Below are positions 1-64,000 of a DNA stretch of 64,000 nt, one piece after another. Under the pieces are notes generated by a model. It had not been told where the DNA came from and made no database searches. It worked only from the letters and a program-made list of their open reading frames with translations. How positions within the stretch are numbered: position 1 is the stretch's first letter; the number at the start of each line of letters is the position of its first letter. The position numbers and the translations under genes were made by a program. The DNA comes from Candidatus Anderseniibacteriota bacterium (GTDB taxonomy: Bacteria; Patescibacteriota; Andersenbacteria; UBA10190), in contig JBBDZC010000003.1 of assembly GCA_040900375.1 (NCBI GenBank), positions 586-64,585 on the forward strand. The letters run 5' to 3'.

Positions 1-119
1 AAATACTCATGAATTTCAATCCCATTAATCTTCCGTGAGCCTGTTTCACTATTTAAAACTACTTGCGCTCGCGCTGTTTTGCGACGACCGAGACCATATT
101 GAGGAGTTTTTGATGCCAT
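1..119 (-). CDS. rpsI: 30S ribosomal protein S9, N-terminal part (gene runs off window start)
   Basis: Reverse-strand translation from ATG at 117-119 gives MASKTPQYGLGRRKTARAQVVLNSETGSRKINGIEIHEY, a canonical S9 N-terminus (YGTGRRK motif). Lies directly downstream of rplM as in the conserved rplM-rpsI pair. Confidence 0.8.
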   Translation of the reverse strand, partial: MASKTPQYGLGRRKTARAQVVLNSETGSRKINGIEIHEY

Positions 120-131
120 AGAGGATAATAG

Positions 132-569
132 TTATTTGGGAGAGGCAATTTGCGGTAGATGAGGATGAGTGGCACCCGCGTACAATTTTAGGTGACGCAT
201 GCGCTCGGCGCGTAAATTATTTTTGGGTAGCATGCCATAAATAGCTTCCTCGACAATCACGCGTGAATCACGCCGCCGTTGCTCGGCCACTGAACGTTCC
301 TTCAGGCCACCCGGGTAGCCAGTGTAGTGACGGTACATTTTTTGCGTTTCTTTATTACCCGTCAACACCACATGGTCGCAGTTTGTAATCACCACATAGA
401 CTGGCGCGACAACGTTTTTAGCAAAATCAAAACGATGTTTACCTAACAGCAAGGCAGCTGCTCTAGTCGCTAAGCGACCCAGAACTTCACCTTGGGCGTC
501 AAAATGGTGCCATTCTCCCGCATTTTCAGGAGTAGTTGGCGTATGGGTAGTAGTATCAGTTTTGGCCAT
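132..569 (-). CDS. rplM: 50S ribosomal protein L13
   Basis: 145 aa with WHHFDAQGEVLGRLATRAA...GKH motif typical of L13. Conserved position upstream of rpsI. Confidence 0.9.
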   Translation of the reverse strand: MAKTDTTTHTPTTPENAGEWHHFDAQGEVLGRLATRAAALLLGKHRFDFAKNVVAPVYVVITNCDHVVLTGNKETQKMYRHYTGYPGGLKERSVAEQRRRDSRVIVEEAIYGMLPKNNLRAERMRHLKLYAGATHPHLPQIASPK

Positions 570-574
570 CGGTA

Positions 575-943
575 TTACTTTGTGGGGAGGGCCGTCACAA
601 TGTCAACCCGCACTGTTTTTGCCCCATCAGTCCGGGTTCGGGGCAGCTTAGTTAAGCGAAGGTAGCCACCGGGGCGCGTGTATACTTGAGCGGCTATGGC
701 TTGCAGTCGTGGTAAATCTTCGGCATGCAGCAGCTGGGCTAAAAGTCGTCGGCGTCGAGCCAATGTTAATTCTTTTTTTGCTTCAGTTACAAGCGGCTCG
801 AAGAAACGCCGGAGTTCTTTACCCTTCGCTTCAGTGGTGATCAAGGAGTTATACTTAAGCAACGCACTGGTGAGGTTACTGAGCAAAGCGTGACGGTGGT
901 GAGCCCTGCGGCTCAAAATACGATTGGCGTGTTTATGCTTCAT
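575..943 (-). CDS. rplQ: 50S ribosomal protein L17
   Basis: KHKHANRILSRRAHHRHALLSNL...KGKELRRFFEPLVTEAK matches the L17 family. Follows rpoA. ORF track extends to 973, but the L17-like start MKHKHAN is at about 943. Confidence 0.85.
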   Translation of the reverse strand: MKHKHANRILSRRAHHRHALLSNLTSALLKYNSLITTEAKGKELRRFFEPLVTEAKKELTLARRRRLLAQLLHAEDLPRLQAIAAQVYTRPGGYLRLTKLPRTRTDGAKTVRVDIVTALPTK

Positions 944-1904
944 GGCCGCTAGCTTGTTCTTCAATTGTGGCAATATGAGCGGCCCGGGCTTTCATAATAT
1001 CTTCAACGGCCTTTTCGCCTAATCCGGGAATATCTTGAATTTGTTCTTCTGATAGCTCTACGACTTGCTCCACCGTGGTAATCCCAACCCGCTCGAGAGC
1101 GTTGTGGACCCGCGAGGGTAACTGCAACAAACTCAAAGTATTTTCTGGTTCGGGTGACTCGGTTTCAGTGACTAGTTCCTCTACTTCTTCAGGACGTTGC
1201 GCCGTAAGCTGCTTTTCAAAGTCGCCCTTGAGCTCTTGGAAATGGTCAGTGAGAATAGCCGCCGCTTGCTTGAGAGCATCAATTGGTTTAACGGTGCCAT
1301 CAGTCACGATCATAATGGTTAACTTATGGTAATCTGTGGCTTGGCCTACTCGTACGTTTTCTACTTTAAAGCTTACTCGCTCGACGGGAGTAAAAATAGC
1401 GTCGAGGGCAATAGTTCCAATATCTCGCTGTTCTCGTTCCCGGGCTTCAGATGGGACATAACCGCGGCCCTGCTCTACCGTGCAACGCATTTCTAATTTA
1501 GCCTTGCTGGTAGTCAGTGTCGCAATCGGCAGATCGGGATTAGCAATTATGATTTCCGGGGGAGTGGTAAAATCACCAGCGGTTATCTTCTTTTCGCCGC
1601 TAACAGTAAGCTTAATTTCAATGGGTTGATCACTAGTGGAAGACAAACGGACTCGTTTTAAGTTGAGCATAATTGTCACCATATCCTCTTTCACTCCTTC
1701 AAGAGTGGAAAATTCATGATCCACGCCATCAATTCTCATATGGGTAATGGCAGCTCCGGGTAGAGATGACAACAGCACGCGTCGTAGCGCATTTCCCACG
1801 GTCGGACCGTAACCTGGGTAATACGGGTGAATCGCAAAGGTGGTGGTATTATCCCCTTCTTCAGTGATCTCGATATGTTCGGGTAAATAAATAGGCTGGA
1901 GCAT
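933..1904 (-). CDS. rpoA: DNA-directed RNA polymerase alpha subunit
   Basis: 323 aa with N-terminal dimerisation-domain features and a C-terminal domain (VEELSEEQIQDIPGLGEKAVEDI). Conserved rpsD-rpoA-rplQ order. Confidence 0.9.
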   Translation of the reverse strand: MLQPIYLPEHIEITEEGDNTTTFAIHPYYPGYGPTVGNALRRVLLSSLPGAAITHMRIDGVDHEFSTLEGVKEDMVTIMLNLKRVRLSSTSDQPIEIKLTVSGEKKITAGDFTTPPEIIIANPDLPIATLTTSKAKLEMRCTVEQGRGYVPSEAREREQRDIGTIALDAIFTPVERVSFKVENVRVGQATDYHKLTIMIVTDGTVKPIDALKQAAAILTDHFQELKGDFEKQLTAQRPEEVEELVTETESPEPENTLSLLQLPSRVHNALERVGITTVEQVVELSEEQIQDIPGLGEKAVEDIMKARAAHIATIEEQASGHEA

Positions 1905-1932
1905 GGTAGTGCGTTAAAAAATAATAAGTAGC

Positions 1933-2508
1933 TTAGCGAGCAAAAAACTCGACTATGGCTTGAACATCAACCCCCACGTTCGCTTCCTCAATTGTTGGTA
2001 TTGCGGTCACCCGAAAACTAAAATCCTCGGCATCAATTACAATCCACGATGGCGAGTGTACATTCTGCATGCGCTTTACAAAATTAGCAAAGAGGGCCTT
2101 AGTGCGCTTACTGGAGCGGACCGATACAACATCTCCTGATTTTAAGCAGTACGAAGGGATGTCAACTGGTCGGTTATTAACGCTAAAAATTCGATGAGTG
2201 GTCAACTGTCGCGCCGCGGCCCGAGTGGGTGCAAAACCCGCACGGTAGACTGCGTTGTCAAGCCGGCGTTCAAGTAGGGCGATCAATTCCTTGCCAGTTT
2301 GTTCCTTCGCGCGCCGGGCTTGCGCATAATACTTACGTAATTGTTCTTCGCGGATGCCAAACAACTCTTTCAAGTTTTGCTTTTCTTCCATCTGGACGCC
2401 GTAGCGACTCTTAGGCTGACGCCGGGGTGCTTTCTGGCCACCGCGGGATCCTAGGCCAGGACTTTTGGGGCGCGTAGGAGCGGGAGGAGGGGGAGTTATA
2501 TCATTCAT
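1933..2508 (-). CDS. rpsD: 30S ribosomal protein S4 (Pro-rich N-terminus, no Cys zinc-finger)
   Basis: YGVQMEEKQNLKELFGIREEQLRKYY...LERRLDNAVYRAGFAPTRAAARQLTTHRIF is canonical S4. The likely start MNDITPPPP (about 2508) avoids overlap with rpsK; the ORF track extends to 2577. Confidence 0.85.
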   Translation of the reverse strand: MNDITPPPPAPTRPKSPGLGSRGGQKAPRRQPKSRYGVQMEEKQNLKELFGIREEQLRKYYAQARRAKEQTGKELIALLERRLDNAVYRAGFAPTRAAARQLTTHRIFSVNNRPVDIPSYCLKSGDVVSVRSSKRTKALFANFVKRMQNVHSPSWIVIDAEDFSFRVTAIPTIEEANVGVDVQAIVEFFAR

Positions 2509-2518
2509 AAAGTAAAAA

Positions 2519-2917
2519 TTAAACTCGCCGCCGCTTAGGTGCTCGGACGCCATTATGAGGAATAGGGGTGTTGTCACGAATCGCCGTCACACTTAACCCG
2601 GCTACTCCTAAAGACCGAATCGCTGATTCTCGGGCACTGCCGATGCCTTTAACGTATACTTTAACTTCTTCCATACCATAGGGCTTAAGTCGTTCCATGA
2701 CATCTGCCATAACCCGTTGGGCGGCAAAAGGCGTCGCCTTGCGCGCGCCGCTAAAACCCGCCCGTCCTGCACTGCTCCACACTAAGACATTGCCCGCTGC
2801 ATCGGTTACCGAAATAACTGTATTATTATATGAAGATTGAATATAAACACGCCCCTCGCGAACTTTGCGAATTTTTTTACCCTTCTTTTGTTTAGTGACA
2901 ATTGGTGTTGTAGCCAT
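2519..2917 (-). CDS. rpsK: 30S ribosomal protein S11
   Basis: RVYIQSSYNNTVISVTDAAGNVLVWSSAGRAGFSGARKATPFAAQ is an S11 signature. Confidence 0.92.
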   Translation of the reverse strand: MATTPIVTKQKKGKKIRKVREGRVYIQSSYNNTVISVTDAAGNVLVWSSAGRAGFSGARKATPFAAQRVMADVMERLKPYGMEEVKVYVKGIGSARESAIRSLGVAGLSVTAIRDNTPIPHNGVRAPKRRRV

Positions 2918-2928
2918 AAAAAAGTAGA

Positions 2929-3321
2929 TTAGGTCTTCTCCGCTGCCGCTCGTCGGCCGCTGCCAGCGGTCCGTCGAACATTGCCCCGTACCGTGCGAGA
3001 ATTAGTCTTTGTCCGCTGTCCGCGTACTGGTAGATTCTTAGCATGTCGCAAACCACGGTAGGAATTGATATCTTTGTAGTGCTTAATATGCATGACTACT
3101 TCCCGCTTTAGTTCTCCTTCAACTTTTAAGTTTTTCTCAATGTAGTCGCGCAGTGCTTGCTCTTCCTGGCTAGTTAACTCGCGAGTTTTAGTATTTTCGT
3201 CAATGCGCAACTTTTGGAGAATCTTGGGACTTAAACTACGACCGATGCCATAGATACTCGTGAGGGCCACAACAATGCGCTTTTGATCAGGTAAGTTAAC
3301 ACCACTAATACGAATCGGCAT
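2929..3321 (-). CDS. rpsM: 30S ribosomal protein S13
   Basis: MPIRISGVNLPDQKRIVVALTSIYGIGRS is an S13 signature. The start is taken at MPIRISGV, because the ORF-track start at 3360 would overlap rpmJ. Confidence 0.9.
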   Translation of the reverse strand: MPIRISGVNLPDQKRIVVALTSIYGIGRSLSPKILQKLRIDENTKTRELTSQEEQALRDYIEKNLKVEGELKREVVMHIKHYKDINSYRGLRHAKNLPVRGQRTKTNSRTVRGNVRRTAGSGRRAAAEKT

Positions 3322-3325
3322 ATCG

Positions 3326-3439
3326 TTATCCCTGTCGTTGCTTATGTTTCGGATTCTCACAAATCACATACAACCGTCCGCGGCGACGCACGACTTTACA
3401 TTTAGCACAGATTTTTTTTGTTGACGATCGTACTTTCAT
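3326..3439 (-). CDS. rpmJ: 50S ribosomal protein L36
   Basis: Not in the ORF track (<60 aa). Reverse translation gives [37 protein letters not shown], a classic L36 with its C-x2-C...C-x-H zinc ribbon, in the conserved infA-rpmJ-rpsM position. Confidence 0.9.
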
Positions 3440-3445
3440 ACGTGG

Positions 3446-3736
3446 TTATTCTAAGCGCAAAAGAATGCGTCCTTTTGTTAAATCATAAGGAGACATGGCG
3501 ACTTTGACGCGATCACCCGGCAGCACGCGAATCCGATGGACGCGCATTTTGCCACTTAAGTGAGCAATAATCTCCTGTCCCGCATCTAAGCGAACCCGAA
3601 ATTGAGTGTTCGGTAAATTTTCCGTTACCTCACCTTCAAGTTCAACCGTGTCACCTTTTGGCAGATACAGTAAATTACTAGTTAATAGAGAAAGTTGAAA
3701 AGGTTCTAGATAGATATATATCGTGGCTCTTTTCAA
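3446..3736 (-). CDS. infA: translation initiation factor IF-1; start codon uncertain
   Basis: The C-terminal 70 aa ([65 protein letters not shown]) align to the IF-1 S1-like fold. The first 25 aa of the ORF are hydrophobic and unlike IF-1, and there is no ATG/GTG/TTG at the canonical position. Confidence 0.8.
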
Positions 3737-3758
3737 CCCTTGACTCTTATTGCTTGCC

Positions 3759-3791
3759 AGAAAACAAAATCATCCTGCCATACACAGGATG
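3759..3791 (-). terminator. Rho-independent terminator candidate downstream of the 477-aa gene, upstream of infA
   Basis: Minus-strand hairpin CATCCTG-tgtatgg-CAGGATG (3771-3777 / 3785-3791), followed on the minus strand by ATTTTGTTTTCT (plus-strand A-tract 3759-3770). Confidence 0.45.
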
Positions 3792-3907
3792 GGATGCCAT
3801 AAACAGTTTCCTTCCTTGACGTCCGTCTTAAAGCAATCCCAAGTTCGTGTAGTGCGGATAGGGAGTAGCGTAGAATAGCTTTAAGACCCTGTCAAGCCCA
3901 CTAATTA

Positions 3908-5341
3908 TCAGGGTTGCCGCTCTGGCTGAAGATTGAGGATAATACGTTTTTCAATACGAGGGATGGATTGAACCCAAAAGGGCCATAAGTTCAAATCTAC
4001 CGATCGTACTCCAGGTAGGCCCTGGAGATAAGTAGTTGCCTCTTGGCGTTTACGACCTGCTAATTTTTCTCGAAGAGTTTCCAGTGATAGCTGCGGAATT
4101 GTGGTATGAGTGACTCGGACCAAGACTGTTGCTTCGGCTTGTTCCCAATTAATGTCCTCAACAGTTTTATTATAGGTAATAGGACCAGGAAAAAGCATAT
4201 ATTCTTGATCGAGGCGTTCTGTCAAAGCAATTGTCAGCTTGGCTTCAAGCGCTTGCTGCTCATAACCAATGACGCGAACAATCGAACGCGCCGTGTAGGG
4301 AATAGTTGCTTGTCGGCTATCAAGGGCCGCCTCGCTCGTAAAGGATATGATCTCGTTAGTCCAACTTTCCTCTAAAATAATCCAGTTTTGGGGTAGTTCT
4401 TGGCGAATCTCTTGCTCCACTTTGGCCCTCGCTTTGCTACCCGCATCTTGTCGCGCTGTCTCTAGGTCTTGTTCTTTAATAACCGCTACGTTCTCACCAG
4501 AACCCCCCGTTAAAGCTGTCGTCGCCTCCGCGTAGACCAAGGATTGAGCAGGTGCATCTAGGGCGGCGAAATTAAGACGTTGGGGTTCAATATTACTCTC
4601 GGCCCCCGCCTCGGCCGCTTCTACCTCTACACTGACAGTACCTGCTGGAGGAATTGTGGCGCTTTTTATCATGAAAAACAGCTTGTCATCCTGGGTTACG
4701 AGACGGCTGCGTTCTTTAATTTTTTGTTCATCAACAGTGCGATTAATGAGTTGCACTCTCCCCTGCGTCTTTGTGCCTATTACTTCAGTACTAGTCACGG
4801 TAGCCGAATCGGTGATCTCAACTTCGCGAAAAAAAGCCGAGCCGGGAATATTGCCAGAAGCTTCTGCTCCCTCGGCTTTAATGGTTAAACGTTCATCCAC
4901 CAGCAAGGGAGCCGTGCGCAACACCATTTTAACATTTGCCCGAGGAAGAAAAATAAACCCAGCGAGTAGGCTGGCCAGGATCACTAAACCAAGCAATGCG
5001 AGCACTACTTTGCGCTCACGGTGACCTAAACGGACTGACCGAGCCGGATTCTTGGTCTTAACCGCCGACGAAGGGGCTGAAGCTAGGCGGTTACCGCTCG
5101 CAGTTTTCTGCGGTGCCGCTACCTGAATATTAGTAACCGGTACCTTGGCGCCCGGAGGCAATCGCTTTGACTCCAGGGTTTTTTTATTAAAGTTGCTGGC
5201 CTGATTTTGATAAGTCGAGCGGGCATGCTCCGGAGAGCGCCCCGCCGGCACGGGCAACTTTGGCAAAGAGGAGAGCGGCGGCTTGTGATCACCAGGAAAA
5301 TCACGAGGATGCATATTGGGAGTAGGTCGTATATCACGCAT
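3908..5341 (-). CDS. hypothetical membrane-anchored protein
   Basis: 477 aa with a Pro/Ser-rich basic N-terminal ~120 aa, one TM helix (VVLALLGLVILASLLAGFIFL) and a large extracytoplasmic domain. I do not recognise a family. Confidence 0.5.
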   Translation of the reverse strand: MRDIRPTPNMHPRDFPGDHKPPLSSLPKLPVPAGRSPEHARSTYQNQASNFNKKTLESKRLPPGAKVPVTNIQVAAPQKTASGNRLASAPSSAVKTKNPARSVRLGHRERKVVLALLGLVILASLLAGFIFLPRANVKMVLRTAPLLVDERLTIKAEGAEASGNIPGSAFFREVEITDSATVTSTEVIGTKTQGRVQLINRTVDEQKIKERSRLVTQDDKLFFMIKSATIPPAGTVSVEVEAAEAGAESNIEPQRLNFAALDAPAQSLVYAEATTALTGGSGENVAVIKEQDLETARQDAGSKARAKVEQEIRQELPQNWIILEESWTNEIISFTSEAALDSRQATIPYTARSIVRVIGYEQQALEAKLTIALTERLDQEYMLFPGPITYNKTVEDINWEQAEATVLVRVTHTTIPQLSLETLREKLAGRKRQEATTYLQGLPGVRSVDLNLWPFWVQSIPRIEKRIILNLQPERQP

Positions 5342-5389
5342 ATCTAAACACTAATTATAGTCCCCTTTTATAGTTCTGCGCTACGGCCC

Positions 5390-7159
5390 TCATTCGAGGA
5401 CTGCCTTAATCCGGCGAATCCCCCCACCAGCTGATTCTTCTCTAGTAATCCGGAAGCGGCCAAGCTCCCCCGTCCGGGTAACGTGCGGCCCGCCACATAT
5501 TTCTCGGGAGAAGTCACCAATCATATAGACACTAACACGCTCGCCATATTTGTGGGCAAATAAACCCAAAGCTCCAGCGGCTGTTGCTTCCGCCACCGTC
5601 ATTTCTTCTTTGATCACAGGCAAGTCCGCCGTAATTTTTTCGTTAACCATGTGTTCTACTCGTTGCAATTGCTCGGCCGAGAGCTTCTCGGGGTGAGAGA
5701 AATCGAAACGCAAGCGCTCTTGGGTGATATTACTGCCTCGCTGCGTGACGTGGTTGCCTAAGATTACACGCAAAGCTTGGTGCAGCAGGTGGGTTGCGGT
5801 ATGGTAGTGGACTGATTCCTGCGAGTGATCAGCGAGTCCGCCAGAAAATTTACCGCGCGAGGCTTGCCGCGAGTCTGTCTGATGCTGCGCTAGCGCCTGG
5901 GTAAAGCTCGGCAGATCGACGGTCAATTGATGTTCGCGAGCAAGCTCTTGGGTTAATTCAATCGGAAAACCGTACGTCTCGTATAAGTGGAAGGCTTCAG
6001 TGCCAGAAATAGTGCGGGTATTGCGCTGCCGGAGCCGGTCAAAATGCCGCAACCCGGTCGTTATGACCGCCTCAAATTGGGTAATTTCAGCTTTCATCTT
6101 TTCTCGAGCCAAAGTCTCATGGCGTACCAATGAAGGATACGTTGAACCATATTGCTGCGTAGTAATATGGATGCCTTCATCCATAACCTCTGTCATATTA
6201 GTGATGCCCAGCACGCGCGCAGAGCGGACTGCTCGCCGAATCAGCCGGCGAGCCACATAACCCTGGCCTGTTTTTGAGGGCAGCACTGGATGTTCGTCGG
6301 CCAGAATGAAGGTCGCGGCCTTGAGGTGATCAGCCACAATCCGCTGGTGACGCTCATTGGGTTTACTGACGGCTGCCGCAATAGCCGCTACTAGTTCTTG
6401 GTAGGTATCAATTTCATAAATACTAGTCAGGCCCTGTAAGATCATCACCACTCGTTCTAAGCCCATCCCCGTATCCACATTTGGCTGCGGCAGGGTCTCA
6501 TAGCGGTCATTGGCTGTGCGAGTGTATTGCATAAAAACATCATTCCAAATTTCCACCCATCGCTTGTCCTGCGGATCAAAATGGACAGGCGCAGCCTCAT
6601 TCCCCGTCCAGAAAAACATTTCTGTATCTGGTCCTTGCGGGCCCAAGGCCTTTCCCCCTGCCGGCCACCAATTGTCTTTCTTGTCCAGGTGGGCTATGCG
6701 CTGCGGTGAGACCCCGCATTTTTCCCAGATTGTTGCTGCCTCGGTGTCACCAGGGGCATCGGCATCCCCCGCAAAGACGCTTACTGCCAGGAGGTTAGGA
6801 TCAATTTCTAACCACGCAGATGATGTTAAAAACTCCCAGCTCATCATGATTGCTTCACGCTTAAAATAGTCTCCGAGCGACCAATTACCAAGCATTTCAA
6901 AAACAGTTGCATGCGTGGCATCTCCCACCGCCTCAATATCGGTTGTCCGCAAGCATTTTTGGACACTGGTTAAACGCCGCCCAGCAGGATGAGGCTGTCC
7001 TTTAAGATAGGGTACTAAGGGATGCATACCGGCCGTGGTAAACAGCACCGAAGGATCGTTTTCGGGAATTAAAGGGGCACTGGGTATACGGCGATGCCCG
7101 TGAGCCTCAAAAAACTCGAGGTAGCGCTCGCGTAATTCATTAGAAGACAATTTTTTCAT
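5390..7159 (-). CDS. alaS: alanine--tRNA ligase, compact form (catalytic + tRNA-recognition + editing domains, no C-Ala domain)
   Basis: N-terminus FTTAGMHPLVPYLKG...TSVQKCLRTTDIEAVGD..HATVFEMLGNWSLGDYFK is class-II AlaRS. Editing-domain motifs HTATHLLHQAL and CGGPHV are present. Only 589 aa against about 870 typical. Confidence 0.85.
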   Translation of the reverse strand: MKKLSSNELRERYLEFFEAHGHRRIPSAPLIPENDPSVLFTTAGMHPLVPYLKGQPHPAGRRLTSVQKCLRTTDIEAVGDATHATVFEMLGNWSLGDYFKREAIMMSWEFLTSSAWLEIDPNLLAVSVFAGDADAPGDTEAATIWEKCGVSPQRIAHLDKKDNWWPAGGKALGPQGPDTEMFFWTGNEAAPVHFDPQDKRWVEIWNDVFMQYTRTANDRYETLPQPNVDTGMGLERVVMILQGLTSIYEIDTYQELVAAIAAAVSKPNERHQRIVADHLKAATFILADEHPVLPSKTGQGYVARRLIRRAVRSARVLGITNMTEVMDEGIHITTQQYGSTYPSLVRHETLAREKMKAEITQFEAVITTGLRHFDRLRQRNTRTISGTEAFHLYETYGFPIELTQELAREHQLTVDLPSFTQALAQHQTDSRQASRGKFSGGLADHSQESVHYHTATHLLHQALRVILGNHVTQRGSNITQERLRFDFSHPEKLSAEQLQRVEHMVNEKITADLPVIKEEMTVAEATAAGALGLFAHKYGERVSVYMIGDFSREICGGPHVTRTGELGRFRITREESAGGGIRRIKAVLE

Positions 7160-7259
7160 GACCGCTGATTATACCTATCCTGTTGGGCAGAGGCAAAAGT
7201 CGGCTGTTGTAGTTCAATGTGTCGACTCCACAAATAGGCAACGATTTTCTTAATATAAC

Positions 7260-7949
7260 TTAGAAGTATTTGCGCTCTTTTGAGTCTTTGATCAGTTCAT
7301 AAGCCGCCTCGGCAGTGTCGACAATAGAGTATAGATCCGCGTCAGGCAAAGAGATCGTCTGATATTTTTCTAAGAGGATTTGTTTAATCCACTGATCAAG
7401 CGGTGCCCAAAAATCATGACCGACACAAACCACAGGAACTGATTCCATCTTGCCTGTTTGCACTAAGGTGACCATTTCAAAAAATTCATCCATCGTGCCA
7501 AAACCGCCGGGAAAAAAGACATAGGCTTGCGCCGAGGCAGACAGCATAACTTTGCGAGTAAAAAAATAATGGAAACCAACACCTTTTTTCACATAGGCAT
7601 TTCGCCGCTGCTCCATTGGCAGTTCAATATCCAGACCGATTGATTCTCCCCCGCCCTCGTACGCTCCGCGGTTTCCCGCCTCCATAATTCCTGGCCCGCC
7701 ACCAGTAATTACTGTGAAACCGTTTTCTCCCAGAAGCCGCCCTAAAGCCTGAGCTTGTTGGTACCAGTGGGAATCTTCTTCGAGCCGGGCCGAGCCAAAG
7801 AAAGTTACTTCCCGGCGCAAGGCCGAGAGAAATTCAAAGCCCTCAATAAATTCAGCCATAATTCGGAAGACTCGCCAATTGGCATCTTCCGCAAAGTTGA
7901 AGGGTTTATCAATGCCGAATTTGTCATTCTCTTGAGCAATATCCCGCAT
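7260..7949 (-). CDS. LOG family protein (TIGR00730, cytokinin riboside 5'-monophosphate phosphoribohydrolase-like)
   Basis: VTFFGSARL...ITGGGPGIMEAGNRGA...PGGFGTMDEFFE are LOG / lysine-decarboxylase-like motifs. Confidence 0.8.
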   Translation of the reverse strand: MRDIAQENDKFGIDKPFNFAEDANWRVFRIMAEFIEGFEFLSALRREVTFFGSARLEEDSHWYQQAQALGRLLGENGFTVITGGGPGIMEAGNRGAYEGGGESIGLDIELPMEQRRNAYVKKGVGFHYFFTRKVMLSASAQAYVFFPGGFGTMDEFFEMVTLVQTGKMESVPVVCVGHDFWAPLDQWIKQILLEKYQTISLPDADLYSIVDTAEAAYELIKDSKERKYF

Positions 7950-8195
7950 GAACTACAGTATAGCATGTCTCGTGATAGTTCGTTGCCTTCTATTCTGCAA
8001 ACTAATAAGAATGCAAAAATTAACCCATGAGAGTTTTTATCTGGAGCCCGTAAGCCCGAGGATGAAGGGCTTTGTCACTGTCCCGGCGGGGAGCCGGCAC
8101 GCCACAGACAAAAGTCCCCCGATACCACGGGCATAAGCCCGTAGTGACTTTTATTGCCCTCCGCAAATATCCTGCCGCTCGCCGCGGGGGCGGCT

Positions 8196-9938
8196 TTATG
8201 GCAGGGGTGGTGGCGTGGGTCCCACAAAGGCAGCTGGTTGCGACGGCTTGGGCGAGTGTTTGTGAGAAGGAACGTCTGTTGCTGACGAGGATGCAGCCGC
8301 ACCTACCGTATGCTGCCTTTGTCGTTTTTCTTCCTTAACCTCCGCGAAGCATTCTCGACAATAGACTGCCTTCTCGGGATCAGGCATAAATGGCACTTCC
8401 GCTTGATTGCCACAGCGGTCACACGTAATGGTGTACATTGTTTTTTTCGATTTCCCCGCCTCATGAGACACTGGTTGCTCCGCGGCAGTTAAAACCGCTG
8501 CGAGATCAGTAATCTCACGCTGCTGAGCTTGAACTACCACATCTTGCAGTTCCTTTTCAATAAACTGCTGGGGAGGGCTGGGTGGCCTGGACTGTGTTCG
8601 CGCAGGCCGGGCGGCACTTGGTTGGCCTTCGTCAACAGCCGCCTTGCCCTGTAAAACAACACCGCTCCAGCGCGCGATCTTTTCTTCCACAATTTCTCGC
8701 TGTCGGCCGTAACGCTCCCGCGAAACATTAATCACTGTGTCCTTTTTGCCAAAATCCTCAATCGCGGGCGGGATTGTCTGCATACTGAATGGCTTGCTAG
8801 TTACCCCATGAATCATGAGCTTCACGTAGGCATTATATTTGTTGAGGTTAACCAGGTCAGTCTCTGTAAATGTGGGAAAGAACTCCTTTTCTAAGTACTC
8901 TGCATCAAAAGCACCAACCCGGAAAGAAATTAATGTGCCGACATTGCCAAAGACCGCATCGCGCACAGGTTCTTCCATTTGGGTAATATATTGATGGGCA
9001 ATAGTGAGGTTTAAACGATACTTGCGCGCTTCCGAGAGAATGGTGGCAAAAGATTCAGTTGCAAAATTTTGAAACTCATCAACATAGAGGTAAAAATCAC
9101 GCCGCTCTGCTTCAGGCATACTGGCTCGGTCCATGGCTGCTAACTGAATACGGTTAATTAACATTGCTCCCAACAAAGCAGAATTATCTTCGCCAATTTT
9201 TCCCTTAGAAACATTGATCAGTAAGATTTTGCCGTTATCCATAATATCTTTCATATCAATTGTGCTCTTAGGTTGAGCAACAATATTGCGAATAATGGCC
9301 GAGCTTAGAAATTGCCCTACTTTATTTTGAATAGGCGAAATCGCTTCACTACGAAAACGCTCATTATAGTTAGCAAATTCGTTAGTCCAAAAGGCTTTGA
9401 CCACCGGGTCAGAGATCTTTTCTACTACTTTCTTACGGTACTTTTGGTCAGACAGCATACGTAAAATCCCCAAAATAGTACTCGAGGGGTAATCAAGTAA
9501 TGCTAAAATGGTATTGCGTAAAATATATTCGAGTCGCGGCCCCCAGGAATCGGCCCATATTTTCTTGAGACTAGAAACTAACCCAGAGGCAACGAGGTAT
9601 TTATACGAGGGGTCAACAGCCTCGAGCACATTAAAGGCGATGGGGTAGTTAACGTCTGAAGGATCAAAGTAAATAACGTCGTTAATGCGCTCGGGAGGAA
9701 TAGCATTCAGTAACTTCTCCGCGGTATCACCATGAGGATCGACTAAACAAACCCCTTTATTATTGACAATATCTTGCGCAATCATGTTCTCTAACAGTGT
9801 GGATTTACCTACGCCGGTTTTTCCAATGACATAAATATGCCGCCGGCGATCGTCGGGATAAATACCAAATTTCCGGTGCTGACCGCGAAAATTAGTTTGA
9901 CCCACAATCGTGATATCTGGTATCTCGGTAAGTTTCAT
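8196..9938 (-). CDS. VirD4/TraG/TrwB-like coupling-type P-loop ATPase, soluble, with Pro-rich tail and C-terminal CxxC...CxxC zinc ribbon
   Basis: Walker A is IGKTGVGKST and Walker B is FYLYVDEFQNF. The conserved ARKYRLNLTIAHQ box resembles the T4SS coupling-protein / FtsK-HerA superfamily. The C-terminus carries CDRCGNQAEV...YCRECF. Confidence 0.6.
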   Translation of the reverse strand: MKLTEIPDITIVGQTNFRGQHRKFGIYPDDRRRHIYVIGKTGVGKSTLLENMIAQDIVNNKGVCLVDPHGDTAEKLLNAIPPERINDVIYFDPSDVNYPIAFNVLEAVDPSYKYLVASGLVSSLKKIWADSWGPRLEYILRNTILALLDYPSSTILGILRMLSDQKYRKKVVEKISDPVVKAFWTNEFANYNERFRSEAISPIQNKVGQFLSSAIIRNIVAQPKSTIDMKDIMDNGKILLINVSKGKIGEDNSALLGAMLINRIQLAAMDRASMPEAERRDFYLYVDEFQNFATESFATILSEARKYRLNLTIAHQYITQMEEPVRDAVFGNVGTLISFRVGAFDAEYLEKEFFPTFTETDLVNLNKYNAYVKLMIHGVTSKPFSMQTIPPAIEDFGKKDTVINVSRERYGRQREIVEEKIARWSGVVLQGKAAVDEGQPSAARPARTQSRPPSPPQQFIEKELQDVVVQAQQREITDLAAVLTAAEQPVSHEAGKSKKTMYTITCDRCGNQAEVPFMPDPEKAVYCRECFAEVKEEKRQRQHTVGAAASSSATDVPSHKHSPKPSQPAAFVGPTPPPLP

Positions 9939-9950
9939 AGAATCGGTAAC

Positions 9951-11243
9951 TTAAATATACGGCAGATTTTCCGGAGCGCTACCGAGACCGGAAGTGGCTC
10001 GCTGAATACTAGGAGAACGACCATATTTGCTGGGAAAATGAAAAAGAGTAGCGAGTTCTTCAGCCGTCATCATTGACCCACTCTTATCTCCCCAAAAATC
10101 CCGAAATTGATAATTAAGCAATATTACACGTTTACGATATCGCCGCCGCGTCTGCTTGAGAATATAATTAGGACCATTTGTTTTTGTAGCATCATCAGGC
10201 TTAAGAGAGTTAAGATGAGACGTGTTAAATTGTTTAAACACGCCAATCGCTTTACTGGCGTTGGGTTTATGAAGCTTGCCGACGGGGGCAATGTGAACGA
10301 CTCGCATTTTAGTGCGAAAACCCGAACGGCCAACTTTTTGCAAAATAGCTTTAGTAATGTCTTGTTCGGGTGGGGTCATAAAGAGCCGTTGTGGTTTAAT
10401 ATCATTCTTTGCACTCGCTTCGAGGGGACCCTTAGTCGCTGCTTGGAATAGTTCGCCAGGCAACGCCGTTAAAAACTCAAATAAGCGCGCGGTGACTCCT
10501 GGCGGCTTCTCTTTAACCCGCCCGGCAATCCTATTAATCTCTTCCTGGCCCCGTTCTGACCACGTATTAATGTCGGAGGCACTAACAGGACGGACGAGTA
10601 ACTGAAACCAAAAATGTTCACCCTCTTCAATGGTTGTAAACGCTTCAATCAGTGCTTGCAAGGGGTCAATGTAGCGCTCATCTTCGGCTAAGGCATCTTC
10701 ATAATCATGGTAGGTTCTAATCGGAAAAATATCCTCTCGGACGAGCACCATCTCTGTGCCGTAGAGATCAAAAGTTTTTTCTAGATCTCTATGAGGAAAA
10801 GCTTGGGCATAATCTTCAACCTCGCGGATTTCCGCGGTCGGATATTGACCATAAATTACTCCTTCAAAAAACTTTCTATGCACCGTCGGCACAACCATAA
10901 TAAAGCGGACTCGATTACGCGTGCATTCTAACTCACAAGTGTACCAGGCAAGCATATACCCCTCAAAGTATCGCTCCAGTAAATCAGGATTTTTATGAAT
11001 GCCGCCCCACACTTCAAAAGCTTGCTCCATCGCCTTGGGTGTTTGCGGCGTCTCTTCCGGCACAGTAATTTGGAGGTACGTGAAGTGAATCGCGGAAACA
11101 TAATCAATCTGCTTGAGACGCAGATATACTTCCCAGGCGATCCAGAGGGCAAAAAAGACAATAAATAACCAGCCCCAAGAAAGTAAGACAGTTGCAAATT
11201 CGCTTAAGAGACGAAGAATATTGGAAAAATCCCAGAATGACAC
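9951..11243 (-). CDS. hypothetical membrane protein, partner of the VirD4-like ATPase
   Basis: 430 aa with N-terminal TM helices (LLSWGWLFIVFFALWIAW). It ends 12 nt before the ATPase start. No family recognised. Confidence 0.45.
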   Translation of the reverse strand: MSFWDFSNILRLLSEFATVLLSWGWLFIVFFALWIAWEVYLRLKQIDYVSAIHFTYLQITVPEETPQTPKAMEQAFEVWGGIHKNPDLLERYFEGYMLAWYTCELECTRNRVRFIMVVPTVHRKFFEGVIYGQYPTAEIREVEDYAQAFPHRDLEKTFDLYGTEMVLVREDIFPIRTYHDYEDALAEDERYIDPLQALIEAFTTIEEGEHFWFQLLVRPVSASDINTWSERGQEEINRIAGRVKEKPPGVTARLFEFLTALPGELFQAATKGPLEASAKNDIKPQRLFMTPPEQDITKAILQKVGRSGFRTKMRVVHIAPVGKLHKPNASKAIGVFKQFNTSHLNSLKPDDATKTNGPNYILKQTRRRYRKRVILLNYQFRDFWGDKSGSMMTAEELATLFHFPSKYGRSPSIQRATSGLGSAPENLPYI

Positions 11244-11343
11244 AGAGGCAATAATTTTCCGCTGACAGTTTTAAAATATCAGGGGCGTATGCTTAACCAT
11301 ACCATAAGCCCCGCGGTTGGTGCGACTTAAGTGGGGCGGTTAA

Positions 11344-11525
11344 GAGCTTGGTGAATAATGAATTATTGTACTCGGGTGCCGCCCCCGCCTTCACCAGTAC
11401 CGCTCCGGCGGGTACACCGAGTCAAAGCCGCCTGCCCTACCGAAGCTTGCCGAAGCGAAGGCGGGTCGGACGGGGGTGCAGGTGCAGGCAGGCCCCGCTC
11501 GATACTGAAGTTATTCACCAAGCTC
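11344..11525. repeat. ~182-bp GC-rich element bounded by a perfect 15-bp terminal inverted repeat (GAGCTTGGTGAATAA / TTATTCACCAAGCTC); MITE-like
   Basis: The inverted repeat sits at 11344-11358 and 11511-11525. A homologous element with degenerate ends lies at 23590-23725 (shared AGAGCTTGGTGAAT...TTATT.TACTCGGGTG and CCGCTCGATA.T blocks). Confidence 0.55.
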
Positions 11526-11540
11526 CAGCTAAGGAAAATT

Positions 11541-11649
11541 GACTCTTCGACTCGCGCAAGCTCCACCCTGAAGGGTGGAGATAAGCGCGGCTCAGAGTCA
11601 ACCCTGAGCAAGCCACGGCCTTTAGACCGTGGAGTCGAATGGGTTGACA
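11541..11649 (+). repeat. copy 1 of a ~109-bp multi-hairpin repeat family
   Basis: GACTCTTCGACTCGCGCAAGCTCCACCCTGAAGGGTGGAG...CCACGGCCTTTAGACCGTGGAGTCGAATGGGTTGACA. Near-identical copies occur at 19324-19434 (+), 23749-23857 (-) and 30453-30563 (-). Confidence 0.85.
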
Positions 11650-11661
11650 ATGTCGAGGTCT

Positions 11662-12717
11662 TTACGACCGGAGGGTGTAGCGGTTCTCGGGCGTCTTAAT
11701 AAAACGTTTTTCGTTTTGGAGGCCGAGGAGGATAGTGTTCTTCTTAACCTGACGCTGGGCTAACACTTGCTCAATTAGCTCTTCGCGGGTCAAAGGAGTT
11801 TGGGCGCGCGCGAGTAATGACTCTAAAACATCGGCAACTGTGCCTGGGATATAACCCCACTCTGCCAGCCCGTATAAACCGCGACCGACTAGCACAAATC
11901 GATCATCTTTGATCAGTTCATTATGCACAGTTTGAGCATTGGCTTGCTTATGATCAAAAGCGGCTTCATTGATCAAATTAGTGATTCGCGTAAAGTGCTC
12001 TGGTTTGCCGTGGCGACGTAATACAGCATAGGCCTTATCACCGACTCCGCGCGGATTAGTTTCCGGCCAACCCGCCAGCCCCCATTCAAGAAAAGGAGTC
12101 TGGTTAACGTGTTTGCTTGCCTTGAGGCACGCGTCAATATAGCGAGAGGGTAATGTCTCCAGAGTTTCTTTAAGGCTGTGTAAGATCCCCTCAATCAACT
12201 CTTGCTCGGGCAGGGGATGTTGAGTTTGCTTTAAAATCTGGCGAGCGCTCTCCACCACCACCACAGCCTTATCTGTTACGACTGCCGGATAGCGCCAGTG
12301 CGGAGCAAAATACTGGTCACGAGAAACATACGTGTATGGCGGCAAAATCTCTAAGTAAAAGGTGACGACCGCCGGATGAATGTTATCCTGGCCAAGCACT
12401 TCACGCACTACTGCCACTACATGATTATCCGCCAGGATACCGCCATGATTGACGAAAATCTCTTCAAAAACCTCGGCTACTGGCTGCAAGGGGTCATGCA
12501 AAGCCGCTAAAACCTTTTTAGCTTGTGATTCGATTTGGCGCACTCGCTCGCGGGTAATACCATACTCTTTACCAATACTCTCGAGCGTCTCTACATGACC
12601 ATTGTTTAACCCAAAACGGCGACTGATAATGTCGCGAGAACGATCATCAAGCGCTTCCAAAAGTGTCTGGGTAAGTTGGTTAAGTTTTAATGCTTTAGCA
12701 GGGGCAGTCGCGGACAT
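11662..12717 (-). CDS. sigma-70 region 4-like HTH fused to two HARE-HTH-like domains; putative transcription factor
   Basis: The N-terminus (TLESIGKEYGITRERVRQIESQAKKVL) is a sigma-70 region 4.2 signature. The C-terminus (RFVLVGRGLYGLAEWGY) and an internal segment (PFLEWGLAGW) resemble the HARE-HTH (RNA polymerase delta N-terminal) motif F.RVGRGLYGL.EW. Confidence 0.55.
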   Translation of the reverse strand: MSATAPAKALKLNQLTQTLLEALDDRSRDIISRRFGLNNGHVETLESIGKEYGITRERVRQIESQAKKVLAALHDPLQPVAEVFEEIFVNHGGILADNHVVAVVREVLGQDNIHPAVVTFYLEILPPYTYVSRDQYFAPHWRYPAVVTDKAVVVVESARQILKQTQHPLPEQELIEGILHSLKETLETLPSRYIDACLKASKHVNQTPFLEWGLAGWPETNPRGVGDKAYAVLRRHGKPEHFTRITNLINEAAFDHKQANAQTVHNELIKDDRFVLVGRGLYGLAEWGYIPGTVADVLESLLARAQTPLTREELIEQVLAQRQVKKNTILLGLQNEKRFIKTPENRYTLRS

Positions 12718-12870
12718 AGTGTTGAGTAATTTTTCTTATATTGACACGGGGGTACTCCCCTAGTTCTTAATATATGATTAACCTAATCTGACTAATTGGG
12801 TTGCTAATTGACTAATTAAATCCAACATTGACTTATAGCACATACAAATAGCTATGTCAAACTAGCTTAT

Positions 12871-12899
12871 AATATAGGTCGAGATTGACTTTTAGTCAA
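12871..12899 (-). promoter_or_regulatory. putative sigma70-type promoter with overlapping palindromic operator, upstream of the sigma-r4/HARE-HTH gene
   Basis: On the minus strand: TTGACT (-35, plus coordinates 12894-12899), a 17-nt spacer, then TATATT (-10, 12871-12876). The -35 lies inside the perfect palindrome TTGACTTTTAGTCAA (12885-12899). The 327-bp AT-rich spacer also has TGACTAATT direct repeats (12789-12797, 12809-12817) and the palindrome GTCAATGTTGAC (12971-12982). Confidence 0.35.
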
Positions 12900-13044
12900 C
12901 TCTACTGCAATAAGCACCCCAACATACAGCAAGATCCCCTGGTTTGTCCAGAGTCACCTAGAGAAACAGTGTCAATGTTGACTGACACCGTCTAGTAAAG
13001 TTGTAACTCTCTTCATGAGAATATTGTTCGCAAGTTTCGCCGGT

Positions 13045-13923
13045 TTACACAATTTGGATCTCTGGTTCTAAAGAAACACCCGACTCTTTTTGGACGATTG
13101 CCTGGATATCAGTAATGAGCTGGCGGATATCTGCACTACGAGCATGGTTGCGATTAATAATGAAGTTTGCGTGCTTGTGGCTAATCTCGGCGCCTCCCTG
13201 AACGCGCCCTTTAAGCCCAGCTGCCTCAATCAATTTTCCGGCATAGACTCCCTTCTCTTTATTAGGGTTTTTAAAGATAGACCCAGCCGAAGGTGCATCA
13301 TACGGTTGACGCTCGTGCCGCTGTTTAACGTCGTGGAGAACTAGTTGCTGGCCAGCGTGAGCCTCGCCCTGCTGTAGAGAAAAGATCGCCCGCACGATAA
13401 TCCAGTTAGGTTCACGTTTAAAAATGCTATCGCGATAACCAAATTGGCACTGTGAGGCAGGTAAGGTCACAAATTCCCACTGAGATAGATTCGCTGATGG
13501 CCGTAGCACCACGACCGCTTGTAAATGGTCTTTAGTTTCTGTGGACCAGGTACCAGCATTTCCCCGCACGGCCCCGCCCACAGTACCAGGAATGCCAGCT
13601 AGTTCTTCTAGGCCGCGCAAGGAATGATCGAGCGCAAAATTTACCAATTGCCGCATAAAGACTCCACTAGCGGCCGTTAGGGTCGTTCCGGTTGCGTGTA
13701 GGCGGCGGTCTGTCATATGGATGACGACGCCCGGGTAACCTTCATCAGAAAATAAAGTATTACTCCCTTTGCCCAAGATAAAGAAAGGCAATTGTTGCTT
13801 GCCTGCCCATGACACGGCCGTCAGAATATCCTCATCACTCGTCACACGGAAAAAGTAACGAGCCGGTCCACCGACATGGAGCGACGTATATCGAGCGAGG
13901 CTGACATTCTCTTCCATGAGCAT
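13045..13923 (-). CDS. murB: UDP-N-acetylenolpyruvoylglucosamine reductase
   Basis: ARYTSLHVGGPARYF...FFILGKGSNTLFSDEGYPGVVI shows the FAD-binding MurB signature. Confidence 0.9.
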   Translation of the reverse strand: MLMEENVSLARYTSLHVGGPARYFFRVTSDEDILTAVSWAGKQQLPFFILGKGSNTLFSDEGYPGVVIHMTDRRLHATGTTLTAASGVFMRQLVNFALDHSLRGLEELAGIPGTVGGAVRGNAGTWSTETKDHLQAVVVLRPSANLSQWEFVTLPASQCQFGYRDSIFKREPNWIIVRAIFSLQQGEAHAGQQLVLHDVKQRHERQPYDAPSAGSIFKNPNKEKGVYAGKLIEAAGLKGRVQGGAEISHKHANFIINRNHARSADIRQLITDIQAIVQKESGVSLEPEIQIV

Positions 13924-13935
13924 GAGCAGAATAGT

Positions 13936-15201
13936 TTAAGAGTGATCCTTGAGCTGGCGCAAGTGCGTATCGAGGAGGCCAGCACTAAAGGCAAGAGCCA
14001 CATCGAAATCAGCCGCCAGAGTTTTCATGAGCTCCACCGCGGCTCGGTAGGTAGCAGCATACCAAATTGGCGTGCGTTTATGACGCAAAGCCTCATAGAG
14101 TTCGCGGCTACTAGTAGCGCTTTCCTTTTCGCGGCCGGGGGCGCAAAAAGTGGGGCAGATCACTAGCCCTTCAATAGGCGCCGCTGCTAGTGTCGTCACA
14201 AATTGGGTAAAAAAGGCGCTCAAGCGTTGCGTAGTGTGAGGTTCTACTAGAACCAGTAAGCGGCCTTTGGGATAGACCTCACGTGCGGCTGCAATCGTCG
14301 CTGCAATTTCAGTGGGATGATGGCCATAGTCGGAAATAACTTGGAGAGAACCGATTTTCCCTATTTTCTCAAAACGTCGTGATAATCCAGGAAAAGACGC
14401 TAGCGCCGCGCGCGCGACGTCCGTATCAATTCCCAGTTTTTGCGCGACAGCGAGGGCTAAGGCAGCATTATCTTGCATATGTTTCCCGGGCAGAGTCAGG
14501 GGGAGTAACTTATGGAGAGGAGGAACGAGAAGCGTATCATGGGGCCATGGTAGGCTTGTCTGTTCTTCATAGACACGCTGACTGGTAACTACAATCCCGT
14601 GCGGCTTAACCTGCATCAGTAACTGCGCATAACTAGCTTGGACTTCCATCAACGAATGAAAATAATCAGGGTGATCAAAATCAACTGTCGTAATCACCAG
14701 AACTTCCGGCTGGAGCGACAAAAAGTGTTGGCGGTATTCATCGGCTTCGACTACAAAGTATTCCCCCTTCCCGACCCGGGCATTATGTTTCCAGGCTAAA
14801 ACTTCTGCCCCCACAAGCACGGTTGGGTCTAGACCAGCACTAGTTAAGATATGGCCAATAAAGGCTGTCGTAGAGGATTTGCCATGAGTGCCGGCAACTG
14901 CAATCGTTCGGAAAATTTGCGCAAATTTTCCGATAGCGGTAAACAATGTCGCCTGTGCTAGGTTGTGGTTAGCCGCTAGCCGCCGCAGAGGATGCGTATC
15001 GGGCACAGCGTCGGAATAGATCATTGCATCTGCCTGGAGTAATAAATCTTCCGCCTGGTGTTCGGGAACAAGCTGATATGCTTGTAAACTAGGATCATGA
15101 GTGATTTTATCAAAGTCAAAATCAGTGCCCATGATCCGGTGGCCTTGGGCGGCCAGGAGCAAGGCCAAACCACGCATACCCGCGCCGCCAATACCCTGCA
15201 T
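13936..15201 (-). CDS. murC: UDP-N-acetylmuramate--L-alanine ligase
   Basis: MQGIGGAGMRGLALLLAAQGHRIMGTD plus the Mur ligase P-loop GTHGKSSTTAF. The ORF extends to 15285, but the MurC-type start MQGIGG is at about 15201. Confidence 0.9.
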   Translation of the reverse strand: MQGIGGAGMRGLALLLAAQGHRIMGTDFDFDKITHDPSLQAYQLVPEHQAEDLLLQADAMIYSDAVPDTHPLRRLAANHNLAQATLFTAIGKFAQIFRTIAVAGTHGKSSTTAFIGHILTSAGLDPTVLVGAEVLAWKHNARVGKGEYFVVEADEYRQHFLSLQPEVLVITTVDFDHPDYFHSLMEVQASYAQLLMQVKPHGIVVTSQRVYEEQTSLPWPHDTLLVPPLHKLLPLTLPGKHMQDNAALALAVAQKLGIDTDVARAALASFPGLSRRFEKIGKIGSLQVISDYGHHPTEIAATIAAAREVYPKGRLLVLVEPHTTQRLSAFFTQFVTTLAAAPIEGLVICPTFCAPGREKESATSSRELYEALRHKRTPIWYAATYRAAVELMKTLAADFDVALAFSAGLLDTHLRQLKDHS

Positions 15202-15220
15202 AAAAATTGTCTGTGTCTCC

Positions 15221-16405
15221 TTACCCACGCTCTTCTTGTAATACTGGCACGAGCCCCATGGCAAGTTTGAAAGTAAGCAACGCAATATCGCGGCCGGCCT
15301 GGGGGTGATCGAGCGGTGTTAAGGCGCGTGCCAGTTCATGGCGTAGATATTCGTGCTCAAGTAAATCAGTCAGGCTTCGTAAGAAAAGATTTCGACCTAA
15401 ATTTGCAGGATCCAGCACCCGCGCCGCGCCCGCCCGCTCATAAATTTGCGCATTGAGACGCTGATGATCATAAGCTGCTCCTGGCAAAGGAATAAGCAGA
15501 CTAGGTTTTCTCAACCGGGTAAGCTCGGCAAGCGTTGTCGCCCCTGCTCGCGAAACAACAATATCTGCCGCCGTCATCGCTTCAATAACCGTATCCGTTA
15601 AATAAGGATAGGCTTTGTAAAATTCCTTGCGGGATGACGATTCTAAGAGTTCATTAGCAACAGTCGTAATTTTTGTAAAATGATTATCGCCCGTGATATG
15701 AATAATGCCCGCCTGAAGAATTAACTCGGGTAAGACCTGAAGCAAGACCTCATTGAGCGCTAGTGCCCCTTGGCTTCCGCCAACTACAAGAATTACCATG
15801 TCACTTACTTTAAAGCCAAAGGCTTGTTTGGCTTCAGCTACGGAAACTCTCCCAAACTCATGGCGCACCGGTGTGCCAGTAACGAAGGTTTTATGCTGGT
15901 AACGGCTCATCTCTTCGCGCGTTGCTGCAAAGCCCACCGTGATCGCGGCTGCAAACCTCGCTGCCAAGCGGTTTGCTAAGCCAGATACGGCATCCGATTC
16001 GTGCAGGAGAAAAGGAATGCGATAGAAAGCTGCAGCTATGAGGACAGGAATACTGCCGTAACCACCCTTACTAACAATGACGTCTGGCATGATCTTCCAC
16101 ATCAGGTAGAGCGCCTTGACAATACCTACTGGTAGACGTCCGAGCATATCAAAAAAAGTTAAATGAGAGGCATAACGACGCAACTTTCCTGAAGGAACAT
16201 GATAGGCCGCCACATCATAATGTTTAAAAAAGGTCCGAGTTTTATCATCGACAATACCGATAAAGAACAGATCGAGTTTTGTCGGCTCTATTCTCTCCGG
16301 TAAAGAATCCTTTTGTTCCAGGTAGACCGTCCGCAACGATTCAATAATTGGTTCGAAGGGAATCAGGTGTCCCCCTGTTCCACCACCAGTAAGCACAATT
16401 CTCAT
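15221..16405 (-). CDS. murG: undecaprenyldiphospho-muramoylpentapeptide beta-N-acetylglucosaminyltransferase
   Basis: MRIVLTGGGTGGHLIPFEPII at the N-terminus and the GT28 C-terminal domain. Confidence 0.9.
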   Translation of the reverse strand: MRIVLTGGGTGGHLIPFEPIIESLRTVYLEQKDSLPERIEPTKLDLFFIGIVDDKTRTFFKHYDVAAYHVPSGKLRRYASHLTFFDMLGRLPVGIVKALYLMWKIMPDVIVSKGGYGSIPVLIAAAFYRIPFLLHESDAVSGLANRLAARFAAAITVGFAATREEMSRYQHKTFVTGTPVRHEFGRVSVAEAKQAFGFKVSDMVILVVGGSQGALALNEVLLQVLPELILQAGIIHITGDNHFTKITTVANELLESSSRKEFYKAYPYLTDTVIEAMTAADIVVSRAGATTLAELTRLRKPSLLIPLPGAAYDHQRLNAQIYERAGAARVLDPANLGRNLFLRSLTDLLEHEYLRHELARALTPLDHPQAGRDIALLTFKLAMGLVPVLQEERG

Positions 16406-16574
16406 ACGTTAATCATACGTTTATTTGTGCGGGAAATGAAACGGCCTTCGCATCTTACGGTAGAGTATGCAAAGGATGTAATGAAGCCTCCCCCGCGGCC
16501 AGGCCGCGGGGTATCAGGGCGGCTGCGTTGCCTAAGGAGTCGGCTCCGCCGATTCCTTTCAGAACCCCTTCCAT

Positions 16575-16616
16575 CCCCGCCGCTAGCGGCGGGGTATTCA
16601 CGGGGTGCAATAAACT
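16575..16616. repeat. 42-nt GC-rich palindromic element (CCCCGCCGCTAGCGGCGGGG + TATTCACGGGGTGCAATAAACT) in the murG-ftsW spacer
   Basis: A perfect 9-bp-stem palindrome. The same 42 nt (3 mismatches, reverse orientation) recurs at 30108-30149 inside a GT2 coding sequence. Confidence 0.7.
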
Positions 16617-16648
16617 TTTTTTACTTACCACTCTTGCCGGTCCCCGTC

Positions 16649-17773
16649 CTAGGTTTCTCGGGCGTACTTGGAAATATTCAACAGAATACCTGAAGCAAAT
16701 AACATGCTGACCAAGGAAGTGCCGCCATAACTTATAAAGGGCAAAGGAATGCCTGTGAGTGGCGTCACCGCTAAAATTGAACCAATATTAATAAATACCT
16801 GAATACTGATCCAAGAAGTAATGCCGCATGCCAGCAGTCGGCCAAAGAGATCAGGTGCCCGATGCGCAATTATATAACCCCGATAAGCAATCACTAAAAA
16901 GACAGCAATAATGAACAAAGAACGAATGAGACCGAGCTCCTCGGCAATGATCGCAAAAATTGAATCGCCTGCCGGCTCCGGCAGATAATGGTATTTTTGC
17001 CGGCTCCGGCCAAAGCCCAATCCCCACATTCCCCCAGTGCCTACAGCCAGCAGGGCCTGGTTAATCTGGTAACCAATGCCTTGCGGATCTAATTCGGGAT
17101 GAAGGTACACCAAAATGCGGGACAAGCGATATGAAGCAGTGTTAAAAAGCAAGATGAACAACGCCACAGCGGCCCCAGCAATCAATGTTAGATGCGTAAT
17201 TTTAAAACCAGCAATAAAGACCATGGCCCCGGCAATCGCCACAATACTAAAGAGAGTGCCAATGTCTGGTTGCATCACAATCAATCCAGTAATAATGCCC
17301 GTGATAATCAGAAAAGGCACAACACTCTTTCTGAAGTCATGAATATCCTCTTTTTTACGCTCAAGTAAAGCGGCCAAGTAAACAATAAAGGCTAGCTTAG
17401 TAATTTCTGTCGGTTGGATAGTTATAGGACCAAGGCTAATCCAGCGCGCGGCGCCTCCATATGCAAATTGCAGTCCCGGGATAAAGACCATCACCAAGAG
17501 GATGAGCGACAAAAGGAGTCCTGGCAAAGCCAGGAGGCGCCACTTCCTATAGGGAACATAAAAACCAAAAAGAAAGGCCACTAAACCCGAGGAACCGCCA
17601 AAAAAGAGTTGATGCTTTAAAAAAGCATAAATATCCCCACGAAAACGCTCAGCGATAACAGAGGAGGCAGACGTGATCATCATCATGCCGAAAAGCGTAA
17701 GGCCAATAATACAGAGCAATAAAAGAGTATCAGCAGACTGGCGTGAGGAGCTAGCCATAGTAAAATCCATCAT
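16649..17773 (-). CDS. ftsW: SEDS family peptidoglycan glycosyltransferase FtsW/RodA
   Basis: 374 aa, 10-TM SEDS-type protein in the conserved murD-ftsW-murG position. Confidence 0.85.
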   Translation of the reverse strand: MMDFTMASSSRQSADTLLLLCIIGLTLFGMMMITSASSVIAERFRGDIYAFLKHQLFFGGSSGLVAFLFGFYVPYRKWRLLALPGLLLSLILLVMVFIPGLQFAYGGAARWISLGPITIQPTEITKLAFIVYLAALLERKKEDIHDFRKSVVPFLIITGIITGLIVMQPDIGTLFSIVAIAGAMVFIAGFKITHLTLIAGAAVALFILLFNTASYRLSRILVYLHPELDPQGIGYQINQALLAVGTGGMWGLGFGRSRQKYHYLPEPAGDSIFAIIAEELGLIRSLFIIAVFLVIAYRGYIIAHRAPDLFGRLLACGITSWISIQVFINIGSILAVTPLTGIPLPFISYGGTSLVSMLFASGILLNISKYARET

Positions 17774-17829
17774 ACGTGATTGTCTGGTCCCCGGTAAAGC
17801 GCCGGCGTGTCTGCCCAGGGCCCTACCGA

Positions 17830-19221
17830 CTAGAGCATAGCGACACTTGCCTTAAACTGGTCGCCCCGATCGAACTCATGTTGAAATAGACCAAAGCTGG
17901 TAGCCGCCGGAGAAAGCAGAACGACGTCGCCGGGTTCTGCGACCGCCTGTGCTTGGGTGACTGCCTCGGCCATAGTGTTGACGGTGAACACGGGAGGTGG
18001 ACTAGCAAATTCACCGACAATTTGTTCCCGGAGGCGGGGTGTGGCATCGCCGGGCAAGAAAATGAGGGCGCGGATCATCACCTGACTCTCAACGCGCGCC
18101 AATTCTTCAAATCGTAGCTTCTTATCGCTCCCGCCTAAAATATGAACAATATGTTTAGTACCCAGGGCGCGGGTTGCCGCAATCGTCGCGTCTGGCATGG
18201 TTGCCGCAGAATCATTGATATAGGTTACTCTGTCCACTACCCGTACCTTTTCTAATCGATGCGCTAGTCCTTGTAAATTACTAACATTGAGTTGAATAGA
18301 AGCAATAGGAATATTACTCATAAAGCCCAAAAGGATTGCTGGTAAAACATTCCGGCGCTCGTGATCACTGGTAAGTTTAAGACTATCCAAGGGAAAGAGG
18401 GTCCCGCCGCCCCGTTTAAGCAACACGGTTACCATGCCACGATCAACACAAATTCCTTCATCCGGTATCTTGTTAGTGAGGCTGTACCAATAGACCTGCC
18501 CCAAACCATTACCCGCCCATTGGCGGAGGCGCTCATCATCTGCGTTAAGCAGGACTCGATCTTCGCGTCGTTGGTAACGAATAATAATTTTCTTAGTCTT
18601 GATATAGTCTTCAAAAGAATCGTATGTATTAAGGTGGTCGCGATAAATAGATGTCACCACCGCGGTGCGCGGACTAATATTATGGTCAGCTAAGGCTTCT
18701 AAACGCCAGCTCGAGAGCTCAAAAACAACCAGTGAATCATGCCGGATGGAAGACAAGGAACCTAACGGAGAGTGACGGTCATCACCTACAGTAATAGTTG
18801 AGGGATACTTAATCTGCAGCAAATGAGCGATCGCATGCACGGTGGTGGATTTACCCTTTGAGCCGGTCACACCAATAATATTTTTAGTGGGGCAAAATTG
18901 AAAGAAGAGGCTACTATCCATCTCGATTGGTACATTTGCTTGGCGGGCTAGTTCGAGGTATTTGGATGTGCGGGGGACACCCGGATTGCGGATAATCAGA
19001 TCAGTCGAGACAAAGTCTTCTTCTCGGTGTTCTCCTAAAACATAGCGTACGTTACGAAAATGCTGTAAAGCAGTTAACGTTGAACGTAGTTCGGCGTCTG
19101 TTTTTAGATCCGTGACGGTAATCCGGGCCTTTCTTTCCACCAGCCAGGCAATGGTGCCAGCCGCTCCGCCATGGAGTCCAAGTCCCATCACTGTTACTTT
19201 TTTCCCTTCCAGGTCTAACAT
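17830..19221 (-). CDS. murD: UDP-N-acetylmuramoylalanine--D-glutamate ligase
   Basis: KVTVMGLGLHGGAAGTIAWLVERKARITVTD and the Mur ligase core GVTGSKGKSTTV. Confidence 0.9.
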   Translation of the reverse strand: MLDLEGKKVTVMGLGLHGGAAGTIAWLVERKARITVTDLKTDAELRSTLTALQHFRNVRYVLGEHREEDFVSTDLIIRNPGVPRTSKYLELARQANVPIEMDSSLFFQFCPTKNIIGVTGSKGKSTTVHAIAHLLQIKYPSTITVGDDRHSPLGSLSSIRHDSLVVFELSSWRLEALADHNISPRTAVVTSIYRDHLNTYDSFEDYIKTKKIIIRYQRREDRVLLNADDERLRQWAGNGLGQVYWYSLTNKIPDEGICVDRGMVTVLLKRGGGTLFPLDSLKLTSDHERRNVLPAILLGFMSNIPIASIQLNVSNLQGLAHRLEKVRVVDRVTYINDSAATMPDATIAATRALGTKHIVHILGGSDKKLRFEELARVESQVMIRALIFLPGDATPRLREQIVGEFASPPPVFTVNTMAEAVTQAQAVAEPGDVVLLSPAATSFGLFQHEFDRGDQFKASVAML

Positions 19222-19323
19222 AGAAATTCATCCTTATAAGTCCCTGGTGATAACAAGACCTCCTATGTCTTATACATACCTTACAACAAAGAAGTGCCGG
19301 GACGGAAACTGTTTATCTAGTTT

Positions 19324-19434
19324 GACTCTTCGACTCGCGCAAGCTCCACCCTTCAGGGTGGAGATACGCGCGGCTTTAGAGTCAACCCTTAAGCAAGCCA
19401 CGGCCTTTAGACCGTGGAGTCGAATGGGTTGACA
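19324..19434 (+). repeat. copy 2 of the ~109-bp multi-hairpin repeat, inside the murD-mraY spacer
   Basis: About 93% identical to copy 1. The differences fall at hairpin loops (TGAA to TTCA, CTCAG to CTTTAG, TGAG to TTAAG). Confidence 0.85.
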
Positions 19435-19500
19435 GGTGATTGCCTGCTGCCAAAATCCTGACCTTGAGTTTACTAAAGACGCTGTTTGCTCATACAAGAA

Positions 19501-20577
19501 CTAGGGTACTATTTCTCCTCGGCCAATCAGGCCAATGACCAACCCGACGCCGGCGCTTACGGCTGAAACAATCCAAAACCTCATTGTTACCTTTGTCTCT
19601 GGCCAACCCAAGGCCTCAAAATGATGGTGCAAGGGGGTAGATAAAAATATTTTGCGATTGAATAGTTTTTTAGAGACAGTTTGGATAATAACCGAAGCTG
19701 ATTCCAGCACTAACGGAAAGGCAATAACCGGTAAAACTAAAACAGAATTAGTTAACATTGCAATTACCCCCAACGTAGTGCCTAAACTCATGGCGCCCGT
19801 GTCACCCATAAAGAATCGCGCGGGATAAACATTAAACCACAAAAACGCCAATAAAGATCCACTAATAGCGGCACAGAACATTGCTAACTCAATCTTACCT
19901 ATAGCAAAAGCTAGAGCAGTATAGGCAGCAAAACAGAAAGCCACAATCCCGCCCGCTAAACCATCAAGTCCATCTGCTTCATTCACCGAAAAAGCCGTTG
20001 CCACAATCACGAGCATGAATAAAGGAATATACCACCAACCAATTTCTAGATCAGTGACGCCTGGAATATGAAGAATGCTCCACTCTAGTTTGAAGAAGAA
20101 CCACCACGCGCCAAAAGCCGCGACTACCGTATACAGAATTAATCGTTGCCTCATCTGTAATCCTCCGCCCTGCGGCCCAATTTTATGGACATTAAAGTAA
20201 TCATCAATCAGACCCACAAGCGCCGATGCCACCAAGGCCCCGAGCGGGAGGAGAGTTTGCTTGCGTGTCAAGAAATTGAGCGATTCAATCAATGGGACAT
20301 TCAACACTAAAGCCAGCAGAGAAAATAAAAGAGCCAGAAATAAAACAGTCCCCCAGATGATAATGCCACCACCTACGGGCGTGCCTGCTTTACGAGCATG
20401 GAGCGTGGAGTAAATTGGTGTATCGCCATCGTTTCGAATGCTTTTACCGAAACGATACTTATAGAGGTAATGAGTCAGAAACGGTGTTAAAGCCACCGCT
20501 GTCAGGAAAGTAATGGTGGCGATACTAATAACTCGGGTGACATTGAGCACTAAAAGAGGGTCGGAAAACCTGATCAT
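19501..20577 (-). CDS. mraY: phospho-N-acetylmuramoyl-pentapeptide transferase
   Basis: GLIDDYFNVHKIGPQGGGLQMRQRL shows the MraY family DDxxN / aspartate-rich motifs. Confidence 0.9.
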   Translation of the reverse strand: MIRFSDPLLVLNVTRVISIATITFLTAVALTPFLTHYLYKYRFGKSIRNDGDTPIYSTLHARKAGTPVGGGIIIWGTVLFLALLFSLLALVLNVPLIESLNFLTRKQTLLPLGALVASALVGLIDDYFNVHKIGPQGGGLQMRQRLILYTVVAAFGAWWFFFKLEWSILHIPGVTDLEIGWWYIPLFMLVIVATAFSVNEADGLDGLAGGIVAFCFAAYTALAFAIGKIELAMFCAAISGSLLAFLWFNVYPARFFMGDTGAMSLGTTLGVIAMLTNSVLVLPVIAFPLVLESASVIIQTVSKKLFNRKIFLSTPLHHHFEALGWPETKVTMRFWIVSAVSAGVGLVIGLIGRGEIVP

Positions 20578-20648
20578 AGTCGATAAGTGATAGTTTGTTC
20601 ATCTAGCATACGGCAAAAAAATGTTGCTTTACAGAGTACTCTTTGACT

Positions 20649-21590
20649 TCAGAGCCAGGCATAGTTGCGCCAAATCCATTCCACCAGCGTCTTCATGTCT
20701 TGAAACCGTGCTTCACTACCCAGGATAACTGCCCCAATTCTCTGACCTTCGGGACCAGATGTAAACAGCGCTAGATTTTCCCCAGCTTCAACAGTATAGC
20801 CCGTTTTAGCAGCAATAATCGGTAAATAAGTACCGAGCAGTTGATTAGTAGTCTTATAGGTACGCCGCCCCCCTTCTTGGGTCGCTAGTTGCCCTTGCTT
20901 TTGGGAGAGCAAGGGCTGCAAAAGTGGATCGGCAAAAACCAAAGTAAGTAGTCGCCGAATATCTTGCGCCGTAGAATATTGTTCACCACCAGAAAGACCA
21001 GTAGCATTAGCTAATTTTGTATTGAGAAGTCCTTGGGCAAGCGCGTACTGGTTAGCATAATGAACAAAATTTTCTTCCGAGCCAAAACCCGCTACCGCTA
21101 AGCTCACCATCGCATCATTCGCTGAAGCAATTAACCCCGCCGCCAATAACTCTTGCACACTGGCATGTTCACCCGGCAGGAGACGAATATGTGCCCCTGA
21201 ACGCTGGATCGCTTGCGCCTCGGGAGGAATAAGAATCATTGATTCAGCCGATAGCTGGTCGCGGATCACCAAAACCGAGAGTAGCTTACTTAAAGAAGCC
21301 ACCGGTCGCCTGGTATCTACCTCCTTAGCATAAAGTTCTTTACCGGTCGCCACATCCCAAACCAAAGCTGCCTCCGCCGATAACACCACATCTACTGCCT
21401 CCCCTTCCCGAACTGGCTCATGTAAGCTCCTGTCCGGACCTGTTTCCTCATTTGCCCTAACTACACCTTGCTTATCTATCCCCGCTATCCGGGGCACAGG
21501 GGGGGCCATCAGTAATTCCCGACAAGAAAGGGCTGGGTATTGGGTTATAGCGCAGCTAATAGCCAGGAGAGTGATCTCAATAAATGTCAT
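20649..21590 (-). CDS. D-alanyl-D-alanine carboxypeptidase (peptidase S11, PBP5-like)
   Basis: The SxxK (SLSK), SxN (SAN) and KTG (AKTGYT) motifs are present in the correct order. Confidence 0.8.
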   Translation of the reverse strand: MTFIEITLLAISCAITQYPALSCRELLMAPPVPRIAGIDKQGVVRANEETGPDRSLHEPVREGEAVDVVLSAEAALVWDVATGKELYAKEVDTRRPVASLSKLLSVLVIRDQLSAESMILIPPEAQAIQRSGAHIRLLPGEHASVQELLAAGLIASANDAMVSLAVAGFGSEENFVHYANQYALAQGLLNTKLANATGLSGGEQYSTAQDIRRLLTLVFADPLLQPLLSQKQGQLATQEGGRRTYKTTNQLLGTYLPIIAAKTGYTVEAGENLALFTSGPEGQRIGAVILGSEARFQDMKTLVEWIWRNYAWL

Positions 21591-21660
21591 GTCCTATGAT
21601 AATTAGTTGACTGGTGGTGAGGCTAGTAATTGGGTAATTTTATCGTGACTTTGCCGCGAG

Positions 21661-22494
21661 TCAAAATGCCTGCCGTGAGGTACCTGATAGTTGGGCACTA
21701 TGCGGCAACGGCGCACCGCGGTATTTCCAGAAATACTTAAATGCTGAGCGAATATGTTCGCGCGTGGCCCAGTTAGTGATAATACCCATAAGTGTGCCCT
21801 GACTCGTGCGCTGATGAAAATGGGAAAAACGAGCTTGCGGTACATAAGTTACGCGCCATCCGCCTTGCCAGAAGCGGCGACACCAATCCACATCCTCAAA
21901 GTAAAGAAAGAAACGTTCATCCATGCCACCTATTACTTTAACCGCGGCTGCCCGCAGCGCCAGACAAGATCCCATGAGCCAGTCTACGTCTTGCACTTGT
22001 CGGTGATCAAAGTCTTTCATCAGAAAATGATTAATTTCTTTCTTGCCTAAACGAGTTTGCCCTAGCCACGTGCGCCGGTAAAGAATGGTGAGGAGTTTAT
22101 AAAAATGGTAACAAGAGTATTGCACTTTGCCACTCGGCGAGAGTAACTGTCCCCCTGCCACCCCCACATCCGGATGCGCCTGAAGAAACTGTGTGAGAAT
22201 CATAACAGAACCCGGTAGAGCAATAACATCGGGATTCAGCACTAAGTAGAACTGACCTTGGGCCTGGGCTAGCGCCTTATTAACTCCCGCCGCCAATCCC
22301 ATATTTTTAATATTATCAATCACCATAATTTCTGGGAAATCGGCACGGAGGAACGAGACGCTAGTGTCAGATGATCCATTATCAACCACGATAATTTCCG
22401 TGCGAGGAGGTAGTTTTTGTGTGAGCAATGACTCAATACAGGCTTGCGTGAGCGCTCCGGTATTATAGTTAACAATGATAATAGATAGCTTCAT
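21661..22494 (-). CDS. glycosyltransferase family 2
   Basis: MKLSIIIVNYNTGALTQACIESLL...VVDNGSSDTS...LNPD are classic GT2-A motifs. Confidence 0.8.
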   Translation of the reverse strand: MKLSIIIVNYNTGALTQACIESLLTQKLPPRTEIIVVDNGSSDTSVSFLRADFPEIMVIDNIKNMGLAAGVNKALAQAQGQFYLVLNPDVIALPGSVMILTQFLQAHPDVGVAGGQLLSPSGKVQYSCYHFYKLLTILYRRTWLGQTRLGKKEINHFLMKDFDHRQVQDVDWLMGSCLALRAAAVKVIGGMDERFFLYFEDVDWCRRFWQGGWRVTYVPQARFSHFHQRTSQGTLMGIITNWATREHIRSAFKYFWKYRGAPLPHSAQLSGTSRQAF

Positions 22495-22577
22495 GGGTAT
22501 TAGTTAGTTATACCAAGGACGCGGGCGTAAGTAGTAAAACCCCCCTAGCCTATACTCGTTTTGCTCGTGACACAAGC

Positions 22578-23588
22578 TTAGATTTGTTTGAGCACTCCCT
22601 CTCGGCGCTTTCTGTTCATCCGCGGTAAACCAGAAATTACTTCCGGCCATATCTTAAATAGAGAAGGATACAAGAGACTAAGCCCTAAAAAAACTAGACC
22701 ACGCCCGATGATCGCGGGGGAATATTGAAAGATCGTCATGGGGGTGGCATTTTTAGCAATCATCCAGATCCAGTTACGCAGACTGTACCGCGTGCGCGGA
22801 CTCTGAAGACGACGATAAATCAGACGAGGACGTGATCCCCAGTTAAATATTCCGCGCCGACCAAGGGTCCGAGCGTGATGACCAATCAAGACAGGAACAT
22901 AGTGCACTTTCCATCCTGCACGTTGCAGGCGCCAGCCCAAGTCAACATCTTCTTTATACGCGAAGAAGTCTCTGTCATAAAATTCATTACGACCATGTGC
23001 TACTTGTTTAAGCGCCTGCAAGCGATACAGACTGCAAGCGCCAGTTGTAGCAGTTATGGTTGCTCTTGTCGCAAACTGTCCTTTATCTTCCTCGAAGGCC
23101 CCGCGCTCTTTACCATTCAAAGCATAGGTTAAAACAATGCCGGCGGAATCAATCATGGACTTATTATTGATTATCTCCTGCCGCAGTAACTTACCCTGCA
23201 CGGCTCCTAAAGTGGGATCACCTTCCAAAGCTTGAATGAGCACTTGTACCCCTGGCCAGTGTAGGGTGACATCAGGGTCACACGTTAATACATACGGTGT
23301 GGTGCAGCGAATAAATCCTTCATTATGCCCCTGGGCAAATCCAAGATTACGCGGTAAGGCCACAACCTGGGCCCGGGGGAGAAGCTTGCGCACCGTAGCA
23401 ATTGAGTCATCAGTTGAGTGATTATCAATATATCTAATGATGACGTCCGCCAGCGGAACAACGTGTAAAGCGGGCAACGTCTGGGCCAAGACAGAAGAGC
23501 TGTTCCAGCCCACAATTTGAATAGTGAGTTGCGCTGTCATAGTGAAAGTATTGCTTACGTTATACCAGACTACCGTGTCAAGCTCCAT
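22578..23588 (-). CDS. glycosyltransferase family 2
   Basis: LTIQIVGWNSS...IDNHSTDDS...NLGFAQGHNEG...CDPD are GT2 motifs. The true start is possibly MTAQLTIQ at about 23540. Confidence 0.75.
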   Translation of the reverse strand: MELDTVVWYNVSNTFTMTAQLTIQIVGWNSSSVLAQTLPALHVVPLADVIIRYIDNHSTDDSIATVRKLLPRAQVVALPRNLGFAQGHNEGFIRCTTPYVLTCDPDVTLHWPGVQVLIQALEGDPTLGAVQGKLLRQEIINNKSMIDSAGIVLTYALNGKERGAFEEDKGQFATRATITATTGACSLYRLQALKQVAHGRNEFYDRDFFAYKEDVDLGWRLQRAGWKVHYVPVLIGHHARTLGRRGIFNWGSRPRLIYRRLQSPRTRYSLRNWIWMIAKNATPMTIFQYSPAIIGRGLVFLGLSLLYPSLFKIWPEVISGLPRMNRKRREGVLKQI

Positions 23589-23589
23589 C

Positions 23590-23725
23590 TTTAGAGCTTG
23601 GTGAATGAGGAGTTATTATACTCGGGTGACACCGGGGGGAGGACCCGCCCTTAAGCAGCACCAAGCCTTGCGACTGCGGCCGCAGGGGCGGGGCAGCCGC
23701 TCGATATTTATATTCGCCAAAATCT
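23590..23725. repeat. second copy (degenerate ends) of the ~180-bp TIR element seen at 11344-11525
   Basis: Shares AGAGCTTGGTGAAT.A.GA.TTATT.TACTCGGGTG at one end and CCGCTCGATA.T at the other, with a different GC-rich core. Confidence 0.5.
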
Positions 23726-23748
23726 CTAAAGCTAAGACAAGCGCCTAA

Positions 23749-23857
23749 GTCAACCCATTCGACTCCACGGTCTAAAGACCGTGGCTTGTTCAGGGTTGAC
23801 TCTAAAGCCGCGCTTATCTCCACCCTGAAGGGTGGAGCTTGCGCGAGTCGAAGAGTC
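23749..23857 (-). repeat. copy 3 (inverted orientation) of the ~109-bp multi-hairpin repeat
   Basis: The reverse complement matches copies 1 and 2 over the full length. Lies in the divergent GT2 / murF intergenic region. Confidence 0.85.
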
Positions 23858-23921
23858 AATGAAAGCCAGCAATGGCTGCGCGGCGCTTTTCGTGGATAAG
23901 GAAAAGATGTAGCCTTAGAGT

Positions 23922-25541
23922 ATGTCCTTCGCCATTTATTTGCCCTGTACGGTGGGCGCCATTCTTGTTTCTTTGCGGATCCTAGCGCAAATTGAGCTAT
24001 GGCAGCGCAAAGAATACCGCTGGGATCGATTACGCTCCCTGCTCTTTAGTGAGGAAAATCGTGTCTTGTTTCCATCCGGATTACTTGTCGGCATGATTCT
24101 TTTGGATATCGGCTGGCTGGCCTCAATCATGGGTCAAGACGCCGGCGCCAATATGTTAGGCTGGAGTAGTTTATTTTTGTTTCTCGGACAAGACATCGTA
24201 CGCATTCGCGCCCGCGGTCTCTATCGGCCCGAGTTTACCCTTAGGGCTCTCCTTATTCTTGGGTTAGCTGCGCTGTTGACCCTTCTCTACATTCTGACTG
24301 TCTTTATTCCTGAAACACAATTAGCCCTCCAGTGGGCCACGCTTGTAGTTTTTATGCCGGTGATCACTGCCAGCAGTGTCATCGGTGTTAATATTCCCGC
24401 TAAACTACGCCAGCGAAGTATTATTGCCCGCGCCGCTAGCTGGAGAGCTCGCCTAACAAAACTTACTGTCCTTGGCATCACCGGCAGTTTTGGTAAAACA
24501 TCTACCAAATATTTTCTCTCGCAATTGTTTAGTAATCGTTATGACGTTGCGACCACCACTGACCACCGTAATTCAGCCCTCGCTGTGGCTTATGACATGC
24601 TTGCTCAACTGACACCTAAAACTAAGATATATATTGCCGAAATGGGTGCCTATCGTCGCGGCGAGATCAAGGAACTAGCTGAACTTACTCGTCCCAAAAT
24701 TGGTCTAATTACCAACATTGGCAATCAACATGCTGCGCTCTTTGGTTCCTCAACCCAGATACTGCGCACCAAGTGGGAATTAATTGAGACTCTACCCGTC
24801 GGCGGTACTGCGGTTCTCAATGCCAATGATGAGCGGCAAGTTGAACAAGCCAAAGGTATCAGTCAAAAAATAATCTGGTTTTCCACTCGCCCCGAGAGAA
24901 AGGCTAATCTTTCCCAGCCGGTGACAGTTTTTGTTGACCAAGTAAAAATTGCTCCCCGCTCACTTGCCTGTATACTGCACCTTCATAAAATAAAAAAACC
25001 TATCACCGTTAACTTACTAAGTGATGCTATGCTGACAAGTTTAGTAGCCGCTGCCGCAGGCGCTCTCGCCCTTGGCCTGCCACCAAAAGAAATTTTTGCT
25101 CGCATTCCTACTCTGCATTCCTATGCTCGGACAATGGAACTAAGAAACAATAGATTTGGGGCCACGATTATTGATGACAGCTACTCGGCCAATGAGCCAG
25201 GCGCGCAGAATGCTATCGAGCACCTCGCTCGTTTTGCCGAAAATAAAAAGATTATCATCTTGGCGCCCCTAATCGAATTAGGTCCCGAGGCAGCGGCTGT
25301 CCATCACCGTCTGGGAGCTATCTTAGCCGCCAGTCGGGCGCAAGTGTATATTACGGCTAAAACTTATCTTAATTCTATTATTGAGGGTGGTCGCCAAGTA
25401 AATAAAGATTTTAAGCCCCACGTCTATAGTCAGCCCCGTTTATTAGCCCAGGTGTTACGGCAACGGGTTACGGCTGACTCGGTAGTTTTAATTGAAGGGA
25501 GAGTACCCGAGATTGTGCGCATGAGCGTGCTTAACCCCTAA
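23922..25541 (+). CDS. murF: MurF-like Mur ligase with N-terminal 4-TM membrane domain replacing the usual N-terminal domain
   Basis: P-loop LGITGSFGKTSTKYF and the MurF-type C-terminal IIDDSYSANEPGAQNA. The first ~170 aa are four predicted TM helices, with only ~25 aa between the last TM and the P-loop. Confidence 0.7.
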   Translation: MSFAIYLPCTVGAILVSLRILAQIELWQRKEYRWDRLRSLLFSEENRVLFPSGLLVGMILLDIGWLASIMGQDAGANMLGWSSLFLFLGQDIVRIRARGLYRPEFTLRALLILGLAALLTLLYILTVFIPETQLALQWATLVVFMPVITASSVIGVNIPAKLRQRSIIARAASWRARLTKLTVLGITGSFGKTSTKYFLSQLFSNRYDVATTTDHRNSALAVAYDMLAQLTPKTKIYIAEMGAYRRGEIKELAELTRPKIGLITNIGNQHAALFGSSTQILRTKWELIETLPVGGTAVLNANDERQVEQAKGISQKIIWFSTRPERKANLSQPVTVFVDQVKIAPRSLACILHLHKIKKPITVNLLSDAMLTSLVAAAAGALALGLPPKEIFARIPTLHSYARTMELRNNRFGATIIDDSYSANEPGAQNAIEHLARFAENKKIIILAPLIELGPEAAAVHHRLGAILAASRAQVYITAKTYLNSIIEGGRQVNKDFKPHVYSQPRLLAQVLRQRVTADSVVLIEGRVPEIVRMSVLNP

Positions 25542-25649
25542 TGAACCAGGGACTTTACCCTTCTCGCCTCATTAGCATTGTCGGCAGCCAGAGCAGAGTA
25601 AATAAGACCCAAGCTTGCAAGTTGAGCCTAAACATGTATAAAGCGCTGT

Positions 25650-26897
25650 ATGCCTCGTCATGAAAATATGTCGCCTATTCTCACCGCTCTCTCGCCCAAT
25701 ACTGAATCAGATGACCGAGTCCGAGCCTGGCAAATACTACAGCGCCCTTGGCGCTGGCATGATGCAAACCAGGTAGCGTCAGTGGAAAAGAAAATATCAG
25801 CATTATTTAATCATCTACCAGCCGTCACCGTCAGCTCGGGACGCCGGGCAATGAGCTATGTCCTTGAAGCTTTCGATATTGGCCAAGGTGATGAAGTAAT
25901 AATCCAAGCCTTTACATGCCTAGCCGTACCGGCAGCCGTGATGTGGACAGGGGCTAAGCCAATATACGCCGATATTGAAGAAACAACTTTCAATTTCGAT
26001 GTAGTTGACATTAGTCGCAAGCTTACCCCTCGCACCAAAGCAATTATTATTCAGCACACGTTTGGTATTCCTGGTCCCCTGGCCACACTCCAAGTTCTCG
26101 CCGCCAAAAATAATATTATTCTAATTGAGGATTGTGCTCATGCTTTGGGCGCTACCTATAACACTGCCCCTGTAGGTACCCAAAGTGATGCTGCCATCTT
26201 AAGCTTCGGCCGCGATAAAGCTTTATCCTCCGTCTTTGGCGGAGCCGTCGTCAGCCGCCACCCACATATTATCGCCCGCATCCGCACTATCCAGACCGCC
26301 TTACCCTATCCGCCTGCTTGGTGGATAATTCAACAATTACTGCACCCTCTCTTCCTGGCAGTGATTAAGCCGCTATATTTCTCCGCCAGCATAGGAAAAA
26401 TTATTTTGGTAATCCTCCAGCGCTTAAGTATCCTTAGTCTGGCAGTTACCCGCTCCGAGAGAGTCGGCGCCCAACCCAATCATGCACGCTGGCGTTATTC
26501 ACCGGCCCTCGCTTATCTTCTCGCGCAACAACTCGATAAACTGGAACGCTTCACTGCTCATCGTCGTAAGATTGCGGCTACCTACGCGAGAGCCCTATCA
26601 TATTCCCCTTCGTTTCCGCCTGCAGCTCAACCAAGTTGGTTGCGCTTTCCCGTCGTCGTTACAGATCGGGCAGCCGCCGTCGCCGCCGCCCGGGCAGCCC
26701 ATATCATGTTAGGTGACTGGTATCAAGATGTTATCATGCCCACAGTTGAAAAGTCGCAAATCAATTATCATCCAGGTTCATGCCCACGCGCCGAAAGTAT
26801 CGCTACCAAAATTATTAATTTACCAACATATCCCGCCTTAACTACTAACCAAGCCGAATGGATTAGTAAAATTGTTGCTCCATATGTCCGACATTGA
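25650..26897 (+). CDS. DegT/DnrJ/EryC1/StrS family PLP-dependent sugar aminotransferase
   Basis: VTVSSGRRAMSYVLEAFDIGQGDEVIIQAFTCLAVPAAVMWTGAKPIYADIEETTFNFD and SFGRDKAL (PLP-lysine region). Confidence 0.8.
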   Translation: MPRHENMSPILTALSPNTESDDRVRAWQILQRPWRWHDANQVASVEKKISALFNHLPAVTVSSGRRAMSYVLEAFDIGQGDEVIIQAFTCLAVPAAVMWTGAKPIYADIEETTFNFDVVDISRKLTPRTKAIIIQHTFGIPGPLATLQVLAAKNNIILIEDCAHALGATYNTAPVGTQSDAAILSFGRDKALSSVFGGAVVSRHPHIIARIRTIQTALPYPPAWWIIQQLLHPLFLAVIKPLYFSASIGKIILVILQRLSILSLAVTRSERVGAQPNHARWRYSPALAYLLAQQLDKLERFTAHRRKIAATYARALSYSPSFPPAAQPSWLRFPVVVTDRAAAVAAARAAHIMLGDWYQDVIMPTVEKSQINYHPGSCPRAESIATKIINLPTYPALTTNQAEWISKIVAPYVRH

Positions 26898-27912
26898 GGT
26901 TAAACTTATCGTCAGTCAGACAGCATGGGACGCTTTTGTGCTAAGACTCCTGCCGAATACCTTCCTTCAAAGTTGGCAATGGGGACAATTCCAGGAGCAA
27001 CAGGGCGAAATAGCACTCTATCTCGGACTATATCGCGGGCCAGAGCAAATTGGAGCCGCCCTCGTGATCTTAGTCAAGGCCCGCCGCGGTTATCACTACA
27101 TTATTCCTCACGGCCCCCTTTGGCTCTCCCCAGCTGATGTTCGCGGTAGTATTCAAGTAATTGCGACTTTTTTGCGCGCCCATGCCACCACTACTGGGGC
27201 AGTGGGGCTACGAATTGCCCCACTCCTATTGGCTACTCCTGCCCACTACGGCATATTTCGGGAACTTGGTTTTCGGGCAGCGCCACTGCATATTCATACC
27301 GAACTTACCTGGGTACTTGATATTAACGAGTCGCTTGCCCTGCTGCTTAAAGCAATGCGTAAAACTACTCGTCAGGCTATTGCCAAAGCGGCGGCCGCCG
27401 GCGTCACAACAGAAATCATTACCGATGTGATTGGCATAAACCGATTTTGGCCACTCTATGAACAAACCCGTCAACGTCATAAATTTGTTCCTTTTAGTCA
27501 GGAATTTCTTCGGCAACAATTCACAGTTTTCGCTTCCACCGGTAATGCCTATCTAGTCATGGCCCGTTATCGGGGCAGGGATATCGCCGGCGCTATCCTA
27601 ATACAGTACGGCAACACCGTCTTTTATCATCATGGCGCGTCAGTTAATCTCGCCGCTTCGGTATCTGGTGCCCAGTTCACCCAATGGCAGGCGATCCAGG
27701 AAGCCCAGCGGCGGGGGGCTACCCGTTATAACTTTTGGGGGATTGCTCCTGCCGAGCAACCAGACCATCCCTTTACCGGTATTACCGTCTTTAAGAAAGG
27801 TTTTGGTGGCTTTGCTCTTGACTATCTGCATGCCCAAGACTTGCCGCTGACACGAGCTTACTGGAAGTTGTGGGCAGTCGATCATTGGCGTAAATACCGC
27901 CGAGGATTTTAG
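26872..27912 (+). CDS. FemAB-family aminoacyl/peptidyl transferase (GNAT-fold, FemX-like)
   Basis: AWDAFVLRLLPNTFLQSWQWGQFQEQQGEIALYLGLY...ILIQYGNTVFYHHGAS...NFWGIA is a Fem/FemX-type architecture. Overlaps DegT by 26 nt; the likely start is MSDIEVK at about 26884. Confidence 0.7.
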   Translation: MLLHMSDIEVKLIVSQTAWDAFVLRLLPNTFLQSWQWGQFQEQQGEIALYLGLYRGPEQIGAALVILVKARRGYHYIIPHGPLWLSPADVRGSIQVIATFLRAHATTTGAVGLRIAPLLLATPAHYGIFRELGFRAAPLHIHTELTWVLDINESLALLLKAMRKTTRQAIAKAAAAGVTTEIITDVIGINRFWPLYEQTRQRHKFVPFSQEFLRQQFTVFASTGNAYLVMARYRGRDIAGAILIQYGNTVFYHHGASVNLAASVSGAQFTQWQAIQEAQRRGATRYNFWGIAPAEQPDHPFTGITVFKKGFGGFALDYLHAQDLPLTRAYWKLWAVDHWRKYRRGF

Positions 27913-29381
27913 GCAGCCACCTTGTTATTCCCACTAGTAGCTGACACTAATCCGGCCATAATCCAAAAAAGGGCGTTAGTGGGATAAATATCCCACGTAT
28001 CAATAAAAATTGCCTGGAGCATAAAAGAGATTAACCAACCAAGCGCGCTCAAGGCAATAATACGCGGCACGCCCGTCCGCAAAAAGATGGTAGTTACCCC
28101 GGTTCGTAGTAGCCGCCAATAAATCCAGGCGTACAACAAGAGGCCGATGAGTCCCAATTCAATGAGTGTTTTAAGATACTGATTATCGACGAGGGTAGTA
28201 TTTTTCGCTAGCTGCACGTTGCGCGCTGCACCCGTAGCAATATCATATGAGGTTAGGGTTACTTCGCGGAAGTTCTGCGCGAGCACATCACCTAGACCTC
28301 GGCCAATAATTGCTTCGTGATTAGACAGCGGTGCCAACAGTCGGGCGAGGAATTCCAACCGTTCCTGATTACTACGATACCCTGAATCAAAACTCGAGGA
28401 AATAAAAACTCCCACGCGGGTAAATTGAGCCACAGCCACCGTTACCATCACCAATAGTAAGCAGCAAATTGCCAGCTTTCGCCAAGGAAAAGCCGCCACA
28501 GAATACTTCTTAAAAGACGCTGTCGCCACCAGCCCAATAATAGTGATAAGCAAGCTAGCAAATCCCAGCCACACGGCCCGAGAATACGTCAGATAAATTA
28601 AGAGTGTAGCCGCTAGTAACAAAAAACCTGCACCAGCCCGCACTCTACGCGAAGTTTTTACCAGAACAGCCGCCAGACAAATACCGGCAATAAGAATAAG
28701 ATAGTGGCCGAAAACACTAGGATGACCAAAAGTGCTCGACACCCGAGGAATCCATAATTTAACAGCTGGTTCAAAGCGCAACACCGCACTATCAATCGCG
28801 AACCACCATTGATAAGCACTAGCTACGACAGTGATCGCAAAGGAAAAAAATAACCACATGAGCAGTTCGTAGTAAAATTTCTTTGTCCGCGGCAAATAGA
28901 GAACAATAAAATAGAGCAAGATATATAGTAATATTTCTCTGGTTCGCAGGATACCTAGCAGGCGAGAATCAGCGCGCAGGAGAGCGACGCTTACCCATAG
29001 ACTAAGTCCGATGACTGGTCCGATTAATACCATGCGGCGGTAGGTCAGCTTTTTTTGAAGCAGAGGCCATAAGAACAGATGAACAAAAAGCGTGACAATA
29101 ATAACATCCTTGATCAGGGTGGCAATACTAATGGTCTGCGTCACCTTAAGGAGTGGCAGCAGTGGGCTGATAATCACGAGCATAAAGAAACCAAGCACAG
29201 GCTGTTGCCACACCCACCAGGCGACAATTACAAAGAGGAGGCTTAAAACTCCCGCTTGAAAGCTAACAGTCAGGCTAATGACCGCAACACTCATTGCGGC
29301 AATCAGCGCCCAGGCGTAGCCGGGAGGAAAACTCACAGAAGAGAGTCGCTCAAGATTATACATGGGACTTAATTTTCTCAT
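27909..29381 (-). CDS. O-antigen ligase/polymerase (Wzy/WaaL-like) family membrane protein
   Basis: 490 aa with about 12 TM helices and a large periplasmic loop, sitting between GT genes. Confidence 0.55.
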   Translation of the reverse strand: MRKLSPMYNLERLSSVSFPPGYAWALIAAMSVAVISLTVSFQAGVLSLLFVIVAWWVWQQPVLGFFMLVIISPLLPLLKVTQTISIATLIKDVIIVTLFVHLFLWPLLQKKLTYRRMVLIGPVIGLSLWVSVALLRADSRLLGILRTREILLYILLYFIVLYLPRTKKFYYELLMWLFFSFAITVVASAYQWWFAIDSAVLRFEPAVKLWIPRVSSTFGHPSVFGHYLILIAGICLAAVLVKTSRRVRAGAGFLLLAATLLIYLTYSRAVWLGFASLLITIIGLVATASFKKYSVAAFPWRKLAICCLLLVMVTVAVAQFTRVGVFISSSFDSGYRSNQERLEFLARLLAPLSNHEAIIGRGLGDVLAQNFREVTLTSYDIATGAARNVQLAKNTTLVDNQYLKTLIELGLIGLLLYAWIYWRLLRTGVTTIFLRTGVPRIIALSALGWLISFMLQAIFIDTWDIYPTNALFWIMAGLVSATSGNNKVAA

Positions 29382-30342
29382 TATTATTTCTCCACCCCAA
29401 ATGAAAAAGTATTGCCGGAATTGTAAGGACTAGGGCCAGAGGCAGCAAGAGGATAAGCAGAACGTATGCCCCCGTCCCCAAATGTTTTCGGGTGTAATGA
29501 AGACAACTCTTAAAGAAGGGCCATGAACGTTGCCAGCCAATAAGTTGATTAAAACTGATTCCTCCATAGTGCAATACGACTGCCGCTGGCACATAGAGAA
29601 TTTTCCAACCAGCCGCGCTCGCCCGCCGACAATAATCAACCTCTTCTAACCACACCCAAAAACGCTCATCAAGATACCCAATAGTAGTAAGCAACTCTTG
29701 GTGAATTAAGAAAGCCGCACCCATCACCTGTTCCACTATCTGTTCTTGCTCGTAATTAAAATCAGTCCAGAGGTATTCCCGCCAGCGGCGGGTGCGGCCC
29801 GCTACTCGACTTAATTTAAGAAACCACCCTATAAAGATAGGCAGAGTGGGTAATCGTCGAACTGATAATTGTTGTGTCCGATCAGCGTTGAGTAATTTAG
29901 GCCCCACAATGCCAACGCCGGGATGATGATCAAGTGCCATCACCATCTGCTCTAACGCCCCCGACTGCACCTTGGTGTCCGGATTAAGCAAGAGAATATG
30001 AGTCCGGCTCGCTCGCGTTCGGTGTATATAATGAATGCCCAAGTTATTAGCACGTGCAAAGCCTACGTTCTGCGCTTGCTTAAGTAAGTGGACGGGTAGT
30101 TTATTGCCCCCCGTAAATGCCCCGCCGCTAGCGGCGGGGACGGCTTCATCATTCGCTAGTACGACCGATTCGAGTCGAATTATCGAGTCATCCGTCGAAG
30201 CATTATCAATAACGACAATCGCTTCGATAAGGTTTTTTTCTGGCAATCGCAGCAGCGACTGCACACATTGGACTAGCAACTCTCCAGTATTCCAATTAAC
30301 AATTATGACGCTTACTTTTGTCATTAGTATTAAAATAGTCAA
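29356..30342 (-). CDS. glycosyltransferase family 2 carrying an in-frame 14-aa insertion encoded by the 42-nt palindromic element
   Basis: VSVIIVNWNTGELLVQCVQSLL...VIDNASTDDS...NVGFARANNLG...LNPD are GT2 motifs. The DxS-to-NxGFA spacing is 42 aa here against 22 aa in the two sibling GT2s. The extra segment PAASGGAFTGGNKL is encoded by 30108-30149. Confidence 0.8.
   Translation of the reverse strand: MTILILMTKVSVIIVNWNTGELLVQCVQSLLRLPEKNLIEAIVVIDNASTDDSIIRLESVVLANDEAVPAASGGAFTGGNKLPVHLLKQAQNVGFARANNLGIHYIHRTRASRTHILLLNPDTKVQSGALEQMVMALDHHPGVGIVGPKLLNADRTQQLSVRRLPTLPIFIGWFLKLSRVAGRTRRWREYLWTDFNYEQEQIVEQVMGAAFLIHQELLTTIGYLDERFWVWLEEVDYCRRASAAGWKILYVPAAVVLHYGGISFNQLIGWQRSWPFFKSCLHYTRKHLGTGAYVLLILLLPLALVLTIPAILFHLGWRNNNEKIKSHV
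30108..30149. repeat. second copy of the 42-nt GC palindromic element, inside the GT2 CDS
   Basis: The reverse complement differs from 16575-16616 at only 3 positions. Includes the perfect 20-nt palindrome CCCCGCCGCTAGCGGCGGGG. Confidence 0.7.
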
Positions 30343-30452
30343 ATATTAAGCCGGGTGCTTCAAGATCTAATAAGTCTGCCTCGATAGTGCATGGACATAC
30401 CCAGGCTGTCAAAAACTCCAATGCCTACCGACGCTTACATTATTACTCTCTC

Positions 30453-30563
30453 TGTCAACCCATTCGACTCCACGGTCTAAAGGCCGTGGCTTGCTTAAGG
30501 GTTGACTCTAAAGCCGCGCGTATCTCCACCCTGAAGGGTGGAACTTGCGCGAGTCGAAGAGTC
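30453..30563 (-). repeat. copy 4 (inverted orientation) of the ~109-bp multi-hairpin repeat
   Basis: The reverse complement is about 97% identical to copy 2. Lies between a GT2 start and a truncated NIF3 fragment. Confidence 0.85.
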
Positions 30564-30601
30564 AAGTGCATTACTATACGAACATGCTACCACTGACCTA
30601 A

Positions 30602-30844
30602 GTCTCGAATTATCTAGATCAATATCTGGCAATTACCGACATTGAAGACGATTGTTGGAATGGACTACAATTTGCCGGTAAGTCAGAAGTTGGTAAAATT
30701 GCTTTCGCCGTTGATGCGGGTCTCAACGTCATCTTTGCTGGCCACTATGCCACTGAAACTCTCGGCCTGCGCGCTTTAGCAGATCATATGCACCAGAAGT
30801 TTTCTCTGCCAGTGGAGTTTCTCGATCTGCCAACGGGGCTTTAG
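30602..30844 (+). pseudogene. 3' remnant (80 codons) of a NIF3/YbgI-family (dinuclear metal centre) gene, no start codon
   Basis: Frame translation gives ...CWNGLQFAGKSEVGKIAFAVDAGLNVIFAGHYATETLGLRALADHMHQKFSLPVEFLDLPTGL*, which matches the NIF3 C-terminus (AGHHATE...FIDIPNP). An in-frame stop lies immediately upstream at 30599-30601, right after repeat copy 4. The N-terminal ~180 aa are absent. Confidence 0.65.
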
Positions 30845-30856
30845 ACCCTCTATTTT

Positions 30857-31966
30857 TTAAGAACCCGCTAAATGCAGCACTTGAAGAGTGGCCGATGTAG
30901 TTGCTTCCCAAGATAATAGTTGGACTCGTTTGAGTCCGCGGTCTACCAGTTCTGATCGTTGTGTTAAAGCCGTGGTAATACCATCTGCAATACTCTCGGC
31001 AGACTCTGGCTCTACGAGAATTGCCGCCCCGCCTGCCACTTCAGGCAGCGCCGAAACGTTCGCGACCACTACCGGGCAACCACATGCCATCGCCTCGAGA
31101 ACCGGCATGCCAAAACCCTCATAGAGACTCGGCAGCACAAAGACTTCCGCGTGCCAATACAATACGGGCAGTAGATCATCCGGCACTGGTCCAGTGAGTA
31201 AGATTCGTTCTTTAATAGGTGAGGCCTGTACTCTTCTAAGAATCGGTCGCTGGAGCCAGCCATGGCCACCCGCAATCACTAATTGCAATTCAGGCCTGGC
31301 AGGGTTGATAATTTCAAAAGCCTCAATTAACCGTTCGAGGTTTTTACGCGGTTGAATCTGACCAACATATAGAATATAGGGGCGGTGCAATTGACTATAG
31401 TGCGCTGTGAGAGCGGCCAAATGACGCTCTCGTTCATCTGGCGTCGGCACAGAGAATTTTTCTTGGTCAACACCATGGTGAATGATATGGACCCCTGCAG
31501 TCCGGCCGTAGTATCGCTCAATGTCATCGGCGGTGGCTTGCGATACGGCGATAATCGCCGTGGCCTCACGGGCCACATACGCGCTAAAGGTGTGGAGCAA
31601 AGCCCAATCTTTATAGCGAAACTGCTGCGGATAGCGATGAACGGCCAAATCATGAATAACAGCAACAGTTCTCATTTTTTTCGGGCGCAGATAGGGAATT
31701 TGCTGAATAGGCATGAATAAAACATCTGGTTGGTGCTTATATAACTCGCCCGGCAGGCGCAGTTGCGTCCAATATTTCGGCCACGGTGATATATGAAGAT
31801 GAACATGGGGCGCTGGCTGATATTGGGCTACAGGTGCAGGTGTAAAAAAATGCCACTCATCATGCGCAGCCGCTGTCGGCAATCTCTCGGCCAGCTCGCG
31901 GGTATAACGCGTCGTACCATCCGCTCGGTTAGTGGCTAAATCAGAAATATCAAATCCAATCCGCAT
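30857..31966 (-). CDS. glycosyltransferase family 4 (GT-B, group 1)
   Basis: C-terminal motif PSLYEGFGMPVLEAMACGCPVVVANVSALPEV. Confidence 0.8.
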   Translation of the reverse strand: MRIGFDISDLATNRADGTTRYTRELAERLPTAAAHDEWHFFTPAPVAQYQPAPHVHLHISPWPKYWTQLRLPGELYKHQPDVLFMPIQQIPYLRPKKMRTVAVIHDLAVHRYPQQFRYKDWALLHTFSAYVAREATAIIAVSQATADDIERYYGRTAGVHIIHHGVDQEKFSVPTPDERERHLAALTAHYSQLHRPYILYVGQIQPRKNLERLIEAFEIINPARPELQLVIAGGHGWLQRPILRRVQASPIKERILLTGPVPDDLLPVLYWHAEVFVLPSLYEGFGMPVLEAMACGCPVVVANVSALPEVAGGAAILVEPESAESIADGITTALTQRSELVDRGLKRVQLLSWEATTSATLQVLHLAGS

Positions 31967-32004
31967 AGAACAGTGTTAGAGTTTTAGATAGGGACATATA
32001 TGCT

Positions 32005-34659
32005 TTAGTTCCAAAGATTATTAATCAAAGTAAGAATGCGCTCCACTCGATCTTCCCAGCTATGATGATGTGCTTGGGCAATTCGTTCTACTTTCCGGTG
32101 TTGCGGGTTCTTTAAAAATTGTTCTCCCTGCTGGATAAACTCCTCTGGATTAGTAGCATAGCCAATATCTTGGCTATATTCCTTGAGCTCGGGCAAGCCG
32201 GTTACCAGTAGCGGTTTGCCAGTCGCCATAAATTCCCAAAATTTAAGCGGAAAACTGGCTTCATTATAGCGGCTTAACCGATATGGAATAATACATATAT
32301 CAAAGTTTGCCACATAGCTAGGCACGACTTGCCGTTTCACCGGGCCGATTAAATGAATATTAGGCAATGACTTTATTTTTGCTAAAATTTCGGGACTGCG
32401 GTCAACAATTGGTTCGCCAATAAAGATAAACTGCCAAGCCGCCCGGCGAGTTGCCACCGTATACAAAAGATCAAAATCAATCTTATAGGAGTCAAGCGCT
32501 CCCACTGAGCCAAAAATAGGGTGGGGTATCGTTGCCAGGCGAGCCTGTATCGGGGCGGGTGCAGTCGCGGCAGAAAGGTTAAAAAACGCCTTCACATCAC
32601 CGGCGTTAAGGACTAGATGAATGTTAGTATGCTGTTGTTGTTTGAGCGTTAAAAGTTTTTTGGAAGTGACGGTTACTAAATCAGCACGCTGGATAATAGC
32701 GTGCTCTTCCTCGACCACCCGTTTAGGGTTACGATCCACCCCCGCTTGGGCCGCATGATCATCAACACAATCATAAATAACTTTAGCGGTTCTAAATGCT
32801 GATAAATATTCAGCTGCTTCTGTATCGTAAATCCAGACGAGCGTGGCCGCCTTCTTGAAGTGCAGTAAGCGCAGACACAGCAACACACTCGGTCGGTTAA
32901 GCCAATGGTTAATGGTAGCAATCCATTTTATTTCCCGTGAGCCGGGTAGTAAATTCCATTGCGACTTTATATAAAGATAGTTGCTTTTCTTTTCTAACCA
33001 GAAGATTCTCGTTAGTAGCTTGAAAATGCTGTGTGGTTGTCGCCAATTATTTAACAAGAAACGAAGAATCCAAATTCGCGGTTCTACATATAAAACAGGA
33101 TAACGTTGCGCTACGCGCGACATCATGTGCTGGCGATTAGTCCACGAAGGCTGATCATATGCCGCCCCGGCAAAACACACCACCTGAAAACTATTTTTTA
33201 CTAGCACCGCTGTCCGTGATCGTCTTGTAAAAGCTGCCGGGAGAAGATTACTGCGCCTCACTTCCCGGATACTATATAACAGAAGCAATACCAATACTCC
33301 TATCCTTATACCCAAACCCGGCCCACTTAAGAGCCAGATAACCGCGATCCCCAAGATGCCTAACAGCAAAGCTAATTTATTGGTTAGTAACCTAATACCA
33401 TAATACCGCCGGGCAATAACAACCATGGCGAGGTAGGCTACGGCTGCACCACTGAACACAGCGACCGCGGCCCAGAGCGGATCAGGATAGACAAGATATA
33501 GCCAACCCATGGTCGCAGCCGAGACAGCGGTCAGCAGTCCATAAATCCCGGCTCGTACATGTGGCTTATCAGCGGCGACAAAAACGCTACTAGTGCCAAT
33601 ATCGAGTAGCGAATACAAGAAGAAGGCGAGGGTCATAATATAAATCAGCGGTTCCGCAGGCAGGTAGTTTACGCCAATAATATAAGTCAATATTTCTGGT
33701 GTAAAAAATAGGAGCAGGAGTGTTAGAGTGGTCATAAGCATGAAAACGCGACGCATGTTACGGGTGACGACATGCTTAAACTGCTCTATTTGACCTGCAT
33801 ATAGAGAGCTCATCCATGATAAATTTACTTCCGACAGTGCCATTGCAATAATCGTCAGTCGCGCGCCAAAAGTTAAAGAGACATTCAAGTAACCTAACTG
33901 GTCAGACGCCAATACTCCACCCAAGGCTAAAAGCGGCAGGCGTTGCCAGACCACAAAAAATATGCGGGCGAGATACATAAAGGCGCCAATCTTCATTACT
34001 CGCCGGCTATAACGTAAAAGCTCTGACCAGGACGGAAAAGCTAACGCCTGACGTAAATTGCGCCGGACAATAATACCCAGCAAAACCACCATGATTACTG
34101 TCGTGACAATCACGGCATAGAAGAATCCTTGGGTTCCCAGAAATAAAATAAAAAGACCAAAAACAACAATGTTAATGGCCGCGGTCAGGATTTGCACCAA
34201 GTACAAACTATAAAACTTCTTCATACCCGTGAGTGTTGCCCCGAGCACGTCTTGGAGGCCCTGGAGAACTAACACGGCAGCAAAAAGCTGCAAATAGGGG
34301 GTGATTTCTGGCTTGCCGTATATGGAGACGGCAATCAGATTGGCTAAGGCTAGTAATCCAAGAGACAGGGGAACTGTGACAAGCTGGCGGGTGATTTGTG
34401 ATGCCCAAAAGATCTTACCAATTTCTTGCTTACTCTTGAGAATAGCAATTTCACGAATGGCGCCATCAACAATCCCTAAGTGTTGGGAAACACCAATCAC
34501 TCCCCCAATCGACATGACCAGTCCTACCAGACCAAACTGTTCTGGTGAAAGCAGGCGGACGATGATAATGCTCTGGCCAATGCCCAGCGCCGTGGTAATG
34601 GCCTTGGTAAAAAGAGACAAAAATTGGATGCGGGCAAGGCTCATACCACAAGTAAGCAA
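32005..34659 (-). CDS. fusion protein: Wzx-like oligosaccharide flippase (about 14 TM) + C-terminal GT-B glycosyltransferase domain
   Basis: The N-terminal ~480 aa are polytopic, with a polysaccharide-biosynthesis / MOP flippase-like start (LFTKAITTALGIGQSIIIVRLLSPEQFGLVGLV). The C-terminal ~400 aa are a soluble GT-B-like domain. Confidence 0.6.
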   Translation of the reverse strand: MLTCGMSLARIQFLSLFTKAITTALGIGQSIIIVRLLSPEQFGLVGLVMSIGGVIGVSQHLGIVDGAIREIAILKSKQEIGKIFWASQITRQLVTVPLSLGLLALANLIAVSIYGKPEITPYLQLFAAVLVLQGLQDVLGATLTGMKKFYSLYLVQILTAAINIVVFGLFILFLGTQGFFYAVIVTTVIMVVLLGIIVRRNLRQALAFPSWSELLRYSRRVMKIGAFMYLARIFFVVWQRLPLLALGGVLASDQLGYLNVSLTFGARLTIIAMALSEVNLSWMSSLYAGQIEQFKHVVTRNMRRVFMLMTTLTLLLLFFTPEILTYIIGVNYLPAEPLIYIMTLAFFLYSLLDIGTSSVFVAADKPHVRAGIYGLLTAVSAATMGWLYLVYPDPLWAAVAVFSGAAVAYLAMVVIARRYYGIRLLTNKLALLLGILGIAVIWLLSGPGLGIRIGVLVLLLLYSIREVRRSNLLPAAFTRRSRTAVLVKNSFQVVCFAGAAYDQPSWTNRQHMMSRVAQRYPVLYVEPRIWILRFLLNNWRQPHSIFKLLTRIFWLEKKSNYLYIKSQWNLLPGSREIKWIATINHWLNRPSVLLCLRLLHFKKAATLVWIYDTEAAEYLSAFRTAKVIYDCVDDHAAQAGVDRNPKRVVEEEHAIIQRADLVTVTSKKLLTLKQQQHTNIHLVLNAGDVKAFFNLSAATAPAPIQARLATIPHPIFGSVGALDSYKIDFDLLYTVATRRAAWQFIFIGEPIVDRSPEILAKIKSLPNIHLIGPVKRQVVPSYVANFDICIIPYRLSRYNEASFPLKFWEFMATGKPLLVTGLPELKEYSQDIGYATNPEEFIQQGEQFLKNPQHRKVERIAQAHHHSWEDRVERILTLINNLWN

Positions 34660-34676
34660 ACCATGATACTAGAATT

Positions 34677-35870
34677 TCATATCTTGGCAAGCGCGCGGGA
34701 ACGCGTTGCCACAACAGCATCAATAACACCTTTTACTAACAAGATCCGCTTTGCCCAGCGAAATTGCTCCCAGGCACGAGTGCGAGCCGCTTGGGCCAGT
34801 TTATCGCGTTGATGAGGTTGATTAAGTAACTGCACAATTGCCTCTCGCACCCCTGTTACATCATTTGGCCTGACAATCAGGCCCGTTATCTGGTGTTGGA
34901 CTGCTTCGCGAGCGCCGCCACTGTTAGTCGCAATGGCCGGTGTGCCGGCGGCCGCTGCCTCAAGATAAACAATGCCAAACCCCTCTTCATCCTTGACTAT
35001 CGGGCGAGGAGTGAGTAGGAAAATTTCTGCGCCAGCGTATAAAGACGGCAAATCATAAACTGAAACGTGGCCTAAAAACCGGACGCTCGTTTGCATAAAG
35101 TGTTGCGTTGCCAGCCGTACTAATTTATCTTTTTCCGGCCCTTCACCAACAATCACAAGCTGAAGCTCACTGAACTTGGTCTGATCAAGCTTAACAAATG
35201 CTTCAATCAAGACATCAATACCCTTACGTTCAATGAGCCGCCCTACTGTAAGAAGATAGGGTTTTTTTAAACCATACTTAGTTAAGATCGCTTGTTGTGC
35301 TACCGGTACTGGCTTAACAAAATATTGCTCGTCAACCCCGGGCCAAATTTTAACGAGCTGCTCCGCCCGAGCACCGAGTGCTAATAACTTTTGCTTAGTG
35401 ACTTCATTAATATAGATAATCCGATCAGCATACTGAAGCACTCGCTCTAATTTTCGCCGCTCCTTAGCCTTACCTGCCCAAGTTTCAATTTCCATCGCAT
35501 AGGTGAATACAACGTACGGGATACCCAAATACTTTTTTAAGTAGTAACCAATTAAGCCTTCGCACAAAGCCTTACCACACAGGACAATATCAACATTTTC
35601 TCGCCGTAGCTGGCGGTACGTTGCAATAAATAAGGGTAACCATGCGGGTTTAATAAATGACCAGTACCAGCGCCTAGCAATGACAGCCCGTATACCATTA
35701 TCCTTGCCGTCAATCTTAGTATCTGCCCACGGAGGCACCACCACCGTCACACTTTGAGTGGGTAAATTTCCCGCGATATGCGTTAAGTAGTTTTCAATAC
35801 CACCAATCCGGGGTGGCCAATTTTCTGTCAGCAAAAAAACATGCATACGATGACGGTATGATCGTGACAT
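34677..35870 (-). CDS. glycosyltransferase family 4
   Basis: MHVFLLTENWPPRIGGIENYL...EGFGIVYLEAAAAGTPAIATNSGGAREAV. Confidence 0.8.
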   Translation of the reverse strand: MSRSYRHRMHVFLLTENWPPRIGGIENYLTHIAGNLPTQSVTVVVPPWADTKIDGKDNGIRAVIARRWYWSFIKPAWLPLFIATYRQLRRENVDIVLCGKALCEGLIGYYLKKYLGIPYVVFTYAMEIETWAGKAKERRKLERVLQYADRIIYINEVTKQKLLALGARAEQLVKIWPGVDEQYFVKPVPVAQQAILTKYGLKKPYLLTVGRLIERKGIDVLIEAFVKLDQTKFSELQLVIVGEGPEKDKLVRLATQHFMQTSVRFLGHVSVYDLPSLYAGAEIFLLTPRPIVKDEEGFGIVYLEAAAAGTPAIATNSGGAREAVQHQITGLIVRPNDVTGVREAIVQLLNQPHQRDKLAQAARTRAWEQFRWAKRILLVKGVIDAVVATRSRALAKI

Positions 35871-35914
35871 ATTTACTACGCAAATGCTACTAAGCGCGTG
35901 CGCAAGCGACTATT

Positions 35915-37375
35915 TTAGTAAGCCTTAACGAGGCTAACTCCTTTATAGAAATATTTGAGAATCTTTTGAAAACTCCATTTATCCTGCCCGGCTAAGCCAT
36001 ACGCACCTTGCGCACTCATACCGACACAGTGGCCCCTACAGGTAGAGGAAGCATGGCGCGGATCCTTGACTGATTGCAGGTGAGGAAAACGGCTGCTATT
36101 CCACTGTTCTTGCGCGCTCCGTGTTCGCCCATCAGAATCAGAGAAATAAACCGTTACCACAGGTTTATCACCCTCCCCATTAGTCACAATCACTCCCTTA
36201 GTTTTATTAAAAATACTTGCCATGCGCGATGTAATGAGCTCATATTCATACCCTCGGTAGAGTTGGTCATTGGCAGTGTTATCAATATCAAAACGCTGCC
36301 TCACAAATCGTCCGCCAGTAATAACCTTGTGGTAAAGTACGTAAGTACGGGCAACCGTGCCTAGCGCCTTAATGTACTCTTCTGGTCCTTGGCCCGATGT
36401 TTCTGCTAAACCTCGCAAATAATATTCCGTTCGTAACTCATTAATTGCCCATAATTCATTACAGCCATTGCACTTGCGAATCTCAATCACCCCTCGAAAA
36501 CGATTATAGTTCTTGCCGGTGATCGTGGGCGAAGGATCGGAGTAACTCGTAATCTGCATAATCGCCCCTGCCAGGGGCACGAGACGGACTTCACTGACGG
36601 GATCAAGATTAAGGCCGGAACCGCGAACATGATACTTCTCATCGGACCAACTGACTTGCACGACATCATCTTTATCCACTGTCGCCAAAATCTTCGTTCG
36701 GCCTTCCCGCACCTGGAATGAGCCGTTAGCCGTAACATGGATGGCTCGTCCGTCAGTCTTAAAAATACCAATACGCACCTCGTCACCCATTGGGTGAGTA
36801 CTAATGCCCGCCACTGTCCGACGGCTAACCCCGCCTGGAGAGCTCGCGACCGCGGCGGCCTTAACGCCACAAATACTGTCACTACCCTTGCGCACATTTT
36901 TTGCCTTATGGTACTGCATTGAGGATACCAAGTTTTTGTACTTAGTAATGTCACCGCAGCTAATACGCTTTCGCCACCAGACTTTTTCCGCCGCGGTCGG
37001 ATCATTGCCATAAATATTCACAAACAAAGGCAGGACAGCCTTGATCATTGTTTGTTTATCATCAGCTATCCCCGCCGGCAGGCCGCCGGCTAGAGGAGAG
37101 CTCCCGGCGTGTTCCCGCTGGTAGGCCATCGCGCCCACAAGGGCTTGGTAGGTCGTCTTTTCCTGACGGTCTACGCGACCTTCCCACCAGGCTTTTTCCG
37201 CGGCTGTAGGCTGACGACCATACACACTGACAAAAGCTGGCACAACCTGCTCGTGCAAGGTGGCGCCATCAGCCACAGTGACGATCGTTAAGCTGCCAAC
37301 AATAATAAAAAGGATAGAAAAGGCTTTTTTCATATAATCTTCATCAACAACAATACCCCTAGAATGATATACCAA
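35915..37375 (-). CDS. SpoIID/LytB domain protein with a duplicated N-terminal ~40-aa repeat
   Basis: C-terminal SpoIID-like region (ELWAINELRTEYYLRGLAE...ALGTVARTYVLYH...NDQLYRGYEY). The N-terminus has a signal/TM peptide and a tandem repeat (VPAFVSVYGRQPTAAEKAWWEGRV / VLPLFVNIYGNDPTAAEKVWWRKRI). Confidence 0.65.
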   Translation of the reverse strand: MVYHSRGIVVDEDYMKKAFSILFIIVGSLTIVTVADGATLHEQVVPAFVSVYGRQPTAAEKAWWEGRVDRQEKTTYQALVGAMAYQREHAGSSPLAGGLPAGIADDKQTMIKAVLPLFVNIYGNDPTAAEKVWWRKRISCGDITKYKNLVSSMQYHKAKNVRKGSDSICGVKAAAVASSPGGVSRRTVAGISTHPMGDEVRIGIFKTDGRAIHVTANGSFQVREGRTKILATVDKDDVVQVSWSDEKYHVRGSGLNLDPVSEVRLVPLAGAIMQITSYSDPSPTITGKNYNRFRGVIEIRKCNGCNELWAINELRTEYYLRGLAETSGQGPEEYIKALGTVARTYVLYHKVITGGRFVRQRFDIDNTANDQLYRGYEYELITSRMASIFNKTKGVIVTNGEGDKPVVTVYFSDSDGRTRSAQEQWNSSRFPHLQSVKDPRHASSTCRGHCVGMSAQGAYGLAGQDKWSFQKILKYFYKGVSLVKAY

Positions 37376-37389
37376 TATGATAGCACACT

Positions 37390-37776
37390 CTAGACAGGGA
37401 TAGCGAGTCGAGCACGAGCCTTGCGGACAATATCTTCTAATTCCCAGTCTGCCTTAACAATATAATCATGGACGCCACTATCAAATGATTCATCAATTTT
37501 TGCCGCATCACTAATATTAGTTAGGATAATGACTGGCACTTTACTCCCCCAAGAATTTTTCCGAAGTTTTTTGAGCATTGTTATACCATCCATTTCTGGC
37601 ATGACGATATCAACAAGGATCAGGTCCGGGTGCTCGGTCAAAGCAATGTGTAACCCCTCGCGGCCATTACTTGCAGTCGAGACAGTGAAACCGTGGTCAC
37701 GCAACTCTTCAGCTAAAACTCGTACCAGGGGTAATTCATCTTCAATGATTAAAACATGGTTACTATGGGCAGGCAT
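37390..37776 (-). CDS. single-domain response regulator (CheY-like receiver)
   Basis: VLIIEDELPLVRVLAEEL...DLILVDIVMPEMDGITMLKKLRKN. No output domain (128 aa). Confidence 0.85.
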   Translation of the reverse strand: MPAHSNHVLIIEDELPLVRVLAEELRDHGFTVSTASNGREGLHIALTEHPDLILVDIVMPEMDGITMLKKLRKNSWGSKVPVIILTNISDAAKIDESFDSGVHDYIVKADWELEDIVRKARARLAIPV

Positions 37777-37788
37777 AATGCAGTAAAT

Positions 37789-39207
37789 TCATGATAACAT
37801 AGTCTCTGTCTCTGCCAGCGCGACGGCTGAATATTTTGTCAAAGGCAGCGTGACAAAAAAATGAGAACCATTGCCTTCTTGTGACTCAAACCAAATTTTA
37901 CCGCTGGCATATTCCAGCAACGTCTTGACTAAGTATAACCCCAAACCCATGCCATCATTATGATAATTCTTGACATTACTAGCCCGGAACAGCTTTTCAA
38001 AAATTTTTGCCTGATCTTTTTGCGGAATTCCGCAACCGCTATCAGTAACTTCAATCTGCAAGATAGTTTCTGCTTTGCTGGTTGCCGAGGGTTGCAACGC
38101 TATTTTGAGAAAAACGCCTGTCTCGCGATCAGTATATTTAATAGCGTTACTAAGCAAAGTCTGTAAAATAATCCGGAGGAGCTTAGGATTAACGTAGACC
38201 TGTTCTTGGATGGTCGCTACTTGCTTTTCTAATCGTAAATTTTTTTCGGTAATCTGTGGCTGTAACTCTTTGACCACACTTTCTACTAGTTCTGGTACAT
38301 CACATGTAACTGGTTTAAGATTAAAAGTTTTCAACTGCACCCGCGAAACATTCAATAAGGCCTGCACTAACTGGGCCATTCGTTTACTACTCTCATGCAC
38401 CGTTGCTAAATATTTTTCTTGTAGCGGTGTGATCCTGCCTGTCTTGCCATGCAATATTCTTTCGACATACCAGTTAATAGTCGTGAGCGGAGTTCGGAGT
38501 TGGTGGGAAGCCAGAGAAATAAAATCAGTTTTTGCCTGCTCCAATTCTTGTTCACGACTGACGTCGCGGATAACTTGAATCGCCCCAATAATTTCCTGTC
38601 CCTGCAAAACTGGTGTGGCAGTAATCATTAAGGGAATACGACTGCCATCCTGGTGCTGACAATAAACTGCTGTTTGTGATACTTTTTTACCTATTATCAG
38701 CGCCCGATAAAGCGCTTGAGCTGTAAAAGGAATAAGACGATCATGGGCATCAAAAAGTTGTACAACCTCGGCAGTCTTCTGGCCAACGATGGTCGATACC
38801 GCCCGACCAAGGATAGCGGCCGCCACCCGATTAACAATGACCACGTACTGATTAACATCAATAACCATTAAACCCTCACCCGCACTTTGTAACACTGCCT
38901 CAATGTTTAATTTAGCTTCTGCTAGATTATTTTTTTCCTGGGTAAGTGCATCGAGGACAATATTTTTTTCCTGCACCCGGCGATCAAGAGTTGCATTGGC
39001 AGCTTCCAGCTGGGCTATCTTTTCTCGAAGAGCTTCGAGCATGACCTGAATGCCGACATACAATTCAGTAAATTCATCTTTCTCCCCGGGAATAGGGATA
39101 TCTTCAGAAAAATTACCAACAGAAGCCTGGGTAAAGACATGATTAAGATAGGCTAAACGCTGCTTAATAACCCTCTGATTTAAAGGTGATGAGCGCTTAC
39201 GGGACAT
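37789..39207 (-). CDS. soluble sensor histidine kinase (coiled-coil + PAS + HisKA + HATPase_c)
   Basis: H-box FISLASHQLRTPLTTI and G-box DGMGLGLYLVKTLLE. No TM helices. Confidence 0.85.
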   Translation of the reverse strand: MSRKRSSPLNQRVIKQRLAYLNHVFTQASVGNFSEDIPIPGEKDEFTELYVGIQVMLEALREKIAQLEAANATLDRRVQEKNIVLDALTQEKNNLAEAKLNIEAVLQSAGEGLMVIDVNQYVVIVNRVAAAILGRAVSTIVGQKTAEVVQLFDAHDRLIPFTAQALYRALIIGKKVSQTAVYCQHQDGSRIPLMITATPVLQGQEIIGAIQVIRDVSREQELEQAKTDFISLASHQLRTPLTTINWYVERILHGKTGRITPLQEKYLATVHESSKRMAQLVQALLNVSRVQLKTFNLKPVTCDVPELVESVVKELQPQITEKNLRLEKQVATIQEQVYVNPKLLRIILQTLLSNAIKYTDRETGVFLKIALQPSATSKAETILQIEVTDSGCGIPQKDQAKIFEKLFRASNVKNYHNDGMGLGLYLVKTLLEYASGKIWFESQEGNGSHFFVTLPLTKYSAVALAETETMLS

Positions 39208-39386
39208 TCCTTAGTAGTAACAGGACTACGACCGCCTTAGGGTCATGCGCCTCTAATTTTGTTGACAAAATTAATATTAATGGTAACATGCGCTAACCCT
39301 CCTTATGCCTGCATTCCTTACCTAGCCATAGCCAAGATATAAAATCTCCTTTACCTTCAGAGTACAAAACTAGCCCCCTTATCACA

Positions 39387-40415
39387 ATGAGAAAGAATAA
39401 TCATTCCCCTCTCAACCAAGCCCTGTTGCCCAACAATTACCCCACCAAACCGCTTCAAAAGCTAGTGGTCATTATTCCTGCCTTAAATGAAGCGGTCACC
39501 ATTAGCGCAGTTATTAACGGTATTCCTCACACCATTCAAGGCATATCAACCATTGAAGTAGTAGTGATTGATGATGGCTCAGTCGACCAAACTTCAACTC
39601 TGGCGCGCACGGCAGGCGCCGAGGTCATTCGCCATAAGCGTAATTTAGGCCTTGGTGCCGCTTTTCGTACCGGGATTAACGAAGCGCTGCGCCGCGGCGC
39701 GGATATTATTGTGAACATGGATAGTGACGGACAATTTGACCCTCGGGATATTCCCCGCCTAATCACCTTGATTCAAAATGGCATGGCTGACTTTGTCACC
39801 ACCACTCGCTTTGCTAAGCCAGAATACTTGCCCGATATGCCGGCCATCAAACTTTTTGGCAATCGCTGGATGACCAGAATTGTTAATTTTCTCACCGCCA
39901 AAAAATTTACTGATGTCTCGTGTGGCTTCCGAGCTTACTCTCGCGAGGCAGCTCTGAAGCTAACCCTCTTCGGCCGATTTACCTACACGCAAGAAACTTT
40001 CATTGATTTAGCTTACAAAGATATCAGTATGGCCGAAGTGCCGCTCCGCGTCCGCGGGCAACGGCAGCATGGTCGCTCACGTATTGCTGGTAGCCTCTGG
40101 CGGTATGGTATTAAGTCCGCTTCAATCATTTTCCGCGCGGCGCGTGACTATCAACCTCTTTACTTCTTTGGTATCCCGGGCGTGCTGATTTTTTTCTGCG
40201 GCATTATCGCCGGAATTTTTCTTGTTATTCACTATGTCCAAACTGGGCAGACTCATCCGTATCGTTCGCTGGTCCAGATCTCCGGCATCTTAATTATTGT
40301 GGGTTTCCTTCTCCTTTTTATTTCTCTGCTCGCCGACATGCTCCACCGTAACCGTGTTTTAATGGATGAATCTTTATACTACAACCGCAAAAAGGCCTTT
40401 GATCGGCATGAGTAA
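39387..40415 (+). CDS. GT2 polyprenyl-phosphate sugar synthase (GtrB/DPM1/ArnC-like) with 2 C-terminal TM helices
   Basis: LVVIIPALNEAVTI...VVVIDDGSVDQTSTLAR...DSDGQFDP and C-terminal TM helices (IPGVLIFFCGIIAGIFLVI, ILIIVGFLLLFISLLA). Confidence 0.75.
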   Translation: MRKNNHSPLNQALLPNNYPTKPLQKLVVIIPALNEAVTISAVINGIPHTIQGISTIEVVVIDDGSVDQTSTLARTAGAEVIRHKRNLGLGAAFRTGINEALRRGADIIVNMDSDGQFDPRDIPRLITLIQNGMADFVTTTRFAKPEYLPDMPAIKLFGNRWMTRIVNFLTAKKFTDVSCGFRAYSREAALKLTLFGRFTYTQETFIDLAYKDISMAEVPLRVRGQRQHGRSRIAGSLWRYGIKSASIIFRAARDYQPLYFFGIPGVLIFFCGIIAGIFLVIHYVQTGQTHPYRSLVQISGILIIVGFLLLFISLLADMLHRNRVLMDESLYYNRKKAFDRHE

Positions 40416-41499
40416 GGATGTTGTCTCTCGTGTTTTATTTGTCACCCGGGCAAAAAACAACCAGGCGGGCGGGATGGAACGGCTAAGCCATGAGTTAATT
40501 AAGGCTATAACGCATACTAATTTAGCTGTTGACGTAATCGCTCACTACGGCCGCCGTTACACTGCTCCCCTCTTCGTTATCACCTGCCTGCCCCGGGTTT
40601 GGCGCCAGGCAAAAAAAGCCGACGTGGTGCATATCGGCGATCCCTTGTTAGCACTTGTTGGTTGGGTCGTAAAGAAATTTCTCCACAAGCCGGTCGTTAT
40701 GACTGTGCACGGCCTCGATGTTACCTATCCTCATCCTCTCTATCAATTATATTTACAAATCTTTCTGCCATCAGCCGATCAGTATATTGCCATCAGCCGT
40801 CATGTGAAAAGTCTGCTGCGCCGCCGCGGTTTAGGTCAGCGTGTCACCGTGATACCACCCGGCATAACTGACAAGCTTTATAACCCTCACTATACTCGCC
40901 AAGATTTAAGTCATGTACTCGGCAGTAACCTCGCCAACAAAGTAGTGCTGCTCACTACCGGTCGCTTGGTACCGCGCAAGGGACACGCGTGGTTTATTAC
41001 CCACGTTCTCCCCACTCTTCCCTCTCATGTAGTCTATGTGATTGCAGGTGAAGGACAAGAGAAAGATCATATTATCAGGGTCAGTAAGCGCGCCGGCCTC
41101 CACGAACGCGTGCATGTCCTCGGCCGAGTAACCGATGAAGCCCTGGCGATCCTGACTAATACTAGTGATGCTTTTGTTCAACCTAATATTGCTATCGAGG
41201 GTGATACGGAAGGCTTTGGCCTCGTTTTACTTGAGGCGGCCATCTGCGCCCGGCCTGTCTTTGCCGCTAATCTTGAAGGCATTCCCGATGCAATTACCCC
41301 CGGTAAAAACGGCGTCCTCCTGCCAAGTGGTAACAAGCAGGCCTGGATAGTCGCCTTGGAAAAGTTTATTGCTACGCCTCACCAACATGTGCCCACCGGC
41401 ATGGAGGCACGGCAATACACCTATAACTATTTTGCCTGGCAAAAAATAGTCGAGCAATATCGTACGGTCTTTAGTACCGTCACGATGCCCGTCTCATAA
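40408..41499 (+). CDS. glycosyltransferase family 4
   Basis: EGFGLVLLEAAICARPVFAANLEGIPDAI. The ORF track starts at 40366; MSKDVVSRVLFV at about 40408 avoids the overlap. Confidence 0.75.
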   Translation: MSKDVVSRVLFVTRAKNNQAGGMERLSHELIKAITHTNLAVDVIAHYGRRYTAPLFVITCLPRVWRQAKKADVVHIGDPLLALVGWVVKKFLHKPVVMTVHGLDVTYPHPLYQLYLQIFLPSADQYIAISRHVKSLLRRRGLGQRVTVIPPGITDKLYNPHYTRQDLSHVLGSNLANKVVLLTTGRLVPRKGHAWFITHVLPTLPSHVVYVIAGEGQEKDHIIRVSKRAGLHERVHVLGRVTDEALAILTNTSDAFVQPNIAIEGDTEGFGLVLLEAAICARPVFAANLEGIPDAITPGKNGVLLPSGNKQAWIVALEKFIATPHQHVPTGMEARQYTYNYFAWQKIVEQYRTVFSTVTMPVS

Positions 41500-41541
41500 T
41501 CCAGTTGTCTTCTCTTGGGCAGCGGACCAAGCTCGCTGGCT

Positions 41542-42156
41542 CTACCGCCGCTGGGCACATGTAATGTTATATGACAATGGCATAGTAGTATTTTTTTCTC
41601 GCCACCGGCGATAAGAATATAGGCTAACATTTTCGTAAGTACACCGCGGATCGGAAAAAATTATTTTTGGCGCTACCTGCCATTGCTTTAGATAGTGCAT
41701 TACTACTTTCTGGAGGGAAATACGAACACAGTCAGTCTGTTCCCATGCATAGGGAAAAAGCTGGTGAAATTTTTCTATCTCCTCTCCTAGGTTCTGAAAA
41801 GTAAAATGCTGCGCACATATATGAGGACCAATAAACACTCCGGTAATAGTGGTCGGTGGAAGAAATTGCACTACTCTTTCCAGCTGTTCTACTATCAGCG
41901 ACTTGCGACTAACGTGCAGGGCTAAGACACCCATCGGCGACGCCAGTATTAAGGGCAAACAATCAGCCGATAGAATACCAACTACAACATTGGTTGTTGG
42001 AATCCACGCTCCATCTGCAACCGGTCGCATTACCGAGTAACTTTTAATGGTAGCAATTTTTGCGCCGTGAACCTGTCGTAAGAAAACCGTGTTCACTGGC
42101 AGTCCTTCCAAAGTCCCGATGTTCACGCGCACATCACTGAGTTCAACTGACGTCAT
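41542..42156 (-). CDS. YfiH/PgeF (DUF152, laccase-domain, peptidoglycan editing factor) family protein
   Basis: LSADCLPLILASPMGVLALHVSRKSL and GPHICAQHFTF resemble the ADC.P... / GP.I.. motifs of the family. Confidence 0.5.
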   Translation of the reverse strand: MTSVELSDVRVNIGTLEGLPVNTVFLRQVHGAKIATIKSYSVMRPVADGAWIPTTNVVVGILSADCLPLILASPMGVLALHVSRKSLIVEQLERVVQFLPPTTITGVFIGPHICAQHFTFQNLGEEIEKFHQLFPYAWEQTDCVRISLQKVVMHYLKQWQVAPKIIFSDPRCTYENVSLYSYRRWREKNTTMPLSYNITCAQRR

Positions 42157-43940
42157 TTAAGCGAATAAATTGTCAGTTCGGGTGAATGGTATGCCGGCTC
42201 GAGCGGCGGAAGCGCCCACAACTCTTGCTGCGCAGCAGTCAGGACTAGATAATCAGCGTGCGACAGCGCTACGGCCTGGGCCCCTCGATCCCCCGAAAAA
42301 GCTGCTTCCACCGTCCTCCCTAGTTCATCTTCAGGAGACAACCAATACGCTGTCCGCAGCAGCGTCCGACCAGTAAAAATTGGGATTGACCAGGGTGGTT
42401 GAGGTGAACTTAAGAAAATCGCATCTGCTGCAGTATGATCTTGTATCCATTCGAGTGCAAGGCGGTCCGTTAAAGTAATAGCTTGCTGATCTTTAAACAG
42501 TAAATGGTCAAAGGCACTTAAGACACTGCTCCCCGCCGGTAAAGAAAAAATGGCAAACAACACTACCACACTACCAATCCCTATGAACCACTCGCTCGGT
42601 GAACGCGTACTCAACAGAAGCAAGCGGCGGCATAGAAACCAGCCTCGTACTATGAGCAAAAGAAGAAGAGGAAAGCCAGCCAGCAAGGCATGGTACATAA
42701 AGCGAGAGGCATTTTCGACAATAATATTTCTGGTAGAGAAAAGGAAAGTAAAAACTGCCGCTAAACACAGCGCGACACTTACTACCGCCAGGTAGTGGTG
42801 CCGGCCAAGTTGTAACCAGATGCCTGCCAGGAGAAGCAACACTACCGGCGCTAAGCGGAGCATATCAAGCGCTGCCGTATAAGAAAAATGCGGCAAGCCA
42901 AAGGCTGCATTACCAGGCATCACCACTACAAATAAAATTCCTGTTAACACAGCGGCCCCTAAATATCGGCTGCGGGTGGCCACTGTCTGACGGCGGTCAA
43001 TAATATACCCACCACAGAATACTAGCCAGGCGATTGTGGCGGCGGTACCAGTGACCGCATTAGCAAGCAGCAGCACTAAAGTAGTTACCCCGGCGATAGC
43101 TACTGCCAACCTGGCTTGGAGCAGTGAAAATTTATTAGCCGCTACAAGTAGGCATATCTGCCAGAGAAACAAATTTGTCAGGAAAAAATGACTTTGGGGA
43201 TAAATGTAGTTATCCCAAGCCAACATCAGAATATACAAGACGATACCGGCTTCAAGCGCCAATATAATTCCGCGGTTAGAGACACCCAGCCAGGTATTAG
43301 CCGGGAGTGATTTAGGCAAAAAGAGATCTCCCAGTAAAAAGAAAAGGGGGATAGTAATAACTAGTTGGGCTAATGTTATAAACGGCAAAAAATGAACCCA
43401 ATCAAAAATGATACCAGCTTGGGTGAACCAGTCCGCGACTGCTCCATGGAGTAAGGTGGGGTATTCTAAATCACCATTACCAGCAAAAGGATTTTGCTTA
43501 AGCAAACCATCGGTTATCTGTGAGCGTTGGACTAAACTAATGAAAGTTGCTGTGTCTCCATTATAAAACCCATGAGTAACCCAGTTTGATCCGATAAAAC
43601 CATTGACGCTACCCACAACCCACGCGCTACCCAAGACAGCCACGAGAACTACCAAAACTGCTAACTCGGCGCCGGCCTGTTTAGTAACTACCCCGGGCCC
43701 TCGCCACTTTCTTATTTGTGTCAGCCAAAGACTCAAGAAAAATAATGCGCCAATAAAGAAAACTAATTGAATGCTCGCCCCAATAAAAAACTCCCGATGA
43801 ACGAGCGCTATAAGTAACCAATGAACTTCAAATAGAGCCCCCGTAGCGGCGATAAATGTCACCAGCCGCTCCGATCGCATAATACTGCCGGCTGCTATCC
43901 CCGAGGCTAATAGTATCACTACCGCAGTCAATAAAAGCAT
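42153..43940 (-). CDS. large polytopic membrane protein; possible GT-C-type glycosyltransferase partnered with GtrB-like GT2
   Basis: 595 aa, more than 12 TM helices. Sits near a polyprenyl-P-sugar synthase gene. Confidence 0.4.
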   Translation of the reverse strand: MLLLTAVVILLASGIAAGSIMRSERLVTFIAATGALFEVHWLLIALVHREFFIGASIQLVFFIGALFFLSLWLTQIRKWRGPGVVTKQAGAELAVLVVLVAVLGSAWVVGSVNGFIGSNWVTHGFYNGDTATFISLVQRSQITDGLLKQNPFAGNGDLEYPTLLHGAVADWFTQAGIIFDWVHFLPFITLAQLVITIPLFFLLGDLFLPKSLPANTWLGVSNRGIILALEAGIVLYILMLAWDNYIYPQSHFFLTNLFLWQICLLVAANKFSLLQARLAVAIAGVTTLVLLLANAVTGTAATIAWLVFCGGYIIDRRQTVATRSRYLGAAVLTGILFVVVMPGNAAFGLPHFSYTAALDMLRLAPVVLLLLAGIWLQLGRHHYLAVVSVALCLAAVFTFLFSTRNIIVENASRFMYHALLAGFPLLLLLIVRGWFLCRRLLLLSTRSPSEWFIGIGSVVVLFAIFSLPAGSSVLSAFDHLLFKDQQAITLTDRLALEWIQDHTAADAIFLSSPQPPWSIPIFTGRTLLRTAYWLSPEDELGRTVEAAFSGDRGAQAVALSHADYLVLTAAQQELWALPPLEPAYHSPELTIYSLK

Positions 43941-44043
43941 AAGCTAAATATACATGAAAAAAGGGGCAAATATAGAACTAGTCCCTCTGATAATGCAAAT
44001 AGGGACTAGTCCAAGGAGCGGGGTAATTTTTAGAGTGGGTGTA

Positions 44044-44301
44044 TTATGTTCTCCGTACTAAGCTAATAAGAAAGAGGAGAATAATGGCACCAATGGTAGC
44101 CACAATAATTTGACCAATTACACTCTCACCGCCCCCGACTCCCAATTGACCAAACAAGAAGCTACCCAGTAGAGCACCGAGGATACCGACAATAACGTTA
44201 CCTATCACTCCAAATCCTCTACCTTTCATGATCAAGCCCGCTAACCAGCCGGCAATTGCACCGATAATAAGTGCCCAGATAAGAGCTGGCATATTCATCA
44301 C
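44044..44301 (-). CDS. GlsB/YeaQ/YmgE family small membrane protein
   Basis: ALIIGAIAGWLAGLIMKGRGFGVIGNVIVGILGALLGSFLFGQLG is the family signature. Confidence 0.75.
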   Translation of the reverse strand: MMNMPALIWALIIGAIAGWLAGLIMKGRGFGVIGNVIVGILGALLGSFLFGQLGVGGGESVIGQIIVATIGAIILLFLISLVRRT

Positions 44302-44474
44302 CTCCTTAGCTTGGTTTCTATAATGAAGTTCAACACAGCATTCTCTCTTTTTAGTTTTCCTGTAGATTATTAAAAGCGCTAGGTCTTTACAAACTAACTG
44401 ATTCTTTATTTGTTATCAGTTATACGCTAGCCTGGAGGCATACCTAATTGCCACTTTCCTATGCAAGAGTCTCC

Positions 44475-45206
44475 ATGAAAACATCACTTATTATTCCGGC
44501 GTATAATGAGGAACACCGCTTAGAACCATTCTTAGAATCTATCCGAATCTATCTGCAACATCACCGCTCTGATATTTATGAGATTATTATTATTGATGAT
44601 GGTAGCACCGACGCTACCGCTAATATTGCCAAAAAATACCAACGATCATTGCCAATGCTCCGCCTCCTACAACATCCTACTAACCAAGGCAAAGGTGCCG
44701 CCGTGCAAACAGGTGTGTTAACGGCCCGCGGCGACTACCTCATTTTTATTGACGCTGATGGGGCCACTGATATTTCCGAGCTGCCGAAAATGTTAGCGGC
44801 TCTAGCCACTGCTCCCATTGCTATTGGTAATCGTTGGTTACCCGGCGCTCAAACTATTCGCCATACATGGCTGCGCCGATTAGCTGGTTGGGTTTACCGC
44901 ACCTACATGCGGCTCTACGGTCTAGGCCGCATTGATACTATGTGTGGTTTCAAAGGTTATCACCGCCCAGTTGCGCGTGAATTATTCACTGCTCTACAAG
45001 AAAAAAGATGGTTATTTGACACCGAGATTGCCTACCGAGCTGTCCATCAAGGTTACCTGATTAAAAATTTTCCTATCCGTTGGGAATCTAAAGATGGCAG
45101 TAAACTAGCCAGCAGCGCTTTACTGAAAACAGCGTTTAGGATCTGGCCTCTCATCAGGCGCCTCAAGAAAAAGAAGCACAAGGCAGCGCCAGCTTCAACA
45201 ACTTGA
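44475..45206 (+). CDS. GT2 dolichyl/polyprenyl-phosphate beta-glycosyltransferase-like (soluble)
   Basis: MKTSLIIPAYNEEHRL...EIIIIDDGSTDATANIAKKY...IFIDADGATD. Confidence 0.75.
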   Translation: MKTSLIIPAYNEEHRLEPFLESIRIYLQHHRSDIYEIIIIDDGSTDATANIAKKYQRSLPMLRLLQHPTNQGKGAAVQTGVLTARGDYLIFIDADGATDISELPKMLAALATAPIAIGNRWLPGAQTIRHTWLRRLAGWVYRTYMRLYGLGRIDTMCGFKGYHRPVARELFTALQEKRWLFDTEIAYRAVHQGYLIKNFPIRWESKDGSKLASSALLKTAFRIWPLIRRLKKKKHKAAPASTT

Positions 45207-45260
45207 TCTTTCTCGAGCTTTAGGGTACCAATCATAATTTCGCGCATAATAGAGCTACCT

Positions 45261-46412
45261 ATGCGAATTACTTTTGTTACCACCCAAAGTACCGCTGGCT
45301 CCACGATCATTGGCCGCATTTTCCCTCTCGCCCGCTCTTTGAGTACCACACATGATATTCATCTCCTAGGGTTAGGGAAGGCTGATCGAATAGATCCTGG
45401 GCTTGCCTGGCACACTGTCGGACGTGAGCCGTGGAGACGCAGCCCTCATGGCAAAATACGATATCGAGGAGTGCGTCTTATCTTGAATATGATGCTCACC
45501 GCGTGTCGGATTGCTTATAAACTCCATCAGTTGCAGCCCGACACCATTATCATCGTCAAACCCCTGCCCGCTAATGTTCTTGGCGTGAAGATGTACCACA
45601 TCATTCATTCCCACACGCCCATTATTTTAGATACCGACGATTTTGAATTACTAAGTAACCATCTGACTTCGCTCATGCAACGGGCAAGTATTCACTGGTC
45701 TGAGCGAACCAGCGTCGCCTTAGCTCGTGTTACTATTGCGGCAACGCCTTTCTTAGTCGACCACTTTTGTGCACTTGATCCCTCTAATCATTCTGTAGTT
45801 CTCATCCCCACCGGCTACACGCCAGTGCGCACCACTCTCCCCTCTCCATCAACCTCGACACCAACCCTGCTCTACTTGGGCAGTATTTCGCTTGGCTCGG
45901 GCCACCGCGTTGATCTCCTGCCAGAAATTCTTACTCTCGTTAAACAACAAGAGCCGGATATCCGATTAATCATCGCCGGTACGGGCGATGATGTGGAAGA
46001 ATTAAAGGCTCTATTCGCGTCCGCCAATCTCCTGCCGATAGTAGAGTGGTTCGGCCGCTTTACGTCTGACAACGTTCCTACCCTGATTGCCCGGGCCCAC
46101 GTTCTTGTTGATCCCGTGGGCGGAAGTATTACTGAACGCGCTAAAAGCAGTTTTCGGGTCGCCGCCGCGGCCGCTTATGGTATACCCATCGTTACCAGCA
46201 ACATCGGCATCCGTCCCTATTTTCTGCCCCCCGCTCTCGCGGAGCAGTGCTTCGCAGAACCCAACCAGGCGCACGATTACGCCACAAAAATAGTCAGCCT
46301 CTTACGCCAGCCACTTTCGGCCCAGCAAAAACAAGGCCTGCAACAAAAATCTGCCTCGTATGAGTGGTCTGTCCTTGCCGCCCAGTATAATAAATATATT
46401 ACCTCGCCCTAA
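45261..46412 (+). CDS. glycosyltransferase family 4
   Basis: GT-B fold with C-terminal ...VLVDPVGGSITERAKSSFRVAAAAAYGIPIVTSNIG. Confidence 0.65.
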   Translation: MRITFVTTQSTAGSTIIGRIFPLARSLSTTHDIHLLGLGKADRIDPGLAWHTVGREPWRRSPHGKIRYRGVRLILNMMLTACRIAYKLHQLQPDTIIIVKPLPANVLGVKMYHIIHSHTPIILDTDDFELLSNHLTSLMQRASIHWSERTSVALARVTIAATPFLVDHFCALDPSNHSVVLIPTGYTPVRTTLPSPSTSTPTLLYLGSISLGSGHRVDLLPEILTLVKQQEPDIRLIIAGTGDDVEELKALFASANLLPIVEWFGRFTSDNVPTLIARAHVLVDPVGGSITERAKSSFRVAAAAAYGIPIVTSNIGIRPYFLPPALAEQCFAEPNQAHDYATKIVSLLRQPLSAQQKQGLQQKSASYEWSVLAAQYNKYITSP

Positions 46413-48721
46413 TGTTTACCGCTGCTGCCATTACTGTTTTCCTGCCCCTTCTCCTGTTCATTATTCCCGGTCTTAGCATGGTGCGCCCCGTTGCTCTCTC
46501 ACCCCTTTCTCTCTTGACCCAAACAGTGCTGTGGAGTGTCAGCCTCTGGATTATTATCTTATTTGCGACCGCCCTCATCGGCCTCCCTAACACCTGGACC
46601 ATTGCCCTAGTAACCGCGACGGCCGGGATCATCGTGGGACAGAACCGTCATGCTTGGCAGGGGCTTTTGTGGCCCAGGCCGCTCTTGCTCATAATTATTG
46701 GTGTAACCATCTATGCCCTCTTTGGCACAATGTATGTCGCTAATCACGACGCCTTACCCTCGGGTGATAGTCAAAAAGCCATCCTGTGGGCGACAGAAAT
46801 TAATACCACGAGCCGACTGCCCGACTACAGTGTCGCACCTGCCCTCCTCAATCGCGATCCGGTTGACTTCTACACACCCGGCCTTCATGTCTTAATCGCC
46901 GCTCTCCTTCAACTAGCTCCCCACCCCGTCATTGCCGTCGGCTTTTTTAGTATTGCTGCCAGCCTGGCAGTTGTTCTCATTGCCACCGCCAGTGCCATTA
47001 AACTTTTTCCCGAACTACCACGATGGTCACTCGCCATCACCTGTGCTCTACTCATCCTTACCAATTTTCGTTTTCTCCGCTACCTACGCGAACCGGGGTA
47101 TCACTTACAGAATATAGTTGGAGAATTATTGCTCTTTGGTCTCCTCTATATCGGTATCCTGCTCTGGCAAGAATGGCGCTGGCGTAACATAGTTTTAGCC
47201 GCCCTCTTGAGTATCGCGCTCGTTATCTCGCATCAATTTTCCGCCTTTCTGGCTATCTTTATTTTACTCCCGCTTACCGTAGCCATGGGCTTACGATATT
47301 TGAGCTTCCATCAGTGGCATCGACATCTAAAACATTCTCGGGGCCTAGTAGCTTTACTCCTCCTGTTGATTATCATGTGGGTTAGCCTCGCCCTCAACCT
47401 TCATCAGAAAATTCCTCACATTTTTACTTTTGATGCTCACTTACGCGGACTAGTCCCCGCCGTAGCGGAATACCCCCGCATCATTGGTGAGGTATGGCTG
47501 TATGCGGGCATTGCCGGTTTAGTCCATATGCTACTGGTGATTAGTAACTGGCACCGCGGCGGCGACCGCCTGCTCTTTGCTATCAGTACCTTTATTATCC
47601 TGCTTATGTCCCGTGGTCCGTATATTGGAATTGATATCCCCCCGGTGCGAGCGCTATTCTATGCAGTTGTGCCCCTTAGTCTAGCCGCGGCATACTTTTT
47701 CGAAACCTTGCGGGCGGCGGTTCGACAATTCCTACCCGCCGCCGCGGTCGCTGCATCCGCTATTATTTTTAGTCTCATCTTGATCAATGGTGCCGTCACC
47801 GCCACCCAAGCTTTTCAGATCGTGCCAATTCGGACTACTTCAACCTTGACTCCCGCACAACAAGCCTTAATTACTTACTTAGAGAGCCAGCCGGAACAAG
47901 CAGCGATCTTAATTGACGATTATAATCAACGAGCAAACTCCTGGTTATTATTAGCCCAAAAACCTCTCTACGCGCGCCTGGCAGCTGAACTTGCCATCCA
48001 AATGGATGAGGCCGAGCAATCCTCGCTCCGCTCGGCACTCTATTTAGCGCAGTTAAATTTTGAAAAAATATTTGCGCTCGGAAGTCTCCCGGAAATCCTG
48101 CCGCTCCTGCACCAGTATAATATCAACTGGGTAACTGGCATTAATAAAAGTAGTAATTCTAGCTTTGCTCACAATCCTATCCTGGCACCTGTTTATCAGG
48201 CTGGTGACACAGTGCTGTACACTATTCGCCCGCCGGAGGCGGCTAAGGCTACCTCGACTAGCCCGCACACTGATTGGCTACTGAAAACGAGTACCCTGGC
48301 TAATGATATCGGTGATAATGAAGACACCTTTGCTCATCTGCCGGCCAGTCTGCACACGTCACGCCTCTCTGCCCCGCGTTTCAATGGTCAGCGAACATAT
48401 CGTGTAACGAGTGCTCCGCGGATTGCGCTCCGTTTTAATATTGGTGATTTTGCTACTCGCCTGTGGGACCAAGATCACACCAATCAAGCTGACACTACCG
48501 TTGAATTGCTGCTGGAGTTTTTACAACCCGTGCCTGATCTGGTACTGGAAACTACTACTGGCCATCAGGAAGCGGTGACTGCTGCCACGCAGATCCTGCG
48601 TCTGTCGCCAGCGCAAGTTCCGTTTGCGCCCGATGGCTTTATTACCGTGTATCTTCTTAACCCCCATCAGCGGCTAGTAGAAATAGATCTGATTGCCTTA
48701 GGATTATCACGAGTCCCCTAA
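46412..48721 (+). CDS. large membrane protein (N-terminal polytopic domain + ~350-aa C-terminal soluble domain); possible GT-C glycosyltransferase
   Basis: 769 aa, about 13 TM helices. Follows GT2 (44475) and GT4 (45261) in the same operon. Confidence 0.4.
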   Translation: MFTAAAITVFLPLLLFIIPGLSMVRPVALSPLSLLTQTVLWSVSLWIIILFATALIGLPNTWTIALVTATAGIIVGQNRHAWQGLLWPRPLLLIIIGVTIYALFGTMYVANHDALPSGDSQKAILWATEINTTSRLPDYSVAPALLNRDPVDFYTPGLHVLIAALLQLAPHPVIAVGFFSIAASLAVVLIATASAIKLFPELPRWSLAITCALLILTNFRFLRYLREPGYHLQNIVGELLLFGLLYIGILLWQEWRWRNIVLAALLSIALVISHQFSAFLAIFILLPLTVAMGLRYLSFHQWHRHLKHSRGLVALLLLLIIMWVSLALNLHQKIPHIFTFDAHLRGLVPAVAEYPRIIGEVWLYAGIAGLVHMLLVISNWHRGGDRLLFAISTFIILLMSRGPYIGIDIPPVRALFYAVVPLSLAAAYFFETLRAAVRQFLPAAAVAASAIIFSLILINGAVTATQAFQIVPIRTTSTLTPAQQALITYLESQPEQAAILIDDYNQRANSWLLLAQKPLYARLAAELAIQMDEAEQSSLRSALYLAQLNFEKIFALGSLPEILPLLHQYNINWVTGINKSSNSSFAHNPILAPVYQAGDTVLYTIRPPEAAKATSTSPHTDWLLKTSTLANDIGDNEDTFAHLPASLHTSRLSAPRFNGQRTYRVTSAPRIALRFNIGDFATRLWDQDHTNQADTTVELLLEFLQPVPDLVLETTTGHQEAVTAATQILRLSPAQVPFAPDGFITVYLLNPHQRLVEIDLIALGLSRVP

Positions 48722-48727
48722 TACACT

Positions 48728-50197
48728 ATGTCCTCTCCTAAACAATCACGTCTGGCAGGAGCCTTATCATTAGTGATTGCCCAAGCTGTTGTCTTGGTCT
48801 TGGGCTACGTTACTCATTTATGGATTGGCCGGGTGCTCGGCCCCGCTCCCTACGGCATTTACGGCGTAGTTTTAGCGCTGCAATCAATTATAGGATTACT
48901 GCTCACCTTAGGCGTGCCGGTCGCTATCTCGCGATTTGTGGCTCGCGATGAAGCTCACGCTCATAGCATTCTAGCCCAAGGCATTCGTATCCAGACAGTT
49001 ATTGCGTTGCTCGTAGCTCTGACCACGTTGATCTTAAGCCCCCTATTTGCCTCATTGCTCGGTGATGCCTCTCTTACCAATTACATTCGTTTTATTGCTC
49101 TCATTATCTTTTTACAGGCTTATTATCCCATTTTTGTCCAATTCTTAAGCGGTATGCATCGCTTTAATCGCCAAGCCCTCCTCACTATATGCTATGCTGC
49201 CGCCAAGCTTATAGGTGCCCTTTCGTTGATCTATATATTTGGAGTCTATGGAGCATTTGCCGGCTTTGCTGTCGGGGGAGTGGTTGCGGCAGTAGTTGGT
49301 TGGTTATGGACATGGCCCAGCAGTGAACAAGCTCATCGCCAGCTGCCATATAAAGCTTTTCTCCAATTTGCCGGAACCTATGTGCTCATTCTTGTCGGTC
49401 TCCAACTTTTAATTAGCCTCGACTTATTCATGGTTAAGGCTCTCCTTAAAAACGACGTGCTGGCCGGTTACTACAATGCTGCCGTTACCCTTTCTCGTAT
49501 TTCCTACATGCTACTGCAAGCATTAGCCTTTATTCTCCTCCCCAGTGTTTCCGCTCTCACCCGACCCGGTAAATCTCATACTGATGCGGCTCAATTCATT
49601 GCGGAAGCAATCCGCTATCTTATAGCGTTAATTGTCCCTAGTGTCGTTCTTGCCGCTACCACAAGCCGAGCCCTCGTAACATTGTTTTACTCGCACTCGT
49701 ATTTGCCCGCAGCCCCCGTCCTGACTGTTCTCATAGTTGGTATTGGCAGTTTAGCCTTCTACCTTCTTCTCACTAATATTGTTGCTGGCGCTGGTAAGGC
49801 GCGGGTAGGACTCATTCTGACGGTGGGGTTACTGATCGCAAGCGCTGGACTGGGATTCATCTTAATTCCCCAGTATGGACTAATGGGTGCCGCCTGGCAG
49901 ACAACGAGCGTCGGTCTGCTCGGACTTGCTATCTTAGGCGCTTATACCTTTAAAGCATTCGCTATCCATTTCCCTTTACGCAGTACTATCAACATCCTGA
50001 TTGCCACTGCTGTGAGTGCGGTGCCTACCTCTCTCTGGCAAACTGAACCTCTGACACTGCTGCCCCAGTACATTCTCGCCGGTGCGCTATACGTCGCCGT
50101 CTTACTTGTTCTCCAAGAAATTTCTCCCACTGACCGCCAGCGTCTTTCCTCCTTACACCCGCGATTGCATTGGCTCGCTGCTAAAATCTCCTCATGA
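48728..50197 (+). CDS. Wzx-like polysaccharide/oligosaccharide flippase (MOP superfamily)
   Basis: 489 aa, about 14 TM helices. N-terminus SLVIAQAVVLVLGYVTHLWIGRVLGPAPYGIYGVV is typical of polysaccharide-biosynthesis proteins. Confidence 0.7.
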   Translation: MSSPKQSRLAGALSLVIAQAVVLVLGYVTHLWIGRVLGPAPYGIYGVVLALQSIIGLLLTLGVPVAISRFVARDEAHAHSILAQGIRIQTVIALLVALTTLILSPLFASLLGDASLTNYIRFIALIIFLQAYYPIFVQFLSGMHRFNRQALLTICYAAAKLIGALSLIYIFGVYGAFAGFAVGGVVAAVVGWLWTWPSSEQAHRQLPYKAFLQFAGTYVLILVGLQLLISLDLFMVKALLKNDVLAGYYNAAVTLSRISYMLLQALAFILLPSVSALTRPGKSHTDAAQFIAEAIRYLIALIVPSVVLAATTSRALVTLFYSHSYLPAAPVLTVLIVGIGSLAFYLLLTNIVAGAGKARVGLILTVGLLIASAGLGFILIPQYGLMGAAWQTTSVGLLGLAILGAYTFKAFAIHFPLRSTINILIATAVSAVPTSLWQTEPLTLLPQYILAGALYVAVLLVLQEISPTDRQRLSSLHPRLHWLAAKISS

Positions 50198-50784
50198 AAA
50201 CTTGGCACCAAGGCGTGAGTATAATCGCGGCCTCACTCGCCGCCATTGCTCTTATTATTGGCAGTAGCGTCTTGCCTTACGGCCAGCGGGCGGTCAGCCA
50301 AATAGAAAATATTCACGGCGTCTCTTATCCCGTCGAGGATGATTTAATTACCGTGACTGAAGCCTTAGCCCATTTCGATGTTTATTTACAAGAACCTGTT
50401 ATTGCGAAAAAACTCCACTTGACGTTTGACTTTATTCCGTTTGCCGAAGACCATTTGGGCGTGGGCGTCCGGGAGAACTCATTTTGGTTAAGCTATGAGC
50501 CCCAGCTATTCTATCAAGCTGGCTCATCTGATAAAAAAACAACGGCGCTGCATTCAGCCTCTCTCACCATCCCCCTCTCCGACAAAATTCAGGAACGTGA
50601 CCGCTCAATTGACGTTATGTTCATGGCGGCCCCTGCCAACCATCTGCCACTGCCTGACCCTTTGACCGATACGACATACTGGCAGATCAAAAACTTACAT
50701 GCGACGGTTGAGTATGACAAGCCAAGTACATCAGCTTGGCGTGATTTTATTCGCAGTATTATTCGTCGCGAACGAGTCCTATGA
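50194..50784 (+). CDS. hypothetical exported/membrane-anchored protein
   Basis: 196 aa with an N-terminal TM helix. Stop/start overlap with the flanking genes suggests translational coupling. Confidence 0.5.
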   Translation: MKTWHQGVSIIAASLAAIALIIGSSVLPYGQRAVSQIENIHGVSYPVEDDLITVTEALAHFDVYLQEPVIAKKLHLTFDFIPFAEDHLGVGVRENSFWLSYEPQLFYQAGSSDKKTTALHSASLTIPLSDKIQERDRSIDVMFMAAPANHLPLPDPLTDTTYWQIKNLHATVEYDKPSTSAWRDFIRSIIRRERVL

Positions 50785-50954
50785 ATATCACTTATCAGTT
50801 GTGGTTCATAAGCCTTACCCTGATAGTGGCCTGCGGCTTGCTGACCGCTCTGCAGTGGTTCCACCCAGCCCTTGTATCACGAGAGATTATTTCGGCTACT
50901 CTCGGTGTAGCTATCGGCAGTGCGCTACTGTCATTAATCTTGACCAAGAAATAG
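50781..50954 (+). CDS. small 2-TM membrane protein (57 aa)
   Basis: MNITYQLWFISLTLIVACGLLTALQWFHPALVSREIISATLGVAIGSALLSLILTKK. ATGA overlap with the upstream stop. Ends 3 nt before the murJ start. Not in the ORF track (<60 aa). Confidence 0.45.
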   Translation: MNITYQLWFISLTLIVACGLLTALQWFHPALVSREIISATLGVAIGSALLSLILTKK

Positions 50955-50957
50955 GGT

Positions 50958-52523
50958 ATGTCGGAAGAAAATAAACAAACACTAGGTTCAGCGAGCCTTA
51001 TTGGCATCACCGCCTTTGGTGGGGCCCTCGTGGGATTCGTCCTGCAACTGTTAGTTGCGTACTATTTTGGCGCCTCCGCGAGCACCGATGCTTTCTTCAT
51101 GGCTGCCTCTACTTCTGAATTACTCGGTAAACTCTTACTGGGCGGTTCTATTACCGCAGTTTTTCTGCCGCTCTTTGTTCAGCGCTTGAGTACTGGGCAA
51201 AAAACTGCTGCCTGGAATCTAGCCCTCAATATTCTTCACGTCTTTGCCGCTCTCTTTCTTGTGCTCATTATTACAGTCGCGTTGTTTACACCCGCCTTTG
51301 TCCGCTTTATTGCTCCCGGTTTTTCACCGGCTACAGCCGCCCTGACAACTACTCTACTCCGCGTGCTTTTGCCCTCCTTTCTCTTCTTATTTTTAGTGGA
51401 TATTGCCGTCGCCATGTTGCATGCGCTCAAACAATTCGCCCTGCCAGCGACGCTGCGCCTAATTGCTCCCACGATCTCCATTATGACGATTGTTGTGCTT
51501 GGTAAAATGATAGGCATTTATGCTCTGGCGCTCGGGGCACTCATTGGCTCTGGCGTCCAACTAATATACGTCGCCTGGGCGCTGCGCCGGCAAGGCTTTA
51601 TCTATCGACCTATTTTCCAGCCATTCAATACCGACATTAAAAAATTACTTTATTTGGTATACCCCTTTATCTTTTCCATGATAGCGACGCAAGCAGCGGG
51701 AATCGTCTATCGTATCCTCGTCTCAGATTTGTCCCCTGGTAGTCTTTCTGCCTTAAAATACGCAGAAAAAATTACCCAGCTTTGTACAATCATCTTTTTA
51801 AACTCTGTTACGATCGTGATCTATCCGCTGTTATCAGAAAAGGCGAGTCACGCTGATACTAATGGCATGCGCACCACCATTGCTTCGGCTATTCGCTTAA
51901 CTACTTTTATTACTATTCCCCTGATTGTCGGCATAGTGGTTTTGCGTGAGCCGCTCATCGCGTTTATCTACCAACGGGGGTCATTCGACACGGAAGCTGC
52001 TCTGTTGACCAGTACTGCCTTACTGTTTCTAATTTTAGGCTTCACCGTTAATGCTGCCAGTTCTATCTTAGGCCATGCTGTCTTGGCATTGCAGCAAACC
52101 CGCGCGGCCGTCGCCGTCACAGTAGCCTCACACGCTGTTGCCATTATGCTTTTTATAACTCTCGTGCCTCGCTTGGCGCACGCTGGCCTAGCCCTGGCTT
52201 CTTCCCTTGTACCGCTTAGTTCCTGTCTGCTGTACTTTTTATACCTTCACCGCCGTATTCCTCATCTCCAGCAAATATTTTGGCAGGGCATATACATCAA
52301 AATTGTCGTGCTGGCCGGGCTTCTCTTTATTGTCTTGCAAGGTATGCTCGCCTTGAGCATGGCTTTCCCGATACCCGTCGGCGTTAATGTCTTATTGCAA
52401 CTAGTCGTGCCGACAATAGTCGGTAGTCTCGTATTTTTTGGGGGAGCTTACCTGTGGCGTATTCCCGAGATGCATGATGTCGTGAGTATCCTTCACAAAA
52501 AGTTGCGTGGCCTAAGGCCTTAA
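50958..52523 (+). CDS. murJ: lipid II flippase MurJ/MviN
   Basis: LIGITAFGGALVGFVLQLLVAYYFGASASTDAFFMAASTSELLGKLLLGGSITAVFLPLF is the MurJ N-terminal signature; 14 TM helices. Confidence 0.8.
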   Translation: MSEENKQTLGSASLIGITAFGGALVGFVLQLLVAYYFGASASTDAFFMAASTSELLGKLLLGGSITAVFLPLFVQRLSTGQKTAAWNLALNILHVFAALFLVLIITVALFTPAFVRFIAPGFSPATAALTTTLLRVLLPSFLFLFLVDIAVAMLHALKQFALPATLRLIAPTISIMTIVVLGKMIGIYALALGALIGSGVQLIYVAWALRRQGFIYRPIFQPFNTDIKKLLYLVYPFIFSMIATQAAGIVYRILVSDLSPGSLSALKYAEKITQLCTIIFLNSVTIVIYPLLSEKASHADTNGMRTTIASAIRLTTFITIPLIVGIVVLREPLIAFIYQRGSFDTEAALLTSTALLFLILGFTVNAASSILGHAVLALQQTRAAVAVTVASHAVAIMLFITLVPRLAHAGLALASSLVPLSSCLLYFLYLHRRIPHLQQIFWQGIYIKIVVLAGLLFIVLQGMLALSMAFPIPVGVNVLLQLVVPTIVGSLVFFGGAYLWRIPEMHDVVSILHKKLRGLRP

Positions 52524-52535
52524 TCAAGAATCGTT

Positions 52536-53648
52536 ATGCAATTCGCCGTTATTGAATACAGTAGTAAAACCGGTCGTATTTGGAAGCACACCCCAGCCCG
52601 GCCAAATTACCTGTCTGATCCGCAGCGAGAAATTGATCCGACTAGTTTTGGTTGTTACGTCTCGGCGCTGGCAGGCGAACATGTTCCTCTCATCGGCATG
52701 ATTACTGGCGATATTAACCCCGTAAGCTCCCTGACGCGCTTCACTCGCCGGGTCATTAAAAAACTCACGGGTGCCTGGCCACAGACCTATGACATTTCCT
52801 ATCTAAAAAAGTTCGATACAATCATGCTCGTCCACCAACTAAGTGATGCCCACGAGATTGCCGCCTTCGCCAAGCGACTGCGGCAACTATATCCTCATAT
52901 TTTTATTCTCGGCGTTCCCACTCAACCGTACGGTATATTGAAAGCCCATTTAGAAAACCAGCCGCATGAGCGGCAAACCTTCATTGAATATATGAATGCC
53001 TGTGATCTTTTTTTAACAGTGGTCAAAGACACACAAGCCTGGTATGAATCAATGGCGCGTAAGCCTGTCGTATACTTACCGCAAATTTACCCCGCTCATT
53101 ACGCCTCCCAATTCTTTAAGCCCCGCTCCCACAAACAAAAAGCCTTATTTGTGGCTGGCGTGACCGAGCGTGATAATATTGCCGAGGGTCAGCGGTTAAC
53201 AGCGGCCTTACAACGGCAGTTCCCTGAATACATAATCCGCGTCACCAAAATTCCGGGCCTGAAGCTTGATCTATCGGCGCTGGCGGGGGCGCGATATGAA
53301 GTAGTGGAATTTGCCCAGTGGCGAGAACATCTGCCTTTCCTTGCAGAGCAAATGCTGGTGATCAATACTGACTACTTATTTACCCGTGGCCGCGTCCAAG
53401 TTGATTGCGCCGCCGTTGGCACACCAAGCCTCGGCGCCAACTCTGATGGGCAGACCGATCTATTCCCCGCGCTGGCCGGCGGACCGCACCTGCCCATCGA
53501 AAAGCTGGAGCCACTCGCCCGAAAATTGCTGACGGATAAAGTTTATTACCAGCAAATTACGGATCAAGCTCGTGATAAACTGCAGAAATATGATTATGAG
53601 GAGTCTGCCGTGCGGCTCCAGCTGCTTGTTAAACAATATCGCTCATGA
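52536..53648 (+). CDS. divergent GT-B fold glycosyltransferase-like protein
   Basis: C-terminus NTDYLFTRGRVQVDCAAVGTPSLGANSDGQTDLF resembles the GT4 E..A.G.P....GG motif. Confidence 0.4.
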   Translation: MQFAVIEYSSKTGRIWKHTPARPNYLSDPQREIDPTSFGCYVSALAGEHVPLIGMITGDINPVSSLTRFTRRVIKKLTGAWPQTYDISYLKKFDTIMLVHQLSDAHEIAAFAKRLRQLYPHIFILGVPTQPYGILKAHLENQPHERQTFIEYMNACDLFLTVVKDTQAWYESMARKPVVYLPQIYPAHYASQFFKPRSHKQKALFVAGVTERDNIAEGQRLTAALQRQFPEYIIRVTKIPGLKLDLSALAGARYEVVEFAQWREHLPFLAEQMLVINTDYLFTRGRVQVDCAAVGTPSLGANSDGQTDLFPALAGGPHLPIEKLEPLARKLLTDKVYYQQITDQARDKLQKYDYEESAVRLQLLVKQYRS

Positions 53649-54709
53649 AACGTTTTCTACTGAAACACGTGGGCAACATGGGTGATCTGACTTTTTTTAT
53701 CCCGCCTGTTCTCGCCACATTAAAACGCCATTACCCTGATTGCCATATTACTTTGATTACGGCTTGGGGCTTTAAAGATCGCCGCGGGCGATGGGGAAAA
53801 CGCAATCAAGATGGATTCTGTCTTAATCTTATGATGACTAACCCGCACCTTGACCAACTAGTGCACTGGCATGATACCAAGCTCTCGCTGGCAGCCAAAA
53901 TCTGTGAAGAAGAAGGCCAACGATTTCCCACGTGGAACAAGGAGTACTTTACCCAACAAAAAGAAGCGGGGGGGTACGACGGCGTCTATGAGTTAGATTT
54001 TGGCCTAAAAATTACTGATAATCCAATCCAGAAAATGTATGAAAAGGTTGGCCTGCCGCAAGAAACCTACACCGACTACAAACTATATTTTACTCCCCGT
54101 GACCGAGAAGTAGCCGAGCATGTCACCCGCAAACTGCCGCAACCACGCATAGTCTTGCTTGAAGGCTTGGAAAGTACTACGACGCGAGGCTGGGATCCGG
54201 GAAAAATCACCGGATTAGAACAAGTAATTAAGCAAGTGTATGGGGTACGCCCACTTTGGTTCGGCGCCCGCCACGTACCCTACTTTGAAGGACGCCCGTT
54301 AACACTCCGCGAGAATATTGCTACTTTAACCCTCTGTGATGTGGCTATTGGCGTCCTCTCGGGGCCGCTTCACTTTGCCGCCGCCGCGGGTACACCAACT
54401 CTTACCCTCTACTGTGATCACTCCCTGCAGCGCGCCGCGCCCGCTTACTTCTTAAACCACTACATGCCCGCCGCGGCTCCACGCCACCAGACCCTGCTTG
54501 GTCCTGACAACCCCATCATGAAAACTTTGAAAAATGACACCCCCGCTCTTAATCTCACGCCCCAGGAAGCCCAAACCCAAGGCACTCAAGATTGGCTGCG
54601 ACCTGGCCGGCAAAGTACCAAAACATGTTTAGCGGTAATTACTATCGAGGAAATTATGACAGTCCTAGGGGACATCTTACCTCACCCAGAAGACACTGGT
54701 CATTTCTAG
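53645..54709 (+). CDS. glycosyltransferase family 9 (heptosyltransferase-like)
   Basis: MKRFLLKHVGNMGDLTFFIPPVLATLKRHYPDCHITLIT matches the GT9 N-terminal LGD...P...LK..YP motif. Confidence 0.65.
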   Translation: MKRFLLKHVGNMGDLTFFIPPVLATLKRHYPDCHITLITAWGFKDRRGRWGKRNQDGFCLNLMMTNPHLDQLVHWHDTKLSLAAKICEEEGQRFPTWNKEYFTQQKEAGGYDGVYELDFGLKITDNPIQKMYEKVGLPQETYTDYKLYFTPRDREVAEHVTRKLPQPRIVLLEGLESTTTRGWDPGKITGLEQVIKQVYGVRPLWFGARHVPYFEGRPLTLRENIATLTLCDVAIGVLSGPLHFAAAAGTPTLTLYCDHSLQRAAPAYFLNHYMPAAAPRHQTLLGPDNPIMKTLKNDTPALNLTPQEAQTQGTQDWLRPGRQSTKTCLAVITIEEIMTVLGDILPHPEDTGHF

Positions 54710-54741
54710 CTTAAATATACGAGAGCATATATTGTAACGAT

Positions 54742-55452
54742 ATGCACAGTCGTACGCCGTGGGTCCTTATCCCTACGTACAATGAACGGTTGAATATTGA
54801 GCGCATGATTATTGCTTTATTTGCGCTGAATATTCCTCATCTAACCGTCCTCATAGTTGATGATAATTCCCCGGACGGGACCGCTGGTGTCGTGCGTAAT
54901 TTACAAAAAAAATATGATCGCTTAAAACTTGTGGTGCGGGAACATAAAGCGGGGCTTGGACGTGCGTACATTCATGGCTTTGAGTATGCCCTTGCAGCAG
55001 GAGCCAGTGCGGTGGTTCAAATGGACGCAGATTTTTCTCACGACCCCGCCGATGTGCCCCGTCTCCTGGAAAAACTTACTACACATGCGCTTGTCCTAGG
55101 TTCCCGTTACGCTCATGGCATTAGTGTGATTAACTGGCCCCTTCGACGCCTCCTCATCAGCATTATTGGTAATACCTACGCGCGCCTGATTACCGGTATA
55201 CCCTATAAAGACTTAACAGGGGGTTTTAAGGCCTGGCGCGCCCAAGCCCTCCAGGCAATTGCTCTTGAGCAAATTGTAGCTGATGGTTACGGTTTTCAAA
55301 TTGTGGCCACGTACCGTGCTTGGAAAAAAGGTTTATCTATTATCGAGATACCAATTGTCTTCACGGAGCGCCGCGAAGGACAATCAAAAATGAGCAAAGC
55401 AATTATTATTGAGGCGCTGTGGGTAGTCTGGCGACTGCGACTCTTTGGCTAG
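54742..55452 (+). CDS. GT2 polyprenyl-phosphate sugar synthase (DPM1/CsbB/GtrB-like, soluble)
   Basis: WVLIPTYNERLNIERMI...VLIVDDNSPDGTAGVVR...QMDADFSHDP. Confidence 0.8.
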   Translation: MHSRTPWVLIPTYNERLNIERMIIALFALNIPHLTVLIVDDNSPDGTAGVVRNLQKKYDRLKLVVREHKAGLGRAYIHGFEYALAAGASAVVQMDADFSHDPADVPRLLEKLTTHALVLGSRYAHGISVINWPLRRLLISIIGNTYARLITGIPYKDLTGGFKAWRAQALQAIALEQIVADGYGFQIVATYRAWKKGLSIIEIPIVFTERREGQSKMSKAIIIEALWVVWRLRLFG

Positions 55453-55459
55453 AATTTAA

Positions 55460-57751
55460 TTGTCACCAGTTTTTTGGACCGTGGCCGATATTTCTCTTCT
55501 TAATAAACATCGCCCTCTATTTTTTCTGGCAATAGTGTTAGCTCTTGCCTTCTATCCGCTGTGGCTCGGCAGGTTTTATGCCATCGGTGACATGCGTGAT
55601 GTCTTTATTCCCCTAGAATTGTTTTTTCAACAACAGCTCCGCATCGGAAATCTTCCGGCATGGCATCCCGATGTAGCGTGGGGGTTTCCGGCAATTGCCG
55701 CCGCCCAGATTGGATTTTTTTACCCCCCGCTTCTCCTCGGCCGCCTCCTCCCCCTCTGGTTCTATCTCCCCCTTATTCTTGTCCTCCATTTTTTTGCCCT
55801 CGCTTGGGGCACATTCTTATTTCTGAAGAAACTTTCATGTACTTCCCAGGCTGCGGTTTTGGGCAGCATCTCGTTGAGCCTCTCGGCGTTCCTGTGGCAG
55901 CATCTCACCCATCTCAATATTACTCTCATCCTCGCTTGGCTACCCTGGCAGCTTTTAGTTGCCCACCGGCTGGCAGAGAAACCTACTCGTTGGCAATATC
56001 TTCTGGGAGCGGTTGTGACTATTGCTCTACCCTTTCTTGCCGGCCAACTCCAACTTCCCCTAATAATGGCCGCCTTTACAACAATCTACTTTTTTAGGCA
56101 ATCGAGAGCCCATTCCCATTTCTTCCGGAATACAGCATGTATCTGGATAATTATCACTCTGGCCGTCATCGCTGTCAGCGCCGTTCAACTTTTACCTACC
56201 TTGGAACTACTCCTTCATTCCTCGCGCGGTAGCGGAGGCGCATGGGACAGCGGGCGAGCTAATCAACATAGTTTTCCGCTATACCATCTTCCTACGCTGC
56301 TTTTTCCCCGTTTCTTTGGAACTGATAGTACCTATTGGGGAAAACGTCTAGAGATTGAGTACGGTATTTTTATTGGCACCATACCGCTTCTCTTGAGTCT
56401 CTGGGCTATCTGGCGCTTTAGGCCAAGCCACAGATTCTGGGTAGCTACTGCCACTATTTCGTTCTTGCTTGCCTTAGGCAGCGCCTCTCCCTTTCGTCTC
56501 GTGGGGCTAGAACCTTCCCTATGGTACTTTTCCGCCCCTGCCCGCTGGCTGGTGTTGACGACGTTGAGCTTAAGCATCCTGGCTGCTTTTGGCTATGACT
56601 ACCTGCGCCAGCATGCTGCCTCTTTTCGCAAGTTTTCCGCGCGCGCCAGTTGGCTTCTGGCAACAGTGGTAGCTGTAGCCAATATTGCCATCTACATTGC
56701 GCCACATTTTCTTGAGCGTCTTCTTAATTATGTTCAGTCAAACATTCCCTCTCTTTTGACCGGCCGGCCGGTCAATTACTACGAGGAGAAAGTGCGGCAG
56801 CTTTTAACCAGCATTCAGGACACCAGCGTAAGCCTCGCCTCGCCTTTCACGTGGCTGACACTCATGATGCTACTACTTACTCCTTGGCTTGTTAGTTCTA
56901 AGCGGTGGTACAAACTTCTGATCGCGGCGGCTGCCCTAGAGCTGATTCTGATTGCGGCGACCAGTACTCCCACAATTTCGTGGCGCAATATTTTAACTCC
57001 TCCCCAATCACTGTCTGTCCTGCCAGCTGCCGTGCAAGAAAAGCAAGCGCGGTTATTATCTCGACGTGAGGGGGGAGACACCGGCGCTTATTTCACCAAT
57101 CCTGCCTCACGAGCTGACACAGCCCTGCGCGCGCAGCAACGCCAGTTACTCCTGCCCCTCATGCATGCCCAATACCAAATAGCGGGGATCGAGTGGCCTG
57201 CTTCACTTGACCTACAGAGCCACGCTCATTACCGCGAGCGCTTGCAGGATGAGAGCGGCAATATTAACACGCCGTTGGCTGAATATCTTAACATTGGTGC
57301 GGTCTTAGTTCCGCCTGACTTGTCTCAACCAGAGAGCCTCTCTCTCTACCGCGAGACTGACGCCGTTAAGGTATACCAGATAGCGGCTCGCCCTCGCGCC
57401 GAGGTAGTAACCGTGACGGGTGAACCCATTGCCGATACACAAGCTTCGTATCGAGAAACAAGTGCCAGTACGGCAGAGATCCAAATAGATACTTCACAAC
57501 CCAGCCTGCTTCTGATCCGCAATACGTGGTACCCCGGCTGGCGAGCAACAATTGATGATAAGCCAGAGGCAGTTAAGCCAGTGAGCGAAATATTTCAGGG
57601 AGTAACCATACCGTCAGGTCGCTACGTAGTTAAGTTAAATTACCAGCCAACCTGGCTCTACGTAGGCCTTAGTGTCTCGTTAGTAGCCAGTTTACTGCTG
57701 GGACTCGGAGTAGTATATGCCAGGCTTTTCAAGCCCGTTTCTAGGGCTTGA
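55460..57751 (+). CDS. YfhO-like large membrane protein (GT-C fold glycosyltransferase using polyprenyl-P-sugar donors)
   Basis: 763 aa. The N-terminal polytopic domain (FYAIGDMRDVFIPLELFFQQQLRIGNLPAWHPDVAWGFP) is YfhO-like, with a C-terminal extracytoplasmic domain and a final TM helix. Sits 8 nt after the DPM1-like GT2. Confidence 0.55.
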   Translation: MSPVFWTVADISLLNKHRPLFFLAIVLALAFYPLWLGRFYAIGDMRDVFIPLELFFQQQLRIGNLPAWHPDVAWGFPAIAAAQIGFFYPPLLLGRLLPLWFYLPLILVLHFFALAWGTFLFLKKLSCTSQAAVLGSISLSLSAFLWQHLTHLNITLILAWLPWQLLVAHRLAEKPTRWQYLLGAVVTIALPFLAGQLQLPLIMAAFTTIYFFRQSRAHSHFFRNTACIWIIITLAVIAVSAVQLLPTLELLLHSSRGSGGAWDSGRANQHSFPLYHLPTLLFPRFFGTDSTYWGKRLEIEYGIFIGTIPLLLSLWAIWRFRPSHRFWVATATISFLLALGSASPFRLVGLEPSLWYFSAPARWLVLTTLSLSILAAFGYDYLRQHAASFRKFSARASWLLATVVAVANIAIYIAPHFLERLLNYVQSNIPSLLTGRPVNYYEEKVRQLLTSIQDTSVSLASPFTWLTLMMLLLTPWLVSSKRWYKLLIAAAALELILIAATSTPTISWRNILTPPQSLSVLPAAVQEKQARLLSRREGGDTGAYFTNPASRADTALRAQQRQLLLPLMHAQYQIAGIEWPASLDLQSHAHYRERLQDESGNINTPLAEYLNIGAVLVPPDLSQPESLSLYRETDAVKVYQIAARPRAEVVTVTGEPIADTQASYRETSASTAEIQIDTSQPSLLLIRNTWYPGWRATIDDKPEAVKPVSEIFQGVTIPSGRYVVKLNYQPTWLYVGLSVSLVASLLLGLGVVYARLFKPVSRA

Positions 57752-57776
57752 AGACATGTTACTCTAACTACTAACT

Positions 57777-58985
57777 ATGCCGCGCCCACTCACTCTCTTA
57801 TTCTCTGTACCCACTGGCTACAATGCTCGGGAGTTGCTAACCCCCCTGCAAGAGCATTTGGAACGAGATGAAGCTGTGGGCTCCGTTATTTGCCTCACGC
57901 CGGCTGCCGCCGCTCATCAAGAAATCTTTCCCTCGTTTACTAAGAAATTCCGTTTTATTGCCAATCCTGCGCGCCAGACGCTCCATCATAAACTTTTACA
58001 ACAACTGGCTCCTGACATAGTCGTTACGCCCACCGCGGGCCTCGATCATCACGACACGCCGATTCTTCGCGCCAGCCAGCAGCTAAACATCCCCAGCCTT
58101 ACTTTTATCTCAAGTTGGGACAATGTTTATAAAATGGAGCGCTTCCAAAAATATGGGAAGGCTTACGAGCTCGCTGACCACCTCGTGGTCTGGAATCAAA
58201 TGATGCATGATCACCTCCGTAAAATCTTCCCCCATCTAAAATCTGAAGCAATTTCCATTATCGGTGCGCCGCGTCTCGACTTCTTTACCCACACCGATCG
58301 CCTCCCGTCAAAAAAGACTCTCTTGCAGCATCTTGGCCTTCCCTATGACCGAGGTAAAATCATCCACCTAGCTACCACCGAACTCTATCCTATGGGGTAC
58401 ATTGTCCAGACCATAAGAGAAGCAGAAACTAGCGGAAAAATTCCCCATCAGCTCCATATATATGCTTCTGTTCATCCGGGCGGCGACCTCTCCAAGCACC
58501 GGGCCTATGCCCGCCAATACGGTGTGGTCTTGGGCTATTCGTTTGGGCGCCGCGAATCTTCATCCCATCCTAATTTTCTCTATAATCCTACCCGTGAAGA
58601 AATTTATTTGCTCGTCGCCTTATTTAAGCACGCAGATGTACTGGTTAACCACAGCTCCACGGTCGCAATTGAATCACTTTTCGCAAATGTCCCCGTTATC
58701 AATGTTAAATATGGTCAACCTCTCGATTGGTGGCGTTGGTATCGGTCTATGGTTTATCGAGACTTTCAACAACACTACGCTGACATCACGGCGGGACAGG
58801 CAACCACTATTGTCCATAGTAAGCGAGAGCTCATCCAAGCTTTAAACAAGGATCTTGCCGATCCAGGGCATCTGGCGGCCGCGCGGCAGCAAACCCTTAA
58901 AAGGATAATCACAACAATTGATGGCACGGCTGGCAGGCAACTCCTTGACAAAATTAAACAAATCGCCGTACAACGAAAGACTTAA
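57777..58985 (+). CDS. hypothetical GT-B-like transferase (TagB/TagF / capsule-synthesis-like), low confidence
   Basis: 402 aa, soluble, with Rossmann-like halves. No firm motif recognised. Confidence 0.3.
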   Translation: MPRPLTLLFSVPTGYNARELLTPLQEHLERDEAVGSVICLTPAAAAHQEIFPSFTKKFRFIANPARQTLHHKLLQQLAPDIVVTPTAGLDHHDTPILRASQQLNIPSLTFISSWDNVYKMERFQKYGKAYELADHLVVWNQMMHDHLRKIFPHLKSEAISIIGAPRLDFFTHTDRLPSKKTLLQHLGLPYDRGKIIHLATTELYPMGYIVQTIREAETSGKIPHQLHIYASVHPGGDLSKHRAYARQYGVVLGYSFGRRESSSHPNFLYNPTREEIYLLVALFKHADVLVNHSSTVAIESLFANVPVINVKYGQPLDWWRWYRSMVYRDFQQHYADITAGQATTIVHSKRELIQALNKDLADPGHLAAARQQTLKRIITTIDGTAGRQLLDKIKQIAVQRKT

Positions 58986-59004
58986 AAGCATTGCTCTAAA
59001 GGCT

Positions 59005-59655
59005 ATGAAAACCCGAGGTGCCATTACTTTTGTGTTTGATGACGGCTACCAAGTAATCCATGAGGTGGTCGTGCCTTTACTTGATCGCCTGGCCCTCCCC
59101 GGCGTTTTTGCTATCCCGTTGACTACCAAGACTGTCGCCCAAACTGAAGACCGGCCAGTAACACCCTGGCAGCAGTGGCAGCACATTCATGCTCGTCATG
59201 AAATCGCTGCTCACTCAATTGACCATCTCAACTTAACAACCTGTGATTCGACGCAATTAGCCCATCAACTACAGGAACCCCAACAAACACTTCATGCTAC
59301 TACTTTGGTGTACCCTGGCGGGGCCTTTAACCAAACTGTGCAGCAGGCAGCGAGCAGCTACTATACCGCTGCCCGCACGGTCCAGCGCGGGTTGTCTACT
59401 TTGCCTCCCCGTCAACCGTTGCAGTTACCGACGTATAATTTTACCCGTCATAATTTTTCCGTTAGCCGCGCTAATTATCTGGCCACTGTCGCCTGGGTAA
59501 CAAACCGCTGGTTGATTGAAACGTATCACCTCATTGATAATAACGAACATGAGAAATTACACGCGGTGAAATTAGATGACTTCACGCGGCACCTGCAATT
59601 CGTGAAATATCTCCCGGTGCGTGTGAGTACCATCCGCGATATTATGAGCGCTTAA
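59005..59655 (+). CDS. polysaccharide deacetylase (NodB/CE4-like)
   Basis: ITFVFDDGYQ (the TFDDG motif) and HEIAAHSIDHLNLT (an H..H.DH metal/His motif). The start is taken at MKTRGA because the ORF-track start overlaps the upstream gene. Confidence 0.65.
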   Translation: MKTRGAITFVFDDGYQVIHEVVVPLLDRLALPGVFAIPLTTKTVAQTEDRPVTPWQQWQHIHARHEIAAHSIDHLNLTTCDSTQLAHQLQEPQQTLHATTLVYPGGAFNQTVQQAASSYYTAARTVQRGLSTLPPRQPLQLPTYNFTRHNFSVSRANYLATVAWVTNRWLIETYHLIDNNEHEKLHAVKLDDFTRHLQFVKYLPVRVSTIRDIMSA

Positions 59656-59659
59656 CCCT

Positions 59660-60460
59660 ATGAAACTCTCCGCCATTGTTATCACTAAAAATGAGTCAAC
59701 AACCATTGCTCGCTGTCTTAAGAGCCTAAGTTTTGCTGACGAGACGATTGTCGTTGATGCTCATAGTGATGATGATACCGTCGCCCGGGCAGAGCATTGT
59801 GGCGGCCGCGTCTTTACCCGAACATGGGCAGGCTATGGTCAACAGAAAAATTTCGGGGCGGCGCAGGCCCGAGGCGAGTGGTTACTATTTATTGATGCGG
59901 ACGAAGAAGTAACCCCGGCACTACGGGAAGTGATCCAAGCTACGCTGGTGGCACCTAAGGCTGATTTTTATTGGCTACGGACCGTCAATATTTTTTTGGG
60001 TCAACCCCTTTATCATCTCTATGGCCATAATCCTCGTCTTTTTAAAAAAGGCAGGGGACAGTGGAGTGCCCGCTATGTTCATGAACAGGTTGAACGCTTT
60101 GCTACCCCTACCACCGAGAAGATAGTCATTACCCTAGGCGACCCTTATTCTCGTCTTCTCTCTGAACCACTCTTACACCATTCACACCCCTCAATCCACT
60201 CTTACCTTGAGAAAATGCATCGGTACACTTCACTCGATGCTCAATACATGCTCACCACTCACCGCCATCGTTCTGGCCGAGTTATCACTCCTTCAGTGAT
60301 GCTGCCGTGGACCCTCGCCGTGCGCCAATTTATTAAATTATTACTGTATCGCCGCGGCCTCCTCGATGGCTGGCCAGGAATATTGTGGTGCAGTTTATCA
60401 GCCTACTACGAGTGGGAAATGGGTAAAAAATACCTTGCCCTTAAGCAACAGCGTCCATGA
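59660..60460 (+). CDS. glycosyltransferase family 2
   Basis: MKLSAIVITKNESTTIARCLKSL...VVDAHSDDDT...FIDADEE. Confidence 0.8.
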   Translation: MKLSAIVITKNESTTIARCLKSLSFADETIVVDAHSDDDTVARAEHCGGRVFTRTWAGYGQQKNFGAAQARGEWLLFIDADEEVTPALREVIQATLVAPKADFYWLRTVNIFLGQPLYHLYGHNPRLFKKGRGQWSARYVHEQVERFATPTTEKIVITLGDPYSRLLSEPLLHHSHPSIHSYLEKMHRYTSLDAQYMLTTHRHRSGRVITPSVMLPWTLAVRQFIKLLLYRRGLLDGWPGILWCSLSAYYEWEMGKKYLALKQQRP

Positions 60461-61605
60461 GAATAGTCCATACCTGTCTGCGGTATCCGCCCGCCAGTGG
60501 CGGAGTCGAGACATACGTGCAGCAAATTGTTGAAGGGACAAGGGATATTGATAACATGCGCGACGTGCGGGTGCTCACGAGCAAGCTGCGTACTCATGGC
60601 CCCCTCTCTCTGCTTAATCCCGAAGAACTTCTGGATGATCCGCCATACGTGCAGCGTATCCACCATCTGGCCACGCCAGGAATTTCTTATCCCCGCCTCC
60701 AGGCGCTGCGTTACTACTTAGGCCACCACCAGCCCGACGTAATTCATGGCTATAGTTTTTGGTATCAACCAGCCGATATCGCCGCCCGTTTTGCCCAGCA
60801 GCATCGTATCCCCTTCATCTTTCACCCCCTGTACTATACCAATGAAGTTCGTCGCAAACTTATCTGGCGACTCTATAAAAAACTCTACGGCATCCATACC
60901 TTTGCCGCCGCTGACGTGGTGGTTGTTATCTCACCCTACGAACAATCACTACTAGCACACGAAGGCTTTCCCTTGAAGCGCTGTGTTCTCATTCCGCCGG
61001 GAATTGATACTGGCGCCTACACTCGTTCCCGCTCTAACCCCTATCAATTTGATCCCACCCACCCTGTTCTTCTGGCCGTCAGCCGACTAGCGCCCGGCAA
61101 GGGCCTCGATGAACTGATCCGAGTTATGCCATTGGTCCAACGAGAACATCAGACAGTACAATTAGTGATCATCGGCGAAGATTTTGGTGCGCGCCGTAGC
61201 CTGATGGCGCTTGCTACGAGCCTTGACCTAACAGCCACGGTCCACTTTTGGGGCAAGGTTACCCAAGAAAAATTAATTGCGGCATACCAACATGCGACTC
61301 TCTTTATCCATCCCTCGCACTATGAAGCCTTTGGTATCGCGGTCGCCGAAGCCGAGGCGTGTCGCACACCAGTTATCGCCCGCAATAGCACTGCCTTGCC
61401 TTTCGTGGCTCCCCATCAGCAAGTAGGCTTGCTCTACTCCCAGCCATCCGATTTAGTCCAAGCGATTCTCACACTCCTGTCACGGCCCACCCTGCGCCGC
61501 CAATATGGTGAAGCAGGCCTACGACACATCCAGCATAACTTTTCACTGGGCACGACTATAAAAAAAATGACCAACCTCTATGATGAGCTTAGTCAATCCT
61601 CATGA
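60457..61605 (+). CDS. glycosyltransferase family 4
   Basis: PSHYEAFGIAVAEAEACRTPVIARNSTALPFV. Confidence 0.75.
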   Translation: MRIVHTCLRYPPASGGVETYVQQIVEGTRDIDNMRDVRVLTSKLRTHGPLSLLNPEELLDDPPYVQRIHHLATPGISYPRLQALRYYLGHHQPDVIHGYSFWYQPADIAARFAQQHRIPFIFHPLYYTNEVRRKLIWRLYKKLYGIHTFAAADVVVVISPYEQSLLAHEGFPLKRCVLIPPGIDTGAYTRSRSNPYQFDPTHPVLLAVSRLAPGKGLDELIRVMPLVQREHQTVQLVIIGEDFGARRSLMALATSLDLTATVHFWGKVTQEKLIAAYQHATLFIHPSHYEAFGIAVAEAEACRTPVIARNSTALPFVAPHQQVGLLYSQPSDLVQAILTLLSRPTLRRQYGEAGLRHIQHNFSLGTTIKKMTNLYDELSQSS

Positions 61606-62657
61606 CTACCAATCAATCATCCCCCAAAAAAGTTCTTCTACTCGCTTTGTCTGGCATCGGTAATTTTCTTATGCAATCGCCTGTTTTTCAAGCGATCAAA
61701 CAAGCCCATCCCGGCTGGCACATAACCGCCTGGGTCGCTCCTCGCGGCACTAAGACCCTAGCTCACAATAACGCCTATATTGATGAGGTCATTGAAGAAC
61801 CAATCAAACGTAGCCTTGAACAACACTTGTCCTTAACCAGGCGACTACGTCAGTCACACTTTGATATTGGCATCGTCTTATCTCCGGGGCAATTAATCAA
61901 AAGCAGTTTATACCTTTTTGCTAGTAGCATTCCCGTCCGTGTCGGCCACTACTACCCTCTGGGTCACAATCCTCATAGTCACCTTTTCTTGACTCACGCT
62001 ATTCCTGAACAAGATAATTTGCATGACATTGAACAAAACTTATCATTGCTCAATCTCCTTGGTATCCCCCCCGCCTCGACTCCCGTCCAGTACAGCCTCG
62101 TTATTCCCATTACTGCGCAAAAACAAGCCGAAGTGATGCTGGCCCAACTCCAGCTCCCCCTTAGTAAAAAAATTATTGGTTTCCACGTCGGCTCCGCTCC
62201 GCAATTTCACTGGAAGCGCTGGCCGCTCGAATACTTTGCCGCAATAGGCCGTCAGCTGATTGAGCGAAATGCTCACATTCTCCTCCTGGGCTCGCTTGAT
62301 GAAATAGGCCCGATGAAAAAAATGAGGCGGCTGCTGGGTAGTGATACCACAATCATTACCGCTGACCTTTTAACCACTGCGGCTATTATGCAACATTGCC
62401 GTGTGCTTGTATCAAACGATTCAGGACTTATGCATGTGGGCGCGGCGACCGGGGTTAAAACCTTAGGATTATTCGGCCCAACTGACGAGAAAAAAACCGG
62501 CCCACGCGGGCCAAAAAGCTATGTTGTCCGCGCCCCCGGTACGAGCCCGGTGTACCATACAGAGAAGAACTTTAGCCTAGGCATACGACCGCACGAGAGT
62601 CTCGTGGCGCTTAAACCCGCCCAGGTTATAAGAACTATCACAGACTTGCTGTCGTAG
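61602..62657 (+). CDS. glycosyltransferase family 9 (heptosyltransferase-like)
   Basis: KVLLLALSGIGNFLMQSPVFQAIKQAHPGWHITAWV and C-terminal ...VSNDSGLMHVGAATGVKTLGLFGPT (the GT9 DSG.MH motif). Confidence 0.7.
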   Translation: MTTNQSSPKKVLLLALSGIGNFLMQSPVFQAIKQAHPGWHITAWVAPRGTKTLAHNNAYIDEVIEEPIKRSLEQHLSLTRRLRQSHFDIGIVLSPGQLIKSSLYLFASSIPVRVGHYYPLGHNPHSHLFLTHAIPEQDNLHDIEQNLSLLNLLGIPPASTPVQYSLVIPITAQKQAEVMLAQLQLPLSKKIIGFHVGSAPQFHWKRWPLEYFAAIGRQLIERNAHILLLGSLDEIGPMKKMRRLLGSDTTIITADLLTTAAIMQHCRVLVSNDSGLMHVGAATGVKTLGLFGPTDEKKTGPRGPKSYVVRAPGTSPVYHTEKNFSLGIRPHESLVALKPAQVIRTITDLLS

Positions 62658-63891
62658 AGGCACGGCGAGCTGCTGCTTGATAAACAGTCTCATGTTGCCG
62701 AGCAATAAGATCGGGATCCAGATGTGTTATAACCCAGCGCTGGGCCGCTTCTTGGATCTTCTTCCGGTCAGAAGCTCCAAGGTTAAGCGCCGTCACTAAC
62801 TGCTCTTGCAGAGAGGCCACCGATCCTGCCTGACACAGTAACCCGGTAACACCATGATCTACAATTTCTCCTGGGCCACCCCTATTACTGGTGACCACCA
62901 CCCGTCCCCGCGCCATTGCTTCCACCACTGTTCGGCCAAAAGGTTCTATCCAGATATGAGGCGCCACTACCACCAGGGCTTTATCATAAAAGGCGTGAAT
63001 TTTATCCCACGCCACACGCCCCGAAAAAATAACACGCTGTTGTAAACCCTTACTGGTAACAAAATGTTGGTATTGTTTCTTTTGCGCTCCTTCGCCGACA
63101 ATTTTTAACTTAACATCGGCAAACTCGGCCGCGATATTGGCAAAAGCCTCAAGCAATACCCCTACTCCTTTATACATTTCGACTGTGCCGACATAGAGGA
63201 TTTCTTTTGTGGGCGGCGTAACTGCCGGCACGGTCAGATATTCCCTCGGCACCGGATTATAGATTACGTGCGTGACCTGGCCACGTAAATCTTGTTGTTG
63301 CTGGATCTCACTCCGGTGCGTGCGGGAAATAAAAATCTGGTGAGGAAATTTCTGAAAGGCGAGGCGGCGGTAATTAATATTGTATTTGTACTGCCACACG
63401 CGAAATGGTTTGCGCCACCAAGGGGCTTCCCTCACTCGATGATTGCGGACCACGTCTGGCCATGAGCAGTGACAGCGACGGCCATCAGACAAAATATTGT
63501 TAGTTGAGCCGCAGACTTGCGCATAATCACGAGCCGTAACCACAGCGTGAGGGTACTCTAATTCACTTAACGCCAGAGCACTACGAAAATCGTGCGCGTG
63601 AATAATGTCATATTGGCTGGCGTCACCAATCACGCGGGCTAAAACCCGCGCCATTTTGCGCGCGTGGGCGCGTTCAAAAAGAGGTTTAGCATCAAGCGAC
63701 AACGGCAAGCGGTGAACTACTACTCCCTGCAAATTATATTCTTCGTCTGCCCCGCCAGCAGTAATGACACGCACTTGGTGGCCTCGTTGTTGCAGGCTGG
63801 CCGCAATATAATGAGTTGATAATTCGCCCCCACCCTTACTCACTGGTGGGTAAAGCGCCGAAAGAAAAAGAAGCTTCATATTATCCTTCAT
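62638..63891 (-). CDS. glycosyltransferase family 4
   Basis: MKLLFLSALYPPVSKGGGELSTHYIAASLQQRGHQV...EPFGRTVVEAMARGRVVVTSNRGGPGEIV. Confidence 0.8.
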   Translation of the reverse strand: MKDNMKLLFLSALYPPVSKGGGELSTHYIAASLQQRGHQVRVITAGGADEEYNLQGVVVHRLPLSLDAKPLFERAHARKMARVLARVIGDASQYDIIHAHDFRSALALSELEYPHAVVTARDYAQVCGSTNNILSDGRRCHCSWPDVVRNHRVREAPWWRKPFRVWQYKYNINYRRLAFQKFPHQIFISRTHRSEIQQQQDLRGQVTHVIYNPVPREYLTVPAVTPPTKEILYVGTVEMYKGVGVLLEAFANIAAEFADVKLKIVGEGAQKKQYQHFVTSKGLQQRVIFSGRVAWDKIHAFYDKALVVVAPHIWIEPFGRTVVEAMARGRVVVTSNRGGPGEIVDHGVTGLLCQAGSVASLQEQLVTALNLGASDRKKIQEAAQRWVITHLDPDLIARQHETVYQAAARRASTTASL

Positions 63892-64000
63892 CTACCACCT
63901 GACGATAAACATCAAGCTCCTGTTGGGCAGCCGCTTTCCAGGAAAATTGACGAGCTCGCGCAAGCCCCCGCGTACGCAATTCACGCGCCAAGGCCGGTTG
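63881..64000 (-). CDS. C-terminal end of another GT4 glycosyltransferase (gene continues beyond window)
   Basis: The reverse frame ends ...ALARELRTRGLARARQFSWKAAAQQELDVYRQVVDEG*, a typical GT4 C-terminal helix. 11-nt overlap with the downstream GT4 start. Confidence 0.5.
   Translation of the reverse strand, partial: QPALARELRTRGLARARQFSWKAAAQQELDVYRQVVDEG

Follow-up and report, generated by a model that had tools for sequence, protein, structure and literature searches.

The locus considered here raises two connected questions, namely what kind of element the palindromic repeat of ~180 bp in a bacterial intergenic spacer is, and how it is related to the repeat of 109 bp that lies beside it. 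The host belongs to Candidatus Andersenbacteria (CPR/Patescibacteria), and its genome was assembled from a metagenome. The stretch of DNA that was analysed, 64,000 nucleotides (nt) in length and called the window below, carries a cell-division and cell-wall cluster (murB, murC, murG, ftsW, murD and mraY) together with many glycosyltransferase genes, and its intergenic spacers have a median length of 35 nt (n=46, between open reading frames of at least 150 aa). One copy of the repeat, copy A, lies in a spacer of 418 nt between the gene of a sigma-like protein (11662-12717) and a DUF8128 gene, both on the minus strand, and a second, copy B, is located between the divergent genes of a glycosyltransferase and a Mur-ligase-like protein. 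With a probability of roughly 0.6, the element is an old, decaying, lineage-specific, non-coding and non-autonomous palindromic repeat of the MITE/REPIN kind, and a younger repeat was subsequently added next to it. The copies and their parts are as follows.

11340..11534, plus strand: copy A of the ~180-bp palindromic repeat, the whole stretch homologous to copy B (alignment, profile search)
11344..11358, plus strand: left arm of the inverted repeat of copy A, GAGCTTGGTGAATAA, 0 mismatches
11511..11525, minus strand: right arm of the inverted repeat of copy A, perfect complement of the left arm, 0 mismatches
11379..11494, no strand assigned: core of copy A, nested GC hairpins, 71.6% G+C, unique in the window (folding, composition)
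11244..11339, no strand assigned: 96 additional nt on the left side of copy A, with the GC hairpin GGGGCTTATG...CATACGCCCC, missing from relatives too
23590..23736, plus strand: copy B, in the orientation of copy A, with the left block kept, a shorter and different core and a degenerate right arm

Copy A had been singled out in a preliminary description of the window for a perfect 15/15 inverted repeat around a very GC-rich core, and on both counts the description is exact: GAGCTTGGTGAATAA at 11344-11358 (+) is repeated at 11511-11525 (-), and the G+C content of the core, 71.6%, compares with 48.7% for the window. The 15/15 pair is the longest perfect local inverted repeat of the 64-kb window, and by our own arithmetic chance alone would produce ~0.02 such 15-nt pairs (64,000 positions x ~300 spacings / 4^15). 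The homolog that had been placed at 23590-23725 is likewise real, with conserved sub-terminal blocks and a different core, and only its extent had to be refined, to 23590-23736. Positions 11340-11383 and 23590-23633 are 84% identical over 44 nt (TTWAGAGCTTGGTGAAT...TTATTRTACTCGGGTG), and a looser right block (~65%), also common to both copies, consists of CCGCTCGATAYT, then ATTCRCCAA and then AGCTAAG. Aligned locally, A and B reach a score of 81, whereas none of 1000 dinucleotide shuffles exceeds 48; in the same orientation the two score 94, and against the reverse complement 45. The left arm of copy B is identical to that of A, and its right arm has decayed to ATTCGCCAAAATCTC (23712-23726). 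The cores cannot be aligned with each other, A having ~85 nt more, and neither resembles anything else in the window; the core of B has 73.5% G+C.

Homology between A and B extends 4 nt to the left (TTWA) and ~9-11 nt to the right (AGCTAAG) of the inverted repeat, and the units therefore run from ~11340 to 11534 and from 23590 to 23736. Thus the inverted repeats that had been called terminal are perfect at 15/15 in copy A and are not strictly terminal, as the arms sit 4-11 nt inside the homologous unit. Outside the element the flanks of A and B have nothing in common, and profile searches of the window found no copies other than these two. Copy B recurs at 151/151 identity in unitig L049 of an independent short-read assembly (Logan, run SRR27977660), which indicates that this copy at least is not an assembly artefact. 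Since the unitig runs unbroken through B, the sample is without a second copy that shares an exact 31-mer with it.

On the minus strand, the extra 96 nt at 11244-11339 read as a GC-rich stem of 10 bp with a T-rich run after it, and they look like a terminator. Their reverse complement agrees with the core of B at 20 of 23 positions and carries GATATTT at the same 58-nt spacing, a similarity to the family with p ~0.01 before correction for multiple tests, and the 96 nt may derive from a further member of the family, as a fragment in inverted orientation.

With units of 147-195 nt and open reading frames (ORFs) that are not conserved, the element is small and non-coding in the manner of a MITE. 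The ORFs that cross A and B have no protein homologs, a search with the concatenated six-frame translations of both loci had no match up to an E value of 1, and the full HMMER scan of a 113-aa ORF returned a single match, to a spurious NHL-repeat protein. A coding left block (SLVN[N/E]ELLYSG) was tried as an explanation and rejected, because the share of differences at third codon positions (3/5) is not significant and the ORF lengths are unrelated. On either strand copy A folds into a single long hairpin (-90.0 kcal/mol and z -4.8 on the plus strand, -89.3 kcal/mol and z -3.8 on the minus strand) that is stable with DNA folding parameters as well (z -4.0), and copy B reaches -57.9 and -57.7 kcal/mol on its two strands. 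A fold that favours neither strand speaks for a palindrome at the level of DNA more than for an RNA made from one strand.

It is nevertheless conceivable that the repeat functions as a structured RNA, be it the product of a small RNA gene or a leader that regulates in cis, with the 44-nt left block as the promoter and the core as the transcript. The left block is the best conserved part (84%) and fits a weak sigma-70-like pattern, TTWAGA, 18 nt, TATTRT, of which copy B matches 9 of 12 positions; the folds of A and B are more stable than those of shuffled sequence, with z from -2.5 to -4.8; both copies lie in the same orientation upstream of minus-strand genes; and copy B has core sequence in common with a probable third copy, C, described below, despite C's lost arm. 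Yet neither strand has the better fold, no alignment is possible between the cores of A and B, whose lengths are ~85 nt apart, and C is oriented oppositely relative to its upstream gene. Furthermore, the element is missing from the orthologous spacers of three relatives, its conserved block has chance matches only in 185,579 species genomes, and no Rfam family emerges even at E up to 10, where the A and B loci gave sub-threshold chance matches only. At the Rfam 15 gathering score the whole window has no match, and ARAGORN found no tRNA or tmRNA in it. Scans for promoters and terminators were negative at locus A, and at locus B they gave a single weak site of each type, one promoter-like and the other terminator-like; the 3 "compensatory" pairs reported by RNAalifold are without weight since they come from two sequences only. 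An RNA function is accordingly judged improbable, and a non-coding DNA palindrome is the reading followed here.

The history of the locus becomes visible in the comparison with relatives. The closest ones available have 66-70% identity in the sigma-like protein and a conserved gene order, and no protein-database relative of this protein exceeds 70%. Where the window has 418 nt between the sigma-like and DUF8128 genes, L051 and L053 have 12 nt each and L050 has 75 nt. In the window the sigma-like protein keeps an intact C-terminus and the DUF8128 protein an intact N-terminus, and the ~400 nt gained between the formerly abutting genes are made up of a 109-bp repeat, copy A and the 96 nt with the GC hairpin. 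The corresponding loci of L050, L051 and L053 contain no homolog of A or B. With spacers of 12-75 nt in the relatives, the repeats are extra, lineage-specific DNA, and an orthologous site thus differs in their presence. At 66-70% amino acid identity such an absence shows, on sequence comparison, a gain in this lineage and not recent mobility. The sigma-like gene is itself part of a trio at 8196-12717 (minus strand), which encodes a protein with sigma-70 region 4 and HARE-HTH domains, the membrane protein DUF8128, and an ATPase of the HerA/TraG kind that carries a treble-clef zinc finger. The trio follows directly after murB, and its genes are also adjacent in L050 and L051, the two relatives with contigs long enough to show it.

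The 109-bp repeat was found in five copies, four in the window and one just before it.

11539..11649, plus strand: copy 1, 13 nt to the right of copy A
19322..19434, plus strand: copy 2, solitary, in the mraY/murD spacer
23749..23859, minus strand: copy 3, 22 nt to the right of copy B, inverted relative to copy 1
30453..30565, minus strand: copy 4, solitary
L055 8338-8514 (~270-453 nt before window position 1): copy 5, together with a 149-nt G+C-rich stretch after rpsI

These copies are 92-98% identical to each other, and all of them have the same pentamer at both ends (TTGAC...GTTGAC), which resembles the conserved cleavage/target sites of IS200/IS605 elements. The mraY/murD spacer that holds copy 2 is 279 nt long here and 61 nt long in L050. 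The fifth copy comes from L055, a Logan unitig of the same organism that extends 453 nt before the start of the window and ends inside the repeat. Between rpsI and this copy lies candidate C (L055 8338-8486, 149 nt), whose reverse complement aligns to the core and right arm of B (...GGGGAGACCCGCCCTT..CCAAGC..GGCCGC..GGGGCGG ... ACACCAAGTCCTC). The alignment with B has a score of 49, where dinucleotide shuffles give 25.4 +/- 4.5 (p ~0.001), the alignment of A with C is not significant, and C is without the left arm. C is therefore described as a probable, degenerate third member of the ~180-bp family.

The preliminary description had put both copies of the ~180-bp repeat within about 25 bp of 109-bp copies 1 and 3, in opposite relative orientations, and this is borne out by distances of 13 nt (A) and 22 nt (B) and by copy 1 (+) beside A (+) and copy 3 (-) beside B (+). 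With C added there are three junction geometries: A(+), 13 nt, 109-bp(+); B(+), 22 nt, 109-bp(-); and 109-bp(-), 0-10 nt, C(+). All three members (A, B and the probable C) thus have a 109-bp copy within 25 nt, and two of the 109-bp copies are solitary. Were placement among the 46 spacers random, A and B would each land in a spacer that holds one of the four 109-bp copies in ~(4/46)^2 = 0.008 of cases by our own arithmetic, and the association is therefore not one of chance. Remnants of the ~180-bp family were also sought next to the two solitary 109-bp copies and in further long spacers, with borderline matches only (p ~0.01 across 66 tests).

Since orientation and end differ in all three junctions, the two families are not one composite unit. 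Such a unit was rejected on the three geometries, on their spacings of 13, 22 and ~0-10 nt, on identities of 92-98% in the one family against 65-84% in the other and on the two solitary 109-bp copies. The higher identity within the 109-bp family also makes it the younger of the two, as the ~180-bp family is left with blocks of 84% and 65% and with cores that cannot be aligned. An inversion between 109-bp copies, by which A and B would once have flanked a single copy, was likewise discarded, for gene order and orientation match those of L050. Of the earlier proposal, independent insertion into shared hotspots or nested MITEs and not a composite, the rejection of the composite stands, and independent insertion into shared sites fits the differing geometries and ages and the DNA inserted relative to the relatives; in the strict sense the element is a possible MITE at most.

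The same data bear on whether anything moved at all. One-off local segmental duplications, or the growth in situ of GC-hairpin terminators, each followed by divergence, would agree with the confinement of all copies of three repeat families (the third is described below) to ~31 kb, and hairpins of the CCCCGCC...GGCGGGG type are common as terminator-like features, one of them being present in the orthologous spacer of L050. A larger duplicated segment is contradicted by the unrelated flanks of A and B, however, and a terminator has no need of a perfect 15-bp inverted repeat with AT-rich arms, nor is one expected at copy B, between divergent gene starts. In addition, the 109-bp repeat adjoins the family in three different geometries, which cannot come from a single event. 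An origin without mobility is for these reasons given a very low standing, and a mobile palindromic repeat is preferred.

The repeats also leave a mark on short-read assemblies. Unitigs L001, L047, L049 and L055 (SRR27977660) end 28-31 nt inside 109-bp copies, from which it follows that the 109-bp repeat fragments the assembly; other unitig ends, at ~10789, 8125 and 8060, coincide with no visible repeat. Known copies of all three families fall within ~31 kb (window about -450 to 30565), and unitig L054, which starts in 109-bp copy 4, is unbroken for 69.9 kb and reaches ~36 kb past the end of the window, has no repeats in the 21 kb of it that were examined. Beside copy 4 a short frame is located at 30590-30845 (+), LDQYLAITD...NGLQFAGK...FAGHYATETLG...FLDLPTGL, which we take to resemble the N- and C-terminal parts of the NIF3 family with the middle missing, and which looks like the remnant of an internally deleted gene.

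No transposase had been noted in the window earlier, and Pfam agrees for every ORF of 150 aa or more, among which there is also no Y1/HUH transposase and no RAYT. Flanking target-site duplications, which it had been suggested to look for, are not found: copy A is flanked by GGTTAA| ... |CAGCTAAGG and copy B by TCTTTA| ... |TAAAGCTAAG, and at copy B only TA occurs on both sides, as part of an extended palindrome. A duplication could have been erased by decay. Taken together, the lack of a target-site duplication and the non-terminal inverted repeat argue against a classical DDE-type MITE.

Both of these features would be explained by the main rival reading, the mobilisation of single-stranded DNA by a Y1/HUH transposase, with the repeat as a palindromic element of the REPIN/RAYT type or one derived from IS200/IS605 (PATE). 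In this case it would also be natural that the whole unit is one long hairpin, stable as DNA, and that the neighbouring 109-bp repeat begins and ends with the same pentamer, which recalls IS200/IS605 sites; moreover, REP-BIME mosaics tied to Y1 transposases are known (PMC3333891). The element has no GTAG-type REP head, however, no Y1 transposase or RAYT gene is encoded in the window, the 2-3 copies seen compare with tens to hundreds in known REP families, and the boundaries of A and B have no tetra- or pentanucleotide in common except TTWA. A Y1/HUH origin is therefore considered unlikely, and the broader assignment to non-autonomous palindromic repeats of the MITE/REPIN kind is retained.

This assignment draws on the known biology of MITEs and REP sequences (reviewed in PMC3184786). 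Like the bacterial MITEs Correia of Neisseria, ERIC/IRU of enterobacteria, RUP of Streptococcus and Nezha of cyanobacteria (PMC3184786), which are non-coding, intergenic and 100-250 bp in length, the element has near-terminal inverted repeats, a long hairpin, ends that are more alike than the interiors and a presence that differs between lineages. Unlike them it shows no visible target-site duplication, is present in 2-3 copies, has arms that lie 4-11 nt inside the unit, goes with no parent insertion sequence known here and has a core of 72% G+C against 49%. With REP/BIME mosaics and with REPINs and their RAYT (PMC3333891, PMC2817692) it shares the juxtaposition of different palindromes in intergenic DNA in variable orientation, and the G+C-rich stem-loops without target-site duplication. 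REP units, however, measure 20-40 nt, have a GTAG head and number more than 100 copies, whereas the units here are of 147-195 nt, without such a head and in 2-3 copies, and the families that are paired are unrelated and differ in age, with no RAYT gene in sight.

The pairing of the two families finds its closest counterpart in insertion sequences for which REP sequences are documented targets (PMC1525189). IS1397, ISKpn1 and members of the IS110 family insert beside or into palindromic repeats (PMC1525189, PMC12288879), as the 109-bp repeat seems to have done. These are full elements with a transposase and a precise insertion point, whereas here the incomer is a non-coding repeat of 109-111 bp for which distance (0-22 nt), end and orientation vary.

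Beyond the window the family was not encountered. Approximately 75 kb of the host genome were searched, with a yield of two copies and one probable one. The pattern GAGCTTGGTGAATN6TTATT gave 42 matches in 185,579 species genomes (GTDB, one each), a set from which the host genome is evidently absent, and all of the matches are attributed to chance because none continues with TACTCGGGTG. In JGI metagenomes, TTGGTGAATN6TTATTNTACTCGG had 0 matches and a 20-mer of the 109-bp repeat had 2, both by chance; in IMG/VR viral contigs the pattern of the ~180-bp repeat had 1 match, presumed to be chance, and that of the 109-bp repeat 0; and blastn with the ~180-bp element found nothing in PLSDB plasmids and phages. 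The genome, metagenome, viral, plasmid and phage collections thus provide no evidence of spread beyond this lineage.

It is proposed that in the ancestral unit a hairpin core rich in G+C was enclosed by two AT-richer arms (GAGCTTGGTGAAT... / ...ATTCACCAAGCTC), and that a transposase acting in trans moved this unit into spacers that were originally ~12 nt long. The copies would since have aged and decayed, A keeping perfect arms, B losing the complementarity of one arm together with part of the core, and the probable C retaining only a B-like core and the right arm. The younger 109-bp repeat would then have inserted as the second arrival, no more than 25 nt from one end of each copy, at either end and in either orientation. 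Two accounts of this co-location may be offered. In the first, the old elements would have been almost the only dispensable DNA in a genome region where the median spacer is 35 nt. In the second, the insertion machinery of the 109-bp repeat would recognise hairpin ends, as some insertion sequences recognise REP (PMC1525189). A targeting of the hairpin ends of the ~180-bp repeat by the 109-bp repeat or its enzyme is rather doubtful, and the same low probability covers the alternative that the core common to B and C is a new structured RNA carried by the arms. If targeting did occur, a CPR genome would harbour a miniature mobile element that is "repeat-hunting", the 109-bp repeat, and its short hops would stay within a cell-envelope region of ~31 kb.

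A third palindromic family, rep3, is found in the same region.

30098-30143: rep3, GC hairpin CCCCGCCGCTAGCGGCGGGG and its flank, inside a glycosyltransferase gene (29356-30324, minus strand)
16571-16616 and 8150-8196: further copies of rep3

One of these copies is intergenic, between murG and ftsW, and the ATPase gene carries a weaker one (83%) at its 3' end. The copy in the glycosyltransferase gene, which is of family 2, leaves the reading frame intact (...EAVPAASGGAFTGGNKLP...). Rickettsia palindromic elements (RPEs) are small palindromic repeats of a reduced genome that lie inside genes with the frame kept. In the glycosyltransferase gene rep3 is like an RPE in that the frame is unbroken, a likeness that belongs to rep3 and not to the intergenic ~180-bp element, and sequence similarity to RPEs is lacking. 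In the Pfam alignment 140 residues of the rep3-bearing glycosyltransferase cover 116 positions of the profile, in agreement with an in-frame insertion of the RPE kind.

CPR/Patescibacteria genomes are small and densely coding, and no description of MITE-like repeats in them was found in the literature searched, nor any relevant paper on run SRR27977660. Here three palindromic families occur within ~31 kb of cell-wall and glycosylation genes, where formerly abutting genes have been split and short-read assemblies are broken. If the repeats are mobile, reduced genomes would host active miniature elements, which could serve as markers for strain typing and help to explain why metagenome-assembled genomes are fragmented. 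By its look the ~180-bp element is an ordinary relic of a miniature mobile element and adds no new principle.

Two further features of the window are recorded. Two convergent genes have a 16-nt inverted repeat with 94% complementarity across their ends (41385-41400 / 41547-41562). At 3908-5341 (minus strand), between the alanyl-tRNA synthetase gene and infA, a protein of 477 aa is encoded that has only a weak match to Baseplate_J (E 7e-5).

Follow-up and report, generated by a model that had tools for sequence, protein, structure and literature searches.

An uncharacterised but ordinary and intact member of a large Patescibacteria (Parcubacteria-type) protein family is encoded in the window (the whole 64-kb stretch of DNA that was analysed), and it consists of a sigma-70 region 4 followed by four winged-helix modules within 351 aa. 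Our preferred reading, to which we give a probability of roughly 40%, is that this protein binds DNA through sigma-4, at TTGAC sites resembling a -35, and acts as a repressor of its own promoter. Along with this we tentatively propose that members of the family are not sigma factors and that in them sigma region 4 has been put to use on its own to read DNA, joined to the four winged-helix modules. Patescibacteria represent a large share of bacterial diversity and combine tiny genomes with few recognisable regulators, and a widespread, conserved non-sigma protein with a sigma-type -35-reading head is a candidate lineage-specific transcription regulator in a group whose gene regulation has been described as essentially unknown (PMC11665869).

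Domain make-up and family of the protein

The gene and the modules of its product are located as follows.

11662..12717, minus strand: gene for the sigma-4 plus four-winged-helix protein (ORF with ATG start, 351 aa, stop codon at 11662-11664)
12505..12684, minus strand: sigma-70 region 4 (4.1 and 4.2), aa 12-71, from Pfam Sigma70_r4, the family profile and the invariant residues
12292..12498, minus strand: WH-A, aa 74-142, winged-helix-like, with AlphaFold2 secondary structure H-E-H-H-E-E
12070..12270, minus strand: WH-B, aa 150-216, degenerate HARE-HTH-like, contains PFLEWGLAGW
11857..12045, minus strand: WH-C, aa 225-287, canonical HARE-HTH
11665..11838, minus strand: WH-D, aa 294-351, third HARE-HTH-type module, basic

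Pfam Sigma70_r4 was matched at aa 19-69 (E 1.2e-13, 50.7 bits against a cut-off of 24.1) and the family profile matched region 4 of solved primary sigma factors at E ~1e-16, the identity to primary sigma region 4 being 40-50%. Nine residues (R26, R34, L45, T55, R56, E57, R58, R60 and Q61) do not vary among 70 family members with identities of 32-100%, and we take them to be the equivalents of E. coli R554, R562, L573, T583, R584, E585, R586, R588 and Q589, the -35-contact residues being mapped after the structure of Taq sigma-A region 4 on -35 DNA (1KU7). Neither sigma region 2 nor region 3 gave any Pfam match in the 351-aa protein (Sigma70_r2, r3), and the NCBIfam sigma models were matched at their region-4 ends only, with scores far under their cut-offs. 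Measured against the sigma-70 family the protein therefore has the region 4 helix-turn-helix with its -35-contact residues and no region 2, in agreement with the sequence-only reading, which had described a sigma region 4.2 and the lack of regions 2 and 3.

Segment scans and the AlphaFold2 model place four winged-helix modules after sigma-4, three of them of HARE-HTH type. That reading had also proposed two tandem HARE-HTH domains; the HARE-HTH assignment was borne out by Pfam (PF05066, whole protein 52.4 bits against a gathering threshold of 25.9, best stretch aa 228-287), but the number has to be raised to four winged-helix modules, two of which had been missed, with one significant HARE-HTH match and two weaker ones. 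The strings GITRERVRQIE, PFLEWGLAGW and RFVLVGRGLYGLAEWGY lie at aa 53-63, 207-216 and 273-289 respectively. WH-A, for which the segment scan matched no Pfam family, is acidic (mean charge -3.6 across the family) and its first helix (aa 74-90) comes directly after sigma-4. WH-B gave a partial HARE-HTH match (E 0.06) and has winged-helix secondary structure in the AlphaFold2 model, and WH-D (mean charge +3.2 across the family) was matched at E 1.2e-3 over profile positions 1-70 of 71, each of the two falling below the PF05066 threshold when scanned singly. WH-C on its own reached E 7e-8 and 33.2 bits in the segment scan and is the most conserved module (mean top-residue frequency 0.75).

WH-C is also where the protein most resembles the delta subunit of RNA polymerase, with a match to TIGR04567 (RNAP_delt_lowGC) at aa 227-287 of 45.4 bits against a cut-off of 42 and a weak match to the solved delta subunit 8x6g_E. 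By analogy this delta-subunit-type domain is the one feature that would associate the protein with RNA polymerase. It is possible, if doubtful, that the protein is a delta-like accessory subunit in which WH-C docks like the Firmicute delta N-terminal domain and sigma-4 competes with region 4 of the primary sigma, or supplements it, at the beta flap or the -35, the palindrome described below then being the site of another regulator or simply a promoter feature. The high conservation of WH-C, the housekeeping-type synteny and the wide distribution of the family are all consistent with such a role. However, the protein has no acidic C-terminal tail of the kind through which delta works (acidic fraction of the last 30 aa 0.07, with a family maximum of 0.20), the compact model makes simultaneous delta and sigma-4 contacts unlikely, and a TTGAC palindrome specific to this gene would be left unexplained.

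Full-length homologs with a common architecture of ~350 aa were found in 583 clusters (50%-identity clusters, E<=1e-30). Among the 240 matches listed all have a query coverage of 90-100% and most are 330-385 aa long, PF04545 is present in every one and PF05066 in nearly all. A deposited Candidatus Andersenbacteria MAG protein (P0001) is 100% identical to the 351-aa protein. Domain order and full-length homology place it in the patescibacterial family whose members are named 'sigma factor-like helix-turn-helix DNA-binding protein' by NCBI; the domain combination was reportedly noted in 2012, and the family is still uncharacterised.

A number of other identities were considered and ruled out. 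A truncated sigma gene or pseudogene is excluded by the length and architecture kept in hundreds of clusters and by the confident, compact model, and so the caveat that came with the first description, that this might be a fragment of a housekeeping sigma factor, can be dropped (~580 clusters share the full-length architecture). Phage origin was rejected as viral structures and phage records match region 4 only. A defence-system component was likewise rejected, the PADLOC match being to MzaA alone, via region 4, among neighbours of housekeeping type. Pfam identified no nuclease domain in the 351-aa protein and no defence-system partners (MZA, HARE-HTH nuclease types) were found among the neighbouring genes.

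The upstream spacer and the TTGAC palindrome

The region between murB and the sigma-4 gene contains the following elements.

12718..13044, no strand assigned: 327-bp AT-rich spacer from murB to the sigma-4 gene, with 8 TTGAC/GTCAA pentamers
12885..12899, no strand assigned: perfect palindrome TTGACTTTTAGTCAA (TTGACTAAAAGTCAA on the gene strand), TTGAC-N5-GTCAA, candidate operator
12871..12899, minus strand: promoter-like P1, TTGACT-N17-TATATT, with the left half of the palindrome as its -35
12832..12860, minus strand: promoter-like P2, TTGACA-N17-TATAAG, read from the spacer sequence
12789..12838, no strand assigned: three AGTCA(A/G)-type repeats at ~20 bp spacing, the TGACTAATT direct repeats among them, downstream of P2 and particular to this genome
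12971..12982, no strand assigned: distal inverted repeat GTCAA-TG-TTGAC, GTCAATGTTGAC, a 5+5 repeat with a 2-nt non-palindromic centre

The spacer has a GC content of 0.376 against 0.487 for the whole window and its eight TTGAC/GTCAA pentamers compare with 0.78 expected, at least eight being reached in none of 20000 shuffles; no other 327-bp stretch of the window has as high a density of this pentamer. Five of the eight read GTCAA on the gene strand, and many copies are in an orientation or position unsuitable for a -35. Here the sequence-only reading held up well: the AT-rich spacer, the two copies of the TGACTAATT direct repeat (12789 and 12809), the perfect palindrome and its overlap with TTGACT-17-TATATT on the gene strand (12899..12871) were all found as it had described them, and its term 'operator-like' gained real support from a palindrome kept exactly in the window and eight related loci despite divergent flanks. 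The second palindrome it had named is indeed a 5+5 inverted repeat, although its 2-nt centre is not palindromic and it is not conserved at that position among relatives, and the regulon of TTGAC-N-GTCAA palindromes that it envisaged was not seen within the 64-kb window, which has no second exact site and one-mismatch sites at chance level. As this exact copy is the only one in 64 kb the palindrome appears specific to the sigma-4 gene. Secondary TTGAC-dense spots in the window were considered as regulon sites and rejected, being copies of a dispersed repeat.

Among the 30 related loci eight carry exact TTGAC-N5-GTCAA, and there as in the window it always lies upstream of the sigma-4 gene, at one per 9-kb locus against 0.009 expected. 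The centre of the palindrome varies (TAAAA, TAATC, GAAAT, TTGTA, CAAAA) and the flanks are divergent and unconserved. It is confined to one subclade and is absent from loci L008-L016 and from the Paceibacteria-type loci, where sigma-4 is still invariant. The pentamer itself is associated specifically with the sigma-4 gene family: in these loci 26/29 family genes have TTGAC in the 150 nt upstream of them, compared with 12/101 of the other genes (Fisher 4e-15), and for the full arrangement TTGAC[AT]-N16-18-TAnnn[TA] the figures are 21/29 and 6/101. To our knowledge a conserved palindrome at the promoter of this family has not been described before.

With respect to the promoters themselves, P1, P2 and a third, weaker match at 12921-12950 all face the sigma-4 gene. 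P1-type matches in the region are not above chance when taken alone (two found, 2.0 expected from shuffles), and since shuffles give equal counts the weight of P1 comes from its conservation in other genomes, the same arrangement with a TATAnT-type -10 occurring in L001, L003, L028 and L029. A TTGACA-N16/17-TAnnAn element is conserved upstream in most members of the clade, and the stretch from P2 to the ATG is much shorter in relatives. Searches of the spacer and of the gap downstream for structured RNA found nothing, either in Rfam (at gathering score or at E<=10) or as a tRNA/tmRNA.

From the domain make-up, the invariant -35-contact residues, the conserved palindrome and the association of TTGAC with the family we infer that it is this protein which occupies the TTGAC sites, that it does so in pairs and that it acts there as a repressor. 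The sigma-4 helix-turn-helix would bind -35-like TTGAC sequences, and at its own gene two copies of the protein would occupy TTGAC-N5-GTCAA, with half-site centres 10 bp apart, covering the -35 and spacer of P1 and so repressing their own transcription. In this genome the extra TTGAC/GTCAA sites, roughly in helical phase, would carry its coverage of the DNA on across P2 and the leader, and the basic, highly conserved WH-C and WH-D would add DNA contacts or a delta-like RNA polymerase contact. The palindrome may be the protein's own binding site, and it could also be bound by another protein; MarR-type winged-helix dimers use similar GTTGA-N5-TCAAC sites.

TTGAC is at the same time the consensus -35, and its enrichment could reflect strong sigma-A promoters. 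In that case there would be no autoregulation, the spacer would hold stacked strong tandem sigma-A promoters that drive a housekeeping gene at a high level, and the palindrome would either be incidental to them or serve an unrelated repressor. The common orientation of P1, P2 and the weaker match towards the gene, the regional promoter count no higher than in shuffles and the TTGnnn-N16/17-TATAAT-type promoters at other window genes are compatible with this explanation. We nevertheless regard it as unlikely. The right half-site GTCAA falls within the P1 spacer and is invariant in nine genomes, although sigma recognition does not require GTCAA inside a promoter spacer, and a divergent promoter as the reason for it was rejected as no conserved -10 could be read on the opposite strand. 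In addition, the misoriented or misplaced TTGAC copies and the rarity of TTGAC upstream of neighbouring genes are not what stacked promoters would predict.

Predicted structure and gene neighbourhood

The AlphaFold2 model of the 351-aa protein is compact and confident (pLDDT 95.9, pTM 0.87), with the whole chain folded. Nothing was seen in the analysis that pointed to dimerisation of the protein. In Foldseek the top ranks were taken by chimeras of sigma-4 with the beta-flap-tip helix (98-116 aligned columns, TM 0.76 over 96 residues), above plain sigma-4 (57-72 columns). These summary numbers suggest that in the model helix 74-90 fills the flap-tip groove of sigma-4, in which case sigma-4 would be independent of RNA polymerase; a fragment model built for flap-tip mimicry was of poor quality (pLDDT 59.7). 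The predicted shape also argues against sigma-4-type and delta-type polymerase contacts at one time, which are unlikely given a compact model and two sites that lie apart on the enzyme, the delta site at the beta' shelf/jaw and the sigma-4 site at the beta flap.

It is improbable, in our estimate, that the family as a whole represents a Patescibacteria-wide -35 reader outside the sigma factor, made independent of RNA polymerase by a flap-tip-mimicking helix. Such a reader would occupy TTGAC promoters throughout the genome and so occlude (or mark) them as a global regulator, in organisms with very few transcription factors, and would limit itself via the palindrome. Less probable still is a split sigma, in which the primary sigma would have no working region 4 and the 351-aa protein would deliver -35 recognition in trans. 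Strictly invariant -35-contact residues in a widespread family with the look of a core gene would suit this idea, but the Foldseek result suggests that the groove of sigma-4 is occupied by its own helix, the varied TTGnnn -35 boxes of other window promoters fit ordinary sigma-A recognition, and genomes of this bacterial group, as far as is known, carry ordinary rpoD genes. No primary sigma factor was found in the window or the 31 loci, and a literature search bearing on the idea returned nothing.

Downstream of the sigma-4 gene lie two genes of note.

9951..11243, minus strand: DUF8128 membrane-protein gene (orf430), constant neighbour of the family, PF26449 assigned to homologs
8196..9938, minus strand: VirD4/TrwB-like ATPase gene (orf580), from Pfam, with a treble-clef zinc finger

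The window neighbours comprise mur genes, DUF8128, the VirD4-like ATPase, a LOG-family gene and AlaRS. In the Andersenbacteria clade the locus lies at the end of a cell-division/cell-wall cluster, and the original placing of the gene where ddl/ftsQAZ would follow murB is correct for that clade but not for Paceibacteria-type relatives, in which it adjoins dnaB, a Trp/Tyr-type (class Ib) aaRS gene or mltG. What stays with the sigma-4 gene is the DUF8128 gene downstream of it and not the cell-wall cluster, the pair being adjacent in 29/30 related loci and down to 35% sigma-4 protein identity as other neighbours change. DUF8128 homologs carry only 'hypothetical protein' names. The ATPase (Pfam matches to TrwB/VirD4, DUF87 and TraG-D_C plus the zinc finger) is, judging from these profiles, likely the working partner of the DUF8128 protein, and a single phage profile (phrog_5156, 824 positions) spans both orf430 and orf580.

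By analogy with the accessory DNA-binding proteins of conjugative coupling proteins and the winged-helix gamma domain of FtsK, the 351-aa protein might be the DNA-recognition partner of a split coupling-protein-like DNA translocase formed by DUF8128 and the ATPase, guiding or loading the motor on specific DNA. Adjacency kept from 100% to 35% identity, the shared phage profile, the domains of orf580 and the position at the end of a cell-division/cell-wall cluster would all accord with this. We think it distinctly unlikely, as the ATPase gene is not adjacent in Paceibacteria-type loci, conserved adjacency by itself is no proof of interaction, the intact -35-contact residues of sigma-4 point to promoters, and VirD4 homologs of these bacteria are mostly unlinked to secretion genes, with no known role (bioRxiv 10.1101/2025.01.22.634366).

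The analysis supplies the protein with a target that can be put to the test, namely TTGAC and, at its own promoter in one clade, TTGAC-N5-GTCAA, together with a testable structural idea, an internal helix in place of the polymerase flap tip. Should it turn out to be no more than an accessory factor like delta, or an autorepressor acting locally, this would be a useful annotation and no surprise.

Comparison with known systems

Fusion proteins of sigma region 3/4 with HARE-HTH were reportedly noted by Aravind & Iyer (Cell Cycle 2012; 11:119) and are said to have been predicted there, by analogy with delta, to inhibit RNA polymerase binding at start sites. They share with the present protein a sigma-factor helix-turn-helix joined to HARE-HTH and differ from it in that region 3 is missing here and four winged-helix modules take the place of one; most of the present family, moreover, comes from Patescibacteria genomes not yet available in 2012. 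With primary sigma (sigma-A / sigma-70) the protein has regions 4.1 and 4.2 in common, at 40-50% identity and with all -35-contact residues kept, but it lacks regions 1.2-3 and hence -10 recognition, the main core-binding surface and promoter melting, so that it can be no initiation factor alone. In both NCBIfam and PADLOC the top match was to MzaA, which is the member of the sigma-70 family in the MZA anti-phage system. It is due to region 4 alone, with 66 residues aligned to a profile of 726 positions, and no other MZA component or defence context was found.

The best structural matches were chimeras of sigma-A region 4 with the beta-flap-tip helix (7KUG, 7KUF, 8D5V and 3T72). In these a polymerase element, the flap-tip helix, has been fused on by engineering, whereas here the natural WH-A helix would, on the model, take that place, and its VFEEIF (aa 83-88, in the helix after sigma-4) resembles the flap-tip LLRAIF motif in pattern.

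Firmicute delta (RpoE) is a protein of ~170 aa with one N-terminal domain and a disordered, acidic tail (net charge -47) which serves to displace nucleic acids, and its site on RNA polymerase is the beta' shelf/jaw (PMC7749165). The likeness lies in WH-C, which passes the delta model TIGR04567 and aligns weakly with the solved subunit. In contrast to delta the HARE-HTH domain is internal here and not N-terminal, there is no long acidic C-terminal region but a C-terminal module that is basic and folded in the model, and a sigma-4 head and three extra winged-helix modules have been added.

Domain architecture and family

All of the peptide strings quoted in the sequence-only reading are found in a single open reading frame.

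11662..12717, minus strand: ORF of 351 aa, the sigma-4/winged-helix protein gene

A Pfam search of this protein matched Sigma70_r4 at aa 19-69 (E 1.2e-13) and HARE-HTH at a whole-protein E of 7e-14, with aa 228-287 as the best stretch. NCBIfam sigma-factor models match through their region-4 ends only with scores far under the cut-offs and the protein is therefore a region 4 without regions 2 or 3, as had been read from the sequence. At aa 227-287 the protein reaches 45.4 bits with the delta-subunit model TIGR04567 (cut-off 42). The AlphaFold2 model, for which 70 family members were used, is compact and very confident (pLDDT 95.9, pTM 0.87) and places the sigma-4 helices (12-71) before four helix-strand-helix-helix-strand-strand modules, which were scanned segment by segment against Pfam.

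Table. Winged-helix (WH) modules and their HARE-HTH assignments
aa 74-142: WH-A, no Pfam match
aa 150-216: WH-B, E 0.06, partial
aa 225-287: WH-C, E 7e-8
aa 294-351: WH-D, E 1e-3, whole profile spanned

The two motifs first taken as tandem HARE-HTH domains are real and form the wings of WH-B and WH-C, but WH-A and WH-D had been overlooked and the modules number four. Conservation is highest in sigma-4, WH-C and WH-D, which are basic; WH-A and WH-B are acidic and vary more. WH-C would suit a delta-like polymerase subunit, a reading we regard as rather doubtful since charge analysis across the family found no acidic tail, the element through which delta works (PMC7749165), and a protein as compact as the model could hardly span both the delta site (beta' shelf/jaw) and the sigma-4 site (beta flap).

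In a comparison with solved primary sigma factors, the family profile aligned to their region 4 (both 4.1 and 4.2) at E about 1e-16. Ten residues (R26, R34, T44, L45, T55, R56, E57, R58, R60 and Q61) are invariant in 70 members 32-67% identical to the query, and all except T44 are what we take to be equivalents of the TTGACA-reading residues (Taq sigma-A region 4/-35 DNA structure 1KU7; E. coli genetics). Sigma-4 thus looks, as a prediction from sequence, fully functional for DNA. The top Foldseek matches in the PDB were engineered sigma-A region 4/beta-flap-tip-helix chimeras (98-116 aligned columns; TM 0.76 over a 96-residue chain), with plain sigma-4 chains giving only 57-72 columns. As the chimeras outrank plain sigma-4, these summary figures provide a lead suggesting that helix 74-90 may occupy the flap-tip helix position of the polymerase on sigma-4; its VFEEIF resembles the flap-tip LLRAIF pattern. 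A single-sequence fragment model for this idea was poor (pLDDT 59.7).

Two homologue searches returned thousands of matches and the length and domain pair were uniform in 240/240 of those listed, among which the named organisms were Andersenbacteria, Kaiserbacteria, Paceibacterota, Minisyncoccia, Pacebacteria and unclassified Patescibacteria/Parcubacteria-group bacteria; one related locus is from Campbellbacteria. A protein with 100% identity has been deposited from a 191.6-kb contig of a Candidatus Andersenbacteria MAG, and an exhaustive search of 1.84 billion representatives gave 583 clusters at E<=1e-30, nearly all of 330-400 aa. NCBI names the family 'sigma factor-like helix-turn-helix DNA-binding protein' or 'HTH domain-containing protein' and JGI calls some members 'RNA polymerase delta subunit'. 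The identical deposited protein, the uniformity and the 583 clusters rule out a broken sigma gene, and the truncated housekeeping sigma fragment that had been considered at the outset does not fit the numerous full-length homologues.

One distant homologue lies outside Patescibacteria, on the Abditibacteriota plasmid pIAD-21 (AP024153.1, L031 26-1732). It has 568 aa, 25% identity over aa 35-350 and a ~220-aa N-terminal extension without a Pfam match, and its annotation as 'RNA polymerase sigma factor RpoD' is probably a mis-annotation driven by region 4. Two family representatives carry additional domains, a C-terminal DnaA domain-IV HTH (P0357, 552 aa) and an N-terminal SecF (P0337, 659 aa), being either genuine fusions or merged gene calls.

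TTGAC sites upstream of the gene

The upstream spacer is AT-rich, in agreement with the sequence-only reading.

12718..13044: spacer, 327 bp, GC 37.6% (48.7% in the window)

TTGAC/GTCAA pentamers occur in it 8 times, where 0.78 would be expected (at least 8 in 0/20000 shuffles), and it is the densest such stretch of the 64-kb window, the next peaks being copies of a dispersed repeat.

Table. Spacer elements in order along the gene strand, from distal to the ATG
1: GTCAA-CA-TTGAC, distal
2: TGGACA-18-TATGTT, weak promoter match
3: promoter-like element P1, TTGACT-N17-TATATT, its -35 being the left half of the palindrome TTGACTAAAAGTCAA
4: promoter-like element P2, TTGACA-N17-TATAAG
5: three AGTCA(A/G) repeats spaced about 20 bp
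6: short GC hairpin
7: ATG of the gene, no Shine-Dalgarno sequence

The overlap of palindrome and promoter described earlier is thus present, but a promoter scan of the spacer taken alone was not above chance. That these are strong tandem promoters with autoregulation absent we consider unlikely.

In 30 related loci (27 GTDB species representatives and 3 close metagenomic relatives) the exact TTGAC-N5-GTCAA was found in 8, once per locus and in each case 37-130 nt ahead of the start codon of the homologue, where 0.009 are expected per 9-kb locus. The five bases at its centre differ between loci, and its flanks cannot be aligned. Most of these loci have TATAnT 17 nt after the left half-site and a second element, TTGACA-N16/17-TAnnAn, about 25-30 nt beyond. 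The right half-site lies within the P1 spacer and is superfluous for sigma recognition, and no conserved -10 for a divergent promoter was seen in the palindrome-bearing loci. TTGAC occurs within 150 nt upstream of 26/29 family genes compared with 12/101 of the remaining genes in those loci (Fisher 4e-15), and a full consensus-like promoter upstream of 21/29 and 6/101. The palindrome is missing from an Andersenbacteria subclade (L008-L016) and from Paceibacteria-type loci, which keep the TTGAC promoter alone. A search for further palindromes that might define a regulon had been suggested; the 64-kb window holds no second exact copy.

The most economical reading, to which we give a probability of roughly 0.4, is that sigma-4 acts as a stand-alone TTGAC reader and that the protein binds and represses its own promoter. 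Sigma-4 would read TTGAC independently, outside a sigma factor, and the protein would bind in this clade as a pair on the palindrome, repressing by occupying the -35 and spacer of P1; the additional, roughly helically phased sites in this genome could extend the complex across P2 and the leader. Supply of sigma-4 in trans is very improbable; in other window promoters a spacing of 16-17 nt separates a TTGCCT, TTGCAA or TTGACA box from a TATAAT-like one, in keeping with ordinary sigma-A recognition. No rpoD was found in the window or related loci.

Gene neighbourhood and dispersed repeats

The order in this clade is murD, ftsW, murG, murC, (murB), the sigma-4 gene, DUF8128, a VirD4/TrwB-like ATPase, a LOG-family gene and alaS.

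9951..11243, minus strand: orf430, DUF8128 membrane protein
8196..9938, minus strand: orf580, VirD4/TrwB-like ATPase with a C-terminal treble-clef zinc finger

The placement after murB holds in this clade, but distant relatives (35-38% identity) have dnaB or a Trp/Tyr-type (class Ib) aaRS gene upstream, and a DUF8128-like gene then mltG/yceG downstream; the post-murB position is therefore clade-specific and DUF8128 the constant partner. As one phage profile of 824 positions, phrog_5156, spans orf430 and orf580 (8196-11243), each gene matching one half of it, these probably form a split coupling-protein-like unit. VirD4 homologues of these bacteria are mostly unlinked to secretion genes and their role is unknown (bioRxiv 10.1101/2025.01.22.634366). 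That the sigma-4 protein is a DNA-targeting partner of this unit seems improbable. Just past alaS a 477-aa ORF (3908-5341, minus strand) has a weak Baseplate_J-like match (E 7e-5) and is possibly left over from a phage or contractile injection system.

The gap between the stop codon of the gene and DUF8128 (11244-11661) is 418 bp of 62% GC; in most relatives it measures only about 10-120 bp. On both strands its folding surpasses that of shuffled sequences by a wide margin (z -5.4 and -6.1). Within it lie one copy of a ~112-nt repeat and a segment of ~180 nt (11344-11525) bounded by a perfect inverted repeat of 15 bp (GAGCTTGGTGAATAA / TTATTCACCAAGCTC); the left end is found again at 23590-23628, adjoining another copy of the ~112-nt repeat.

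Table. Copies of the ~112-nt dispersed repeat
11538-11649, plus strand: copy 1
19322-19434, plus strand: copy 2
23749-23860, minus strand: copy 3
30453-30565, minus strand: copy 4

The copies are GC-rich, 93-95% identical and all intergenic in either orientation to flanking genes, with TTGAC at both ends; an 8-bp inverted repeat at the termini (TTCGACTC/GAGTCGAA) closes three hairpins. The repeat has no Rfam match, was not found in the 30 related loci and resembles a miniature mobile element or a REP-like repeat.

Several genes have TATAAT-like -10 boxes whose ends are only 7-12 nt from the start codon, and no visible Shine-Dalgarno (for example upstream of 5390-7159, 7260-7949, 25650-26897 and 21661-22494, and in loci L003, L008 and L030), which suggests that leaderless mRNAs are common in this lineage.

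Relation to known HARE-HTH fusions

Aravind & Iyer (Cell Cycle 2012) reportedly already listed proteins in which HARE-HTH is fused to sigma region 3/4 HTH domains, and are said to have predicted that these inhibit polymerase binding at start sites. Later papers confirm HARE-HTH in delta and restriction enzymes and no more, and we found no literature linking HARE-HTH with Patescibacteria. The gene hence belongs to a known yet uncharacterised kind of protein; what is new is the architecture with four modules, the scale of the family in Patescibacteria, its link to DUF8128, the association of TTGAC with this gene in particular, the conservation of the palindrome and a helix that may mimic the flap tip.

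Follow-up and report, generated by a model that had tools for sequence, protein, structure and literature searches.

Gene content of the region

The region from 21661 to 64000 of the window (the whole 64,000-nucleotide stretch of DNA that was analysed) covers about 42 kb and encodes about 21 glycosyltransferases, as judged from Pfam and NCBIfam matches together with fold models. Its assignment as an envelope-glycan locus for building the cell surface is supported. Features are given below, beginning with the last gene of the adjoining dcw block; genes are named in the text by their first coordinate.

20649..21590, minus: S11 D-Ala-D-Ala carboxypeptidase (dacA-like), final dcw-block gene (PF00768, 2e-39)
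21661-22494, minus: GT2 (PF00535/PF13641)
22578-23588, minus: GT2 (PF00535/PF13641)
23922..25541, plus: MurF-like Mur ligase, membrane-anchored (TIGR01143 murF, 7e-62)
25650..26897, plus: DegT/PseC-type sugar aminotransferase (PF01041, 4e-64)
26872..27912, plus: FemAB/FemX-like peptidyl- or acyl-transferase (PF02388, 1e-29; PF13480; FemX, 4e-8)
27909..29381, minus: Wzy_C polytopic protein, lipid-linked glycan polymerase or ligase (PF04932)
29356-30342, minus: GT2 (Pfam)
30857-31966, minus: GT4 (Pfam)
32005..34659, minus: Wzx-type MOP flippase/TuaH-like GT4 fusion, 884 aa (PF13440/PF01943 and Glycos_transf_1)
34677..35870, minus: GT4 (PF00534, 7e-44)
35915..37375, minus: SpoIID/LytB-domain protein with N-terminal anchor, peptidoglycan remodelling (TIGR02669)
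37390..39207, minus: response regulator (receiver only) and PAS/HAMP histidine kinase (kinase 37789) (Pfam)
39387..40415, plus: polyprenyl-phosphate sugar synthase-like GT2 (DPMS 5mlz, 4.8e-16)
40366..41499, plus: GT4 (PF00534, 7e-27)
41542..42156, minus: PgeF/YfiH-family protein, peptidoglycan editing factor family (PF02578, 1e-20)
42153..43940, minus: predicted GT-C-fold membrane glycosyltransferase, 595 aa (AlphaFold2 and Foldseek)
44044..44301, minus: Transgly_assoc (GlsB/YeaQ-type) small membrane protein, 85 aa (PF04226, 3e-13)
44448..45206, plus: small soluble DPM1-like GT2 (DPMS, 7e-14; ArnC, 2e-11)
45261..46412, plus: divergent GT4 (PF13692/PF00534)
46412..48721, plus: predicted GT-C-fold glycosyltransferase, 769 aa (AlphaFold2 and Foldseek)
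48728..50197, plus: MOP-superfamily flippase, Wzx/MatE-like (PF01943, PF13440, PF01554)
50194..50784, plus: conserved 196-aa protein with N-terminal anchor, no Pfam match
50958..52523, plus: MurJ, lipid II flippase family (PF03023, 3.5e-64; relatives 58-62% identical)
52536..53648, plus: conserved 370-aa soluble protein, no Pfam or PDB match
53645..54709, plus: divergent GT9 paralogue (PF01075, 8e-7)
54742..55452, plus: small soluble DPM1-like GT2 (5mlz, 3.4e-28, residues 7-233)
55460..57751, plus: YfhO-family GT-C (PF09586, 56.9 bits, above the cut-off of 28.5)
57777-58985, plus: TagF-like GT-B (PF04464, 1.5e-7; BFO_1060 family, 1.6e-19, below cut-off)
58918-59655, plus: CE4 polysaccharide deacetylase (PF01522, 8e-13)
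59660-60460, plus: GT2 (Pfam)
60457-61605, plus: GT4 (Pfam)
61602..62657, plus: GT9, WaaF-like fold and donor-site motifs (PF01075, 1e-31, 110.6 bits)
62638..63891, minus: GT4, first of a minus-strand GT4 run (PF00534, 4e-38)

Seven GT2 genes were found with Pfam and NCBIfam (21661, 22578, 29356, 39387, 44448, 54742 and 59660), together with two GT9 genes (61602 and 53645), one TagF-like GT-B, one unassigned GT-B-like gene and three MOP flippases (Wzx 48728, the Wzx-GT4 fusion 32005 and MurJ 50958). This agrees with the initial annotation of this DNA, which had counted at least seven GT2 and two GT9 genes; 61602 is a strong GT9 match and 53645 a weak one (29 bits over 48 aa), backed by PF01075 in its orthologues. 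The two Wzx proteins, MurJ, Wzy/WaaL-like protein, CE4 enzyme and YfhO protein listed earlier were likewise all matched by Pfam or NCBIfam. The nine GT4 genes were an overcount: Glycos_transf_1 was found in only seven proteins (30857, the C-terminus of 32005, 34677, 40366, 45261, 60457 and 62638), and nine is reached only by counting in 57777 (TagF-like) and 52536 (unassigned). The latter is probably a divergent GT-B; its orthologues (50-53% identity) have only faint Glycos_transf_1/Glyco_trans_1_2 matches. No glycosyltransferase scored above an NCBIfam equivalog cut-off, and specificity could therefore not be read from these matches.

The top NCBIfam match of the aminotransferase 25650 was PseC (2.5e-41, below cut-off). 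The Wzy_C protein 27909, with about 12 hydrophobic segments, scored 47 bits against PF04932, above the cut-off of 31.7. In the fusion 32005, the N-terminal PF13440/PF01943 domain occupies residues 18-335 and Glycos_transf_1 residues 714-856, the C-terminal domain matching TuaH at 1e-37; at least 13 relatives have the fusion at full length, with 40-60% identity.

The earlier statement that nearly all genes are glycan related omits 23922, 25650, 26872, 35915, 37390, 37789, 41542 and 44044-44301. Peptidoglycan genes (MurF-like, FemAB-like, SpoIID-like and PgeF) had been missed, as had the two-component pair. The MurF-like 23922 scored 209.8 bits against TIGR01143, not reaching the cut-off of 288.6, and matched model positions 60-405 only. 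By hydropathy, its first ~165 residues make up a hydrophobic membrane domain of about four helices that replaces the usual N-terminal domain, and this domain can be aligned in orthologues starting at residue 8-25. The SpoIID-like 35915 (39-66% identical in relatives) scored 94 bits against TIGR02669, above the cut-off of 83.3; 41542 matched TIGR00726 at 7.6e-18, below its cut-off.

Neighbourhood and conservation

The left edge of the region adjoins dacA and the dcw cell-wall cluster (murB-murC-murG-ftsW-murD-mraY, 13045-20577). Relatives of this MraY are all Patescibacteria-type MAGs. The window itself belongs to a MAG of the uncultured Candidatus Andersenbacteria (CPR/Patescibacteria), the name carried by its proteins in public records (locus tags WEA04_00245 and WEA04_00265). 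Linkage to the dcw cluster is retained in the related loci L001 and L002, and the order dcw-dacA-GT2-GT2 is kept in these and in L107; orthologues of 21661 and 22578 in L001, L002, L096, L100 and L107 are 43-72% and 28-56% identical, respectively. On the right, the region stops only because the window does; in relatives, at least a further 10 kb of GT4, GT2 and GT-C genes follows. Beyond the equivalent position, L083 and L084 have three to four more GT4 genes, which continue the minus-strand run, and 694-754-aa proteins that have no Pfam match; L083 also has a GT2 adjoining a DUF2304 protein, and L084 a PMT-family GT-C just past this point. Both boundaries of the region are arbitrary.

About 15 related contigs (L081/L085, L083, L084, L086 and eleven metagenome loci) matched the window in gene order all the way from 21.6 kb to its end, at 31-74% amino-acid identity. 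For example, the orthologues of 29356 and 30857 are 39-62% identical and in unchanged order, and the 50194 protein is syntenic in L081 and L086 (38-43% identity). Because the relatives share this gene order, beside cell-wall genes, the region belongs to the core of the lineage and is not a mobile or variable island. The region had at first been read as an accessory, horizontally acquired and hypervariable glycan island bounded by repeats, a reading that we regard as very improbable. Hypervariability is frequent among glycan loci, and a few genes do vary here. YfhO is present in L083 and absent from L081 and L084; in L081 four genes are inserted, coding for a methyltransferase, an ATP-grasp protein, a MATCAP protein and a RimK-like protein; and the MurF-DegT-FemAB trio is missing from L002 and L107. 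The response regulator/kinase pair (37390-39207) is peculiar to the window: in each of the 13 relatives with sequence across this junction, SpoIID and GT2 have no such pair between them. Its GC (0.43-0.44) and GC3 (0.39) are the lowest in the window. Against the island reading, the collinearity, which the initial annotation itself had named as counter-evidence to an accessory character, extends across the whole region, and the base composition matches that of the flank: GC is 0.488 in the region versus 0.484 in the flank of ribosomal and dcw housekeeping genes, and GC3 is 0.477 versus 0.471. No tRNA was found, nor any integrase or transposase domain. Copies of a ~114-nt repeat, described earlier as sitting at the edges, are located at 11.5, 19.3, 23.8 and 30.5 kb, that is, in the dcw cluster and the leftmost third of the region; none lies at 21.6 or 64 kb, and the 11.5-kb copy is far outside the region.

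Putative lipid-linked sugar synthases and GT-C-fold proteins

Three GT2 proteins (39387, 44448 and 54742) had been annotated as DPM1/GtrB-like synthases, and for all three the top solved-structure match was indeed Pyrococcus dolichol-P-mannose synthase (5mlz). In 39387 there are two C-terminal TM segments (263-281 and 298-316), and ArnC aligned to residues 20-317, both helices included (2e-12); its NCBIfam matches to AglJ (1e-42) and PpgS (1e-29) are each below cut-off. Orthologues of 39387 are 53-74% identical and those of 44448 57-62%. The second-best PDB match of 54742 reached only 3.6e-6, and this protein is kept at 62-71% identity, also in relatives that lack YfhO.

Each synthase was said to lie next to a very large membrane protein. 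This is correct for 54742 and 55460; 39387 and 42153, however, are convergent with two genes between them, and a GT4 separates 44448 from 46412. The adjacency conserved in relatives is that of 44448, divergent from the 595-aa GT-C 42153 (46 bp between the orthologues in L085). Since 54742 is conserved even where YfhO is absent, the pairing of synthases with GT-C proteins is ambiguous.

No Pfam or NCBIfam match was found for 42153, and its single PDB sequence match was non-significant (E 0.75). Its AlphaFold2 model has a pLDDT of 93.9, and the best 13 Foldseek matches in the PDB were all GT-C (AglB at 1.4e-4, STT3, AftA, ArnT, PglB and EmbB). The invariant residues N113, G128, D129, E159, Y160, P161 and H165 are all within a large loop (113-180), and a search of 1.84 billion representatives with the family profile found no more than 192 proteins. 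On the basis of its model, 42153 is assigned to an unclassified, rare GT-C family. For 46412 (pLDDT 92), the best 22 Foldseek matches were all GT-C (STT3 at 2e-7, AftD, AglB, DPY19, PglB, Emb, ArnT and ALG9); a beta-rich extracytoplasmic domain of ~290 aa is predicted at its C-terminus, faint DUF6541 similarity is seen in 15 of 57 family members, and D119, R148, D149, D152 and H159 are invariant. In both proteins the acidic residues among these are found in large loops that link predicted TM helices. With TM-scores of 0.4-0.5, the fold matches are moderate and do not tell oligosaccharyltransferase-like enzymes from ArnT-/Aft-like ones. The reading of the three large polytopic proteins as GT-C enzymes is supported, by fold models for 42153 and 46412 and by Pfam for YfhO 55460. 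Because 42153 and 46412 model confidently as GT-C, the idea of lipid-linked sugar donors is supported for this locus. The three-component logic proposed at the outset stands in its parts, three DPM1/GtrB/ArnC-like GT2 and three GT-C proteins, and fails in its specific pairings.

Comparison was made with GtrA/GtrB/GtrC of Shigella and Salmonella, CsbB/GtcA/YfhO of Bacillus and Listeria, ArnC/ArnEF/ArnT, and the polyprenyl-P-ribose synthase/MATE flippase/GT136 system (PMC11127046). As in these, the GT2 synthases are structurally closest to DPMS and ArnC, and the GT-C set comprises one YfhO and two GT-C-fold proteins, one with a C-terminal beta-rich domain. As in the GT136 system, a MOP-family flippase gene (48728, 61% identical in relatives) directly follows a GT-C gene (46412); a MOP/MATE flippase with a GT-C carrying a C-terminal carbohydrate-binding domain has precedent there (Kelly et al. 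2024, PMC11127046). Unlike these systems, the locus has no GtrA- or SMR-type small flippase, two of its three synthases lack a transmembrane anchor, its two large GT-C proteins fall outside every Pfam and NCBIfam family, and GT4 genes are scattered among its synthase and GT-C genes, which form no fixed pairs. These genes also belong to a core locus that is strictly conserved, unlike a serotype-converting module. The mycobacterial arabinogalactan/lipoarabinomannan system (AftA-D, EmbA-C; Ppm1, PpgS) resembles the locus in having several GT-C genes in one conserved wall-linked locus; the fold matches include AftA, AftD and EmbA/B, and PpgS is among the top NCBIfam matches of a small GT2. There is, however, no sequence-level relationship, and no DprE, UbiA-type or galactan genes occur in the locus.

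GT9 enzymes and the putative product

The GT9 protein 61602 aligned end to end, as a GT-B, with WaaF (1psw, 1.4e-18), some public annotations call it "lipopolysaccharide heptosyltransferase II", and it conserves K205 and D273, equivalents of the ADP-heptose-site residues K192 and D261 (WKRWP, NDSGLMH). Together with Wzy_C (WaaL-like) and GT4 proteins, it could thus be taken to indicate an LPS core/O-antigen pathway in an LPS diderm. This seems most unlikely. 61602 scored 123.1 bits against the HepII equivalog TIGR02195, short of the cut-off of 134.6, and the catalytic base Asp13, reported in all heptosyltransferases (PMC5713226), is Asn in 61602 (N21, motif LSGIGN) and in at least 90% of aligned sequences. 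The paralogue 53645 retains a Gly-Asp catalytic motif (GNMGD aligned to the GD/GN column). Neither the window nor the ~300 kb of relatives' flanks examined contained an lpx, kds, lpt, bam or waaA gene, and no heptose-pathway genes are nearby. On evidence from other members of the group, CPR bacteria are reported to lack the LPS genes lpxC and kdsA (PMC5220378), and the host lineage is thought to have no lipid A/Kdo acceptors. Because the host belongs to this group, the GT9 genes are outside their usual context, as the initial annotation had anticipated should LPS be absent; they may act on a non-LPS glycan.

Comparison was also made with Gram-positive wall-polysaccharide and teichuronic acid loci. 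B. subtilis tuaA-H and the streptococcal and lactococcal rhamnose-rich clusters (PMC11754754, PMC10821137) share Wzx, Wzy_C-type and GT2/GT4 proteins and GT-C side-chain addition from polyprenyl-P-sugars; the TuaH-like C-terminus of 32005 and the TagF-like enzyme are further similarities. The locus differs in fusing flippase and TuaH-like GT as one protein, in having GT9, and in that no TuaA/TagO/WecA-type initiator, chain-length regulator, LCP ligase or rhamnose pathway was seen. Besides MraY, no initiating phosphoglycosyltransferase was found in the window or any relatives' flank viewed, and no LCP-type peptidoglycan ligase or nucleotide-sugar pathway gene except DegT was seen.

The best explanation, to which we give a probability of about 0.7, is a lineage-conserved, vertically inherited envelope locus of Andersenbacteria (CPR/Patescibacteria), joined directly to the dcw peptidoglycan cluster. 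Its product would be made by two coupled routes. In one, cytoplasmic GT2, GT4, GT9 and TagF-like enzymes would build oligosaccharide(s) on a polyprenyl carrier, incorporating a DegT-made amino sugar, with deacetylation by the CE4 enzyme; export would use the Wzx-type flippase 48728 and the Wzx domain of 32005, after which 27909 would polymerise or ligate the product. In the other, 39387, 44448 and 54742 may load single sugars onto polyprenyl phosphate, a flippase (candidate 48728) may turn these over, and GT-C proteins 42153, 46412 and 55460 may transfer the sugars extracytoplasmically to the nascent polymer or another surface acceptor. The embedded MurJ, anchored MurF-like, FemAB-like, SpoIID-like and PgeF genes suggest that the product is made together with peptidoglycan, to which it is probably attached as a secondary wall polymer.

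A protein could instead be the main acceptor, the GT-C enzymes being oligosaccharyl- or mannosyl-transferases acting on S-layer proteins or pilins in an archaeal Agl-like or PglB/PMT-like pathway. We consider this unlikely, at perhaps one chance in several. STT3, AglB and PglB are best fold matches of 42153 and 46412, but their TM-scores (0.42-0.50) are no better than those of ArnT, ALG9 and AftA, and 46412 lacks a WWDYG motif, the nearest being a conserved DDYNR (502-507). AglJ, an S-layer N-glycosylation enzyme, is the top NCBIfam match of 39387, at 147 bits far below the cut-off of 325. Glycosylated S-layers have been proposed for CPR genomes (PMC5220378), and the PMT-family gene of L084 would suit such a pathway; no S-layer or pilin gene lies within the locus, however, and a wall polymer is the better fit for the Wzy_C, TagF-like, CE4 and peptidoglycan genes.

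Gene content and conservation of the glycan locus

Pfam and NCBIfam families were searched in each of the 33 ORFs that are 100 aa or longer between 21661 and 64000. The coding density is 94.5%. Genes are named by their start coordinates.

Genes of the glycan locus (21661-64000) and of two blocks to its left
132-3360: L13, L17, rpoA, S4, S11 and S13, at the window start
13045-21590 (-): dcw block of peptidoglycan and division genes (murB, murC, murG, ftsW, murD, mraY, dacA-like)
21661, 22578, 29356, 39387, 44448, 54742, 59660: seven GT2 (Pfam/NCBIfam)
30857, C-terminus of 32005, 34677, 40366, 45261, 60457, 62638: seven GT4-type GT-B with Glycos_transf_1 (Pfam/NCBIfam)
61602 (strong), 53645 (weak): two GT9 (Pfam/NCBIfam)
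57777: one TagF-like GT-B (Pfam/NCBIfam)
52536: one protein with no family assigned, probably GT-B
48728 (Wzx), Wzx domain of 32005, 50958 (MurJ): three MOP flippases (Pfam/NCBIfam)
27909 (Wzy_C), 58918 (CE4), 55460 (YfhO): three further envelope genes (Pfam/NCBIfam)
23922-25541 (+): MurF-like ligase
25650: DegT/PseC-like aminotransferase
26872: FemAB-like protein
35915: SpoIID/LytB protein
37390, 37789 (37390-39207, -): response regulator and histidine kinase
41542: PgeF
44044-44301: Transgly_assoc protein, 85 aa

The initial annotation had described nearly every gene here as related to envelope glycans. Its counts of at least seven GT2 and two GT9 genes were borne out by the scan (for 53645, the weak one of the two GT9, PF01075 is found in the orthologues), and the Wzx flippases, MurJ, the Wzy-type protein and the CE4 deacetylase were all recovered (48728, 32005, 50958, 27909 and 58918). 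Missing from it were the MurF-like, DegT, FemAB and SpoIID proteins, the response regulator and histidine kinase pair, PgeF and the Transgly_assoc protein. Its nine GT4 genes are an over-count, since Glycos_transf_1 is found in seven proteins, unless the TagF-like 57777 and the unassigned 52536 are included. The NCBIfam matches of the glycosyltransferases were all sub-threshold and of generic GT2/GT4 type, giving no specific functions, so no sugar specificity is claimed. YfhO 55460 scores 56.9 bits on PF09586, for which the gathering cut-off is 28.5. Parts of a Wzx/Wzy pathway are present, with PF01943 and PF13440 in 48728 and 32005, PF04932 in 27909, and cytoplasmic glycosyltransferases. No initiating phosphoglycosyltransferase other than MraY (TIGR00445, above cut-off), no Bac_transf domain and no Wzz-type chain-length regulator were seen in the window or in the flanks examined. 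Gene 32005-34659 (-) encodes one 884-aa protein, with a Wzx-type flippase and a TuaH-like GT4 as its two fused parts, and at least 13 related contigs have this fusion at full length.

The order of these genes is shared with relatives. Homologue look-ups found loci in GCA_016178385.1 (L081/L085), a Logan assembly (L083), GCA_040876835.1 (L084) and GCA_964610055.1 (L086) that match the window from 29356 to 63891 in the same order and orientation, at 34-71% aa identity. A metagenome scan with the Wzx-GT4 fusion retrieved 11 loci with the full-length fusion, which match at 31-74% aa identity in the order GT2a, GT2b, MurF-like, DegT, FemAB, Wzy_C, GT2c, GT4a, Wzx-GT4, GT4b, SpoIID, GT2-TM (39387), GT4c, PgeF, GT-C595 (42153), GT2d (44448), GT4d. 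The glycan block is joined to dacA, the last dcw gene, in two loci from a genome scan with MraY (L001 and L002) and one from a metagenome scan (L107); L001 and L002 additionally show mraY and murD beside the block. Altogether about 15 relatives are collinear with the glycan block, and they differ only locally. YfhO and PgeF are variably present, and the MurF-DegT-FemAB trio is missing from L002 and L107. In L081 four inserted genes (4476-8859 in GCA_016178385.1) separate the small GT2 from the GT4/GT-C pair. They encode a methyltransferase, an ATP-grasp protein, a MATCAP-family protein and a RimK-like ligase, a hint that amino acids may be ligated to the glycan in this relative.

Since the relatives are collinear, the accessory character proposed for the region is refuted by the criterion that the initial annotation itself had set, conservation of gene content among relatives. 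The comparison had been expected to reveal hypervariable content and gave the same gene order. A composition scan had been suggested as a sign of horizontal acquisition, and nothing atypical was found: GC is 0.488 in the block versus 0.484 in the housekeeping flank, and GC3 is 0.477 versus 0.471. A search of the window for tRNA genes and for Rfam families (gathering threshold) found none, and there is no integrase domain in the Pfam and NCBIfam scans. What was observed in the initial annotation is largely right and its reading as an island is wrong. The response regulator (receiver only) and histidine kinase (PAS/HAMP type), located between SpoIID and the GT2 synthase, occur in the window alone among the relatives compared. 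Found in this genome only, the pair has the lowest GC (0.43-0.44) and GC3 (0.39) in the window and may therefore be a recent local insertion.

The right end of the locus was judged from relatives. Beyond the window end these have three or four further GT4 genes and 694-754-aa proteins without Pfam matches, as well as a GT2 beside a DUF2304 protein in L083 and a PMT-family GT-C in L084; the locus therefore exceeds 42 kb.

Donor synthases, membrane glycosyltransferases and other divergent enzymes

For each of the small GT2 proteins 39387, 44448 and 54742 the best match of solved structure was the Pyrococcus dolichol-P-mannose synthase 5mlz (4.8e-16, 7e-14 and 3.4e-28, respectively), in agreement with the three DPM1/GtrB-like synthases proposed earlier. 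For 54742 the match covers the whole catalytic domain and the next match is at 3.6e-6. ArnC is the second-best match of 39387 and 44448 and the third-best of 54742; with 39387 it aligns over the whole protein, both C-terminal TM helices included. The best NCBIfam matches of the three include AglJ and PpgS, always below equivalog cut-offs. Judged by these GT2 domains, all three are candidate polyprenyl-P-sugar synthases of the DPM1/GtrB/ArnC type. There are two TM segments at the C-terminus of 39387 and none in 44448 or 54742, for which no membrane partner was identified. Soluble forms of this synthase type exist (DPM1, PpgS).

The large polytopic proteins 42153 (595 aa) and 46412 (769 aa) had no significant match in sequence searches of Pfam, NCBIfam and the PDB and, on these searches, appear to belong to no described GT-C sequence family. 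For each, more than 120 homologues align over the full length at 35-49% identity, and the named ones are nearly all Andersenbacteria. AlphaFold2 models of 46412 and 42153, built from the homologue alignments, had pLDDT of 92.0 and 93.9 and pTM of 0.92 and 0.93, respectively. In Foldseek searches of the PDB the best 22 matches of 46412 were all GT-C enzymes (STT3, AftD, AglB, DPY19, PglB, EmbA/B, ArnT, ALG9), as were the best 13 of 42153 (AglB, STT3, AftA, ArnT, PglB, EmbB), with probabilities of 0.90-1.00 and TM-scores of 0.3-0.5. The predicted folds thus support the earlier suggestion that both are GT-C-like, and with YfhO 55460, identified by PF09586, there would be three GT-C enzymes. Invariant acidic residues (D129 and E159 in 42153; D119, D149 and D152 in 46412) are in large loops of the predicted models; by helix parity these loops would face the side that also holds the C-terminal soluble domain. 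Paralogy of the two proteins was rejected, as they have no BLASTP similarity. The 42153-family profile retrieved only 192 proteins at E <= 1e-3 among 1.84 billion representatives, and no Pfam domain was found in the distant relatives of this family; the 46412 family has a faint DUF6541 signal (15/57 members).

Each synthase had also been paired with a neighbouring large membrane protein, and these pairings are unreliable. The conserved adjacency is that of 44448, which is divergent from 42153; their orthologues are likewise divergent in relatives, with a gap of 46 bp in L085. The four-gene insert of L081 separates the orthologues of 44448 and 46412, and 54742 is still 62-71% identical in genomes without YfhO. 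Flippases of the GtrA or SMR type are absent. The MOP flippase 48728 lies directly 3' of GT-C 46412, the same arrangement as in the system of Kelly et al., where a MATE-family flippase is found together with a GT-C bearing a C-terminal carbohydrate-binding module (PMC11127046).

Protein 61602 (61602-62657, +) scores 110.6 bits on PF01075 (gathering cut-off 22), and E. coli WaaF (1psw, 1.4e-18) aligns along the whole protein, at residues 10-350. It is among the best-conserved proteins of the locus, at 48-59% identity among more than 100 homologues, some of which are annotated in Patescibacteria as "lipopolysaccharide heptosyltransferase II". With the HepII equivalog TIGR02195 it scores 123.1 bits, below the 134.6 cut-off. 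Residues were read from the WaaF alignment and from an alignment of 31 orthologues (A3). The equivalents of K192 and D261 of the ADP-heptose site are kept and nearly invariant, as K205 (WKRWP) and D273 (NDSGLMH). WaaF SWVGD aligns with SGIGN, so that N21 (motif LSGIGN) takes the position of the proposed catalytic base Asp13, and at least 90% of the aligned sequences have Asn there; the paralogue 53645 retains Gly-Asp. According to a review, all heptosyltransferases have Asp13, and D13A lowers activity 4688-fold (PMC5713226). By sequence, 61602 appears to be a full-length GT9 of GT-B fold that lacks Asp13 and is not assignable to HepII. No lpx, kds, lpt or bam gene was found in any locus examined here; the view that this organism has no LPS comes from CPR genomes reported without lpxC and kdsA (PMC5220378).

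The MurF-like ligase 23922 begins with a conserved hydrophobic membrane domain of ~165 residues. Mur ligases normally have the nucleotide-binding domain at the N-terminus. The ligase is part of a conserved trio with the DegT aminotransferase and the FemAB-like protein, and its substrate may be lipid-linked. In the window, the dcw block shows no canonical murE or murF. A plain housekeeping MurF is the other reading of 23922, but the protein falls below the MurF cut-off and carries the conserved membrane domain.

A probable wall polymer

As the most likely mechanism, we propose that the cytoplasmic GT2, GT4, GT9 and TagF-like enzymes would assemble one or more oligosaccharides on a polyprenyl carrier, with incorporation of a DegT-derived amino sugar and deacetylation by the CE4 enzyme. 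The product would be exported by the Wzx-type flippases and polymerized or ligated by the Wzy_C protein. In a parallel route, the three DPMS/ArnC-like GT2 proteins would produce polyprenyl-P-monosaccharides, from which the three GT-C enzymes would extend or decorate the polymer outside the membrane. The presence of MurJ, the membrane-anchored MurF-like ligase and the FemAB-like, SpoIID-like and PgeF proteins in a locus contiguous with dcw suggests that the product would be a peptidoglycan-associated secondary wall polymer. A protein acceptor (S-layer or pilin) is a real alternative, since the GT-C models are as close to oligosaccharyltransferases as to ArnT or Aft enzymes.

The fuller form of the wall-polymer proposal is tentative, and we give it about one chance in four: that Andersenbacteria have a lineage-specific, probably essential wall heteropolysaccharide hard-wired to peptidoglycan synthesis, a linkage proposed because the locus is contiguous with dcw and contains MurJ. 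The synthesis would involve three unusual components. The first would be the two formerly unclassified GT-C families, one with 192 relatives. The second would be a GT9 clade in which, as aligned, the ADP-heptose site is kept and the universal catalytic Asp is replaced by Asn, implying a different acceptor chemistry. As the third, the membrane-anchored MurF-like ligase, with the FemAB-like and DegT proteins, may add amino acids to a lipid-linked rather than a UDP-linked amino-sugar intermediate.

The logic of the locus is that of a Wzx/Wzy pathway plus three-component extracytoplasmic glycosylation. Gram-positive loci for wall polysaccharides and teichuronic acid are similar to it, as is, more remotely, the GT-C-based wall assembly of mycobacteria. 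It departs from these known systems in its two unclassified GT-C families, the fusion of flippase and GT4, the GT9 clade with Asn for Asp13, the membrane domain on the MurF-like ligase, and an unusually strictly conserved gene order.

CPR/Patescibacteria live by surface contact with hosts, which makes the envelope central to their biology, and their genomes are generally very small. In one CPR lineage, more than 42 kb is spent on a fixed set of about 21 glycosyltransferases beside the peptidoglycan genes; this corrects the view that a region rich in glycan genes is necessarily an accessory island. In our literature search the only paper to combine Patescibacteria with heptosyltransferase was a Gallionellaceae pangenome study, and none was found that links Andersenbacteria with a glycosyltransferase. 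Envelope structure and assembly "remain unclear" for all CPR studied (PMC5220378), and the locus offers concrete handles on this unresolved envelope. Candidates for biochemistry are the three putative polyprenyl-P-sugar synthases, the three predicted GT-C enzymes (two of unclassified families) and the GT9 with an altered catalytic residue. If the heteropolysaccharide reading is true, the locus would provide the first genetic blueprint for a still undefined layer of the CPR cell envelope.

Intergenic repeats and genes to the left of the locus

An intergenic repeat of ~114 nt is present in four copies (11538-11649, 19322-19435, 23749-23860 and 30452-30565), two per orientation, with two internal palindromes, CCACGGCCTTTAGACCGTGG and CTCCACCCTGAAGGGTGGAG, and no Rfam match. 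The initial annotation had placed repeats at the island edges; none of the four copies lies at a border. An 11-kb segment from mraY to GT2c is enclosed by the copies at 19322 and 30452, which have 99% complementarity to each other. Inversion by way of these arms was rejected, because the segment has the same orientation in relatives. An ORF of GC 0.59 at 11358-11699 overlaps one repeat copy and is probably spurious.

The ribosomal and rpoA genes are followed by a short AlaRS gene, a VirD4-like ATPase gene and then the dcw block. MraY relatives in GTDB genomes are from Patescibacteria-type MAGs, several of them plainly mislabelled; Andersenbacteria in the NCBI taxonomy belong to the Parcubacteria group of Patescibacteria. 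The AlaRS (5390-7159, -) has only 589 aa and ends with its tRNA_SAD domain, with no C-terminal region beyond. Between the ribosomal operon and this gene is a 477-aa protein (3908-5341, -) with a weak Baseplate_J-like match (7e-5). Three genes at 8196-12717 are located between the housekeeping blocks: a VirD4/TraG-like coupling ATPase with a C-terminal treble-clef zinc finger (8196-9938, -), an anchored 430-aa protein without a family (9951-11243, -), and a protein joining sigma-70 region 4 to a HARE-HTH domain (11662-12717, -). Orthologues of the first two are adjacent in L005, L063 and L065, and all three are adjacent in L063 and L065.
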